From positions 10,023-50,022 of the forward strand of contig DURJ01000075.1 in assembly GCA_012837285.1 (NCBI GenBank): a stretch of 40,000 nucleotides of DNA, in the 5' to 3' direction. The stretch comes from Bacillota bacterium (GTDB lineage Bacteria > Bacillota > DTU030 > DUMP01). The notes under the pieces are model-generated. The model was not told the DNA's origin. It did no database searches and saw nothing but the letters and a program-made list of their open reading frames with translations. Position 1 is the first letter of the stretch. The number at the start of each line of letters is the position of its first letter. Both the position numbers and the translations under genes were made by a program. Positions 1-40,000 of this stretch are shown here, one piece after another.

Positions 1-590
1 GATTTAAAGCCAGCTGCTCCAGCGGATCCACCGATACCGTCTACCACCTGTCCTTGGTCAACAGCTATTACCGAGGTAAAGGCTCCGCCCACTTCCACCA
101 GAATCAGGGCCGTATCCTGGTAATGAATCTGGTAAGTATGGGCTTGATCATAAATAGCCAAAATAGCGCAGTTGAGTTTGTCTGCAGTTCCCAGGTCAAT
201 TTTGTTTATCTTCCGCCATCTGGGCACAGTAGGCAGATGAACAACTGCCGGAGTAAAACAAAGAGGTAGTCTCCGAACCCGGGCCAAGTTGATCAAAGCT
301 TCCATCCCCGCTAGGACAGGAATATCCCGCCGCTCCCGGGCCTCTACCAAGGTCATTAGAAACAGTTCCCGCTCACCAATGTCTTGAACATCTGTCACTG
401 GCAAACCGTATCCGGACGGACCTAGAATTAGATCCACCGGCCCGGAAGCCGTTATCATTTCTAGGATCGATTCGGCCCTGTCCGCCACCTGGTCCGATGG
501 TACCGATTGGTCCAAAAACACTCGTCCTTGCTCCCAGCCGCAAAGGTCGAAACTTATGCTTCCTGGGTCGATACCCACCACCCGCGCCAT
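1..590 (-). CDS. ASKHA-fold, DUF1464-like protein (H4MPT-cluster associated), 3' partial because it runs off the window
   Basis: Not in the ORF track. My minus-strand translation from ATG 590-588 reads MARVVGIDPGSISFDLCGWEQGRVFLDQSVPSDQVADRAESILEMITASGPVDLILGPSGYGLPV... and stays open to position 1. The GIDPGS motif resembles the phosphate-1 motif of actin/Hsp70/sugar-kinase-fold proteins. The start lies 1 nt after the mptA stop. Confidence 0.6.
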   Translation of the reverse strand, partial: MARVVGIDPGSISFDLCGWEQGRVFLDQSVPSDQVADRAESILEMITASGPVDLILGPSGYGLPVTDVQDIGERELFLMTLVEARERRDIPVLAGMEALINLARVRRLPLCFTPAVVHLPTVPRWRKINKIDLGTADKLNCAILAIYDQAHTYQIHYQDTALILVEVGGAFTSVIAVDQGQVVDGIGGSAGAAGFK

Positions 591-591
591 A

Positions 592-1557
592 TCAGTTTCC
601 CGGATCGAGCCACACAGCCAAGCTGGTGGGCCAAGTTACGTGCTCGCCCAGGAACACCTCCCGACGCAGTTCTTTTAGGGTTCCGTACTTCTCCGCAAAC
701 ACATCGTAGCTATGGATTCCTTCATAGTTAAATTGTTTGGCCAACAGAAAAGCATCGTCCTCTAGTTCAGGATAGTCAATCGCCACCTGTCGCACCATTT
801 CCCGAACTACATCCTCCACAAAACGGGGCTGTCGGTGCGCAGCCACAATTACTTGGTACTCATCGGGACGTTTGAGCAGATCAAAAACCGGTGAGCTCAT
901 GGATGTTTCCACAATAGTGACCAAGTCCTGGGCCTGAACTTTCTGTTCGGTACCCAACAACAAGATGCCTTTCCCCCGCTGATTGTGCGAGGCCAACGGC
1001 ACAATAGACAGGATATCTTCTGCTTCCTGGCGGGAAAACCCCCTGGCCAAAAGGTCCTCTTGAGCCTGAGCCCGTACCATCTCCTGGGCACAAGGACAGG
1101 CGGTAAGCCCAGCAGCCTCAACGCCTACCAGTCCGCGGGTACGTCCAGGACGAGCCGCAGCGATGCCAATGAGGGTATAAATCTCTTGGGTGCTGACCCT
1201 TGATACAGGAGTCTGTTTTTGAACCGGATATTTGGCTTGTACCATCACTTCTGAGCGCAGAGCTCCCTGACTTTCTAAAACAGAAGCAGCCAAACTGTAA
1301 GTAAACGATTCAATGTCCATAATACGTTCCTTCACCACTTCGTCCACTGTTTGAATAATACCCTCACTAAAACGGGACATGTGTACGCCTGCTTGGTCGG
1401 GGTTCAAGTCCACAGACAAATCCAACTGGGAATAAAAAAGGTTTTCCTTTCCTTTGGCCCCGATGGAAATAATTTTTGTAATCCCGGTGATTCCCACTCG
1501 ATTTAGACTGACCTGGATCCGTGGCCTGCTTGCTTGGATGTCAATGTCCGTGTACAT
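592..1557 (-). CDS. mptA: GTP cyclohydrolase, FolE2/MptA type (GCYH-IB / archaeal MptA family)
   Basis: 321 aa. Motifs GVHMSRF and the Cys pair in LTACPCAQEM are typical of FolE2/MptA. The H4MPT-gene context favours an MptA-like role. Confidence 0.85.
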   Translation of the reverse strand: MYTDIDIQASRPRIQVSLNRVGITGITKIISIGAKGKENLFYSQLDLSVDLNPDQAGVHMSRFSEGIIQTVDEVVKERIMDIESFTYSLAASVLESQGALRSEVMVQAKYPVQKQTPVSRVSTQEIYTLIGIAAARPGRTRGLVGVEAAGLTACPCAQEMVRAQAQEDLLARGFSRQEAEDILSIVPLASHNQRGKGILLLGTEQKVQAQDLVTIVETSMSSPVFDLLKRPDEYQVIVAAHRQPRFVEDVVREMVRQVAIDYPELEDDAFLLAKQFNYEGIHSYDVFAEKYGTLKELRREVFLGEHVTWPTSLAVWLDPGN

Positions 1558-1612
1558 GGTCTCCCCTCCTTAGGTGGTGATCCAAAGTGTTTTAATTCGC
1601 CTTATAGACTTT

Positions 1613-2488
1613 TCAGCACCCTTTTTTTTGGCCAAAGAAAGGGCCGTATCCCTCCAGCAGCAACAGGACAAATATGGATGCTGTTATCAGGTCGGCTGTG
1701 GTCCCGGGATTTAAGCGATTACCTTCACTGCGAAGGTAATTGTCTAACGCAGCCAATTCCTGCTGTCCTGCCTGGGTATCTAAGGCGCCGACGGTCAAAA
1801 CCCTTTGCACCTGCTGGGATACTTCCTTAGCCCGCTGCCACCCTGCTTTACGGGCGATCAAGGTATCTGGTACTGCCGCCAATAGTACTAAGTAAGCTTT
1901 CACCACTGCTATACTCCAGTGGTTATATGTCCGCAGAGCTTTCTGTAAGGCCGGCACACCGATGGTAAACGTATAAGTATACCCACTGCAGTACTCAGCA
2001 GCAATACTGTCTCGGTGTCGGGCCAGTTCCATAACGGCTCTGAGAGAAACCGTCGGTTCCCCCGACACATCCTGATGGGATACTTCTCCCAGTCCCCCGG
2101 CTTTAGCTTCTCGTATAGCCAGATACACCTCCTTGGCATCAGCCACAGTCAGTTCATCTAACACTAAGGATAATCTATTTCGGAGTGACAACGCACCGGA
2201 GCTTATCAGTGCTGCTTTGGCCAACGGTGCCAGCAGTAACAAAATGCCTAGATTTGTATTGCAGGAAACCATATGCTGCGCAGCCCGCACCCCTTCCAAA
2301 ATAAGTTGCCCCACCGACAGTTCTTCGCTCCGGGAAAATACCGGCGCACTGGCCCAGGCACTGAGAATAAAGTCTTCATAAGTGGTATCATCAAAATCAT
2401 GCTGTCGGTTAACATTGCCTGGTTTCGGTGCCGTCACCTCTAGTATACAAGCTAGCTCTACTGCCCTGGCCACTTCCTTCGGCCTCAC
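1613..2488 (-). CDS. Triphosphoribosyl-dephospho-CoA synthase-like protein (CitG/MdcB family; H4MPT-linked 'orf21'-type)
   Basis: 291 aa. N-terminus ACILEVTAPKPGNVNRQHDFDDTTYEDF matches the CitG-family signature (E..A.KPG.V). Homologues are known to cluster with H4MPT genes in methylotrophs and archaea. Confidence 0.75.
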   Translation of the reverse strand: MRPKEVARAVELACILEVTAPKPGNVNRQHDFDDTTYEDFILSAWASAPVFSRSEELSVGQLILEGVRAAQHMVSCNTNLGILLLLAPLAKAALISSGALSLRNRLSLVLDELTVADAKEVYLAIREAKAGGLGEVSHQDVSGEPTVSLRAVMELARHRDSIAAEYCSGYTYTFTIGVPALQKALRTYNHWSIAVVKAYLVLLAAVPDTLIARKAGWQRAKEVSQQVQRVLTVGALDTQAGQQELAALDNYLRSEGNRLNPGTTADLITASIFVLLLLEGYGPFFGQKKGC

Positions 2489-2493
2489 CTGCT

Positions 2494-3366
2494 TCAGCTC
2501 CTTTCTACCACATAGTCAGCCAGGGCTCCGGCAATATCCACCGAGCAGACGCTCTGTAATCCCTGCCAACCCGGTATGCCGTTTACCTCTAATACAAACA
2601 GCTGTCCTTTTTGTGACCAAAGAAGATCGACACCGGCGTAATCAGCCCCCAAACAACCAGCTGCCTTAAGAGCCAACTCTTTTTCCTCAGAAGAAAGGAT
2701 CCGCCAAGTAGCCTCAGCTCCTTGGGCCAAGTTGGTCTTCCAGCTACAGCCGGCTCTAGTCATAGCTGCGATGACTTTCTTTCCTAGCACAAAGGCACGG
2801 ATATCCCAATTATCATGGGGAACATATTGCTGCAGATAGAAAACATAGCCCCCCAGATCCAAGGCCCGAAACACCCGCTGCGCCACATCAGGATCGCTGA
2901 CCCTCACCATCCCTTTTCCCAGCGACCCAAACAACGGTTTCACCACCACATCCCGGCCCAGCTCTTCGAAGGCAGCCAGAGCTTGTTGATAATCCTCCGT
3001 GACCACCGTCGGCGGTGTAGGTATCCCAGCCGCAGCTAAAACTGAGGAGGTGTAGTATTTATCCACTGCTTTTTCAATGACTGTAGGCGAATTGTAGACA
3101 CTGAGTCCCTGTTCCTTTAGCCGGCGGAGGATATCCATGCGTAAGATAATCTGCTCTAGAGAACCGCCAGGGATAGTTCGCACCACCAAAGCAGTGCAAT
3201 CTTGCAGTATTTTGTCCCCAACTGCAACCTCCAGGTTACCGGTGTCGATTCTGGCTGTCAGTTGGGTGATGGGATAGTGCAGTACCGTTGCACCGCGCTT
3301 TACCAAGGCCGCTTCCAGTTGCCGCCGATGCCACCCTTCTCCTCCACCTACAATGCCGATTTTCAC
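2494..3366 (-). CDS. mptN: RimK-family ATP-grasp ligase, tetrahydromethanopterin:alpha-L-glutamate ligase (MptN)-like
   Basis: 290 aa. ATP-grasp motifs VVKPLFGSLGKGMVRV, FYLQQYVP and YAGVDLL...LFVLEVNGIPGWQGL. Assignment rests on the RimK-like fold plus H4MPT context. Confidence 0.7.
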   Translation of the reverse strand: MKIGIVGGGEGWHRRQLEAALVKRGATVLHYPITQLTARIDTGNLEVAVGDKILQDCTALVVRTIPGGSLEQIILRMDILRRLKEQGLSVYNSPTVIEKAVDKYYTSSVLAAAGIPTPPTVVTEDYQQALAAFEELGRDVVVKPLFGSLGKGMVRVSDPDVAQRVFRALDLGGYVFYLQQYVPHDNWDIRAFVLGKKVIAAMTRAGCSWKTNLAQGAEATWRILSSEEKELALKAAGCLGADYAGVDLLWSQKGQLFVLEVNGIPGWQGLQSVCSVDIAGALADYVVERS

Positions 3367-3371
3367 TACCT

Positions 3372-4331
3372 CTACACCTCCAATAACGACGCTCGCAGCA
3401 GGTCGGCATTAATGCTGCCGGCACGATGGACCCGGCCGGTGGATTGATTGTTTATAACAACCTCTGCTGGACTGAACAGTAACGGGTCCATATCATAAAA
3501 ATCACCATAGCGCTTAAACAGATCTAGAAAAAGGGTACCGTAATCGGAAGACGCTGAGGACGGTACCCGATCTACCACCGCTTGAATTCTATCGCTGACA
3601 TCGGCTACCGTGTAGAAACACCGTCCGCCGTACAGCACCGCATCATTGGTCCGTCCGAGGGCTGTCAGATCATCCTGGGCCACCGGTGCCAAGGGACAGG
3701 TGCCAAAAGCCGCTCTAACACAATTTATGTCGTAACCTAAGGTTAGAAGCTTGTGAAGTCCGGTCTCCACCACCCGTGCCGCCACCTGCACTGAACCTAC
3801 AATACTGGCTGTAGAAGCAGCTATCAGCCATAGATGTTGAGGCTGCAAGCCACACTCTGCGGCCAGTTTACGGGCAACTTGTTCCGGAGGCAAACTGTCT
3901 GATTCTAAGATCAACACACCTCGCCTAGCTTGTTCCCGGTAAGCTAAAACCTTGAACACCTCTTCTTTGGCCGCCAGTGCTCGGGCCGGTCCAGAACCCA
4001 AAGCAGAAAAGCCTTCCCCTTGTACCGACCACCCGGCGTACTGAGAAGCCAGGCAAGCGATTGAAGGCTCCTGAACCGTAACCTGAATCCCCGGTAGCCA
4101 AAAATCATCAAAGGAAAGCAGCACAAACTCCACGCGGCCCAAACCTCCCAGACTAGCCTCGGCCACTAGCCGCCCGGCCTCTAAACTTCCGGGAGAATTT
4201 ATTCCCGCATCTAGCACCTGACTTCTGCCGGAAAAAGTAATGTGCTCGATCCCTAAAGCTTGCTGGTTGTCCACCAGGTGTTCTACCAGGACTGCAGCCT
4301 GTTCATTTAAGCAGATTCTGCCCGCTGGCAT
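3372..4331 (-). CDS. mch: Methenyl-tetrahydromethanopterin cyclohydrolase
   Basis: 319 aa, the typical Mch length. The N-terminus (LNEQAAVLVEHLVDNQQALGIE) and overall sequence are colinear with archaeal and methylotroph Mch. It overlaps the fwdC end by 25 nt. Confidence 0.9.
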   Translation of the reverse strand: MPAGRICLNEQAAVLVEHLVDNQQALGIEHITFSGRSQVLDAGINSPGSLEAGRLVAEASLGGLGRVEFVLLSFDDFWLPGIQVTVQEPSIACLASQYAGWSVQGEGFSALGSGPARALAAKEEVFKVLAYREQARRGVLILESDSLPPEQVARKLAAECGLQPQHLWLIAASTASIVGSVQVAARVVETGLHKLLTLGYDINCVRAAFGTCPLAPVAQDDLTALGRTNDAVLYGGRCFYTVADVSDRIQAVVDRVPSSASSDYGTLFLDLFKRYGDFYDMDPLLFSPAEVVINNQSTGRVHRAGSINADLLRASLLEV

Positions 4332-5125
4332 ATCAAAATCTCTCCCTTGCCCAATTCATTGGTATCGCCCAGATAGCGAGCACAGCTTCCCTCCCGAGCA
4401 GCCTGGGGCACTGAAACCCCTTGGTTTTCCAGTGTTCGCCAAAGGATGGGCAGGAAGCTAGGACGATAAATACAGCAATAGACAAAGGTTGGCAACAGAT
4501 GGGTGGCTTCAGTTAATACAATGGTGCCTCTGTTCATATTAGCTCCCGGATGGGCACCGCTCTGTCCAAAAACAACTAATGTTCCCGCCCGCATCCCGAC
4601 GCCAAGAAAATCACCGCTGGCACCGCTTACCGCTATCAGTCCTCGTCTCATTCTGGCCCCTACCTCGTTACCCACATTCCCTTTTATGATGATTGTGCCG
4701 CCAGTCATGCCTGTCCTTTCTCCCCTATAGCCGGCACCTACTAAGTGTCCCGCTGATCCTTCAACTCTAATTAATCCCCCTCTCATTTCAGCGCCCAACC
4801 AGTCAGCCACTTCTCCCCTTGCTCTAATCACTCCCCCCAACATACCGGAACCTAAATGCATGCCTACTGGGCCGTCAATGGTGAGCAGGCCCCGGTCCAT
4901 GCCTCGGCCCAAATACTTGACTCGGCCCAAATCACCCTCCACATGTAGCTGCCCGGTACACTCTGTACCGTCAATGGAAAAGAACTCCCCCAAAGGAACC
5001 TGCTCATTACCATATTGTAAAGGAAGCGCTGCCACTTCTCGAACGGGCTTGCCGAGGAGATGTGCCGGAGAAATGCTTTCAGCCTCCAAAGGAACTTCTA
5101 GTTTAGTTTTCAGCTTCAGTCGCAA
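4307..5125 (-). CDS. fwdC: Formylmethanofuran dehydrogenase subunit C (FwdC/FhcC)
   Basis: 272 aa. Carries the repetitive G-x-x-G beta-helix region (GMHLGSGMLGGVIRARGEVADWLGAEMRGGLIRVEGSAGHLVGAGYRG...) characteristic of FwdC and the GltB C-terminal domain. Confidence 0.85.
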   Translation of the reverse strand: MRLKLKTKLEVPLEAESISPAHLLGKPVREVAALPLQYGNEQVPLGEFFSIDGTECTGQLHVEGDLGRVKYLGRGMDRGLLTIDGPVGMHLGSGMLGGVIRARGEVADWLGAEMRGGLIRVEGSAGHLVGAGYRGERTGMTGGTIIIKGNVGNEVGARMRRGLIAVSGASGDFLGVGMRAGTLVVFGQSGAHPGANMNRGTIVLTEATHLLPTFVYCCIYRPSFLPILWRTLENQGVSVPQAAREGSCARYLGDTNELGKGEILICQRAESA

Positions 5126-5137
5126 GTTGGGATCACC

Positions 5138-6016
5138 TCATTCCAGCACCGACCGAAGTTGGATTTTGTACTGGCCCAGTTTACCCCCGTAGTTTCCGGC
5201 TGTTATCTGTACAATTCCTGGTTCACAAGCTGCCCTTATTCCAACCCGGGTGGCTTCTTCCACGGCTGCTAAATCGAGCCCGTCAATAACAATTTCCAGC
5301 ACACTGTTCACCTTCGAAGGTAAAGCCGACTCCACTCGTCCTCGCAGGCTTGGACAGTAAGCTGTGTTGGTTGACGCTAGCAGGGATTTATAGCGTGAGC
5401 CCACTTTGCTTCCGCTTCGGACTATACCGCCGGGAAAGGGCATGATAACACCGGCTACCTTTTCCATGGCCTCTACTGCCTTTGTTGCCGCCGCCAAAGT
5501 CAGTTGGTCATCAGTTCCTAGCAGCAGAAAATTGCCTCCGCCCACACCTTTACAGTAGCCAAAGCTCTCTTGAATTAGAAACTCCCCTTCCATTACTGGA
5601 ATCCGCCAGTAGCGCTGTCCGGCAATAACCTTGCTGGCTTGCCACCCATCGCCAAAGTAGCGCAGTTTCCCTCCTACCTGAAGCTGCCCATCACTCGCCA
5701 AGCCGTTGTAGCAAGCAGTGGTGGGACAAGTCATCACGCATTGCCCCAGTCGGGCTAAGAGCTGCTTTTCCAGTTCTTGAAAAGAAGTAGCAAAAAGTAA
5801 GACTGCCACCCCCGGTCGATCATCAGGTGTCGCGGATACTTCGCCTTCAATTCCAGCTTCGCAACCGCAGCCGATAATAGAAGTGGCGAAGCCGGTTACG
5901 CTTTGAGCCGCCTGTAAAGCCCATTTACGGTTGGCAGCTGTAATAATAAACCGGGTTCCATAAAGGGCGAAAGCTTCGGCAAAGGTATCGTGGATGTAGA
6001 CACCCTTTATGTACAC
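5138..6016 (-). CDS. ftr: Formylmethanofuran:tetrahydromethanopterin N-formyltransferase (Ftr/FhcD)
   Basis: The ORF track extends to 6070. A GTG at 6016 preceded by GGGAGGTGA gives MYIKGVYIHDTFAEAF..., which matches the canonical Ftr N-terminus (..EDTFAEAF..). This start overlaps the fwdA stop by 10 nt. Confidence 0.9.
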   Translation of the reverse strand: MYIKGVYIHDTFAEAFALYGTRFIITAANRKWALQAAQSVTGFATSIIGCGCEAGIEGEVSATPDDRPGVAVLLFATSFQELEKQLLARLGQCVMTCPTTACYNGLASDGQLQVGGKLRYFGDGWQASKVIAGQRYWRIPVMEGEFLIQESFGYCKGVGGGNFLLLGTDDQLTLAAATKAVEAMEKVAGVIMPFPGGIVRSGSKVGSRYKSLLASTNTAYCPSLRGRVESALPSKVNSVLEIVIDGLDLAAVEEATRVGIRAACEPGIVQITAGNYGGKLGQYKIQLRSVLE

Positions 6017-7632
6017 GAAATCACCTCCCAGGGGAAATAACGCTGTTTTTCCACTGGGTAATTGGCCCACGAGACGCTATAGACCTGCTCAAATAGCGGT
6101 GCTAACCATGAATCTACCGCCTGTCGCTGACACAGTTCCGGTAACAGAGTTTTGCCAACGCAGCTTCGTATCACCTCTCCCTTGTTAACTACCACTTGCC
6201 CTTCTTTGATTACATATTCCGGGTAAGCAAACATTTCTTGGTAATTGGCTTGGGGCCGGTAAATGGCAATATCGGCCTGAGCACCGATACCAAGATGGCC
6301 TTTGTGTCTGAGACCCAAAGCCCGTGCCGGTCCGGCCCTGGTGGTTATAGCTATCTCCGCCAACGTATACTCCCGGGACAAGTCTGAAACATTGGTCCTT
6401 TGCTGTGCTCTTTTGTTCAGCTTCGCTGCCACCTCTTCCCGGTAACTCCGATCCATTAGGAGTCTGATGATCCAAGGATAGGCGGTGAAAGGACCGGCGT
6501 TAGGATGATCAGTAGTCAAGTACACCTGCCAAGGGTTGTCAATAAGTAGAAAAAGTTCCAAACCAATGAGCCACTGCATCGCCCCGGCATAGCTCTGTTC
6601 ATGGTAAACCAAAGGCACTACCCCGGAACCGGTCTCTCCTTCGATGTCATTGTTCACCCATCGTTCGCCAGTAAGTTGATGCAGTTGGTATTGCAAGGGT
6701 CCGTCAGCGGTCATGGTGACGGCTGGGCCAAAGATCACTTGACCTACATCCACAGTCAAATTAGGATGGCTGTTGACAACAGCAGCCAGTGCTTCCGCCC
6801 CGGAAGCAAACGGCAAACCGTTAGCTTTCCGGTAACCACTAAACTGAAGATGGGTTATGTGTAACCGACGTCCAGCGGCCAGGGCCATAGTAGCCAACGC
6901 CACCTCATCGCTACCAGCCTGACCGAGACCATTGCAGTGCAGGTGAACGGCATGGGGTAGTCTTAGTTCCTCATTGATGTCCAGTAACGTGTCGATAATC
7001 TGTCTGGGAGTAACACCGTAACCGTACACTTCATCATCCAGATGTCGGACATTGCTCCCCCGTTTCCAGTTGGCAACACCACCGGGGTTTACTACTTTGA
7101 TCCCATAACCACCGGTGGCCTCAAGCAGCCAGGTTATGTAGTCCAGTAGTCGCTCTTTCTCTCGCTGACGAATCAAATTTAAAATGAAGTGGTTGTTACC
7201 CATCAAAACCAAAGCGCCCTTATCAACTATAGGTGTGTCCGCCAGTTCTTCATGAACATGGCGCGCCTTCAGTGGTGGCATCGCTGCCTCCACCACAGTA
7301 GTATAGCCCAGCTTGGCATAACGATAGCCAGTGACAAAAGTAGAGGGAACCGTAGCGCCGACACCGCTTCTGGTGCTATGGGTACGACGCACTGGATCTC
7401 GACGGTGATCTTCTGGGCACAAGATCCGCCCGGTATTAACTTTCGGACCGGCGATGTGGGTATGAATGTCGATCCCGCCTGGCATAGCTATTAACCCAGC
7501 GGCAGGAATGACAGTGTCAACGGTGCCCTGCTCCCCGGAAACAATTCTACCATTCTGCACAAAGATGCTCTTCGCCTGTCCGTGGATCCCATTGCGGGGA
7601 TCATAGACACAGGCACCTTCGATCATGAGCAT
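6007..7632 (-). CDS. fwdA: Formylmethanofuran dehydrogenase subunit A (amidohydrolase; FwdA/FhcA)
   Basis: 541 aa. Amidohydrolase metal motif GGIDIHTHIAGPKVN. Length and colinearity fit FwdA. Confidence 0.9.
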   Translation of the reverse strand: MLMIEGACVYDPRNGIHGQAKSIFVQNGRIVSGEQGTVDTVIPAAGLIAMPGGIDIHTHIAGPKVNTGRILCPEDHRRDPVRRTHSTRSGVGATVPSTFVTGYRYAKLGYTTVVEAAMPPLKARHVHEELADTPIVDKGALVLMGNNHFILNLIRQREKERLLDYITWLLEATGGYGIKVVNPGGVANWKRGSNVRHLDDEVYGYGVTPRQIIDTLLDINEELRLPHAVHLHCNGLGQAGSDEVALATMALAAGRRLHITHLQFSGYRKANGLPFASGAEALAAVVNSHPNLTVDVGQVIFGPAVTMTADGPLQYQLHQLTGERWVNNDIEGETGSGVVPLVYHEQSYAGAMQWLIGLELFLLIDNPWQVYLTTDHPNAGPFTAYPWIIRLLMDRSYREEVAAKLNKRAQQRTNVSDLSREYTLAEIAITTRAGPARALGLRHKGHLGIGAQADIAIYRPQANYQEMFAYPEYVIKEGQVVVNKGEVIRSCVGKTLLPELCQRQAVDSWLAPLFEQVYSVSWANYPVEKQRYFPWEVISCT

Positions 7633-8894
7633 TTGCTCACCCCCTGCACTAATTCGCTGATAATTTCTTCATCGCTGGGCCATGGATATTCAATCAGCTT
7701 TTTCACCGACAGGGGGACTAGATCCATACGGTAGACAGTGCCGGCGGCTCCTATTCCAGCCGGGGCCGAAGGAAAGTACACCTGAGCTACCTGAGCTGTA
7801 GGCGAATAATAGGGGTCCACAACCACTGTAGGGATTTCCTTTAAGCAGGCCGCAGCCCGGGCAGGTAATGTAACCACTGGATCGGCAGCCACAATCAGAG
7901 CCGCATCCACTTCCCGCCGCCGTAATAGATCGGTAGCAGTAAACTCCCCCGGATTATAGCGCGGGTAACCGCGGCTAAAATTGACTGCAAAAGGATATCC
8001 TGTTTGCCAGGCCAAAACACTTTCGCTGCCGGCCACATTACCGTGACCTCGCATCGGCATGGCAGCAAACTTGGTGTGCCGATTTAAGTCACGAACTAAG
8101 TCTATGGCCTGGCCTACATTATAAGGCCCACCTCTGGTCATAGTCAGACCCATCCCAAAGAAAAGCACACCATAACTGGCGGCCCGCAAAATCTCACCTA
8201 CTTCCACAAGCTGTTCCCATGGTATTCCTCCGTAAGTTGCTCGGGGGAGTTCATGGCCCTTAACCAAGGCCCGCAGTACTGTCAGCACCTCAAAATCGCC
8301 ACCTGGTTCCACCTGCAGAAACAGGTCGGCTCCTTTGGCCGTTGCTGTCTTCCGTACGTCCACCACGATCACTTGTCTGTCTTTTCTCCCTCGGGCCACC
8401 TCTAGGCCTCTGGCTGCTACAGAGTAGCGGCTAAAATGACGCGGATGAGCTTCCATCGGATTACAGCCCCAAAAAACCACCACATCAGCTCGGTTTTTAA
8501 CCTCACCCAAAGAGCAAGTGGGGATACCAACCAGCTGTTGAGCCAATGTACCGGGACCATGGCAGATTGATGACGTTGAATCGATGCTGGCCCCGATTAT
8601 TTCTGCCAAATACACCGCTTTCTTTTGAGCCTCACACGTAGTGCTGGAAAGTCCGTAAATCAATGGATGGCGAGCAGTAGCCAGAATCCTGGCCCCCGCA
8701 GCCAGTGCCGCCTTGAAGCTTGATTCCTGTCCGGCCACTCGGGGGCTTACGCCTGCAGGGGAAGCTATGAATTTAGCCCGACCTAACATACATCCTCGCA
8801 GTACAGCTGTCACTTTGTTTTCCTCCACTGTAACTTGGAGATCGTCACACAGGGACCCGCAGCCAGGACAAACAACATTCTTATGAACAACCAC
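7623..8894 (-). CDS. fwdB: Formylmethanofuran dehydrogenase subunit B (molybdo/tungstopterin subunit)
   Basis: The ORF track starts at 8963 (ATG). A GTG at 8894 with GGAGGG 6 nt upstream gives VVVHKNVVCPGCGSLCDD..., matching the FwdB N-terminus (NVVCPxCGxLCDD). Also present are DSTSSICHGPG (position of the Mo/W-ligating Cys/Sec) and GEVKNRADVVVFWGCNPMEAHPRH. Confidence 0.85.
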   Translation of the reverse strand: MVVHKNVVCPGCGSLCDDLQVTVEENKVTAVLRGCMLGRAKFIASPAGVSPRVAGQESSFKAALAAGARILATARHPLIYGLSSTTCEAQKKAVYLAEIIGASIDSTSSICHGPGTLAQQLVGIPTCSLGEVKNRADVVVFWGCNPMEAHPRHFSRYSVAARGLEVARGRKDRQVIVVDVRKTATAKGADLFLQVEPGGDFEVLTVLRALVKGHELPRATYGGIPWEQLVEVGEILRAASYGVLFFGMGLTMTRGGPYNVGQAIDLVRDLNRHTKFAAMPMRGHGNVAGSESVLAWQTGYPFAVNFSRGYPRYNPGEFTATDLLRRREVDAALIVAADPVVTLPARAAACLKEIPTVVVDPYYSPTAQVAQVYFPSAPAGIGAAGTVYRMDLVPLSVKKLIEYPWPSDEEIISELVQGVSKCS

Positions 8895-9228
8895 TGGAGT
8901 CCCTCCCCACCCAGGCCTGGAGTCCTTTGTAGCCAGGCATCCCACTCCCGTTTGTTCGTGCATCGGTCAGGCGGTTAGCTTCTGGACCGTAGGGAACAAA
9001 GGCCAGATTATGAGGCAGATCAGCTAGGCGACAGCTAAATATTCCTTCTCCAAACGCGGTGCCCACCCGGACCAAATCTCCTGCCTGCAGCCCCAATTGC
9101 TCTAGAACGGCAGCGCCTAGTTCAACCACGGCAGTTTCCTTTCGGTATAGCCCTGACTCCTTACCTTGCATCAAGCCTCGGCCCTGGTTGATGGTTCTGC
9201 CGGTAATTAGAATTACCTCAACCTTCAC
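8881..9228 (-). CDS. fwdD: Formylmethanofuran dehydrogenase subunit D (molybdopterin-dinucleotide-binding beta-barrel)
   Basis: 115 aa. ILITGRTINQGRGLMQGK...LQAGDLVRV...PYGPEANRL is typical of FwdD/FmdD. Lies directly upstream of, and overlapping, fwdB. Confidence 0.8.
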   Translation of the reverse strand: MKVEVILITGRTINQGRGLMQGKESGLYRKETAVVELGAAVLEQLGLQAGDLVRVGTAFGEGIFSCRLADLPHNLAFVPYGPEANRLTDARTNGSGMPGYKGLQAWVGRDSSGCS

Positions 9229-10408
9229 CGGGGCCGCCCCCTTTCCTATTGCTGGGAATCACTTGGGCTAATACCCAGTATTGCTGTTCACGAAGGGCCT
9301 CCATACATTCCTCCCGCGTATCTCCCCGGGCTAGAACGGTGCAAATCGGAGAGTGGGCCGATATTTTTTCACCCGGATGAGGAATGTCACGGATCCCGGC
9401 TCGGAACCAGCCACCGGTATCGCCGCAGCTTAAATCCCATGGGGCGTAGACGACAGCTTTCCCCCAATAGCCCTGCCGCTGGCATATGGCAGGCAAAACG
9501 GCCTGTTCTACCCCAAAGCCCTGACAGGCCTTGACATGCAACGAAAACAAGTCGTAGCCATAAGCAGCAGCAAAAAGCTCCATAGATGCCGAGTAGCGGG
9601 GATTCACCTCCAGAAACATCGGTTCGTCGTCAGCAGTGAGAAGAAAATCAATACCATTTAATCCCTTCAAACCAAATTCCACGGTGACGAGGTTAATCAG
9701 CTTCTTTAACCAAGTCCACAAGCCAATCGGGAACTCACTCCATCGATCCAGCCATAACGGTACGATGTTGCCTGAATAAATAAATTCTGATGCTCCAAAA
9801 TCCCGGCTTCCACATAATTGTTCACTTATGCCTAAAACGTAAGCTTTCTGACCATTGGCAACAAAGGAGACGGAGGCCGGCATACTGGCCCGATACTCCT
9901 GCAGCAGGTAGTCTTCGGACAGATGCACCTCCTCCGCCGCCCAGTTAATGTTGGTTCCACCGCCGGACTTTCTGGGTTTTAACAGCCACCGTCCCGAAGG
10001 CACCGGCCCCTGCCATTGATACAACGTCCGCGGGTAAGCGAACCTGTTAGTCTCCAAGAACCGGTGAAGTTGTTCCCAATCTCTGACCCGCCGTAGGGTA
10101 GAGCTGTCGTTACCCAACAGCTCTCGGCCGGTTGTCAATTCAGCCACCAAATCAGGCTCATCATCCAGGCCTGAAGTATAGGCCAAAGTATCATAACTCA
10201 ACTTGGTGGCGGACGTGGCCAAGGCTTGGGCTGAAAAAGATGCCTGTCCAAAATCCCGCCACAGTGAATAACTCTGCCCCCATTGGTTTTGATCATAGTC
10301 ACCAAAGTAATCCAAGGTTAGGAGCTCATAGCTGCTGCCTTCCTTGCTCTTGGCAACAGCTTCAGCCAAACCCCGAGTGCTAAAACCCAGCACCAACAAC
10401 TTCTGCAA
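9218..10408 (-). CDS. ATP-grasp enzyme associated with H4MPT/methanofuran pathways (orf5/orf17- or MfnD-like)
   Basis: 396 aa. ATP-grasp core: WLLKPRKSGGGTNI, LLQEY, GLNGIDFLL...MFLEVNPRYSASMELF. Overlaps the fwdD start by 11 nt. Confidence 0.65.
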   Translation of the reverse strand: MQKLLVLGFSTRGLAEAVAKSKEGSSYELLTLDYFGDYDQNQWGQSYSLWRDFGQASFSAQALATSATKLSYDTLAYTSGLDDEPDLVAELTTGRELLGNDSSTLRRVRDWEQLHRFLETNRFAYPRTLYQWQGPVPSGRWLLKPRKSGGGTNINWAAEEVHLSEDYLLQEYRASMPASVSFVANGQKAYVLGISEQLCGSRDFGASEFIYSGNIVPLWLDRWSEFPIGLWTWLKKLINLVTVEFGLKGLNGIDFLLTADDEPMFLEVNPRYSASMELFAAAYGYDLFSLHVKACQGFGVEQAVLPAICQRQGYWGKAVVYAPWDLSCGDTGGWFRAGIRDIPHPGEKISAHSPICTVLARGDTREECMEALREQQYWVLAQVIPSNRKGGGPGEG

Positions 10409-10420
10409 GACCGTTTCCTC

Positions 10421-11281
10421 CTAGCTGTCCTGGCCTAAACTATATACTTCTTGAGCATCCAGGAACACATCGTTTCTAGTAAACAGATGGTCCACAGCAG
10501 TCTTGTGAATCTTCATCTTGAGTCCGCCGATGCCCAGGGCGCCAAAACATATTTTCCCCTGACGCCTCTTCCCATCATCGCTCAGTTTCAGGCCAGTAAC
10601 ACCGCCAGGGGGCACAGCATTAAGGTCTGCTACAACTCTCAAGGCCGCGGCTCCAGCCCAGGTTTCCTCGGTCAAAAGAACTGCGCCTAAGGCACCGGTA
10701 GTGACCACAATGGCCTTATCGGCTAAGGCTGCACCTGCAGCCTGTTGATCATTAGGATTAAGCTTCAACGGTTCTACGACCACCTTATATTGTTCCGCTA
10801 AAGTCTGACAGGCCGCTTCGGCCCGAGCCATGGATCGGGAAGTCAAAGTTACCTGGCCGCCGCCCAAAGACAACAAGGCTGCCACTCTGAGTCCTACCGG
10901 TCCCGTTCCCGCCATTACCAAAGCCTTCTGCCCAGCTACGGGATAAGCACGATTAATTTTGATAACCGCTGCTGCCGCTGTAGTGTTACAGCCATTAGCA
11001 TCCATTAACACCGACACTCGAACCGAACCGAAAAAAGTCTTTTGCACAGTCGTTAACACTTCCTGGGCAGTTGCCACTTGTGAACCGCCGATGAATATGG
11101 CCGTATTTTTTAGATCTTGGTTGCTGCGGGTAAACATTGCTCCGTAGACAAAATCGCGTACATTCTCTGCCGTCACCCCACCGTAGGCCAAGACATGGTC
11201 GACTCCGGCATCGTAGGCCACAACAGTGTCAAAAACACTGGGCATGGAGTCTGTATCCAGTTGAATGAGTAGTTTCTTCAC
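10421..11281 (-). CDS. mtdA: NAD(P)-dependent methylene-tetrahydromethanopterin dehydrogenase (MtdA/MtdB family)
   Basis: 286 aa with a GTG start and GGGGAGGTG Shine-Dalgarno sequence. KKLLIQLDTDSMPSVFDTVVAYDAGVDH...TAIFIGG...FFGSVRVSVLMDANGCNTTAAAAV...GTGPVG...FGALGIGGLKMKIH is colinear with Methylobacterium MtdA as I recall it. I cannot separate MtdA from MtdB by eye. Confidence 0.9.
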   Translation of the reverse strand: MKKLLIQLDTDSMPSVFDTVVAYDAGVDHVLAYGGVTAENVRDFVYGAMFTRSNQDLKNTAIFIGGSQVATAQEVLTTVQKTFFGSVRVSVLMDANGCNTTAAAAVIKINRAYPVAGQKALVMAGTGPVGLRVAALLSLGGGQVTLTSRSMARAEAACQTLAEQYKVVVEPLKLNPNDQQAAGAALADKAIVVTTGALGAVLLTEETWAGAAALRVVADLNAVPPGGVTGLKLSDDGKRRQGKICFGALGIGGLKMKIHKTAVDHLFTRNDVFLDAQEVYSLGQDS

Positions 11282-11351
11282 CCTGCCACCTCCCCTGCAC
11301 TGAGCCTAATTGCAGATGCAGCAGTACGAAAAAAGTAAACTGCAGGAGGTT

Positions 11352-11367
11352 AGCAGTGGTGGTGCCT
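11352..11367 (-). promoter_or_regulatory. Candidate (imperfect) sigma-54 -24/-12 element upstream of mtdA
   Basis: The minus strand reads AGGCACCACCACTGCT. GG and GC have the correct spacing, but there are two core mismatches to TGGCAC-N5-TTGCW. It lies about 70 nt upstream of the mtdA GTG. Confidence 0.3.
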
Positions 11368-11488
11368 GTTTCCTTCTGTCTTACCACCCGCTTCACCTCC
11401 CACAGCCTACAGACAAGTTAGACCCCCCTACATATCCTTATTGCTGCTTAAAATACTGAGGTCTCATCACTGTCCTAACATCCGCTGT

Positions 11489-12976
11489 CTATACAGTATC
11501 ATGCCAGCTACAGTGGCTATGGCGTTTAGTCAAGATGCAGACAGCACAGTCCTTGCAAACTCGGGCTGGAGAACCGGGGACTTCAGGGTTCAGGGCAATA
11601 ATATTGGTCATCAAAGTGGCGGTTACCGGCTCGCTGGTCAGGAGACAAGGGAAGTCGGCCAGCCGCATAAGAGCGGAGAATCGTACCGTAATACCACAGG
11701 CCGGATAGGTGTAACGCTGAGGATTAGCCAGCACCTCATTCTTCTCGATGGGATCTAAATCAACTTTGACACCTCTCACCTTGCCGCCATTGCCAATAGG
11801 TTCATCTTCCAGAATATTGCTCCCCCGGTGGATCATATCCATAAAGTCTACATTGTGGAGTTCAGCAGCAGCCCCACGGTTCGGATATAGTTGGACATAG
11901 TTGTAGAAACGTTTCGTTAACAGATCGATCACCATCGGCGCAGTGAATCCATCTTTCTCCAAGATGTAAGCTGCCCCACAGGCAGTGGAACCGGTAGCTA
12001 CACTCAAAACATCATAGGCGCTGTCGTAGCCCTGTTCCAGCCCTCTCTGGAGAGTGTTGGCCAAAACATCGGTCTCAGCTTCCATAATGGCCATAATTAC
12101 ATCGTCCTTGGCCATATTGAACATCGATTGGGCAATATGGTGAGCCACATCGCCTACACAGTAAGCTGGAACAGTAACAATGTTACCATAATGAACCCCT
12201 GCTTCTACTGCCTTAAGAATGAGGGGCTTCATCCGCTCTTTGTATTTGAGCATATACTCCTTAACATCAAAGGACTGATGACCACCATCGGTCATAAGCT
12301 TCGTCTGAGCTGCGATCGGCTCCCGATAGACCATTTGCAGCATCTCAATCTCGTCCCGAACAGCTTGGGCAGTGGTCTTGCCCGCCTCAATGGAATCGGC
12401 AAAGGCGGCCCCGATCCCATAAGAGGTGTTCATTCCCCACGACTTGGCCGACAAAATAGCCTTTTTATGAGCCGTTGGAATATCTACGCCTTTGAGAATC
12501 TCGTTTACCACTGAAGTGGTGGAACCAGGACAGAAGGCAAAGTCCACCACGCAAGTGGGTCCATAGAACCCGCCATAACGTCTGACCGCCTCTCGTCCAA
12601 CTAAGGCCTCGTTCGTTGCAATGGCGTCGATAAACTTGCTCATAGACTCTTTGAAACCAGTGTCTTCCTCAACCAGAATTTCGAGAATAGGGGGAGTCTG
12701 GTAGTGCTCGACAAAAGGATCGTCTTCAGGTCGGACGTACTCAGTCAATCCTTTGAGGATTTCGTAATGGGCATTGACAGACTGAACATGGAGGTCAATG
12801 ACCTCAGGGGACTGCCCCTCCCCAACGGTCATACCGTTGACGGCATCCACATAGGGCTGGGCGTCACCAATGGTAAAGGTCTGACCCCGCTTTTCCTTAA
12901 TTACCCCGATATCTGCCCGCTGAGCCGATAAGGCTTCTTTAATCATCTTTTCATGGATGGTACTAGACACGGACAA
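11489..12976 (-). CDS. Uncharacterised 495-aa Cys-rich protein with no family recognised; candidate metalloenzyme linked to the C1 module
   Basis: Long clean ORF with GTG start 12976 and AAAGGGGA 7 nt upstream. Recurrent Cys contexts: GPTCVVDFAFCPGS, PAYCVGDVAHH, GSTACGAAY, YPACG. C-terminal CKDCAVC-x8-C cluster. No hydrophobic signal or TM segment is evident. Confidence 0.8.
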   Translation of the reverse strand: MSVSSTIHEKMIKEALSAQRADIGVIKEKRGQTFTIGDAQPYVDAVNGMTVGEGQSPEVIDLHVQSVNAHYEILKGLTEYVRPEDDPFVEHYQTPPILEILVEEDTGFKESMSKFIDAIATNEALVGREAVRRYGGFYGPTCVVDFAFCPGSTTSVVNEILKGVDIPTAHKKAILSAKSWGMNTSYGIGAAFADSIEAGKTTAQAVRDEIEMLQMVYREPIAAQTKLMTDGGHQSFDVKEYMLKYKERMKPLILKAVEAGVHYGNIVTVPAYCVGDVAHHIAQSMFNMAKDDVIMAIMEAETDVLANTLQRGLEQGYDSAYDVLSVATGSTACGAAYILEKDGFTAPMVIDLLTKRFYNYVQLYPNRGAAAELHNVDFMDMIHRGSNILEDEPIGNGGKVRGVKVDLDPIEKNEVLANPQRYTYPACGITVRFSALMRLADFPCLLTSEPVTATLMTNIIALNPEVPGSPARVCKDCAVCILTKRHSHCSWHDTV

Positions 12977-13086
12977 TTCCCCTTTCTTTTTTCTTTTTTG
13001 CCCAAACCATACTTACCAGTAAACAGTGTGCCGAAACTTCAACCTCACCTCCCCTGTTTTTGGCACAATTCTTACTTGTTTCTATT

Positions 13087-13102
13087 TGCAATAATTGTGC
13101 CA
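13087..13102 (-). promoter_or_regulatory. Sigma-54 (RpoN) -24/-12 promoter for the 495-aa gene
   Basis: The minus strand reads TGGCACAATTATTGCA, an exact match to TGGCAC-N5-TTGCA. It lies about 110 nt upstream of GTG 12976 and next to the sigma-54 activator gene. Confidence 0.75.
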
Positions 13103-13286
13103 GGCTTGGCAATATTGTGCCTACCCTACGGTCAGTGAGGCTTGTGGCTATTTCTGCAGCGGAAAATACTGTTCAGGATGGTGTTTCACAATGATACGGT
13201 TCTGGTATACAGTTTGGTTATTTATGGTTTTAGAGTAGAGAGGGAGAATGGTGGACAAGATTTGTTTCATTCCGGCACATGATCCA

Positions 13287-15242
13287 CTATGATGCATCTT
13301 CCCGAAAAGTTTTCAGTTCAATCGCATAGCGCTTTAGTTTCCGATACAAAGTGGTACGACCGATTCCCAGAAAGGCTGCCACTTTGCTTACATTTCCTTG
13401 ATAAACCTCCAGTGCCTGCACAATGGCCATTCGTTCCACCTCGGCTAAGCTGTGACCTTTTTCGGCCATGGCTGGCCTCATGGTATGCGACCGGGGCACA
13501 CAAATCCGCGCCGGAAAATGTTCCAGCTGTAAAGTTCCGTCCTCTGCCAGGTGTAATGCCTGTTCAATGGCATTTTGTAGTTCCCGAACATTGCCGGGCC
13601 AGTGATACTCTAATAGAACTTGTTTAATAGACGGGTTCATAACCACCTGCTCATAACCTAATTGCCCGGAAACACGTCGCAGAAAATAGCGCGCCAGCAA
13701 GAGGACATCATCGCCTCGCTCCCGCAACGGCGGAATAAACAGATTAACCACGCTGAGACGATGAAACAGATCTAAACGAAAGTGTCCTTCATTGACTAGC
13801 TTAGCAATGTCCTTGTTGGTGGCGGCAATAAATCTAACTTGAATTGGAACTGGCGTATGCCCTCCGATCCGAATCACTTGCTTTTCTTCCAGCACTCGAA
13901 GCAAACTGGCCTGCGTCTCCAGCGGGATGTCGCCAATTTCGTCCAGAAACAAAGTACCGCCGCTGGCTAATTCAAACTTTCCCGGTCGCCCCCCTCGTTT
14001 TGCCCCGGTAAAGGCGCCCTCTTCATAGCCAAACAGCTCGCTTTCCACTAAGTCGCGCGGCAAAGCGGCACAATTGATCGCTACAAAAGGCCCGTCCCGT
14101 CGAGGACTGGCATTGTGGATTGCTTGAGCAAATAGATCCTTCCCAGTACCGCTTTCTCCCATGATCAACAAGGTGGAATCTGTGCGGGCTACCCGTTTGG
14201 CGATACCGATACTCTCAGTGAACTTTGGATCTTCTCCAATTAAGTCCTCAAATTCGAACCGAGCCTGGGCGCCGGCCATGCGCGTCACCAATCGTTGTAC
14301 CGACTTCATCTCTCGGCAAGTCAGCACCACCCCGATAACTCCGCCCCGTTTGGAACAAACAGGCTGACTGGAAACAGTGAGGCGTAACCGCCGGCCCTGA
14401 AAATCTACCGCCAACTCCCGGTCATTAAAACCTTCTCGACCAGTCTTAATCATCCGTAATAATGGAAAAGAGTTGCAGAAAACTTCTTCCACGGGCTTCC
14501 CCAAACATTCCACCGGATCGAGACCGAAAATTCTCCCAGCTACAGTATTCATTTGGCTAACGATGCCCTTATTATCGATAAAGATAAGGCCCTCAGAAAT
14601 CGATTGTAACACCGACACCAGCCGATCCCAGGTCTGTTCCAATTTCAGCTCCATTTGCACCGCTGCCGTCAGTGCTATCAACATAGCAAGAGTATGAAAA
14701 CAAAGCGTTCTCTGGTAACCGGCCATGCCGAGGACTCCTATTAATTCACCCTCCGGGTCAAACAACGGAGCAGCGGCGCACGACAACCCTTGCATCATAT
14801 TAAGATAGTGTTCGGTCCCAGTAACCAGGCTCGGGCTTTTCTCTGCGATAGCCAGGCTGATTGCATTAGTTCCCAACTCTTCTTCTCGCCACTGAGTTCC
14901 CACCCTGAGGGCAGTCTCTGGGGGAGACAATCGGTTCAGGTCTCCGGTAGCGGCGACAATGCATCCCTCTGGATCACAGAAGAATGCCGCTCCATCTAAA
15001 TCACAAAACCCACTGATCTTCTCCAGGAAGGGTCGGCTAACGCGCACCACTGAAGCGGATGCCTCCAGTCGTTCCTTCAGCTCTCGTCCCTGTAACTGAG
15101 TCCACCTAACTTCTTGAAAGGGATCCAGCCCCCGCCGTCGGCACCTTTCCCAAGAAGCCATGATCTCAGGGCGGATTCCCTCCACCGGTATTCCCTGCCC
15201 AACAAAACGTTCCCAACAACTTTTTATCTGATTCTGAACCAT
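13287..15242 (-). CDS. Sigma-54-dependent transcriptional activator (AcoR-like N-terminus/GAF, PAS, AAA+, Fis-type HTH)
   Basis: 651 aa. AcoR-type start (SCWERFV...[19 protein letters not shown]). AAA+ motifs GESGTGKD, the GAFTGA loop ([12 protein letters not shown]) and ELFGYE. C-terminal [25 protein letters not shown]. Confidence 0.9.
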
Positions 15243-15244
15243 GG

Positions 15245-16231
15245 TTAATCATCCTTTTCCCCGGTCACCGAAGCTCCCTGGTTTCGTGGCGACAAACAAC
15301 GCACCTTAGCCGGTACCTCAATCTGCTTCAGGTACGTTTTCAACTCCTGTTGAATTTCCTCCCCCAAAGCCCGACACTCAACCACTCCGTACAAGGTCGG
15401 TCCCCAGGAACTTTGCCCGGCGCCGGTGGCTCCGGCATTGAGGAGCAGACGCACAATCCCTTCAGCTGCAGGATGGCTGTACAATCCCCCTTGGATCGGA
15501 GCAAACTGTTTGCCAATGGTCCACTGAATCTCTGTCAGAGCCTGCCCAAAAGCTTCAATGTCTCTTTCCAGTAAGGCCGGCAGGAGCTGCATAACTAACA
15601 GGCGACAAACAAGCCCCACATCTTCCGGCGGTATTGGCGGCATGGCCCGAAACGCTTGCCATTCCCGGTGCCCACTGTAACCCGCTGTGCTGGCCGGAGT
15701 TACTACTAGAAAACACCAATCTGAAGGAAAGTCGTGTCTAAAAATGAGCGGGGGTACGTATCCTTTCAGGTCTGCCCGGTCAAATTCTCGCGGAATTCCT
15801 CCGTCCACTACAAAACCCCCGCTCTGGAAAATGCCAATCCCCACCCCTGATTGGTGTCCCCGACCGCTGATCCGAGCTAATTCCGCCACCGAATAATCCT
15901 GATCGTAGAGGTGAAACAAAGCCGCGCCCACAGCCAGGGCTAATTGGGTACCCGACCCCAACCCCACATGTGATGGGATCGCCTCTTGCACCACCAGGCG
16001 GGCCCCTCCTTGAACCCCCATTTCAGCCAGGAACGTCCTAGCTAAAGACAGGACCCTTTCCTTTTCCCAGCCGTTCACACTCAAGTTTGAAGCTATTTCG
16101 GCCTGAATTACGGTTTTTGGTCCTTCTAAAGCTACCCCCAGCCCACCATAAAGCCGTCCCAGGGAACCGTTCAGGTCTATTTGTCCTAAATGCAGTCGGC
16201 AGGGCGTCTCAACTTTAAGCATTGGTACCAT
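15245..16231 (-). CDS. mptG: Beta-ribofuranosylaminobenzene 5'-phosphate (beta-RFAP) synthase, GHMP-kinase fold (H4MPT biosynthesis)
   Basis: 328 aa. TPCRLHLGQIDLNGSLGRLYGGLGVAL and the GHMP motif PSHVGLGSGTQLALAV are typical of beta-RFAP synthase. Confidence 0.85.
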   Translation of the reverse strand: MVPMLKVETPCRLHLGQIDLNGSLGRLYGGLGVALEGPKTVIQAEIASNLSVNGWEKERVLSLARTFLAEMGVQGGARLVVQEAIPSHVGLGSGTQLALAVGAALFHLYDQDYSVAELARISGRGHQSGVGIGIFQSGGFVVDGGIPREFDRADLKGYVPPLIFRHDFPSDWCFLVVTPASTAGYSGHREWQAFRAMPPIPPEDVGLVCRLLVMQLLPALLERDIEAFGQALTEIQWTIGKQFAPIQGGLYSHPAAEGIVRLLLNAGATGAGQSSWGPTLYGVVECRALGEEIQQELKTYLKQIEVPAKVRCLSPRNQGASVTGEKDD

Positions 16232-16802
16232 CCACCTTTCCTCGAAACTGCCGTAAGTACCGAAGAAGAAAGCTCAAGGCTTCTCTTTCCCGTGGTCCAC
16301 CGGTTTTAGTAATAATAGCAGCCAGCCGATCTAGTTCTTGGTTAAGAAAAGAGTGTTTATACAAAAAAGGGCGAGAAGCTAGGATTGCTCCCTCCACCAA
16401 AGCCGCTTGGGCGCGATTGAATCCACTGACAACTCCACTTTCTCCCTCCTGTACAACCCGACAAGTGAACAGGGCTCGTTCTTCCCGATCCTCCATCCTT
16501 TCCACTTCAATTTCCCACCAGCTACAATCTACCAGCACAGTTCCCGGCACTCGTTCCGCCGGAACGCCCGGCAGAACCGGATCACCTACAGCCGTGTAGA
16601 CGAAAAGCGACCCATCGTAACTTAAATTTACTACTCCGACGCCGGTCGAGAGCAGGTTCTGATAGGTATGAGTTGTTTTATACGGCCGCACTTGCAGAGC
16701 CTGCTCCGTCGGCAACAAAGTAATACCCATGGGGGCAGGATTCATCTGTCCCTGCGGGCTAACCGTGGTAACAATGGACTCAATGATCATGGCCTGATTC
16801 AC
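16215..16802 (-). CDS. DUF447-family protein (FMN-binding split-barrel-like; H4MPT-linked 'orf19'-type)
   Basis: 195 aa. N-terminus IIESIVTTVSPQGQMNPAPMGI plus the C-terminal helical part fit DUF447. Overlaps the mptG start. Confidence 0.7.
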   Translation of the reverse strand: MNQAMIIESIVTTVSPQGQMNPAPMGITLLPTEQALQVRPYKTTHTYQNLLSTGVGVVNLSYDGSLFVYTAVGDPVLPGVPAERVPGTVLVDCSWWEIEVERMEDREERALFTCRVVQEGESGVVSGFNRAQAALVEGAILASRPFLYKHSFLNQELDRLAAIITKTGGPREREALSFLLRYLRQFRGKVDGTNA

Positions 16803-16930
16803 TCCTGTTTTAGCTCAGGGCCGACTTATCTCCATCCTTAAGAAAAGTAACCTCCCAGTAGGTAGGATCATTATTTTCAATATATATACTTTCGCCTTTA
16901 GTCTGACTTTTACCTGCCTTAAGGCAGAAA

Positions 16931-16973
16931 AACGAAACCCGGTGGTCATTGCCCATAACCACCGGGTTTCGTT
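16931..16973 (-). terminator. Rho-independent terminator after the thioesterase gene
   Basis: Perfect 16-bp stem AACGAAACCCGGTGGT / ACCACCGGGTTTCGTT with an 11-nt loop. It begins 3 nt after the stop at 16976 and is followed on the minus strand by TTTTT. Confidence 0.85.
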
Positions 16974-16975
16974 TC

Positions 16976-17428
16976 TTAGCTGGTCTTGTTGTCCCTTGTT
17001 GAGAGTAGCTCCTGCAAAAGCTGCCAATAATCGGGATGGTGCTTTTTTAAGCTCACCGGTCGGCCGCTCTTTTTGAGCACGAAGCATTGTGTTGTCCTTC
17101 CGGTGGCCACCGGAGTCTCACCGCATCGGATGGTATACGAAAACACCAGTCGGGAAGCAGTGAGATCATCTAACGAGGTGGTAATTGTGATTCGGTCCTC
17201 GAACTTAGCCGGATTCAAGTAACGGCAGTAGGCTTCCACAATGGGAAGCAACATTCCCTGTTCCTCCAGCGCTTTATACGACTGACCCAAGCTTCGAAAA
17301 AAGGCGTTGCGACCCACTTCAAACCAGGTAAAATAGTTACCATAGTAGACCACACCCATTTGATCTGTCTCGGCATAGCGCACGTATATATCCGTGCTCA
17401 CCGCATACCCAGCCGGCAATGTTATCAC
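16976..17428 (-). CDS. Acyl-CoA thioesterase, YbgC/FadM (4HBT hotdog) family
   Basis: 150 aa. YAETDQMGVVYYGNYFTWFEVGR is the 4HBT class-I signature. Its GTG start overlaps the proA TGA (GTGA). Confidence 0.85.
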   Translation of the reverse strand: MITLPAGYAVSTDIYVRYAETDQMGVVYYGNYFTWFEVGRNAFFRSLGQSYKALEEQGMLLPIVEAYCRYLNPAKFEDRITITTSLDDLTASRLVFSYTIRCGETPVATGRTTQCFVLKKSGRPVSLKKHHPDYWQLLQELLSTRDNKTS

Positions 17429-18672
17429 TCCCGTACCTGACCGTTACCATAAACAATGTATTTGATCGTAGTCAGTTCCTTAAGGCCCATGGGGCCACGG
17501 GCGTGAAGCTTTTGAGTGCTGATGCCCATTTCGGCCCCGAATCCGTATTCAAACCCATCGGTAAACCTGGTCGACGCGTTAACATATACCGCCGCCGCAT
17601 CGACTTCCTCCAGAAAGCGTTGAGCATGAGCATAATCAGATGTGATAATAGCCTCCGAATGATGGGTTCCGTACTTATTGATATGATTGATAGCCTCATC
17701 GATCCCGGCCACTGTTTTGACCGCAATAATATAGTCGAGGTACTCTGTCCGCCAGTCTTCCACGCTGGCAAGCTTAACCTGGGAACATAGGCTCTTGACT
17801 CGAGGACAGCCCCGCACTTCAACGCCGCCGGCGGTCAGATCCGACACCACCTCGGGCACAAAAGCAGCGGCAATGCTTGCGTCCACCAACAAAGTCTCGC
17901 AGGCGTTACACACTCCAGGCCGACTACACTTGGCGTTCACCACAATCCGTCTGGCCATATCCTGGTCAGCGGAACCGTCCACATAAGTATGGCAATTGCC
18001 CACCCCGGTCTGGATCACCGGAACGGTAGCATTCTCCATTATGGCCCGAATAAGTCCGGCCCCGCCCCGCGGTATCAGCACATCTAGATATTCGCTCAGC
18101 CGCATCAGAGCCGTAGCTGCCTCCCGGCTGGTGTCTTCAATGAGGTCAACCGACCCTTCCGGCAGCCTAACAGCGACTAGAGCCCGTCGCAGGGCAGCCA
18201 CAATGGCTTTGTTGGAGTTAATAGCCTCCGAACCGCCCTTTAAGATCACTGCGTTACCTGCTTTCAGTGCCAAACCGGCTGCATCCACCGTCACGTTGGG
18301 CCGGGCTTCATAGATAATCCCCACTACCCCGAGTGGAACCCTCACCTGTCCGATTCGAAGTCCGTTCGGGCGTTTCCACATGGAAATCACTTCGCCGATG
18401 GGATCAGGCAAGTCCTGCAGAACCGCCAACCCTTCTGCCATACCTCTAATGCGGGCTGGGGTCAGGGTGAGCCGATCGATCAAAGCCGCCGACAGCCCCT
18501 TGTCTCGGCCGGCGGCAATATCAAGTTCATTGGCAGACAGAATCTCATCTTCCGCACACATTATCTCTTCTGCCATGGCTGCTAAAGCCCGATTCTTCAG
18601 TACCGATGATACCGTGCATAACACCCTGCTGGCCGCTTTGGCAGCTTGGCCCTTTTTGCGTACCTCCTCCAT
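17425..18672 (-). CDS. proA: Gamma-glutamyl phosphate reductase
   Basis: 415 aa, full-length colinearity with ProA (aldehyde dehydrogenase fold; ...VIQTGVGNCHTYVD..., ...NASTRFTDG...). Confidence 0.95.
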   Translation of the reverse strand: MEEVRKKGQAAKAASRVLCTVSSVLKNRALAAMAEEIMCAEDEILSANELDIAAGRDKGLSAALIDRLTLTPARIRGMAEGLAVLQDLPDPIGEVISMWKRPNGLRIGQVRVPLGVVGIIYEARPNVTVDAAGLALKAGNAVILKGGSEAINSNKAIVAALRRALVAVRLPEGSVDLIEDTSREAATALMRLSEYLDVLIPRGGAGLIRAIMENATVPVIQTGVGNCHTYVDGSADQDMARRIVVNAKCSRPGVCNACETLLVDASIAAAFVPEVVSDLTAGGVEVRGCPRVKSLCSQVKLASVEDWRTEYLDYIIAVKTVAGIDEAINHINKYGTHHSEAIITSDYAHAQRFLEEVDAAAVYVNASTRFTDGFEYGFGAEMGISTQKLHARGPMGLKELTTIKYIVYGNGQVRE

Positions 18673-18701
18673 GGATTAACCCTCCTCGGTCTGTTGTCTT
18701 A

Positions 18702-19517
18702 CTAACGCCATGTAGGCGGCAAAAACAATGTACCTACTTCTTCTCCGGCAGCAGCCGCCTTGATGAGCCCCGGCTTCTCCCCGGTGGCGATGATCATGGG
18801 AATGCCGGCCTCGCCTGCAATCCGAGCCGCTTCTATCTTGGTCACCATCCCACCTACTCCCAGATCCGAACCGGATCCGCTGGCCAACTCTTCAATTTCC
18901 GCTGTAATCTCCGGTACCAAGGGTATCAAGTGAGCCTCAGGCTGCTGTCGCGGGTCAGCTGTGTATAAACCTTCAATGTCGGAGAGCAATATCAAAAGGT
19001 CTGCTTGGGCCAGTTTAGCCACGTAGGCTGACAAAGTATCGTTATCACCGAACTCTATCTCTTCAGTGGCCACAGTGTCGTTTTCATTAACGATGGGAAT
19101 AACCTCATATCTTAGCAAGGTCTCAAAGGTATTGACGGCATTTTCGTACCGTTCACCATTGTCCACATCGGCTTTGGTCAGAAGTACTTGACCTACTATC
19201 AGGCCATACTCGGCAAAAAACTTCTCATATGTCTGCAATAGAATCCCTTGGCCAACAGCCGCCAAGGCTTGTTTTTCTGGTGTTGTCTTCGGTCGATGGT
19301 CAACCCTTAGGCGGGAACGACCTACAGCAATTGCTCCGGAACTCACCAAAATCACTTGATGACCACTGTGGGCCAGGTCAGCCAGTTCCCGGACCAAGTG
19401 TTCCATCCGATCCAAGTTTAGCTTTCCCGAATCATAAGTCAAGGTCGAGGTTCCTACCTTAACTGTAATCCGTTGTACATCCCGTAATCTTGAGCGTATA
19501 CTGCCCACATTCCTCAC
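18702..19517 (-). CDS. proB: Glutamate 5-kinase (short form without PUA domain)
   Basis: 271 aa. ITVKVGTSTLT start and amino-acid-kinase fold. The length indicates there is no C-terminal PUA domain. Confidence 0.9.
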   Translation of the reverse strand: MRNVGSIRSRLRDVQRITVKVGTSTLTYDSGKLNLDRMEHLVRELADLAHSGHQVILVSSGAIAVGRSRLRVDHRPKTTPEKQALAAVGQGILLQTYEKFFAEYGLIVGQVLLTKADVDNGERYENAVNTFETLLRYEVIPIVNENDTVATEEIEFGDNDTLSAYVAKLAQADLLILLSDIEGLYTADPRQQPEAHLIPLVPEITAEIEELASGSGSDLGVGGMVTKIEAARIAGEAGIPMIIATGEKPGLIKAAAAGEEVGTLFLPPTWR

Positions 19518-19522
19518 CCTTT

Positions 19523-21301
19523 CTATCTTACCTGGGCCCGGCCACGATAAACTAAACCTCGAACCGGATCCACCGTCACTACCATACCGTCCCGCATCAA
19601 CTGGAGAGCATCTTTAACTCCCACTACCACCGGTATGCCCAGATTAAGGCCGACCACGGCCGCATGGGATGTAAGTCCACCTTCGGCGGTAATGATAGCC
19701 GCTGCTCGTTCCATAAAGGGAATCATTGTCTTATCAGTGGTGTGGGTTACCAATATCTGGCCACGGTTGAACTTTTGTCTGCCCTCGCTGGCATCTTTCA
19801 ACACACAGACGCTCCCGGCTGTACCCACGTTCCCCACTCCGGTACCACGTGCCAGTATATCGCCCACTATCTGCGCCTTTATTAGATTTGTGCTGCCGGG
19901 CACTCCGGCCGGCACTCCGGCTGTGATAACCACCAGGTCTCCTTCCTTAATGTACCCATGATCCAGCGCCACTTGCACCGCCAAATCGATCATCTCGTCG
20001 GTATTGGCTGTGGTACGAGTCAACAGAGGATATACGCCCCACACTAACAGCAGTTGCCGCACCACGGTTTCCTTGGCAGTCACGGCGATAATAGGTGCCT
20101 GCGGGCGGTTCTTGGCTACCATCCGGGCCGTATAGCCTGAGCTGGTGGATACTAGAACAGCTGTGGCCTTAAGGGCCCGCGCGGCAGTACAAGTGGCATA
20201 ACTTATGGCGTCCGTGACACTAACATCTTCATTGAGTGCTTGGTGCTTTAGACCCCGCTCATACATCAGGGCACTCTCAGTGCGCTTGGCAATTCGCGCC
20301 ATATAGCTCACAGCCTCCATGGGATAACGCCCGGTAGCTGTTTCGGCTGACAACATCACTGCATCAGAACCGTCTAGAATAGCGTTCGCTACATCGCTAG
20401 CCTCGGCGCGGGTTGGCTGGGGAGTCAGCACCATCGATTCTAGCATCTGGGTTGCTGTAATCACAGGCTTACCCAGTCGGTTGGCTTTCGTAATAATCAT
20501 CTTCTGAATCAACGGCACTTCCTCGGCTGGAATCTCCACCCCTAAGTCGCCGCGAGCCACCATTACTCCGTCGGCCACCTTCAAGATGGCATCGATGTTC
20601 TCGACCCCTTCACCGCTTTCTATTTTGGCGATAATAGATGTGCTGGCTCCTAGCCGTTCCACAACCTCCCTAATTTGCAACACGTTCTGCGCCTTACGGA
20701 TAAATGAAGCGGCAATGAAGTCAACGCCGTTTTCCACTCCAAAAGTAATATCAGCCACATCTTGTTCGGACAATGCCGGCAGCGACAAGTTACAGCCGGG
20801 CAGGTTTAATTTCTTTCGATCCTGTAAGATGCCGGCATTTAGCACCCGACAGTGTACTTCCGTATCTGTAACTTCCTGTACTTCCATCGATATGGTACCA
20901 TCGGCCAAGAGAATGATTTGGCCGCTGTGAACATCTTGGGGAAGCTGTGGGTAAGATACCTGGGCCCGAGTCCGGTCTCCTATCACCGGATAAGTGGTGA
21001 AGGTAAAGCTGTCTCCTTCTTCAAGGGTAACCTGTCCGCTGGCGAAAGTACCCAGACGAATCTCCGGCCCTTTAGTATCGAGCATAATAGCTAAAGACCG
21101 GCCCAGCTGTTTAGACACAACCCTTAGAGTATTAATGCGCCGCTTATGAATAACATGGTCACCGTGGGAAAAATTGAGCCGAGCTACATCCATGCCGGCA
21201 ACCAACAGTTGCTGCACCTGCTCCACACTTTCACTGGCCGGTCCGATGGTACACACAATTTTTGTTCTGCGCACTAGATTATCACTCCCAATTAAAGGCA
21301 C
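19523..21301 (-). CDS. pyk: Pyruvate kinase with C-terminal PEP-utilizer (swivelling phosphohistidine-like) domain
   Basis: 592 aa. RRTKIVCTIGPAS, MLDTKGPEIR and MVARGDLGVEIP motifs. The roughly 110-aa C-terminal extension with GGLTSHAAVVGLNLGIPVVVG resembles that of Geobacillus/Bacillus PK. Confidence 0.95.
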   Translation of the reverse strand: MPLIGSDNLVRRTKIVCTIGPASESVEQVQQLLVAGMDVARLNFSHGDHVIHKRRINTLRVVSKQLGRSLAIMLDTKGPEIRLGTFASGQVTLEEGDSFTFTTYPVIGDRTRAQVSYPQLPQDVHSGQIILLADGTISMEVQEVTDTEVHCRVLNAGILQDRKKLNLPGCNLSLPALSEQDVADITFGVENGVDFIAASFIRKAQNVLQIREVVERLGASTSIIAKIESGEGVENIDAILKVADGVMVARGDLGVEIPAEEVPLIQKMIITKANRLGKPVITATQMLESMVLTPQPTRAEASDVANAILDGSDAVMLSAETATGRYPMEAVSYMARIAKRTESALMYERGLKHQALNEDVSVTDAISYATCTAARALKATAVLVSTSSGYTARMVAKNRPQAPIIAVTAKETVVRQLLLVWGVYPLLTRTTANTDEMIDLAVQVALDHGYIKEGDLVVITAGVPAGVPGSTNLIKAQIVGDILARGTGVGNVGTAGSVCVLKDASEGRQKFNRGQILVTHTTDKTMIPFMERAAAIITAEGGLTSHAAVVGLNLGIPVVVGVKDALQLMRDGMVVTVDPVRGLVYRGRAQVR

Positions 21302-21576
21302 AGGTTACCTTGCAGAATCTCGTTTGCTTCCTCTGCTTCTGACGCCGGCACCAAAATTTCCACACTGCTGGAACTGCCTAAGTGCGGCACCCCTAACGCC
21401 CGCAACATGACCAATACTCCTTCTTGGTTGAGAATACCTTTGAGCATTTCGGCCTCTATCCCATTGCGAGCCACATATACAACTGTCCACATCTTAAGCT
21501 GAGGCCCCCCTTGAACCCTTATAGTTAAGGATCTTATATCTTTCGCCCTGTCTTCAGCTAATTCCTTTTTCCCCAT
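21292..21576 (-). CDS. Small DUF2007-like protein (putative signal-transducing fold)
   Basis: 94-aa ORF. Its ATG overlaps the dnaE TAA (TAATG). The core MWTVVYVARNGIEAEMLKGILNQEGV...ILVPASEAEEANEIL resembles DUF2007. The true start could instead be the internal Met. Confidence 0.5.
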   Translation of the reverse strand: MGKKELAEDRAKDIRSLTIRVQGGPQLKMWTVVYVARNGIEAEMLKGILNQEGVLVMLRALGVPHLGSSSSVEILVPASEAEEANEILQGNLCL

Positions 21577-24500
21577 TAGATATTTCTTGTCTTCACCGCC
21601 ACATTGTCAGCGCCAAGTAGCTGCCTGAGCCGGGCTAGAAGATCCTCGCACAAGCGAACGTTGTAGCGCCTATCCCATCGCAGCAAACGTCGGTCATGGG
21701 CAAAAAGGACAAATACCGGACTGTCTCCTGGATAAGGTGCTATCTCGGCCTGTAACTCTCTGATATCAATCTGAGTGGAAGCGGTGAGCCGCAGGTACAG
21801 TGCTTGGGCTGCAGCCAGGGGCAGCAGCTTATCCACCAACACTTTGGGCAGCTCTTCGTTATGGTCGGCAGCCCGACCTTTTATCAAGATCAGTTGATCA
21901 CGCTGCAGCCACCGACTGCCGGCAAAAATATGCGGAAATACCACTGCTTCGAAACCCCCGGTCATATCTTCCACCGTGAGAAAAGCCATGGGTTCTCCCT
22001 TACGGGTGGTTATTTCTTTCCAATTACTGGCAATCCCACCCATTACCACCGGCGTGTCCGGCAGTATTTCCGCTAACTCATTACTCCAAGCCGTGACCAC
22101 CTGTCGTAACAGATCCGCTTTTTCCGCTAGCGGGTGCCCGCTTAGATACAACCCTAAGGCTTCCTTTTCCCAGGCCAACTTCACCTCCGTTTGGATCTCC
22201 GCCAGATTAGGCACCGGCACTTGAACTGAAGCCGGCGGCAAATCCCATAGCAACCCCTGGCCGCTTTGCTGTTGCCGTTGGTACGCCTGCCCCACTTCTA
22301 CTGCTCCATCTAAGATAGCTAGCTGTTGGGCGCGATTGCCGCCCAAAGTACAAGTAGCTCCGGCTTTGATCATGCTCTCCAGTGCCCTCTTGCTAATGCT
22401 GCCCAGATCTACCCGCTGGCACAGGTCAACTAAAGATTGAAACAGGCCGCCTTTCTCTCGCTCCCGGACCACAGTCTGCGCAGCCCCTCGCCCGACGTTC
22501 TTAATAGCCGCCAGCCCAAACCGGATCTGGCCGTTATCAACGGAAAAGTCCACGGCACTGGAATTTACCTCCGGAGGCAGCACTTTTAGCCCTAAGCGCC
22601 GGCATTCTTCACAGTATAGAGCCACCTTATCGGTGTCATCCATGATACTGGTCAATAAAGCCGCCATGAACTCAGCCTGGTAATTAGCCTTTAAATAGGC
22701 TGTTTCGTACGCCAACATGGCATAAGCAGCAGAATGAGATTTGTTAAATCCGTAGCCGGCAAAATACTCCATTAGGTCAAATACCCGGCTGGCGATTTCA
22801 GCTTCGACACCCTTCTCCTGCGCCCCGGCGACAAACCGCTGGCGTTCACCGGCCAGCACTTCCGGTTTCTTCTTGCCCATGGCCCGGCGTAGCATGTCCG
22901 CCTGTCCCAGCGTAAAACCGGCCAACCGGCTGGCAATTTGCATCACCTGCTCTTGATACAAGATAACACCATAGGTTTCGGCCAGGATCGGCTTCAGCAA
23001 TGGGTGCAAATAACGGACTTCTTTACGGCCGTGACGCCTGGCGATAAAGTCTTCGGCCATTCCGCTGCCCAGCGGTCCCGGCCGATATAAGGCTACCAGG
23101 GCCGTGAGATCATTTATTCCAACCGGTTTGAGCTCTCGAATCAGGGCTCTCATACCGGGGCTTTCCAATTGAAATACGCCGAAGGTATTGCCTGAGGCCA
23201 ACAGCTCATAGGTGGCTTTGTCGTCCAAGGGCATTGCGGCCCGTTCTTGGGCTCGGCCGCGCTTTTCCTGGACTAAACGTCTCGTCTCCTGGATAACAGT
23301 CAGCGTCCTTAGGCCGAGAAAATCCATCTTTAACAGACCAATTTCTTCTATGGTTTCCCAAGGGTATTGGGTAGTAATAATACCGTCAGCAGTCTGCTGG
23401 AGCGGGACATGCTCAATCAGCGGTCGGGCTGATATTACTACGCCGGCAGCATGGGTGCTGGCATGACGCGGCAATCCCTCCAGTTTCTGGGCTGCGTCTA
23501 CAAGACGGCGCACCCATTCCTCCCGTTGGTACAAATCTGCTAACTCCCGACTCGAAGTCAGCGCCCCGGCTAAACTTACCCCTGGTTCAGCTGGTACTAA
23601 CTTGGCCACTCGGTCCACATCACTGTAGGTATAATCATAAGCCCGACCTACATCGCGAATAGCAGCCCGAGCAGCCATGGTGCCGAAAGTAATGATCTGG
23701 GCCACATGATCGGGGCCGTATGTGGACTTTACGTAATCAATAACCTCATCGCGGCGATTGTCTGCGAAGTCGATATCAATATCCGGCAGGCTTACTCGTT
23801 CCGGATTTAGAAAACGTTCGAATAACAAGCCGTGGGCCAACGGATCAATATCGGTAATACCGAGGGTATATGCTACCAGGCTCCCTGCCGCTGAACCTCT
23901 CCCCGGCCCAACCGAGATATCATGTTCCCGGGCAAAGCGCACAAAGTCCCACACAATAAGAAAATAGCTGGCGAATCCCATCTTCCCGATTATATTCAAT
24001 TCATACTGTAACCGTTCTTGCGCTTGAGCAGCCGCCTGCTGATAGCGACGGATAAGGCCCTCCCAGCACAACCGTTCCAAATATGCTTCGGCCGACAATC
24101 CCTCTGGTACCGGAAATTTCGGCAGCAGTACTTGTCCCAGTTTTAGCTTTACCTGGCACCTTTCAGCGATGGCAACAGTGTTGGTCAGAGCTTGAGGAAT
24201 GGCGCTGAATATCTGGGCCATTTCGGCCTCGGATTTAAAATAGAATTCGTCAGTGGGAAAACGCATCCGGTCGGCCTGGTGAACGCTCTTGCCGGTTTGA
24301 ATACACAGAAGAAGATCGTGGTAGACAGCGTCCTCGCGCTGAAGATAATGAACGTCGTTGGTAGCTACCACCTTAATGTTCAGCCTTTTGGCCAGATTAA
24401 GCAGCTCACGGTTCAATCTGGGTTGATCCGGTAAGTTCTGATCTTGTAGTTCCAGAAAAAAGCTGTCGGGTCCGAACAAATCGCAGTACGTACCCGCCGC

Positions 24501-24971
24501 CTTGAGCGCTCCCGCCTCATTACTGGCCAAGAGGTGCTCGGGTATTTCTCCAGCCAGGCAGCCCGATAAAGCAATAAGACCATCCTTGTGCTCAGCCAGC
24601 AACTCCTTGTCCACCCGTGGCTTATAGTAGAAGCCCTCAGTAAAAGCCCGGCTTACCAACGCCATCAGATTGCCATAACCCTGTTCGTTCTCAGCAATCA
24701 AAACCAAGTGATTTAAGCGATCATCTACTCGAGCTGTACGATCGTGGCGGGTGCGAGGAGCAACGTAAACCTCACAGCCTAACAGCGGCTTGATATCATA
24801 AGCTTGTGCTGCCTTGTAAAAGTCCACGGCGCCGTACATAACTCCGTGATCGGTGAGAGCCACTGCCGGCATGCCCAGGCTCTTCGCTCTGCGAACCAAT
24901 TCCTCAATGCGACCGGCACCGTCGAGTAAACTATAGGCGCTGTGTACATGAAGATGGACAAAACCTGCCAT
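21576..24971 (-). CDS. dnaE: DNA polymerase III alpha subunit
   Basis: The ORF track extends to 25058. An ATG at 24971 with GGAGGT upstream gives MAGFVHLHVHSAYSLLDG, the PHP-domain start. The rest is colinear with DnaE. Confidence 0.95.
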   Translation of the reverse strand: MAGFVHLHVHSAYSLLDGAGRIEELVRRAKSLGMPAVALTDHGVMYGAVDFYKAAQAYDIKPLLGCEVYVAPRTRHDRTARVDDRLNHLVLIAENEQGYGNLMALVSRAFTEGFYYKPRVDKELLAEHKDGLIALSGCLAGEIPEHLLASNEAGALKAAGTYCDLFGPDSFFLELQDQNLPDQPRLNRELLNLAKRLNIKVVATNDVHYLQREDAVYHDLLLCIQTGKSVHQADRMRFPTDEFYFKSEAEMAQIFSAIPQALTNTVAIAERCQVKLKLGQVLLPKFPVPEGLSAEAYLERLCWEGLIRRYQQAAAQAQERLQYELNIIGKMGFASYFLIVWDFVRFAREHDISVGPGRGSAAGSLVAYTLGITDIDPLAHGLLFERFLNPERVSLPDIDIDFADNRRDEVIDYVKSTYGPDHVAQIITFGTMAARAAIRDVGRAYDYTYSDVDRVAKLVPAEPGVSLAGALTSSRELADLYQREEWVRRLVDAAQKLEGLPRHASTHAAGVVISARPLIEHVPLQQTADGIITTQYPWETIEEIGLLKMDFLGLRTLTVIQETRRLVQEKRGRAQERAAMPLDDKATYELLASGNTFGVFQLESPGMRALIRELKPVGINDLTALVALYRPGPLGSGMAEDFIARRHGRKEVRYLHPLLKPILAETYGVILYQEQVMQIASRLAGFTLGQADMLRRAMGKKKPEVLAGERQRFVAGAQEKGVEAEIASRVFDLMEYFAGYGFNKSHSAAYAMLAYETAYLKANYQAEFMAALLTSIMDDTDKVALYCEECRRLGLKVLPPEVNSSAVDFSVDNGQIRFGLAAIKNVGRGAAQTVVREREKGGLFQSLVDLCQRVDLGSISKRALESMIKAGATCTLGGNRAQQLAILDGAVEVGQAYQRQQQSGQGLLWDLPPASVQVPVPNLAEIQTEVKLAWEKEALGLYLSGHPLAEKADLLRQVVTAWSNELAEILPDTPVVMGGIASNWKEITTRKGEPMAFLTVEDMTGGFEAVVFPHIFAGSRWLQRDQLILIKGRAADHNEELPKVLVDKLLPLAAAQALYLRLTASTQIDIRELQAEIAPYPGDSPVFVLFAHDRRLLRWDRRYNVRLCEDLLARLRQLLGADNVAVKTRNI

Positions 24972-25077
24972 AACAAAATACCTCCTGCCTTCCTTGAAGA
25001 GGTATTCCACACCGACATCTTTTTTCCTTTTTGGCCCTTTTCCCGGAAAACTTAGCACTCCGTCATGTAAACAACAA

Positions 25078-25108
25078 CCCCCCTTCTCTGTACCACAAAG
25101 AAGGGGGT
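25078..25108 (-). terminator. Probable terminator after sepF
   Basis: Stem CCCCCTTCT / AGAAGGGGG (25079-25087 / 25099-25107) begins about 16 nt after the sepF stop. On the minus strand it is followed by GTTGTTGTTT, a weak U-tract. Confidence 0.5.
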
Positions 25109-25123
25109 GGTACCTGTGGCAGC

Positions 25124-25501
25124 TTACTCCGCGTCCAACCCAAAGAGATCCCGCATGTGTATGTTAACATCCATGGGAGCAAAGAGAAAGATAGCCGCTC
25201 CTATCTTTTCCATGTTGCCGTCTAAGGCATAGGTGGCTCCGCATAAATAGTCTACTAGCCGCTGAGCCGTATCCACAGGCACCCCTTCAAAGTTCACCAC
25301 CACCGCCTGGCCACTCTTAACCAAAGCGGCGATGGCTTCGCTCTCGGCAAAGGAGTTGGGACGGCGCACTACCACCCGCACCTCCGGCGTCGAAGGTCCT
25401 TCATTCTGCTCATTGTTTTCGTCCAGCAAGTCCCTGTCGTCTCGATTGAGCAATTGGCGTATTTTGCGCCAGAGGTCGGGCATGTCCTTCATCCTTCCCA
25501 A
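25124..25501 (-). CDS. sepF: Cell-division protein SepF
   Basis: 125 aa. C-terminal DUF552 core VVVRRPNSFAESEAIAALVKSGQAVVVNFEGVPVDTAQRLVDYLCGATYALDGNMEKIGAAIFLFAP. Confidence 0.8.
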   Translation of the reverse strand: MGRMKDMPDLWRKIRQLLNRDDRDLLDENNEQNEGPSTPEVRVVVRRPNSFAESEAIAALVKSGQAVVVNFEGVPVDTAQRLVDYLCGATYALDGNMEKIGAAIFLFAPMDVNIHMRDLFGLDAE

Positions 25502-25564
25502 CTAGATAAGCCACTGGACAAGCAAGCTTGTTGTAGTTCTAACCAGACTCCTCTTCGCTATCAG

Positions 25565-26758
25565 CTACTTGGCCTCTGCCACCACGTCCTTCACCCGCAA
25601 CAAGCCCTTTTCAATCACATCCAGTGAAGTCGCATATGAGAACCGAACAAAACGATCATCTCCAAAAGCAGCCCCAGGCACCAAGGCCACGTGGCCTTCA
25701 GTAAGAAGCACCTCGGCCAAATCCACCGATCCGTTTATCTTCCGTTCACGGATAGTCTTCCCAAACAAGCTCGCTACCTGAGCAAAAACGTAGAAAGCAC
25801 CTTCCGGTTTGCAGCAACTCATCCCCGGTATCGCATTAATCCCCTTGACCATCTGTTCCCGACGGCGGGTAAACTCAGTCAGCATCTTCTGCACCGGTGT
25901 CTGGTCTCCGGTAAGGGCGACCACCGCCGCCTTTTGAGCAATGGCATTAGGGTTAGAAGTAGCATGGCTCTGAATGTTAGCCATAGCCTGGGCTAACACC
26001 CTGGGTGCAGCTGCATAGCCTATACGCCAACCGGTCATGGCATATGTCTTGGATACCCCGTTTACGGTGACCGTATGTTCCTTAACTTCTGGCCCTAAAG
26101 CGGCCACACTGGTGAATACCGCTCCGTCGTAGAGCAGCTTCTCGTAGACCTCGTCAGCAATGATCACAATGCCGCGCGGTACCAGAATATCAGCCAAACT
26201 CTCCAGTTCTGGTCGTGAGTACACGGCCCCGGTGGGGTTATTGGGTGAATTGATGAAAATTGCTTTGGTCCGATCGGTAATATGTTCCTGTAGCTGCTCT
26301 GGTCTCAGCTTAAACCCATCCTCAGCTGCAGTCGGGATGATAACCGGGGTGCCACCGTTTAACTTGATCATTTCCGGATAGCTGACCCAATACGGTGCCG
26401 GTACGATCACCTCGTCTCCGTCATCCACCAAAGCCTGTAGCGCATTGTAAATAGAATGCTTAGCTCCGTTGGAGACTATCACGTCCGCAGGCTCATATTG
26501 AAGCTCATTATCACGGTCCAACTTCATACAGATGGCTTCTTTCAGTTCCGGGATACCAGCAGCCGGTGTATAGCGAGTAAACCCTTCTCTGATCGCTTCT
26601 ATCCCGGCCGCGGCAATATGTGCCGGAGTATTGAAATCAGGTTCACCCACAGTAAATGACAGCACATCTATACCCTGCCGCTTCATTTCTTTGGCTCGGG
26701 CATTCATGGCCAAAGTGGGTGATGCACCAATATTTTGAGCTCTTGTTGCCAGGCGCAC
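25565..26758 (-). CDS. aspC: Aspartate aminotransferase (class I PLP aminotransferase)
   Basis: 397 aa. SFTVGEPDFNTP, NSPNNPTG, and the PLP-lysine context NGVSKTYAMTGWRIGY. Confidence 0.9.
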   Translation of the reverse strand: MRLATRAQNIGASPTLAMNARAKEMKRQGIDVLSFTVGEPDFNTPAHIAAAGIEAIREGFTRYTPAAGIPELKEAICMKLDRDNELQYEPADVIVSNGAKHSIYNALQALVDDGDEVIVPAPYWVSYPEMIKLNGGTPVIIPTAAEDGFKLRPEQLQEHITDRTKAIFINSPNNPTGAVYSRPELESLADILVPRGIVIIADEVYEKLLYDGAVFTSVAALGPEVKEHTVTVNGVSKTYAMTGWRIGYAAAPRVLAQAMANIQSHATSNPNAIAQKAAVVALTGDQTPVQKMLTEFTRRREQMVKGINAIPGMSCCKPEGAFYVFAQVASLFGKTIRERKINGSVDLAEVLLTEGHVALVPGAAFGDDRFVRFSYATSLDVIEKGLLRVKDVVAEAK

Positions 26759-26779
26759 TAAAAATCCCCCTTACTAATT

Positions 26780-29005
26780 TTAGTTGCACTTTGAATAACC
26801 GCAGGCAGGACAGGTTACGCAGCCACTGGAGTGTTCTAAGGCCGTACCGCAATCCGGGCATTTTGTCCCGGGATCTGTTTCGGCATCGGCATCTTCGCTT
26901 GACTCAAAGACCGGATTGCCCCCCTGCATAAAATTCTGCTCAATAGCTTTACCGATGGCATCTGGACAAGAAAGAACTTTAATTTCACCACCGTTTTTCC
27001 GCGATACCGTCGATAAACAGCGAATCCCTTTCAATTGGTCGATAATAGCCTCTATGTCTACACCGGAGCGCAACGCCAGCGACACCAGCCGGGCCGTTGC
27101 CTCCGACTGCGATGGACAACCGCCGGCCTTGCCTGTGCTGGTGAACACCTCGCAGATACCATATTCGTCGCGGTTGACCGTAATATACAGGTTGCCACAA
27201 CCGGTCTTCACCTTTTCAGTGGTACCGGCTGTTACCCGCGGACGCGGTCGGGGAGCAAGAGTCCCTTCCGGCTGGCGGCCTGAAGCCGCACCCAGATTCA
27301 ATACTTGTTGGCTGCGGCTGCGGTCACGATAAATGGTCACACCTTTACAACCCAAATCAAACGCCAGCAAATAGGCTTTTCTTACGTCCTCCCAAGTGGC
27401 ATCGTGGCGGAAATTAACGGTCTTAGATACAGCGTTATCAGTATGTTTCTGAAAAGCTGCCTGCATCCTAATGTGCCAGTCAGGGCTAATGTCATGGGCA
27501 GTGGCAAATACTGCCTGTACATCCTCCGGTACTCCTTCCAACCCCCTGGCACTCCCTCGTTCTGCCAGTCGCTCAATTAGATCCGGGCTGTAAAAACCGC
27601 GCTCTTTGGCTACTTGTAAAAACAGTGGATGCAGTTCCGGCAGTTTATCGTCGTTCAAGACATTGCGCAGGTAGGACAAAGCAAACAGAGGCTCTATCCC
27701 ACTGGATGTGCCGGCGATAATAGAAATGGTCCCTGTAGGTGCAATAGTGGTCAAGGTAGCATTGCGGAGTTTAATTTGTCCGCTGTAAATGCTCTGTTCC
27801 CAATTAGGAAAAGGACCTCGCTTGTTAGCCAAGGCTTCTGAGGCAGAACGAGCCTTACGGTGAATAAAATCCATGACCCTTTCCGCCAATGCCACCGCTT
27901 GTTCACTGTCGTAAGGAATACCCAGTTTGATCAAAAGATCGGCAAAGCCCATAATACCGAGACCTATTTTGCGGTTGTCCTTGGTCATCTCTTCAATCTG
28001 TTGCAGCGGATAGCGGTTTACATCGATTATATTATCTAAGAAATGTACAGCCAGAGCCGTGACCTGACCCAAACGTTCCCAGTCAACCTCTGGGCCGTCC
28101 TTGCCGCCTCGAACCATAAGACTAAGATTAATAGAACCCAAGTTGCAGCTTTCATACGGAAGCAGTGGCTGCTCACCACATGGATTTGTGCTCTCGATAG
28201 CACCTAGCGCCGGCGTGGGATTGTCCCTATTGAGCCGGTCCAAGAAGATTATCCCCGGTTCCCCGCTAGCCCAAGCCATGTTAACGATAAGGTCGAAGAC
28301 TTTGCGTGCTTGCAGCCGTTTTACTTCCTGCCCCGTGCGCGGGTTGATAAGAGGATAGTCTCGGTCTTCTCTAACCGCAGCCATAAAGTCTTTGGTTAAT
28401 CCCACCGACAGATTAAAGTTTGTAAGTACACCTTCGTTTTGCTTGATGGTAATAAAATCTATGATGTCTGGGTGGTCCACTCTCAAGATAGCCATATTGG
28501 CACCACGGCGGGTTCCGCCTTGTTTTATCGTCTCGGTGGCCACATCAAAAACACGCATGAACGACAACGGCCCACTGGAAATCCCCTTAGTGGACATAAC
28601 CACATCGTTGTGCGGTCGTATGCGGGAGAATGAAAACCCGGTACCCCCGCCGCTCTTATGAATAAGCGCCGTGTTTTTTATCGCTTCGAAGATACTTTCC
28701 ATGGAGTCTTCCACCGGCAATACGAAGCAGGCCGACAACTGTCCTAATTCGCGCCCAGCATTCATTAAGGTCGGGGAATTAGGGAGAAACTCCAGTCTAG
28801 CCATCAGTTGATAAAACTGAGCTGACAACTCTTCCAGGTTAGCTTCCGGATCATAGAGCCTGTCCGCACCAGCTACGTGCACCGCCACCCGCTGCAACAT
28901 GTCACGCGGCGTCTCCAAAACTTCTCCCTCAGCGCCCCGCTTCAAGTAGCGCCGCTGCAGCACTGTTAAGGCGTTAGCAGTAAATTCAGGTTCGATTTCC
29001 TTCAT
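26780..29005 (-). CDS. nrdJ: Adenosylcobalamin-dependent (class II) ribonucleotide reductase
   Basis: The ORF track starts at GTG 29044. An ATG at 29005 with GAGGAGGAG 8 nt upstream gives [21 protein letters not shown]. Motifs [49 protein letters not shown]-terminal CPDCG...CVTCPACG zinc-ribbon-like tail. Confidence 0.93.
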
Positions 29006-29040
29006 CAAACCGGCTCCTCCTCGCTCTGGGCCTATTTCCC

Positions 29041-29397
29041 TCACGGTAAACCGGCTATCCGCACCAGAACCTGGCGGGTTCGCGGTCCGTCAAATTCGCA
29101 AAAGTAGACGCCCTGCCAGCGCCCCAAGGACAAGGCCCCGTCATTAACAAGCAGAGTTACTGTTGAGCCCACTAAGGTTGCCTTAATGTGAGCCGCGCTG
29201 TTTCCCTCCCCATGCAGATAATCGCCTAAGCGAGGTACCAATCGGGAGAGGGTGGTTTCGATGTCGCGGGCCACTGCTCGGTCGTAACTCTCGTTTACAG
29301 TCACTCCAGCCGTGGTATGGGGCACATAGACGTAACAGACGCCATCGGTAATCCCGCTCTCCTTTACGAGCTCGGTCAGCTCAGCCGTAATATCCAC
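29041..29397 (-). CDS. yjbQ: YjbQ/UPF0047 family protein (secondary thiamine-phosphate synthase-like)
   Basis: [11 protein letters not shown]...[18 protein letters not shown]...[15 protein letters not shown]-type motifs. Family-like sequence (LFKTLTVHTKSTSEF) continues upstream to a CTG at 29442; see findings. Confidence 0.8.
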
Positions 29398-29510
29398 AAA
29401 TTCACTGGTGGATTTGGTGTGAACAGTCAGCGTCTTAAACAGCTGTTACCGCCTCCTCACCTCATTCTTGCGCCTGTTAGTATTCCACGCCACCGAATGG
29501 TATTCCTTCC

Positions 29511-30215
29511 CTATCCAGTTACGCTGTTCACAAAGTTCGGTAGATCGGCCATATACCCGGTTCGGGTCGCAGCCGGTTCCTTACGCCCGGGAATTAGATA
29601 ATCCTGCACCAAGAACGTACTGATCCCCAATTCGTCGGCCACCAGATCCTCCCCTACATCATTGCCGATCATCCAGCACTCGGCCGGTTTTCGGCCCAGC
29701 ATCCTTAGAATCTCTTTATAATACTGTCGTCTAGGCTTACAAAAATGCATATTCTCGTAAGAAGTTATCAGCGTAAACTCGGTGTCCCCAAATCCGCCCC
29801 AGTGCAGCCGCTCCCGTATAGCCTGCAATGGGAACACCGGGTTAGTGGCTACCACCACCTCCAGTCCTCGCTCCAACGCCAGTTTCACTGCTTCTTGGGC
29901 CCCGGGGCTTTGGACTTCTTCCCCAGCCAACTGGGGGAAAACATGATCATAAAAAGAATCAAATAACGGCAAAACTTCCTCCGCTGCTAAACCTGAGCGT
30001 GCGGTAAAATCTTGTTCAAATACGTCCTTATTGGCCAGCTTGGGATCAAGATTGTTTATCATGGCTGCTGTTGATTCCATAATTTTTTGGATAAGAACTT
30101 CCGGCTCGATAAAACGAGCTGCGTGTCTCCCTAAAGCCTTAAAGTACTGGGGTAAAAAAGCCGCCATGTCCAGCTTTATTAGGGTGCCGTCAAGATCAAA
30201 TAATAAGCTTTTCAC
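29511..30215 (-). CDS. HAD-superfamily hydrolase
   Basis: The ORF track extends to 30266. A GTG at 30215 gives VKSLLFDLDGTLIKLD (HAD motif I, DxDGT). Motif III/IV appears as MIGNDVGEDL. Confidence 0.8.
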   Translation of the reverse strand: MKSLLFDLDGTLIKLDMAAFLPQYFKALGRHAARFIEPEVLIQKIMESTAAMINNLDPKLANKDVFEQDFTARSGLAAEEVLPLFDSFYDHVFPQLAGEEVQSPGAQEAVKLALERGLEVVVATNPVFPLQAIRERLHWGGFGDTEFTLITSYENMHFCKPRRQYYKEILRMLGRKPAECWMIGNDVGEDLVADELGISTFLVQDYLIPGRKEPAATRTGYMADLPNFVNSVTG

Positions 30216-30225
30216 TTGGCGTCCC

Positions 30226-30654
30226 CTAGTCACTATCCGATCGCACTCCTTCCCCGCCTTGATCACGTTGCAGCAGAGTTAGATCCTTGAGCACTTCCCC
30301 CAATATCTTCTGCACATCAGCCAGCTGGCGACCAAAGCGCTCTTCTGCTGCCAAGTATTCCCGAATCTGTTCATCTACCACCAAAGCTTCCATCATTTGC
30401 CCCAGTGCCCTAATAGTTTCCGCCGCTATTTTCTCCCCAGCCAGCTCTCTTGCCGTCAGCTCTAGCTGTCTCTTCCGTACCTCTTGCAATTTTTCCCACT
30501 TCCCCGGTTGTTGCGCCAAAGCCTTTTCCGCCTGCAGCAAGCGTTGGAAACTCTGTGAGTTCCGTAAGCTTCGCGCTAAAGCGTAAGCTTGATCGTACAC
30601 TTCCATCGCCAATTCACACCCCTCATTATGTTTTTCGGCCTTTTGCTTCGACAA
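30226..30654 (-). CDS. YlbF/YmcA-family (UPF0342) regulatory protein
   Basis: Helical 142-aa ORF. MEVYDQAYALARSLRNSQSFQRLLQAEKAL...VRKRQLE...EYLAAEERFGRQLADV fits the YlbF-like pattern. The start is uncertain: TTG 30654 or ATG 30606. Confidence 0.6.
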   Translation of the reverse strand: MSKQKAEKHNEGCELAMEVYDQAYALARSLRNSQSFQRLLQAEKALAQQPGKWEKLQEVRKRQLELTARELAGEKIAAETIRALGQMMEALVVDEQIREYLAAEERFGRQLADVQKILGEVLKDLTLLQRDQGGEGVRSDSD

Positions 30655-30708
30655 CTAAAGACCTCGGAGCATACAATAAACTATAAATCGTACAAAGGAG
30701 GCCCTGCC

Positions 30709-31446
30709 ATGGCTATCTACGTGGTACAGCCAGGCGATACCTTATGGAGTATAGCTCGTCTGTTCGGTGTGTCGGAACAAGAGATCATGACTGCTAGCAA
30801 CCTTACCAGCAGTGAGATTTTCCCCGGCCAAGAGCTGGTAATTATTGCAGTGGAAGAACCAACAGTACCAACACCTCCCACTGTTCCAGCCCCTCCCGGT
30901 GTGACTGTTCATGTGGTTCAGCGAGGTGAAACATTATTTAGTATCGCCCGCCGTTACGGCATCTCTCTGGACGATCTCGTACGAGCCAACCCTGGCCTGG
31001 TCTATCCGGGCCTGCGCCTGCGAATCCCAGAAGCTGCTGTTCCGGTTACGCCGCCGGAAGAAAAACGCGAAACAGAGTGTTTCCGGCTCACCTTGTCCAC
31101 CGATCGCACCTCTTATACCCGTGGTACGCCCGTGACGATGAAACTCACTAAGACCAATACCTGTCGCCGAACTCAAACCCTCACCTATCTAACCGGGCAA
31201 CGATACGAGTTTGAAATCAGACAGGATAACCGCCTCATCTGGCGTTGGTCCGATGGTCGCGCTTTCAGCCAAGCTGTGCAGCGCATCCACGCTCGGCCCG
31301 GAGAGACGATGATCTTTACCGAACAATGGCCTCAAGTAGACAGCGCGGGCCGTCGGGTAGAGCCTGGACGCTATCGGGTCGTAGCCTGGAACACAGCCCG
31401 TGAATTGCGCGAAGAAGTGATTACCATCTACGTTGAGATCCGTTAA
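30709..31446 (+). CDS. Two LysM domains fused to a BsuPI-like (intracellular proteinase inhibitor fold) domain
   Basis: ATG 30709 with AAAGGAGG upstream. LysM1 is YVVQPGDTLWSIARLFGVS...GQELVI and LysM2 is HVVQRGETLFSIARRYGISLDDLVRANP...GLRLRIP. The C-terminal part (FRLTLSTDRTSYTRGTPVTMKLTKTN...YEFEIRQDNRLIWRWSDGRAF...) resembles BsuPI. Confidence 0.75.
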   Translation: MAIYVVQPGDTLWSIARLFGVSEQEIMTASNLTSSEIFPGQELVIIAVEEPTVPTPPTVPAPPGVTVHVVQRGETLFSIARRYGISLDDLVRANPGLVYPGLRLRIPEAAVPVTPPEEKRETECFRLTLSTDRTSYTRGTPVTMKLTKTNTCRRTQTLTYLTGQRYEFEIRQDNRLIWRWSDGRAFSQAVQRIHARPGETMIFTEQWPQVDSAGRRVEPGRYRVVAWNTARELREEVITIYVEIR

Positions 31447-32516
31447 AGCGCAAATTCAATTTCAGTCCGCACGCTCGCTTCCGGCTCTTGCTTAAGCTGC
31501 TCTCGCAGGGCCACATAGGCCCGTTGGCCGCCGTGTCGGCCCAAGCTCCAGGCCGCTGCTGCTCGCACAGAGGTCCGCCGATCCTTAAGGCACTGAATTA
31601 AGATCGGAACCACCTGTCGGCGGTCGCTGTTGCCTAATGCCAGCACGGCATTTCGCTGCAGTACAGTCCGCCCCCGCCAGGCAGCGCTGCTGGTACCGTA
31701 CTCCTTTTGAAACTCCTCCTCTGTGAAGGCCAAGAATCTTATCAAATCCACCGTCACCCCTTCCTGGGGTGACTTTTCTATCAGCGGACAAGCCCGTACA
31801 CAGGTGTCACAGCCGTAGAGACGGTTGCCCAGAAGCGGTCGCAGTTCGGCTGGCATAAGCTCTTTCGCCTGGGTCCAATAGGACAAACAGCGCCGATAGT
31901 CCAGCCGGTATGGAACCGACAGTGCTGCTGTCGGGCAAGCATCGCGGCAGCGCCCACATTTTAGGCAGGAGGTGCTCAATGGTTGGTCTGGAGCCAGAGG
32001 TGCATTAGTCGCCAAGCCACCCAAAAAAAAGGCCGGTCCGGTTTGAGGCCGGATTATGAAGCTGTTTTCCCCCCAGACACCCAGCCCGGCGCGATAAGCC
32101 AAAGCTCTCTCCAGTAAAGGCCCGGTATCGACAAACACTGCCACTCTGGTTCCCGGAACCGTTTCCTGCAAGAAGTGGCCCAGCGCCCTCAATTTCTCTA
32201 ATAAGGCATCATGGTAGTCATTCCCGCAAGTACCGGCAGCCCAGTATCCTCTTAGCTCTCCACTTACCTTGGGGCCGCCGGCCGGGACTTTAAACGGTAA
32301 GCCTACCATCACCAATGATTCCGCCTCCGGCCAGACCAGATTCGGATTAGTTCGCCGCTCAATATCGCCGGTGGTAAATGGGATTCGGCATCCGCTTGTA
32401 TTGATCTGTTCCAAAACAGTTCGCGCTTTTGGTAAAGGTGCCGCCGAAGTAATCCCCACCGGAGCTAACCCTAACACCTTGGCCTTGTCTTTGAGACACT
32501 GGCTTAGATTATTCAC
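31443..32516 (-). CDS. queG: Epoxyqueuosine reductase
   Basis: 357 aa. Ferredoxin-type motifs [12 protein letters not shown] and CDTCVRACP plus a C-terminal HEAT-like repeat. Colinear with QueG. Confidence 0.9.
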
Positions 32517-34107
32517 TGTTTATGTTCGCTCCACCGCCCGGGCCGGCGGCTAGAATATCCGGCGGAACCCTAAACTTAGTCATATTCTGGGTGAAGAGCG
32601 CTGCTAACTGTGTGGCCGCTTGTTGGTACTTGTCCTTGTTATCCCACTTCACAGCCGGATCCAGGATCTCAGACGGAACACCGGGACAACTGGCAGGAAT
32701 TAGCACCTGGAACACTGGATGGGGCCGGTAAGCAACGTTTTTCAAACTGCCGTCAATGGCCGCTCTAACCATAGCCCGGGTGTAACTCAGATTCATACGC
32801 TCACCTACTCCGTATGGTCCTCCTGACCAACCTGTATTAATGAGAAAAACAGCAGTATTATGCTTGACAATTCGATCTGCCAGCAGCTGTGCGTAAACAG
32901 TGGGCGGCAGCGGTAAAAACGGAGCTCCGAAACAGGTGGAGAAAGTCGCTTGCGGCTCGGTGATGCCCCGTTCTGTACCGGCTAGTTTGCTCGTATAGCC
33001 GGAAATAAAGTGGTACATGGCTTGCTCCTTGGTTAGTTTAGCCACCGGTGGTAACACTCCAAAAGCATCGGCTGTCAGAAAAATTACCGTCTGCGGCTGC
33101 CCGCCGGTCCCCTTGACCACGGCCCCTGGAATATGCTCCAAGGGATAGGCGGCTCGAGTGTTTTCGGTTAAGCTGTCGTCGTCATAGTTCGCTTCCCGGG
33201 TATTCGGATCTAGTACCACGTTTTCCAACACGGCACCAAAGCGAATGGCATCCCAGATCTGGGGTTCATGCTTCCGAGAAAGCCTAATGGTTTTGGCATA
33301 GCAGCCGCCTTCAAAATTAAAGATGCCGTGGTCAGACCAACCATGTTCGTCATCACCGATGAGAAAGCGCTCTGTATCGGCTGACAGGGTGGTTTTTCCG
33401 GTTCCGGATAACCCAAAGAACAAGGCTACGTCACCGGCTCGGCCGACATTAGCAGAGCAATGCATAGGCAAAACACCACGCAAAGGAAGAAGATAGTTCA
33501 TCACTGTAAACACTGCTTTCTTAATTTCGCCGGCATATGAAGTCCCACCGATTACCACCAACTGCTGCTCAAAATCGAGCATAATAACCGCTTCAGAATT
33601 GGTACCGTCTACAGACGGCTGAGACTGAAACCCGGGGACAGCGATAATGGTAAACTCTGGGTTATGGTCCGCAAGCTCCGCCGCTACCGGCCGCCGAAAT
33701 AGCTGGTGCGCAAATAGATTCTGCCAGGCCAGTTCGTTAATCACCCTGATGGGGAGCCGGTAAGATGGATCAGCGCCGGCAAAGCCGTCGAAGATAAACA
33801 GTTCCTTATCCTGCAGGTAGACCTTTAGCCGCTGATACAAGGCCTCAAATTGTTCCGGGATCACTTTCTTATTGTTTTGCCACCAGATACGATCATGGAT
33901 CGACTCCCTATCCACCAGAAATTTGTCATCGGGTGACCGTCCTGTGTACTTGCCGGTGGCGACTCTCAAGGCACCGGTAGCAGTCAATACTCCTTCGTCG
34001 CGCTGCACAGCCATCTCCACTAATTTGGCTACCGGTAGATTACGATATGCTGTCTTACTAATTCCGGGCAATACAGGCTGAATATGGTTAAATGCCATGG
34101 CCACCAT
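32509..34107 (-). CDS. pckA: Phosphoenolpyruvate carboxykinase (ATP)
   Basis: 532 aa. GRSPDDKF, the kinase-1a loop [13 protein letters not shown], and IGDDEHGW. Confidence 0.95.
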
Positions 34108-34115
34108 CCTCTCTG

Positions 34116-34685
34116 CTAAGCGTACGGCAATTGGTTGGAATCAATCATCTCGGTCAAGATCTCTTGGTATACCTGCAGGTCCTTAGAAGAAAACAGAACG
34201 AACCGCACCTCATCTAATGCCTCCGGTTGCTGAGCCACAAATTCCTTGACCGCAGCCAAAGCTATGGCCGCCGCTTCCCGCAAAGGAAATCTGTAGGCAC
34301 CGGTACTGATGGACGGAAATGCCAACGAGCGAATTCCGTTCTCCTGAGCCAAACACAGACTGTTGCGATACGCCTGACTTAAAAGCTCCGCTTCGTTTTC
34401 ACCGCCTCCACGCCAAATCGGCCCCACGGTATGGATCACATAACGAGCGGCTAAATTACCGCCGCCAGTTATCACCGCCTGGCCGGTAGGGCAACCCCCT
34501 TGACGGGCCCGAATCGCCAGACACTCTTCATGGAGCGCCGGGCCGGCAGCTCGGTGAATAGCCCCGTCGACTCCCCCGCCGCCTAACAAACTGCTGTTGG
34601 CTGCATTAACAATAGCTTCCGTCGTCTGCTCGGTAATATCCCCCTGTAGTAACACTAACTTTGTCTGCTCAAAAATGGTTTCCAA
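34116..34685 (-). CDS. ymdB: Macro-domain protein (O-acetyl-ADP-ribose deacetylase, YmdB-like)
   Basis: 189 aa. [37 protein letters not shown] and [12 protein letters not shown]. Confidence 0.9.
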
Positions 34686-34701
34686 TTCTTTTCCTCCTTG
34701 G

Positions 34702-35868
34702 TCAATATTTCTCGGTCGCCGCTACTCTTACTGCCTGGGCAACACGAGTTGCCACCTCAGGCTCAAACGCATCAGGAAGACAAAACTCCGGCGAGACTCT
34801 GGCGCCCACCATGTCGGCCAATGCCTGCGCTGCCGCCAACTTCATCGCATCTGTAATTTGTACTGCCCGGGCGTCGAAGGTACCCCGAAAAACCCCAGGG
34901 AAAGCCAACACATTATTAACTTGGTTGGGATAATCCGATCTCCCTGTACCCACTACCGCTGCACCGGCAGCTTGAGCTTCCTCCGGGAAGATCTCCGGTA
35001 CGGGATTCGCTAAGGCAAATACCACCGGTTTCCGGGCCATGGATGCCACCATCTGGCTATTGACTGTACCTGGTGCCGAAACGCCGATAAATACGTCTCG
35101 CCCAGGCATGGCCGCAGACAAATCGCCCCTGATACCTTCCCGGTTAGTCTCACAGGCTAATTCTTCCTTCACAGCATTGTTTGTCGGTCGGCTGGCATAA
35201 ATAACTCCCATTCGGTCACACAAAACCACATCTCCTGCTCCGGCCAGAGTGAGCAAACGGGCAATGGCAATGCCTGCCGCTCCGGCCCCGTTAATGATAA
35301 TCGCAGCTTCCTCTAACTCCTTACCCACGACTTTAAGCGCATTGATCAAGCCTGCCAGCACCACAATGGCCGTTCCGTGCTGGTCGTCATGAAACACCGG
35401 GATCGAAAGTTCGGTCCTTAGTCGTTCTTCAATGGTAAAACACCGTGGGGCACTAATATCCTCTAGATTAATACCCCCAAATGCCGGTGCAATAAGCTTA
35501 ACCGTCTCTACGATAGCATCCTCATCTTGAGTGGCCAAACAAATAGGCACTGCGTCCACCTGGCCAAAGGCCTTAAACAATACTGCCTTGCCTTCCATCA
35601 CCGGCAGCGACGCCTCCGGTCCAATGTTACCTAACCCCAGTACAGCACTGCCGTCAGTTACTATCGCCACCAGATTACCTTTGGCAGTGTAGTTGTATAC
35701 TTCCTCCGGCCGGGCAGCAATAACCCGGCACGGTTCCGCCACGCCCGGTGTATATGCCAGCCCTAAATCATCTTTATTACGAAGCGGAACCTTGCTTTCA
35801 ATCCTAATTTTACCACGATTTTTCTTATGTAACACCAGGGCACGGGTGTTAATGTCCACCGAAGTCAC
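34702..35868 (-). CDS. maeA: NAD(P)-dependent malic enzyme (short form)
   Basis: 388 aa. [24 protein letters not shown], and the Rossmann motif [10 protein letters not shown]. Confidence 0.9.
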
Positions 35869-36069
35869 CCTCTTTTCTTCCGTCTATTCCCATCAGTTAT
35901 GATTCCTGGTCCCACATTCTTTTTCCTGCTTTCCAGACCCACTATCGTCTTTACTCCTGCGCTTTTTGTTATTATATACCTTAATGCTCGTAAGAACATC
36001 GGTTATAATGATGTTAGCTCAAAGTAGGACCAGATACAAGATATAGCCAAGAAAGGAGCTTAGATCATA

Positions 36070-36663
36070 ATGCTCTCTCAGCGGCTGCCCCCTGACTTTT
36101 ACGCTCGTTCAGCCCTGGAAGTAGCGCCCGACCTACTGGGAAAACTTCTCGTCCACGTTACCGTCGAAGGCATAGTCTCCGGCTACATTACTGAAGCCGA
36201 GGCCTATATGGGGCCTGAAGACAAAGCCGCTCACACCTATGGTGGCAAAAAGACAAAGCGCACCCAGGCCATGTTCGGGCCACCTGGACACGCTTACATA
36301 TATCTCATATATGGCATGTACTATTGTTTTAACGTAGTCGTAGCTACCGAAGGACAACCGCAAGCGGTGCTGGTTCGAGCCTTAGAACCCAAAGACGGCA
36401 TAAATCTTATGTTAACCCGGCGCCGGTTCAAACAAGACCTTACACCAAAGAAATTATACCAACTTACCAATGGCCCCGGCAAATTGTGCCAGGCTTTGGG
36501 CATTAGCAAAGAGCAATATGGCTATGATCTAACCGGTAATAAACTATTTATTACTCCCGGTATCCCGGTAGCACCGGAAAACATCTGTACCAAACCACGT
36601 GTTAACGTGGATTACGCCGGAGAATGGGCTCAGCTTCCCTGGCGTTTTGTCTGGAAGCCATGA
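36070..36663 (+). CDS. mpg: DNA-3-methyladenine glycosylase (Mpg/AAG family)
   Basis: 197 aa. FYARSALEVAPDLLGKLLV, EAEAYMGPEDKAAH, GHAYIYLIYGMYYCFNVV. Confidence 0.9.
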   Translation: MLSQRLPPDFYARSALEVAPDLLGKLLVHVTVEGIVSGYITEAEAYMGPEDKAAHTYGGKKTKRTQAMFGPPGHAYIYLIYGMYYCFNVVVATEGQPQAVLVRALEPKDGINLMLTRRRFKQDLTPKKLYQLTNGPGKLCQALGISKEQYGYDLTGNKLFITPGIPVAPENICTKPRVNVDYAGEWAQLPWRFVWKP

Positions 36664-37237
36664 TATGGTTGGCAACCTTGCACCACAACAAGCGACACCG
36701 TAGATACCCCCCCTCGTGCCTTACCAGCCACCGACTAGTCTCTCTTATCTTAGCTGCCAGATACATTAAGGACAAAACAGATTTGTACTTAGCCGACAGC
36801 CTTTGACTTTCATTCTCAAGTGCACGGAGAGTTTTATACTGCTTTACCGTACCCTCAAATATGATACTCCTTTTCTGTATCCTGAGGAAATCCATGGGCT
36901 TGGTCAGCTCCGGAACACCTGGCCAAAGCCCTGTTCTTCCCAGTATATAAGCTACAAATTGGGAGCAAAAAAATCGATCTTTCGGCGTTAATCTTATGCC
37001 AAGCATATAGCCTAGCAAGCCCGCTATATTATAACGATACATTTCCTGCCGACGCAAAAACAATTCCACTGACTCAAGCATGGTTTGGTATTGTTCTTCG
37101 GTAACCGTAATCTCCAGGACCAAGCACCTGGCATTGGGAAAAACCGCAAACAGCCCACGATTGAAATTCTCTTCGATAAAGCCGTTGTTGAGCACGTTGA
37201 AACGGTGCTTCCGGCCGAAAGAATACATTACATCCAA
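36602..37237 (-). CDS. YiiX/YaeF-like permuted papain-fold (NlpC/P60-type) cysteine hydrolase; N-terminus unresolved
   Basis: Cys-nucleophile context DRFFCSQFVAYIL. The same frame stays open and family-like upstream of the TTG at 37237 (VLKNVYVVLTQTGTIVSTIIRHYTHDQYNHASIAFDPS) up to a CTG at 37348, with no ATG/GTG/TTG in between. The 3' end overlaps convergent mpg by 62 nt. Confidence 0.6.
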   Translation of the reverse strand: MDVMYSFGRKHRFNVLNNGFIEENFNRGLFAVFPNARCLVLEITVTEEQYQTMLESVELFLRRQEMYRYNIAGLLGYMLGIRLTPKDRFFCSQFVAYILGRTGLWPGVPELTKPMDFLRIQKRSIIFEGTVKQYKTLRALENESQRLSAKYKSVLSLMYLAAKIRETSRWLVRHEGGYLRCRLLWCKVANHIMASRQNAREAEPILRRNPR

Positions 37238-37546
37238 CGAGGGGTCAAAAGCAATGGAAGCATGATTATACTGATCATGCGTGTAGTGACGAATAATCGT
37301 GGATACTATGGTACCTGTTTGGGTCAGTACAACATAAACGTTCTTCAGAACACATCACCTGCTCTAGAACGAATGGGCCGTTTGCTACGAACAACCGGAA
37401 AGAACATCCCAATACAAGTACAATACTACACCACATTACTTCCGCTGCCAATACGTCTACGAATAGAATTGTTCATGCGATCAAAACAACACATTCAACA
37501 TGGCACGATAGGCTCACCTTGATGTCTTGACTGTAATTTGGTATTT

Positions 37547-37646
37547 TTTTGTTCTCGGAGACAGGTCGAGCATGGTTGTTATGGTATTATCCGTTCTCGG
37601 AAACATTTCCACAGTATAATTCGGTTCTAATCCGTTCTCGGAAACA
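37547..37646. repeat. Three phased direct repeats (17-nt unit ATCCGTTCTCGGAAACA), candidate operator/iteron array
   Basis: Exact 17-mers at 37589-37605 and 37630-37646 (offset 41 nt). A 13/17 copy (TTTTGTTCTCGGAGACA) at 37547-37563 (offset 42 nt). The core GTTCTCGGAAAC is a partial palindrome. Confidence 0.65.
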
Positions 37647-37886
37647 AGTCAATATATAAACCGCCAGTATTTCATAACAGGTCTATGTTCGTACCGTCTT
37701 TGATACAATGCAAATAAGCGATTCTTGCACTATTGCCGGTTGGCAAAGAGGCAGAAACCGCTTGATTTAAGGGCTTTCTGCTGTCATAGGCTGGCTGCGG
37801 AAGGCCTTTCTTTCGTTTGTAGATTATGCTTTGCAAGGGTATCTGCCTTGCTACTGACTCCATCACTATGGTCTTTGCACCCCCTC

Positions 37887-38579
37887 TTAGTCGGCAACCG
37901 AGGAACTGTAAATCTGCTTTGTCGATGTTACGTACGTTCTGCTTTCATCATGCAGGAGGTGGTGTTTATATTTATCGCTTGAGTTTGCCTGATTTATGAG
38001 CGTCTCTACATAGTCAAGCAAATCGTCTTTCAGCTTTTGGCGTTCTGGCTTGTCAACATACCATACCGATTTCTGACCATGTCCAACACCATTATTGCGT
38101 GCTGAGTGCAGCAACTGTTTAACACGGTCATTCCGATCAATCAGAATCGCATTTTCCACGTTGCAGACAATGTTATATTCGGCAAAGACGCTTTGCCCAT
38201 TAATTTCAATTACTCGTGTGCTTCTATCATCATTCACAGGTTCAGCGTAGACACGAGCGTGCTGATAAAAACCACAGACTATCCGACCCTCTGATTCACG
38301 GGAACAAGTGAAGACTACAAAAACATCATCAATGTAGTCTCCAAGTGCATCGTGGTTACTTGCATTCGATATTCAGGGCAGATTAATTTTCCCGTAAGGT
38401 GGTGTATATCCATAACACTTTCCGTTGTCATGCCGGAGGTTAAAAATCTCGTGGCCATATCCATTTTGCTCGACAAATCTACCACCACCCTTGAGATTTG
38501 CCTCAAGACCGTTGTATTCATCCATTTCGGTAAGGTTGATGAACACAATCTTGCTGCGGTTAATGCTTATGTTCTGCAT
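37887..38579 (-). pseudogene. Uncharacterised ~230-codon gene interrupted by a single in-frame TGA (38373-38375)
   Basis: Track ORFs 38373..38636 and 37887..38237 are in the same frame. My translation across the gap is continuous: ...GYTPPYGKINLP*ISNASNHDALGDYIDDVFVVFTCSRESEGRIVCGFYQHARVYAEPVNDDRST... The likely start is ATG 38579 (AAAGGAGA 7 nt upstream). Confidence 0.7.
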
Positions 38580-38663
38580 CGGCATTCTCCTTTTTGAATT
38601 ATATGTAACTTTTCTATATGTGCAGGAACAAGTCAATATTATCTCGCATGGTAAGTGACAAAT

Positions 38664-39496
38664 TCAATTTGCATTTAACCCGAATGCTCTGCTCCCTAAA
38701 GTCTCTTTCCACCAAGATTCGCGTTCTAAGATAATATGCTTGTCCACGCGAGCGTTGTAATACTCCAAGATTGCGTATTGAAGGTTTTGCTTAACATAAT
38801 CAAACCCGGAATCTTCAACTATTTCTTTGAGTAGCTTGTTACCTCCATGACCATTGACTACATAGTTTGACCAGCGCTGCAGAAGCATACCATTTTCACC
38901 ATATGCCGAACCGACATACTGTTTTCCGCTGCACTTGTCGGTAATAAGATAGACAGCTTTTTGTTTTTCCAAAGCTGCAACCCAATCCTTCTTATGATTA
39001 TGTACTATGGTTGAGAGCTGTTCATAAGATAATCGAACCTTGTCGTATCCCGGAAAATCTACCCCATCAAATATACTTGGTAAGATTTGCTCGACTACCA
39101 ATTCGTCTATAATATTTTTTGCATAAACAACTTGAGTTTGATGTGTTTTTCGGTATTTTACTATAACACGCCCGAAATAAGGCATATAGTCTAACAATTC
39201 TTCGCCTTCGTAATTTACTCCGTCGTTTACCCCCAGCTCCCGTGTAACCCTTTTTATAGTTGAAAGAAGCCAAGTATTCCATGACAGCTGGAAAAGGCAA
39301 AGCGCAATCTCTCCAACATTGAAGTACCGACGCTTTGCTCTCCAAAACAGCCAAATAGTATTTACATCATCGGGATTGCGGAGATAGGCTTCCATAGGCT
39401 CTATCTCACCATTATATTGATTGAATTTAACCTTTGCTCTATCTAAATCCGATTGATTTAGATGTAGTAAGTCGTTTAATAACAATGGTTTCTGCA
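38664..39496 (-). CDS. GIY-YIG nuclease-domain protein with uncharacterised N-terminal domain
   Basis: ATG 39496 with GGGAGGAG upstream, giving 277 aa. C-terminal GIY-YIG core: KAVYLITDKCSGKQYVGSAYGENGMLLQRWSNYVVNGHGGNKLL...ILEYYN...ILERESWWKETLGSRAFGLNAN. Confidence 0.8.
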
Positions 39497-39662
39497 TGAT
39501 TTCTCCTCCCAACAAGGAAATCGTACTTGCTATTCGTTGCATAAAATGAACAAAGCTTCTAATTTCAACATAATTTAAATTTCACCCCCATTTTCAATAC
39601 CAAAAATGTTATATTTCTTATTGATAACCTCACTCGCATCATCTGTAAATAAATCAGTTGTG

Positions 39663-39929
39663 TTAAGTCCATCCCTTTTCTTTGATAATTGTTATCGATA
39701 AGGTTTCCAACCACACATCTTCATTAAACTGGCTTATTGATATAGTTTTGATTTCAGGCCGCAAATAATTCTGATATTTTATTTTTAGATCGTTAGTAAT
39801 ATCAATTCTGCTATACTTCGCCTCCGCAAAAGAGTGATTTATTGCTATATAATAATGATTCCGGTGCGAAAACCAGGCCCAAATCCTGCTTCTTTCACCA
39901 AAATGGACTGCAACCAACACAATTTCCAT
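39663..39929 (-). CDS. Hypothetical 88-aa protein
   Basis: ORF only, bounded upstream by an in-frame stop. It is AT-rich and shares orientation with the GIY-YIG gene. No motif recognised. Confidence 0.35.
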   Translation of the reverse strand: MEIVLVAVHFGERSRIWAWFSHRNHYYIAINHSFAEAKYSRIDITNDLKIKYQNYLRPEIKTISISQFNEDVWLETLSITIIKEKGWT

Positions 39930-40000
39930 TTTATGGGGCCAACTACGGCTAATTTACAGTAATACTCCTGCCGTTCTGAGGGTTTTACCCTCATTTCATC

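Follow-up and report, generated by a model that had tools for sequence, protein, structure and literature searches.

Several described systems resemble the gene cluster reported here. Methylorubrum extorquens oxidises formaldehyde through tetrahydromethanopterin (H4MPT) with Fae, MtdA/MtdB, Mch and FhcABCD, giving formate, while the methanogen Methanothermobacter wolfeii has a tungsten-containing FwdABCDFG complex (PDB 5T5I). Actinobacteria from the Hakuba serpentinite carry a fwdDBA-ftr-fwdC operon which lacks fwdEFG but keeps the Cys ligand and Fe-S motif, reportedly in genomes devoid of the methanopterin biosynthesis set (Merino et al. 2020, PMC7325909). H4MPT genes have also been listed for Firmicutes and Synergistetes, including Firmicutes with fwdD and Afp, FwdD being absent from Proteobacteria and Planctomycetes (Chistoserdova 2016, PMC5020050). 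In view of these two reports, the initial annotation of the present locus, which considered such pathways much less characterised in Gram-positive anaerobes, made the field look more uncharted than it is. Finally, a DUF2193-MIP (AqpM) gene pair of methanogens and the DUF2193 protein of M. voltae have been described (Dieter et al. 2025, PMC12375889).

The window analysed here is a stretch of 40,000 nucleotides from a Bacillota bacterium (contig DURJ01000075.1). Its positions 1-16802 hold 16 consecutive minus-strand genes (table 1). Pfam and NCBIfam scans confirmed that all are real and that their number had been counted correctly; every family initially named was recovered at its place, most above curated cut-offs, and the two genes left unnamed encode a sigma-54 enhancer-binding protein (EBP) and a DUF2193 protein. 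The module continues for approximately 3.2 kb beyond the left edge of the window, where the remainder of DUF1464, FolB and FolK are followed by convergent MptH-like and AfpA-like genes, bringing the total to 20 genes.

Table 1. Module features in the window, with coordinates, strand and supporting matches.
Feature	Position	Strand	Evidence
DUF1464 (ASKHA-fold), truncated by window edge	1..590	-	DUF1464 311 bits; full gene L084:9527-10612, 361 aa
MptA, Fe(II)-type GTP cyclohydrolase of methanopterin synthesis	592..1557	-	TIGR00294 288 bits (cut-off 220)
CitG-like triphosphoribosyl transferase homologue	1613..2488	-	Pfam CitG 246 bits
RimK-family glutamate ligase, MptN-like	2494..3366	-	TIGR00768 203 bits (cut-off 143)
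Mch, methenyl-H4MPT cyclohydrolase	3372..4331	-	TIGR03120 363 bits (cut-off 229)
FwdC, GXGXG beta-helix subunit	4307..5125	-	TIGR03122 259 bits (cut-off 131)
Ftr, formylmethanofuran:H4MPT formyltransferase	5138..6070	-	TIGR03119 425 bits (cut-off 293)
FwdA, amidohydrolase subunit handling formyl-methanofuran	6007..7632	-	TIGR03121 708 bits (cut-off 393)
FwdB, catalytic W/Mo-pterin subunit	7623..8963	-	TIGR03129 539 bits (cut-off 328)
FwdD, molybdopterin-dinucleotide-binding cap subunit	8881..9228	-	Molydop_binding 42.6 bits (cut-off 26.8)
ATP-grasp ligase	9218..10408	-	ATP-grasp_3 71.9 bits; weak MfnD match, E 6e-5
NAD(P)-type methylene-H4MPT dehydrogenase (Mtd), MtdA/MtdB family	10421..11281	-	Pfam Mpt_N 110 bits
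DUF2193, [4Fe-4S]-binding family, orphan iron-sulfur protein	11489..12976	-	PF09959 831 bits
Predicted sigma-54 promoter, -24/-12 element TGGCACAATTATTGC	13088..13102	-	approximately 110 nt upstream of DUF2193
Sigma-54 EBP, GAF-PAS-AAA+-HTH_8	13287..15242	-	Sigma54_activat 226 bits + GAF, PAS, HTH_8
Beta-ribofuranosylaminobenzene 5'-phosphate synthase (beta-RFAP synthase, MptG type)	15245..16231	-	TIGR00144 219 bits (cut-off 114)
DUF447 (FMN-binding split-barrel type)	16215..16802	-	Pfam DUF447_N 70.6 bits, DUF447_C 41.1 bits

The surroundings of the module are those of a Firmicute-type chromosome. SepF, YlbF, a pyruvate kinase with PEP-utilizer tail and LysM-BsuPI lie beside it as first described; on the 50-kb contig a his operon occupies one side and proAB, pyk, dnaE, sepF, nrdJ and pckA the other. 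The best named relatives of the host DnaE are from Bacillota (approximately 50% identity), and Moorella sp. Hama-1 and Clostridiales bacterium PH28_bin88 belong to the same phylum. Base composition, judged native by eye, proved so by measurement: module GC is 0.519, the 20-kb fragments of the genome averaging 0.521 +/- 0.017, and the tetranucleotide correlation with the remaining genome is 0.90 (20-kb fragments, 0.93 +/- 0.03). The host genome (G000) is a metagenome-assembled genome (MAG) of 204 contigs, about 95% complete and with 2% estimated contamination, in which absences are no proof. The cluster is a complete, native-looking methanofuran/methanopterin C1 gene set of an uncultured Firmicute-type anaerobe, and the initial reading of it as such a module with cofactor genes held on every point tested.

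The label archaeal-type, also given at the outset, is half right. FwdA and FwdB are nearest to the methanogen enzymes, whereas Mtd belongs with the bacterial MtdA enzymes and the top-scoring match of Ftr is FhcD. FwdB, whose true start probably lies near 8894 (the database copy, P0121, has 423 aa), matches M. wolfeii FwdB (5t5i_B) with 432 bits and FhcB (6s6y_B) with only 57; the CPxCGxLCDD...C motif, Cys118-His119 and Arg288 are all kept in the alignment to 5t5i_B. FwdA scores higher against archaeal FwdA (502 bits) than against FhcA (381), with its D-x-H-x-H metal motif aligned. The top NCBIfam match of FwdD is the FwdD model (75 bits, under its cut-off). FwdA, FwdB, FwdC and FwdD are all present, as in M. 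wolfeii. Unlike the complex of that species, the cluster has neither a polyferredoxin of the FwdF/G type nor FwdE, and ftr is inserted between fwdA and fwdC, in the order of the Hakuba operon. The closest solved relative of Ftr is M. extorquens FhcD (317 bits), the archaeal enzymes scoring 290-296. With both the Fe-S motif and the Cys/His/Arg active site preserved in FwdB, this Fwd is predicted to be of the redox-active type and not a methylotroph Fhc hydrolase; the genome also encodes MoeA, of pterin cofactor synthesis.

Mtd aligns over its full length with the M. extorquens MtdA structures 1lu9 and 6tge (251 bits), which identifies it, by sequence, as a probable bacterial NADP-type MtdA. The partner dehydrogenase thus differs from the F420- or H2-dependent enzymes of methanogens. 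Mch matches the M. kandleri enzyme (1qlm) with 294 bits. The ATP-grasp gene, always located between mtd and fwdD, keeps this position in all full modules, and its substrate may be a cofactor side chain.

As in M. extorquens, genes for beta-RFAP synthase, CitG-like, RimK-like, ATP-grasp, DUF447, DUF1464 and Afp proteins are clustered with these enzymes. Beta-RFAP synthase catalyses the first committed step of methanopterin synthesis; the protein also matches NF040726 (251 bits, below the cut-off of 328). The top specific match of the RimK-family protein is MptN (260 bits, below the cut-off of 350). The CitG-like protein matches the true CitG/MdcB equivalogs only weakly and is a conserved H4MPT-island gene product of unproven role; it exceeds its Pfam threshold, as do the ATP-grasp, DUF447 and DUF1464 proteins. 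DUF447 heads the cofactor sub-operon, as in G010, G169 and G352. Outside the window we identified FolB (TIGR00525, 120 bits), FolK (TIGR01498, 152 bits) and, under cut-off, an MptH-like gene (TIGR00284, 217 bits). The Afp-type gene, suggested early on as worth seeking, was found there too (AfpA/DmrX-like; TIGR02700, 107 bits, under cut-off). FolB and FolK probably serve methanopterin synthesis, because neither a second copy of them nor any FolP-type gene was found in the genome. A complete biosynthesis set is linked to the operon, unlike in the Hakuba genomes, and fwdD and Afp are retained as in the Firmicutes listed by Chistoserdova (2016).

Further differences from the Hakuba and Chistoserdova-listed systems are the sigma-54 EBP and DUF2193 at the head of the module and the lack of an acetyl-CoA synthase match in this organism. 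The EBP, the presumed module regulator, is directly upstream of DUF2193 in 7/7 DUF2193-bearing genomes of the phylum sample. The exact TGGCAC-N5-TTGC element occurs once in the window, at the predicted promoter; G010 and G169 have a counterpart in the corresponding gap, and G205 has one with the EBP on one side and the fwd cluster on the other. Together with the adjacent GAF-PAS EBP and the rpoN gene present in the genome, this recurring site fits a substrate-induced catabolic operon. DUF2193, the first gene after the promoter, shares 63-85% identity with homologues from bacteria and archaea (63-73% with archaeal members), and three cysteines in its tail, C472, C475 and C487, do not vary across our alignment (A1); neither sequence nor fold search retrieved a solved relative. 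Module genes directly follow DUF2193 in 22 metagenome loci, and in Moorella sp. Hama-1 and G195 an AqpM orthologue follows it (309 bits versus 3ne2). Unlike the methanogen pair, mtd and the fwd genes come directly after DUF2193 here, behind a sigma-54 promoter, and neither a MIP gene nor the DUF2180 zinc-ribbon partner was found in the host genome.

The gene block is present in 8 of 401 phylum genomes, including Moorella sp. Hama-1, and in 3 of the 16 genomes of the class. The order mtd-ATPgrasp-fwdDBA-ftr-fwdC-mch-rimK-citG is kept in G010, G169, G352 and G100; G205 and G364 retain the fwd-ftr-fwdC-mch core. Between two families of the class the module proteins are 52-78% identical and gene order is identical. 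Module divergence tracks that of DnaE, as expected for genes under selection.

Taken together, we put forward, with a probability of roughly 0.6, that the module is resident, sigma-54-inducible and catabolic, supplies its own carrier of the methanopterin type, and most probably takes formaldehyde-level carbon, bound as methylene-H4MPT, to CO2 by oxidation; every enzyme gene for this conversion is present and intact. The MtdA-type dehydrogenase would pass hydride from methylene-H4MPT to NAD(P)+, and Mch would open the resulting methenyl-H4MPT to formyl-H4MPT. A putative Fwd-Ftr complex (fwdD-B-A-ftr-fwdC) would then hand the formyl group over to a cofactor of the methanofuran type. FwdA would hydrolyse it, and the formate would be oxidised to CO2 at the W/Mo-pterin site of FwdBD, electrons leaving via the single [4Fe-4S] cluster of FwdB to a low-potential acceptor, possibly ferredoxin. 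The final sink could be H2, formed by the [FeFe]-hydrogenases found in 8/8 module genomes (five matches in G000). The flux would thus be oxidative as in M. extorquens, with an MtdA-type dehydrogenase, Mch and an Ftr encoded within the fwd/fhc operon, although here the organism is anaerobic, possesses [FeFe]-hydrogenases and has the module under sigma-54/EBP control. Given the FwdB site and FwdD, the end product should be CO2 plus low-potential electrons and not formate; the module Fwd would in effect be a redox-active counterpart of the Fhc complex.

Fwd is reversible and sequence does not fix the direction, which was rightly left open at first. We infer oxidation because Mtd is NADP-type and because Mer, CofH (F420 synthesis) and acetyl-CoA synthase, of the reductive or assimilatory route, gave no match in the 95% complete host genome. 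With NAD(P), the thermodynamics of MtdA/MtdB in methylotrophs favour oxidation of methylene-H4MPT. Several points count against the oxidative reading. The C1 entry enzyme is without candidate: Fae, noted as missing from the window along with mer and mfn genes, was found neither in the host genome nor in seven other module genomes, one of them closed. Moreover, the methanofuran needed by Fwd and Ftr has no evident source in this lineage, since searches of G000, G003, G010, G205 and G364 returned neither mfnB nor the MfnF-like gene (TIGR03123); both lie inside the cluster in G100, G169 and G352. Uptake of methanofuran from methanogen neighbours is a guess. Likewise, the cluster encodes no FwdF/G-type polyferredoxin to carry the electrons.

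A complete CO2-reducing site in FwdB would also suit the opposite direction, from CO2 through formyl-methanofuran to methylene-H4MPT, supplying biosynthetic C1 units as a truncated archaeal-type Wood-Ljungdahl methyl branch, and the AqpM-type channel in the operon of Moorella sp. Hama-1 and many metagenome loci could be permeable to a small uncharged solute, for instance CO2. We consider this unlikely: besides the missing Mer, CofH and acetyl-CoA synthase, methenyl-H4MPT reduction by NAD(P)H is unfavourable, formyl-THF synthetase in the host genome points to at least part of a folate route to C1 units for biosynthesis, and the control resembles that of inducible catabolism. Distinctly improbable is a purely hydrolytic role as in methylotrophic Proteobacteria, with formate release and a vestigial metal site. 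The position of ftr, comparable to fhcD in fhcCDAB, the FhcD-like Ftr and the absence of FwdF/G subunits nearby would agree with it, but not the low FhcB score, the retained FwdD, nor redox-type features (FwdB Fe-S motif, Cys-His and Arg; FwdD) conserved across families at 54-70% identity.

The missing methanofuran synthesis genes, in five MAGs of two lineages, and the patchy distribution could alternatively denote an idle relic that cannot work in this lineage and is being lost. To this we give a smaller chance still, as all 20 genes are open with catalytic residues kept, the sigma-54 promoter is conserved, and identity and order between the two families, as well as the parallel with DnaE, are hardly those of decay. 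That a module from another organism, for example an archaeon, was joined to a Firmicute contig by assembly or binning is scarcely credible. The MAG is fragmented and slightly contaminated; nevertheless, housekeeping genes flank the module on a single contig of matching composition, its flanks are syntenic in same-family genomes, gene order is identical in another family of the class, the independent metagenome contig LSQX01272618.1 has the same junctions, and the block is also found in the closed chromosome of Moorella sp. Hama-1. The chimera considered initially is therefore not indicated.

Such clusters are already known from genome surveys; the present one is preceded by a sigma-54 switch and accompanied by an orphan iron-sulfur protein. 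The tight link of DUF2193, with or without AqpM, to these operons is the more interesting lead.

Profile searches assign each of the 16 consecutive ORFs at the left end of the window to a family. In the direction of transcription, from high to low coordinates, they encode DUF447, beta-RFAP synthase, a sigma-54 enhancer-binding protein (EBP) of GAF-PAS-AAA+-HTH composition, DUF2193, an MtdA/B-type dehydrogenase, an ATP-grasp ligase, FwdD, FwdB, FwdA, Ftr, FwdC, Mch, a RimK/MptN-like ligase, a CitG-like protein, MptA and DUF1464 (Fwd, formylmethanofuran dehydrogenase; Ftr, formyltransferase). Mch, FwdA, FwdB, FwdC, Ftr, beta-RFAP synthase and MptA score above the curated NCBIfam equivalog or subfamily cut-offs. 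The initial annotation had named 14 of the 16 families, which the profile matches bear out, and had left the EBP and DUF2193 unnamed. We also read the 10 kb to the left of the window (the window being G000:C6:10023-50022, on contig C6 of the host genome G000). There the module goes on with the remainder of DUF1464, then FolB and FolK, and two convergent genes for an MptH-like dihydropteroate-synthase homologue and an AfpA/DmrX-like flavoprotein, so a gene like dmrX/afpA, which had been proposed as a search target, lies just outside the window. The full module comprises 20 genes over ~20 kb, and past its left end are an HTH-cupin regulator and the his operon.

Coordinates of the features discussed, given in the window unless a contig or locus is named
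Feature	Position	Strand	Remark
Module, part in the window	1-16802	-	16 ORFs
DUF2193 gene	11489-12976	-	
Sigma-54 site, TGGCAC-N5-TTGC	13088-13102	-	sole exact match in the window
EBP gene	13287-15242	-	
Palindrome	16914-16983	both	P37 match, 29 bits against a gathering threshold of 50
AT-rich patch	36664-40000		GC 0.39-0.42 against 0.52 in the genome
Contig end	C6:46000-50024 (window ~35978-40000)		tetranucleotide correlation with the genome just 0.32
FolB/FolK	L084:8666-9530		host genome
Slot without module, G004	L216, G004:C1:2147000-2166950		closed genome, same family as host
Lone MCH-family pair, G228	9469-10440 and 14614-15582 of L113 (G228:C1:562000-581900)		
MIP channel, Moorella sp. 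Hama-1	L131:2806-3552		
AqpM, G195	L133:4249-5046		directly behind DUF2193

The module belongs to the host genome and is chromosomally native. To its right lie genes for a thioesterase, proA, proB, pyk, dnaE, sepF, an aminotransferase, nrdJ, ylbF, LysM-BsuPI, queG and pckA, and its flanks are syntenic with genomes of the same family. Its GC content is 0.519, against 0.521 ± 0.017 for 20-kb pieces of the genome (n = 35), and its tetranucleotide frequencies correlate at 0.90 with those of the remaining genome, where the same 35 pieces give 0.93 ± 0.03; the earlier impression that its composition resembles the core is thus upheld. All module genes are single-copy in the genome, save for the EBP, whose family has further members. 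Judging from sequence, we place the host in a Bacillota-type lineage; the closest named relatives of its DnaE (Selenomonas, Dichloromethanomonas, Phascolarctobacterium) are ~50% identical, all relatives returned are at or below 51%, and its class holds only 16 species representatives.

The chromosomal slot itself is variable. In the closed G004 the module is missing at this place, and a response regulator, a histidine kinase, an ABC ATPase and a HAD hydrolase stand between the thioesterase and the HTH-cupin regulator. In the related genome G003 (L218, G003:C228) proA is joined directly to hisZ, the module being found elsewhere, on short contigs. Comparison of synteny on the DnaE side showed this variable slot instead of a clean insertion scar, no mobile-element genes were seen at the module slot, and HisZ, used as a probe for the empty site, found no close counterpart in same-genus genomes. 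In a further relative, G001 (L217, G001:C81), proAB is missing between pyk and the thioesterase gene. The AT-rich patch at the other end of the window, whose ORFs are without a Pfam match, looks like foreign or accessory DNA.

The affinities of the enzymes, archaeal or bacterial, were judged by bit scores against solved structures. FwdB (539 bits to TIGR03129, cut-off 328) scores 432 bits against FwdB of M. wolfeii (5t5i_B) and just 57 against FhcB of M. extorquens (6s6y_B), a subunit of the hydrolytic formyltransferase/hydrolase complex (Fhc) of methylotrophs. In the alignment to 5t5i_B the N-terminal Fe-S motif CPxCGxLCDD...C and the active site, SICHGP (Cys118-His119) and PMRGH (Arg288), are conserved. 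The 120 top-ranking relatives of FwdB in the database share 54-70% identity with it, and the named ones among them are all bacterial (Firmicutes/Bacillota, Clostridia, Chloroflexi/Anaerolineae, Methylomirabilales). Co-encoded with it are FwdA (TIGR03121, 708 bits; 502 bits against archaeal FwdA and 381 against FhcA, with the D-x-H-x-H motif aligned), FwdC (TIGR03122, 259 bits) and FwdD (Molydop_binding, 42.6 bits; top NCBIfam match FwdD). No ferredoxin-type gene that could encode the polyferredoxin FwdF/FwdG was found in the 20-gene cluster or in the equivalent clusters of G010, G169 (Clostridiales bacterium PH28_bin88), G352 (Moorella sp. Hama-1) and G100. From the Fe-S motif, the Cys-His-Arg site and the presence of FwdA, FwdC and FwdD, the enzyme is predicted to be a redox-active Fwd; the features of that class which it lacks are FwdF/G in the cluster and recognisable methanofuran (mfn) genes.

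The ftr gene sits inside the operon, between fwdA and fwdC, and FhcD is the best solved relative of its product (317 bits), archaeal Ftr scoring slightly lower (290-296). Mch (TIGR03120, 363 bits) is closest to the M. kandleri enzyme. Mtd (Mpt_N, 110 bits) is a full-length homologue of the NADP-dependent MtdA of M. extorquens (251 bits against its structures) and not of the F420-dependent, archaeal type. Since Fwd, Ftr and Mtd show differing closest relatives, the module is a mosaic, in which a redox-competent Fwd core is combined with an operon-encoded Ftr as in Fhc and with a bacterial pyridine-nucleotide dehydrogenase.

The gene set required for a methanopterin biosynthesis island is predicted to be present: MptA (TIGR00294, 288 bits) and beta-RFAP synthase (TIGR00144, 219 bits) exceed their cut-offs, and the MptH-like protein (TIGR00284, 217 bits), the Afp/Dmr-type reductase (TIGR02700, 107 bits) and the MptN-type ligase (NF040720, 260 bits) are each assigned by the best match for the gene, below the equivalog cut-off. 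FolB and FolK have no second copy in the host genome. No FolP-type dihydropteroate synthase was found there either, the sole Pterin_bind match falling within a frame of 799 aa on contig C198. De novo folate synthesis may be lacking in the organism, despite its encoding formyl-THF synthetase and GcvT. Two MoeA genes and five [FeFe]-hydrogenase matches are also present.

Fae is the C1-activating enzyme of methylotrophs. Its profile (PF08714) has no match in the host or in any of the other seven genomes with the module, that of Moorella being closed, and because it is missing from these seven as well, its absence is a property of such modules. Mer (TIGR03555), CofH of F420 biosynthesis (TIGR03551), the acetyl-CoA synthase subunit CdhC (PF03598) and a MIP channel were likewise not found in the host genome, a MAG of 204 contigs (95% complete, 2% contamination); positive controls match in methanogens. 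MfnB (PF04476) and the MfnF-like TIGR03123 were not found in G000, G003, G010, G205 or G364, and both lie within the cluster in G100, G169 and Moorella. A tblastn search of the host with the in-cluster MfnB, MfnF-like and AA_kinase-like (possible MfnE) proteins returned nothing. These profile results point to two sub-types of the module, with and without mfn genes, the window representing the one without recognisable methanofuran synthesis. The absence of fae, mer and mfn genes noted earlier for the window extends to the whole genome for Fae, Mer, MfnB and the MfnF-like protein, and the suggested genome-wide search for F420 genes gave the same outcome for CofH. All these absences rest on a fragmented MAG and are supported by the related genomes.

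The gap between the EBP and DUF2193 contains the sigma-54 site, and rpoN is encoded on contig C3 of the host. G010 and G169 have an equivalent site in this gap; in G205, where DUF2193 is missing, it follows the EBP and precedes the ATP-grasp-ftr-fwd genes. Wherever DUF2193 occurs in the phylum sample (seven genomes), the EBP gene is its immediate upstream neighbour. With a -24/-12 promoter, an AAA+ EBP and rpoN, the operon is predicted to be sigma-54-dependent. Scans for sigma-70 promoters and terminators stayed at chance level, with none in the DUF2193-mtd gap, and an Rfam search of positions 1-17600 (E <= 1) returned only a sub-threshold hairpin. This palindrome, between the thioesterase gene and DUF447, is probably a mere hairpin or terminator at the module border.

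Across the phylum, the full block was found in only eight of the 401 sampled genomes (G000, G003, G010, G100, G169, G205, G352, G364). G010, from another family of the same class, shows an identical 18-gene order with proteins 52-78% identical, and keeps the convergent MptH-like and AfpA-like genes too. DnaE identity to the host is 74% in G003, 59% in G010, 58% in Moorella, 53% in G169 and 49% in G100, and module identity follows the same ranking. Because it declines in this order, long residence with losses fits better than recent transfer. G205 (L123, L135; G205:C43) and G364 (L126; G364:C65), of another family, carry a variant with a second ftr beside fwdD and without mtd and DUF2193 in the cluster, in which the sigma-54 promoter and EBP directly precede the ATP-grasp-ftr-fwd genes.

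The MCH family has a wider distribution (29 of 401 genomes), and the possibility that every match marks an H4MPT module was rejected, ~20 of these genomes having lone paralogues in unrelated contexts. These often occur in 2-5 copies, are 30-40% identical to the Mch of the window, and have no Fwd, Ftr or Mtd gene nearby (L113; alike L111, L114-L116, L118). In G228 a pair of them brackets genes for an SDR protein, a GntR regulator and 2-oxoacid dehydrogenase E1alpha, E1beta and E2. Such paralogues suggest a methanopterin-free function of the fold.

The first gene behind the sigma-54 site matches DUF2193 (PF09959) at 831 bits over profile positions 2-498, and its tail cysteines C472, C475 and C487 do not vary across 30 homologues; full length and C-terminal cysteines support its assignment to the family. 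It is the best-conserved protein of the cluster (85% identical in G003, 78% in G010), with 63-73% identity in Methanoperedens, ANME-2, Methanosarcinales and Methanobacterium. It has no PDB relative by sequence, no Atlas match and no Foldseek match at E <= 0.001; the best VIA-align Z is 5.2, over 48 residues, and the AlphaFold model (pLDDT 84, pTM 0.88) has no convincing structural relative. Binding of a [4Fe-4S] cluster, one per subunit, is known solely from the M. voltae protein (Dieter et al. 2025, PMC12375889). That work, the sole biochemical study of DUF2193, reports a MIP channel gene beside 91% of methanogen homologues and does not mention methanopterin (PMC12375889).

DUF2193 occurs in seven of the 401 phylum genomes, with the full module adjoining in six. 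Of the metagenome loci, 46 extend 4 kb or more downstream; mtd-ATPgrasp-fwdDBA-ftr lies directly behind DUF2193 in 22 of these, with the MIP-family channel AqpM placed between in 11 of the 22; the other 24 have AqpM only, and none has neither. Moorella sp. Hama-1 has its genes arranged as EBP, DUF2193, MIP, beta-RFAP synthase, AfpA-like, MptH-like, DUF447, mtd, ATP-grasp, fwdDBA-ftr-fwdC and mch, and the MIP protein is orthologous to AqpM, scoring 309 bits against the A. fulgidus protein (3ne2) and at most 82 against ordinary aquaporins. Another relative, G195, has an EBP-DUF2193-AqpM unit with no methanopterin genes on the contig, its AqpM being 74% identical to the Moorella copy. The sole conserved block found upstream of DUF2193 in the metagenome loci is a zinc-ribbon gene of 67 aa. 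Its DUF2180-like products (65-67 aa, beginning MQCYVCAK..., with two CxxC pairs) are encoded ~100-300 nt before DUF2193 in nine loci (L145, L148, L149, L151, L169, L177, L191, L205, L208), six with methanopterin or fwd genes downstream and three too short to judge. AqpM and this small partner are both absent from the host genome, and the zinc ribbon from the Bacillota loci too. On account of the gene context, we tentatively put forward, at roughly one chance in four, that DUF2193, usually paired with AqpM, supplies the front end otherwise lacking in Fwd-type methanopterin operons of bacteria; it might admit and activate a small, neutral C1 solute (such as formaldehyde/methanediol), in the place that Fae has in methylotrophs, or else serve Fwd as redox partner. 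If so, in the host lineage the GAF-PAS sigma-54 activator would sense the substrate.

The best-supported reading of the module as a whole is that of an inducible route by which methylene-H4MPT would be oxidised to CO2. The MtdA-type dehydrogenase would reduce NAD(P)+, Mch would act next, and Ftr would pass the formyl group to a methanofuran-type cofactor; FwdA would then hydrolyse it and FwdBD oxidise the formate to CO2, with electrons going to ferredoxin and on to H2. This direction is favoured by the NADP-type dehydrogenase, an established thermodynamic argument, by the sigma-54/EBP control and by the failure to find Mer, F420 synthesis and acetyl-CoA synthase. The last three are also what separates the host from the archaeal Wood-Ljungdahl methyl branch, and they weigh against a reductive use of the module, to which its redox-competent Fwd would otherwise be suited. 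With bacterial H4MPT formaldehyde oxidation the module has MtdA/B and Mch in common, but not Fae.

A hydrolysis of the formyl group as in Fhc would suit an Ftr encoded within the operon, as FhcD is, and possibly joined to the Fwd subunits in a complex; but FhcB of methylotrophs is without the Fe-S and metal-pterin site, and FwdD is missing there, and here both are kept. Nor does a decaying relic, to which the missing mfn genes could be ascribed, sit easily with conserved catalytic residues and promoter and with the gene order shared with G010. An erroneous joining of contigs is conceivable in a fragmented assembly, but the identical arrangement recurs in an independent metagenome contig, LSQX01272618.1, presumably from a digester. 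We thus retain the inducible oxidative route.

Chistoserdova (2016, PMC5020050) lists Firmicutes among the bacteria with H4MPT/methanofuran genes, with fwdD and Afp retained; fwdD is kept in Archaea, Synergistetes, Firmicutes and NC10 and lost in Proteobacteria and Planctomycetes. Merino et al. (2020, PMC7325909), who refer to Adam et al. 2019 for an evolutionary framework, describe an identical fwdDBA-ftr-fwdC operon in Actinobacteria, in which fwdEFG are missing and Cys118 and the Fe-S motif are kept. Since these studies already describe such genes and operons, the module is of a published type, unusually complete here. In the searchable literature we found no description of the module being controlled by sigma-54 and an EBP, of its division into sub-types according to the presence of mfn genes, or of its link with DUF2193/AqpM.

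Methanofuran and methanopterin chemistry is commonly ascribed to methanogens and aerobic methylotrophs, and the cluster is a clean, complete and native example in an anaerobic Firmicute-type lineage. Its combination of a redox-active Fwd, an in-operon Ftr and an NADP-type dehydrogenase stands between archaeal Fwd and bacterial Fhc, an intermediate form relevant to the question of how the H4MPT branch passed from one domain to another. Fwd and Ftr without recognisable methanofuran synthesis suggest cofactor cross-feeding from methanogens, and this cofactor source, beside the role of DUF2193/AqpM at the operon heads, is a testable puzzle. If the proposed route is true, a fermenting or syntrophic anaerobe would convert formaldehyde-level carbon to CO2, NAD(P)H and low-potential electrons (H2), an unrecognised C1 sink of anaerobic habitats.

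Follow-up and report, generated by a model that had tools for sequence, protein, structure and literature searches.

The open reading frame at positions 11489-12976 of the window (the whole 40,000-nucleotide stretch of Bacillota DNA that was analysed) encodes a canonical member of the DUF2193 family (PF09959), which by its sequence is a soluble, all-α protein of about 55 kDa with a predicted [4Fe-4S]-binding tail. Its gene heads a cluster for H4MPT- and methanofuran-dependent C1 chemistry that, judged from promoter spacing and a cognate GAFTGA activator, is a sigma-54-dependent operon. The sequence-only reading had called the product unclassifiable, a protein that it could assign to no family; instead, the Pfam DUF2193 profile matches it end to end (residues 6-495 against profile positions 2-498 of 498, E=3.6e-250, 831 bits, with a gathering score of 25). 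Tentatively, and with somewhat less than even confidence, DUF2193 is proposed to act in connection with H4MPT as an enzyme that takes up carbon at the formaldehyde level and passes it to MtdA.

The DUF2193 gene and its product

The gene and the elements that define its product are as follows.

12979-12985, minus strand: ribosome-binding site AAAGGGG, 8 nt upstream of the GTG, read from the sequence
11489-12970, minus strand: DUF2193 coding sequence, stop codon at 11491-11489, alternative TTG at 12976
11510-11557, minus strand: cluster-binding motif C472-x2-C475-x8-H484-x2-C487, plus the non-conserved C478, assigned from conservation and the M. voltae homologue

An uninterrupted minus-strand frame fills 11489-12976, and the plus-strand frame is riddled with stops. 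The frame described earlier is thus real, but its length of 495 residues is not the likely one. The GTG at 12970 is the likely start, giving 493 residues, since the ribosome-binding site lies 8 nt from it and only 2 nt from the TTG. The 493-residue product is 100% identical to a database protein (P0001). It has no NCBIfam match and no PDB match by sequence or by profile. The family is small and isolated: in 1.84 billion proteins it makes up 151 clusters at 50% identity. It is present in at least 576 of 185,579 species genomes; no aerobic methylotroph stands among the named homologues listed. Members from Bacillota and methanogens share 63-75% identity over their whole length, and eight polar residues distant from the Fe-S tail (R28, H68, Q91, D103, Y184, E207, Y239 and N263) are conserved across all subfamilies. 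This combination of identity and placement is constraint of the kind typical of an enzyme.

All the motifs quoted in the sequence-only reading (GPTCVVDFAFCPGS, PAYCVGDVAHH, GSTACGAAY, YPACG, FPCLL and C472-x2-C475-x2-C478-x8-C487) are present in the translation. Its description of the protein as Cys-rich suits the tail and not the whole, which has 10 Cys in 493 residues. Seven of these (C140, C271, C425, C442, C472, C475 and C487) are kept across the canonical subfamily, and C147, C331 and C478 are non-conserved. C472, C475 and C487 are constant and position 484 is His or Cys in the canonical, AOR-linked and MtrH-linked subfamilies, and the window tail has the family pattern CX2CX6-9(H/C)X2C. 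Two divergent members (P0139 and P0157) retain the body and have no Cys tail.

The Methanococcus voltae homologue MvoDUF2193 (Mvol_0354), the one family member studied so far and published in 2025, carries one [4Fe-4S] cluster per subunit, bound by the tail Cys (PMC12375889). This published spectroscopy backs the earlier guess of a metal or Fe-S protein. The apo form is a tetramer and the holo form a monomer, a switch that depends on the cluster; the protein is soluble, has redox-active disulfides, co-purifies with E. coli nucleic-acid-binding proteins and is induced 13-fold on pyrite (FeS2) (PMC12375889). Both it and the window protein match PF09959 over their full length, with a C-terminal CX2C...(H/C)X2C motif and a predicted all-α body, whereas the window gene is bacterial, heads a sigma-54 H4MPT/MFR operon and is without AqpM and DUF2180. 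H4MPT, formaldehyde and bacterial contexts go unmentioned in the M. voltae paper; its authors proposed a carrier, sensor or regulator role in Fe-S trafficking and regulation instead (PMC12375889). The DUF2193 gene is non-essential in M. maripaludis.

The AF2 model of the window protein is confident (pLDDT 94.7, pTM 0.93) and consists of 25 helices with almost no strand. Foldseek matched it to nothing in the PDB, the best E being 0.055 with a TM below 0.2. The top matches are transporters, but a membrane protein was rejected on those TM values below 0.2, a maximal 19-residue hydropathy of 1.27 and the solubility of the M. voltae protein; no transmembrane segment was found. MtaB, MtbB, MtmB, MttB and the other families that the sequence-only reading had set aside show no similarity to it by Pfam, NCBIfam, PDB sequence or profile search, or Foldseek (TM <0.2), and the same searches gave no match to any characterised enzyme. 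Neither Pfam nor Foldseek revealed a signature or fold for binding flavin, nicotinamide, pterin or corrinoid. FNR- or IscR-type features are likewise absent: Pfam shows neither an HTH nor any other domain that binds DNA, and Foldseek gives no structural match.

A sigma-54 operon for H4MPT-linked C1 chemistry

The surrounding genes share the orientation of DUF2193 and are listed here from upstream to downstream.

16215-16802, minus strand: DUF447 gene of H4MPT biosynthesis (Pfam DUF447_N and DUF447_C)
15245-16231, minus strand: beta-RFAP synthase gene, upstream of the activator (NCBIfam TIGR00144, 219 bits, cut-off 113.5)
13287-15242, minus strand: sigma-54 activator gene, directly upstream of DUF2193 and in the same orientation, MimR_N/GAF-PAS-AAA+-HTH_8
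13087-13102, minus strand: sigma-54 promoter TGGCACaattaTTGCA, TGGCAC-N5-TTGC at 13088-13102, between activator and DUF2193, with the -24 GG at 13101-13100 and the -12 GC at 13089-13088
10421-11281, minus strand: MtdA-type methylene-H4MPT dehydrogenase, the next gene downstream of DUF2193 (Pfam Mpt_N, 4.7e-32)
592-10408, minus strand: rest of the co-oriented cluster, with ATP-grasp (MfnD-like), fwdD, fwdB, fwdA, ftr, fwdC and mch (Pfam, NCBIfam), and RimK-type ligase, CitG-like and GTP cyclohydrolase MptA/FolE2 genes

The promoter, which the sequence-only reading had called exact, is the sole exact match in the 40 kb window. Nearly all the Bacillota relatives have an equivalent of the form TGGCA-N7-TTGC, 58-148 nt upstream of their DUF2193 gene; archaeal loci have none. 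Another sequence resembling a sigma-54 site, GGCACcaccaCTGC, precedes mtdA at 11353-11366 and was rejected: it is absent in L013, L014 and Halanaerobium and so is probably a chance match. The activator directly upstream is of true sigma-54 type, with Sigma54_activat (2.3e-67), GAF, PAS and HTH_8 domains in Pfam, MimR_N among precomputed matches, and the AAA+ motifs GESGTGK at 362 and GAFTGA at 409. Its linkage to DUF2193 recurs in Bacillota (17 of the 36 bacterial loci) and stops there.

Gene order bears out the earlier placement of the frame immediately upstream of mtdA-fwd-ftr-mch, by both Pfam and NCBIfam, and the 11282-11488 interval between DUF2193 and mtdA holds no terminator-like site. 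The downstream assignments are strong (FwdB TIGR03129 539 bits, FwdA TIGR03121 708, Ftr TIGR03119 425, MCH 391), and GCHY-1 was found as well. The placement of beta-RFAP synthase and DUF447 is repeated in L001, L013 and L014. By tblastn, the window has neither an AqpM nor a DUF2180 gene, and the absence of the formaldehyde-activating enzyme Fae noted earlier was confirmed in the same way.

Gene neighbourhoods across the family

The link to H4MPT and methanofuran genes is conserved. DUF2193 lies inside such a cluster in 31 of 31 informative bacterial loci (those with enough flanking DNA, among 36), which come from four phyla and include Moorella, Sporomusa, Desulfitobacterium, Desulfosporosinus, Formimonas, Halanaerobium, Thermoleophilia and Anaerolineae. 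It is often directly 5' of mtdA, an adjacency seen in Bacillota, Halanaerobium and Anaerolineae. Bacterial DUF2193 is interleaved with genes for beta-RFAP synthase, a DmrB-like flavoprotein, a DHPS-like protein, DUF447, MptN-like and MfnD-like ligases and MptA; the bacterial clusters examined contain no Mer or F420 genes. Such anaerobes, the acetogens in particular, would have the folate C1 pathway too. The import of more than 15 H4MPT genes along with DUF2193 therefore suggests that the DUF2193 reaction needs H4MPT. Clusters with the same enzyme set, fwdD retained, are described in Firmicutes, Chloroflexi and Actinomycetes in passages of the Chistoserdova 2016 survey (PMC5020050), and those passages make no mention of DUF2193, AqpM or sigma-54 control.

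Interleaving with cofactor genes would also suit a part for DUF2193 in making, salvaging or repairing H4MPT or methanofuran, yet this is improbable given its limited distribution, the lack of aerobic methylotrophs among the named homologues listed, its dispensability in M. maripaludis and an archaeal partner that is AqpM and not a biosynthesis gene.

Archaeal loci pair DUF2193 with a MIP channel gene (AqpM) in 43 of 44 cases and with the small, Cys-rich DUF2180, which resembles a metal-binding mini-protein, in 40 of 44; the corresponding bacterial counts are 18/36 and 8/36. The neighbours of these canonical archaeal genes are thus AqpM and DUF2180 rather than C1 genes, and an HTH_10 regulator lies next door. 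Of the adjacent MIPs, the two compared with 2EVU/3NE2 proved to be AqpM orthologues (374 and 309 bits). The AqpM channel is a tetramer with a narrow, more hydrophobic filter and poor glycerol conductance, and no physiological role for it has been identified (PMC6912568); a role with H2S was considered and dismissed. The pairing with a channel gene points to a small uncharged substrate. GlpF-GlpK, and PduF in the propanediol operon, likewise couple a MIP channel gene to the first cytoplasmic enzyme, which traps the solute by converting it. The likeness is one of analogy only: the channel here is AqpM, the enzyme is unrelated to GlpK, and a pterin would take the place of ATP.

The subfamilies split cleanly by gene context. 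Archaeal paralogues at 36-48% identity lie in operons of the order mtrEDCBAFGH-mer-AFOR-DUF2193, in which the stop codon of one gene overlaps or adjoins the start codon of the next and Mer exceeds its NCBIfam cut-off. Others form MtrH-DUF2193 pairs that overlap by 4-8 nt and are translationally coupled, with small ferredoxin or Fe-S genes adjoining. Linkage also holds for the divergent archaeal paralogues, which are tied to Mtr, Mer, MtrH and a tungsten aldehyde oxidoreductase. In Ca. Ethanoperedens the paralogue FHEFKHOI_00598, annotated 'hypothetical protein', shares with the window protein the DUF2193 domain (36-42% identity), the tail motif and H4MPT enzyme neighbours; it differs in following the tungsten aldehyde:ferredoxin oxidoreductase in an mtr-mer operon without AqpM. 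It probably acts on a different unit, perhaps C2, from canonical DUF2193. This AOR-linked paralogue reaches an RPKM of about 6800-8000 and so exceeds both mer and aor in expression. The AOR itself has been proposed to act on an intermediate at the level of a C2 aldehyde, the source of which is not known (PMC7175092). The small ORFs that follow the paralogue of the Ethanoperedens type matched no family. A literature search on DUF2180, on formaldehyde or methanediol with aquaporins, and on H4MPT in Desulfitobacterium, Moorella and Halanaerobium returned nothing useful.

A candidate role in C1 capture and its alternatives

The sequence-only reading proposed a candidate entry enzyme for the H4MPT pathway. 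That candidacy is partly supported, with no characterised enzyme matched and the cluster linkage conserved; the entry role itself, like the substrate, reaction, direction and function of the cluster set out here, is what we infer from these contexts. The GAF-PAS activator from the preceding gene would turn on the promoter at 13087-13102, giving one transcript for DUF2193, mtdA, fwdDBAC, ftr, mch and the H4MPT and methanofuran biosynthesis genes. The substrate would be a small neutral C1 compound, namely free formaldehyde, its hydrate or its adducts, which in most relatives may enter through the neighbouring AqpM-type channel. Catalysis by R28, H68, Q91, D103, Y184, E207, Y239 and N263 would hand the carbon to MtdA as methylene-H4MPT, and Mch, Ftr and Fwd would then oxidise it to CO2. 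The Fe-S tail may be structural, regulatory or a docking point for ferredoxin. The paralogues supply an independent tie of the family to an aldehyde and to C1 units carried on H4MPT, which supports capture. Against it, the one biochemical study of the family led to a proposed carrier, sensor or regulator role (PMC12375889), the canonical archaeal genes lie away from C1 genes, the window is without AqpM and DUF2180, formaldehyde leaves the 13-fold pyrite induction of the M. voltae homologue unexplained, and no H4MPT-binding site was identified in DUF2193.

The comparison with Fae (PF08714; 1Y5Y) sharpens the question. DUF2193 is proposed to do what Fae does, turning formaldehyde into methylene-H4MPT on which Mtd, Mch, Ftr and Fwd/Fhc can act, and both sit at the head of H4MPT clusters or within them, but the two have no kinship in sequence or fold: the window protein gives no Pfam Fae match and no Foldseek match to PDB chains, 1Y5Y included. 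Fae is absent from 90 of the 91 DUF2193 loci examined, a point in favour of capture. The exception is an Anaerolineales locus (L077), where Fae directly follows mtdA in the same operon as DUF2193, and strict replacement of Fae was rejected on this account. Fae homologues are also named, among the matches listed, in Methanoperedens and Methanothrix, genera that carry DUF2193; the list obtained with the L077 query holds at least 8000 matches, mostly unnamed or archaeal at the top, and is uninformative on Bacillota. This occasional co-occurrence indicates that DUF2193 is no simple Fae replacement, and the two are probably not strictly isofunctional. Formaldehyde and H4MPT condense spontaneously, and Fae has 170 residues and no cofactor. 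A 55-kDa Fe-S protein looks over-built for capture beside such chemistry and so simple an enzyme.

The position of Fae in L077 fits a step upstream of Fae. Release of an aldehyde also suits the mtr-mer operons, in which the paralogue stands directly behind the tungsten AOR; in Ca. Ethanoperedens, where that AOR is proposed to use a C2 aldehyde-level intermediate (PMC7175092), the paralogue is more highly expressed than aor and mer. DUF2193 could on these grounds be a lyase, perhaps for some other substrate, that frees an aldehyde from a cofactor-bound or small precursor, to be consumed by Fae or spontaneous chemistry in bacteria and by AOR in archaea. The precursor might be methylene-H4MPT, alkylidene-H4MPT, a thio-adduct or some further neutral C1 compound that comes in through AqpM, but none can be singled out. 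A sigma-54 catabolic activator and a place ahead of MtdA suit both directions equally, and, the tail cluster aside, no cofactor is evident that could serve redox chemistry or the cleavage of C-S or C-N bonds. This makes lyase activity unlikely, if the most serious alternative to capture.

An Fe-S-dependent sensor, regulator or cluster carrier, in which cluster occupancy switches the oligomeric state and controls partners or expression, draws on the cluster, tetramer/monomer switch, disulfides, FeS2 induction and nucleic-acid-binding co-purification of MvoDUF2193 (PMC12375889). It might even gate AqpM, which is likewise tetrameric. However, Pfam finds no DNA-binding or regulatory domain, and a dedicated regulator is already next door, an EBP in bacteria or HTH_10 in archaea. 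The identity extends over all 490 residues with invariant polar positions far from the tail, paralogues are translationally coupled to AOR and MtrH and expressed at the level of catabolic enzymes, half of the bacterial loci (the window included) are missing AqpM, and P0139 and P0157 keep the body without the Cys tail. Such a role is rather doubtful.

Quite unlikely, too, is an oxidoreductase that is linked to ferredoxin, with the tail [4Fe-4S] as electron relay, and works on a C1 unit either free or bound to H4MPT; it would catalyse, for example, an F420-independent methyl/methylene step or oxidise some reduced, neutral C1 compound as far as the level of formaldehyde. The conserved tail with three Cys and a His or Cys ligand, the ferredoxin or Fe-S genes beside MtrH-DUF2193 pairs, the Cys-rich DUF2180 partner and the absence of Mer and F420 genes from the bacterial clusters examined are all consistent with it. 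Yet the fold and signature searches revealed no flavin, nicotinamide, pterin or corrinoid site, the bacterial clusters lack an enzyme that uses methyl-H4MPT, and a lone cluster at the periphery does not make a catalytic site.

Of the two major pathways that handle C1 units, one is the H4MPT/methanofuran route, and in strictly anaerobic Bacillota, Chloroflexota and Actinomycetota it is known from genome surveys only, with neither a substrate nor an entry step assigned. The AqpM structure dates from 2005, and the mtr-mer-aor operon is highly expressed in ethane-oxidising archaea whose ethyl-to-acetyl chemistry is unsolved. A single hypothesis, aldehyde-level carbon on H4MPT, would join DUF2193, the bacterial sigma-54 clusters, AqpM and this operon. 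Its boldest form is a long shot: DUF2193 as a new enzyme class with a fold unmatched in the PDB, an Fe-S aldehyde-pterin ligase/lyase whose canonical members trap AqpM-delivered formaldehyde and whose AOR-linked paralogue releases acetaldehyde, which would be freed from ethyl- or ethylidene-pterin made by Mtr and Mer. AqpM would then gain its long-missing physiological role, the import of the whole pathway by anaerobic bacteria would be explained, and the missing ethyl-to-acetyl steps of archaeal ethane oxidation would be supplied. If capture is wrong, DUF2193 remains a conserved Fe-S protein with a blank annotation in more than 570 species; if it is right, the family would provide a new enzyme of C1 biochemistry and a handle on formaldehyde metabolism in anoxic habitats.

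DUF2193 gene, promoter and operon

The gene that the sequence-only reading called unclassifiable belongs to the Pfam family DUF2193 (PF09959), which it matches end to end (E=3.6e-250). A single long ORF fills window positions 11489-12976 on the minus strand, and the plus strand there is full of stops. The proposed 495-aa protein starts at a TTG at 12976, but a GTG at 12970, giving 493 aa, is the more likely start: P0001, a database protein 100% identical to the window protein, has 493 aa, and the ribosome-binding site lies 8 nt from the GTG and only 2 nt from the TTG. Every Cys/His context quoted for the protein is present, including C472-x2-C475-x2-C478-x8-C487, and so is its own exact sigma-54 promoter, between the activator gene and the ORF. 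The elements upstream of the ORF are as follows.

13287-15242, minus strand: sigma-54 enhancer-binding activator gene with GAF, PAS, Sigma54_activat, AAA_lid and HTH_8 domains (Pfam)
13087-13102, minus strand: sigma-54 promoter TGGCACaattaTTGCA
12985-12979, minus strand: ribosome-binding site AAAGGGG (sequence reading)

The pattern TGGCAC-N5-TTGC has one exact match in the 40 kb, at this promoter. The activator is a genuine enhancer-binding protein, as first read, by its domains, Walker A motif GESGTGK and GAFTGA loop; precomputed Pfam matches add a MimR_N domain. By class it is an AcoR/MimR/DhaR-like GAF-PAS activator; members of this class respond to small carbonyl compounds, which would fit, without proving, a carbonyl inducer.

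Domain assignments also bear out the position of DUF2193 immediately 5' of an mtdA-fwd-ftr-mch cluster. The co-oriented genes downstream encode an MtdA-type dehydrogenase, an ATP-grasp protein, FwdD, FwdB, FwdA, Ftr, FwdC, Mch, a RimK-type ligase, a CitG-like protein and the GTP cyclohydrolase MptA, and no terminator-like site was found in the 207-bp gap between DUF2193 and mtdA. A second sigma-54-like site in this gap, GGCACcaccaCTGC (11353-11366, minus strand; GG-N10-GC spacing), recurs in the near-identical contigs L001 and L002 and is probably due to chance, since it is absent from loci L013 and L014 and from Halanaerobium. Retention of fwdD (Molydop_binding) alongside fwdB (7623-9228, minus strand) suggests, from gene content and PMC5020050, that the complex would be a genuine molybdo-/tungstopterin formyl-MFR dehydrogenase rather than the hydrolase-type Fhc of aerobic methylotrophs. 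The window encodes no formaldehyde-activating enzyme (Fae), as had been noted; its remaining genes are housekeeping genes of a Bacillota-like bacterium, and its GC content is 51%.

Compared with loci L003, L005 and L007, the window cluster (592-16802) is without the DmrB-like flavoprotein, DHPS-like (DUF6513/pterin-binding) and AqpM genes, none of which was found anywhere in the window. In Moorella, Sporomusa and Desulfitobacterium, all three genes separate DUF2193 from mtdA. The beta-RFAP synthase and DUF447 genes have moved 5' of the activator relative to the same three loci. Either the genome carries the missing biosynthesis genes at another locus, or its cofactor pathway is incomplete.

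Family distribution and conserved neighbors

DUF2193 is an isolated family. A word-indexed search returned 977 homologues, the best 120 of which are full length and 63-85% identical to the window protein; these include Moorella, Sporomusa, Desulfitobacterium, Desulfosporosinus, Ca. Formimonas and Halanaerobium along with archaeal names (Methanoperedens, ANME-2, Methanobacterium). Of 1.84 billion cluster representatives scanned exhaustively with HMMER, only 151 matched, essentially one large cluster plus a dozen divergent full-length lineages at 27-49% identity, and no remote relatives. NCBIfam has no model for the protein, and neither sequence nor profile comparison found a similar chain in the PDB. 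An AlphaFold2 model from a 35-sequence alignment is almost purely helical (pLDDT 94.7, pTM 0.93), and no transmembrane segment was found. The polar residues kept in all lineages (R28, H68, Q91, D103, Y184, E207, Y239 and N263) lie outside the Cys tail, which some very divergent members lack while retaining the body. The tail motif C-x2-C-x8-9-(H/C)-x2-C is common to all three subfamilies (canonical, AOR-linked and MtrH-linked). Judging by PMC9431491, the tail may be a portable Fe-S module common to unrelated proteins.

At least 576 species carry the gene in a scan of one genome per species. For the best 80 loci, neighbors were classified by tblastn, with window proteins and reference neighbors as queries. 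H4MPT/MFR genes accompany DUF2193 in 31 of 36 bacterial loci, and in each of the other five the sequence downstream runs for less than 1.7 kb, so that every informative bacterial locus (31/31) shows the linkage on which the sequence-only hypothesis depended. These loci come from Bacillota, Halanaerobium, Thermoleophilia/Actinomycetota and Anaerolineae. Cultured Bacillota among them include Neomoorella, Desulfosporosinus lacus and Ca. Formimonas warabiya; further members, identified through exact-protein look-ups, are Moorella sp. Hama-1, Sporomusa sphaeroides and Desulfitobacterium hafniense. The typical Bacillota order is activator, sigma-54 promoter, DUF2193, AqpM in some loci, then H4MPT biosynthesis and C1 genes. 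The sequence TGGCA-N7-TTGC stands 58-148 nt 5' of DUF2193 in nearly all Bacillota loci and in none of the archaeal loci. Halanaerobium-type loci (L033, L035, L038, L049) place the activator 5.5-6.2 kb upstream, with biosynthesis genes in between, and keep a degenerate -24/-12-like site, TGG[AT]A-N7-ATGCA, 167-258 nt 5' of DUF2193.

Archaeal loci have an adjacent MIP-family gene in 43 of 44 cases, a DUF2180 gene in 40 of 44, and H4MPT genes nearby in only two of 44. The MIP gene, which adjoins DUF2193 at L003:11586-12332, L011:11815-12579 and 59 further loci, encodes an AqpM orthologue in both Methanobacterium and Moorella (374 and 309 bits, full length, against the AqpM structures 2EVU and 3NE2); a MIP or porin gene has been reported beside 91% of methanogen homologues (PMC12375889, PMC9431491). 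DUF2180, a 67-69-aa protein with the pattern CxxC...CxxCx4CxxH...CxxC, is highly conserved between methanogens and Thermoleophilia. Its gene (for example L011:11605-11814, L059:9640-9843 and L025:1598-1801) lies between DUF2193 and AqpM in those 40 archaeal loci and 5' of DUF2193 in Thermoleophilia, whereas Bacillota loci and the window lack it.

AOR-linked and MtrH-linked paralogues

Two further subfamilies, which split cleanly by identity, emerged when the divergent lineages were used for a profile search and the contexts of the matches were looked up. The AOR-linked subfamily is 51-69% identical internally and 36-42% identical to canonical members; the MtrH-linked one is 59-85% identical internally. 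Their loci are listed below.

L096:171-9584, L092:531-9512 and L094:4444-8735: AOR-linked DUF2193 loci
L093:7172-9461, L095:7186-9449 and L097:2686-4979: MtrH-DUF2193 pairs

The order in L092 and L096 is mtrEDCBAFGH, mer, tungsten aldehyde:ferredoxin oxidoreductase (AOR) and DUF2193, with stop and start codons adjacent or overlapping and Mer above NCBIfam cut-offs; in the L094 variant, DUF2193 lies within a corrinoid methyltransferase, MtrH and RACo cluster. Gene lengths in L096 correspond to FHEFKHOI_00601 to 00597 of Ca. Ethanoperedens thermophilum, with 927, 1860, 1584 and 276 nt equal to mtrH, aor_1, FHEFKHOI_00598 ('hypothetical protein') and the next ORF (PMC7175092 supplement). In the genome-wide expression table of supplementary file 3 of that paper, the count and RPKM columns are one row off the annotations; a shift is needed to reconcile counts with RPKM and gene length (scale factor about 828). 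After the shift, the 1584-nt DUF2193 paralogue reaches an RPKM of about 6,830-8,050, above aor_1 (about 4,290-5,280) and mer (about 3,190-3,810), and the 3,805 quoted for aor in the text belongs to mer.

In Geoglobus ahangari, Archaeoglobus sulfaticallidus and one uncultured archaeon, DUF2193 is translationally coupled to an MtrH-family H4MPT methyltransferase gene, the two reading frames overlapping by 4-8 nt at the start of DUF2193, with small ferredoxin or Fe-S genes close by. A. sulfaticallidus also carries a canonical DUF2193-DUF2180-AqpM trio 4 kb from its MtrH pair, both within 6 kb.

Candidate function

Four independent contexts set DUF2193 beside H4MPT-handling proteins: bacterial H4MPT clusters, Mer/Mtr operons, MtrH pairs and restriction to archaeal groups that presumably all use H4MPT. 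AqpM and AOR as neighbors suggest a partner that is small and neutral or at the aldehyde level, and the window protein is the first operon product, ahead of an enzyme that uses methylene-H4MPT. The simplest reaction to fit all of this would convert, in one direction or the other, between a free C1 unit at the aldehyde level and methylene-H4MPT. In bacteria, DUF2193 would capture formaldehyde, as hydrate or adducts, onto H4MPT for oxidation to CO2; by analogy only, AqpM and DUF2193 resemble GlpF and GlpK, a channel paired with the first cytoplasmic enzyme. That DUF2193 is an H4MPT-linked C1 or aldehyde enzyme is moderately probable, while formaldehyde-level capture specifically is possible rather than probable. 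The earlier proposal of a C1 entry enzyme or pathway accessory survives its own refutation tests, though unproven: no PDB or HMM match links the protein to a characterized enzyme, and the H4MPT/MFR linkage is conserved.

The remaining probability is divided among four alternatives: release of an aldehyde or action on a different substrate, redox chemistry linked to ferredoxin, a role as sensor or carrier, and cofactor maintenance. A regulator or carrier is suggested by the sole biochemical study, on Mvol_0354 of M. voltae, which binds one [4Fe-4S] per subunit via its C-terminal Cys motif, converts between apo tetramer and holo monomer, and reaches 13-fold higher abundance on pyrite; the study proposes an Fe-S carrier, sensor or regulator (PMC12375889, PMC9431491). 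H4MPT, formaldehyde and bacterial contexts are unmentioned in PMC12375889, and formaldehyde capture leaves the pyrite induction unaccounted for. Several observations sit poorly, however, with a purely regulatory role: the protein has no DNA-binding domain, bacteria and archaea alike encode a dedicated regulator beside it, the whole 490-aa sequence is conserved, paralogues are coupled to enzymes, and expression is at catabolic-enzyme level.

Co-occurrence makes a simple substitute for Fae unlikely. Fae homologues are named in Methanoperedens and Methanothrix, and in the Anaerolineales cluster L077, which also begins with DUF2193, a full-length Fae (6282-6782; 60% identity to the M. extorquens enzyme) is encoded after mtdA and before the ATP-grasp gene, the only one found among 91 loci. 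Condensation of formaldehyde with H4MPT is spontaneous, and Fae needs no cofactor. DUF2193 may instead act upstream, making the aldehyde, on another chemical form of formaldehyde, or in reverse.

The window gene adds a bacterial member to a family that is catalogued but has no assigned function, and it heads a pathway of a known kind, H4MPT/MFR C1 oxidation. The literature search found no report of DUF2193's invariant embedding in bacterial H4MPT clusters, its sigma-54 control, AqpM as its channel partner together with DUF2180 (itself not mentioned), or the paralogues linked to AOR/Mer/Mtr and to MtrH, among them the highly expressed ethane-oxidizer copy. AqpM, although its structures are solved, has no identified physiological role (PMC6912568), and the near-universal presence of its gene next to DUF2193 offers a lead. 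In Ca. Ethanoperedens, AOR was proposed to convert ethyl to acetyl, with aor genes in or near operons of methanogenesis genes, and the DUF2193 gene beside aor was not discussed (PMC7175092); the gene-length match places an unannotated, highly expressed DUF2193 gene beside the very AOR put forward for these steps of ethane oxidation.
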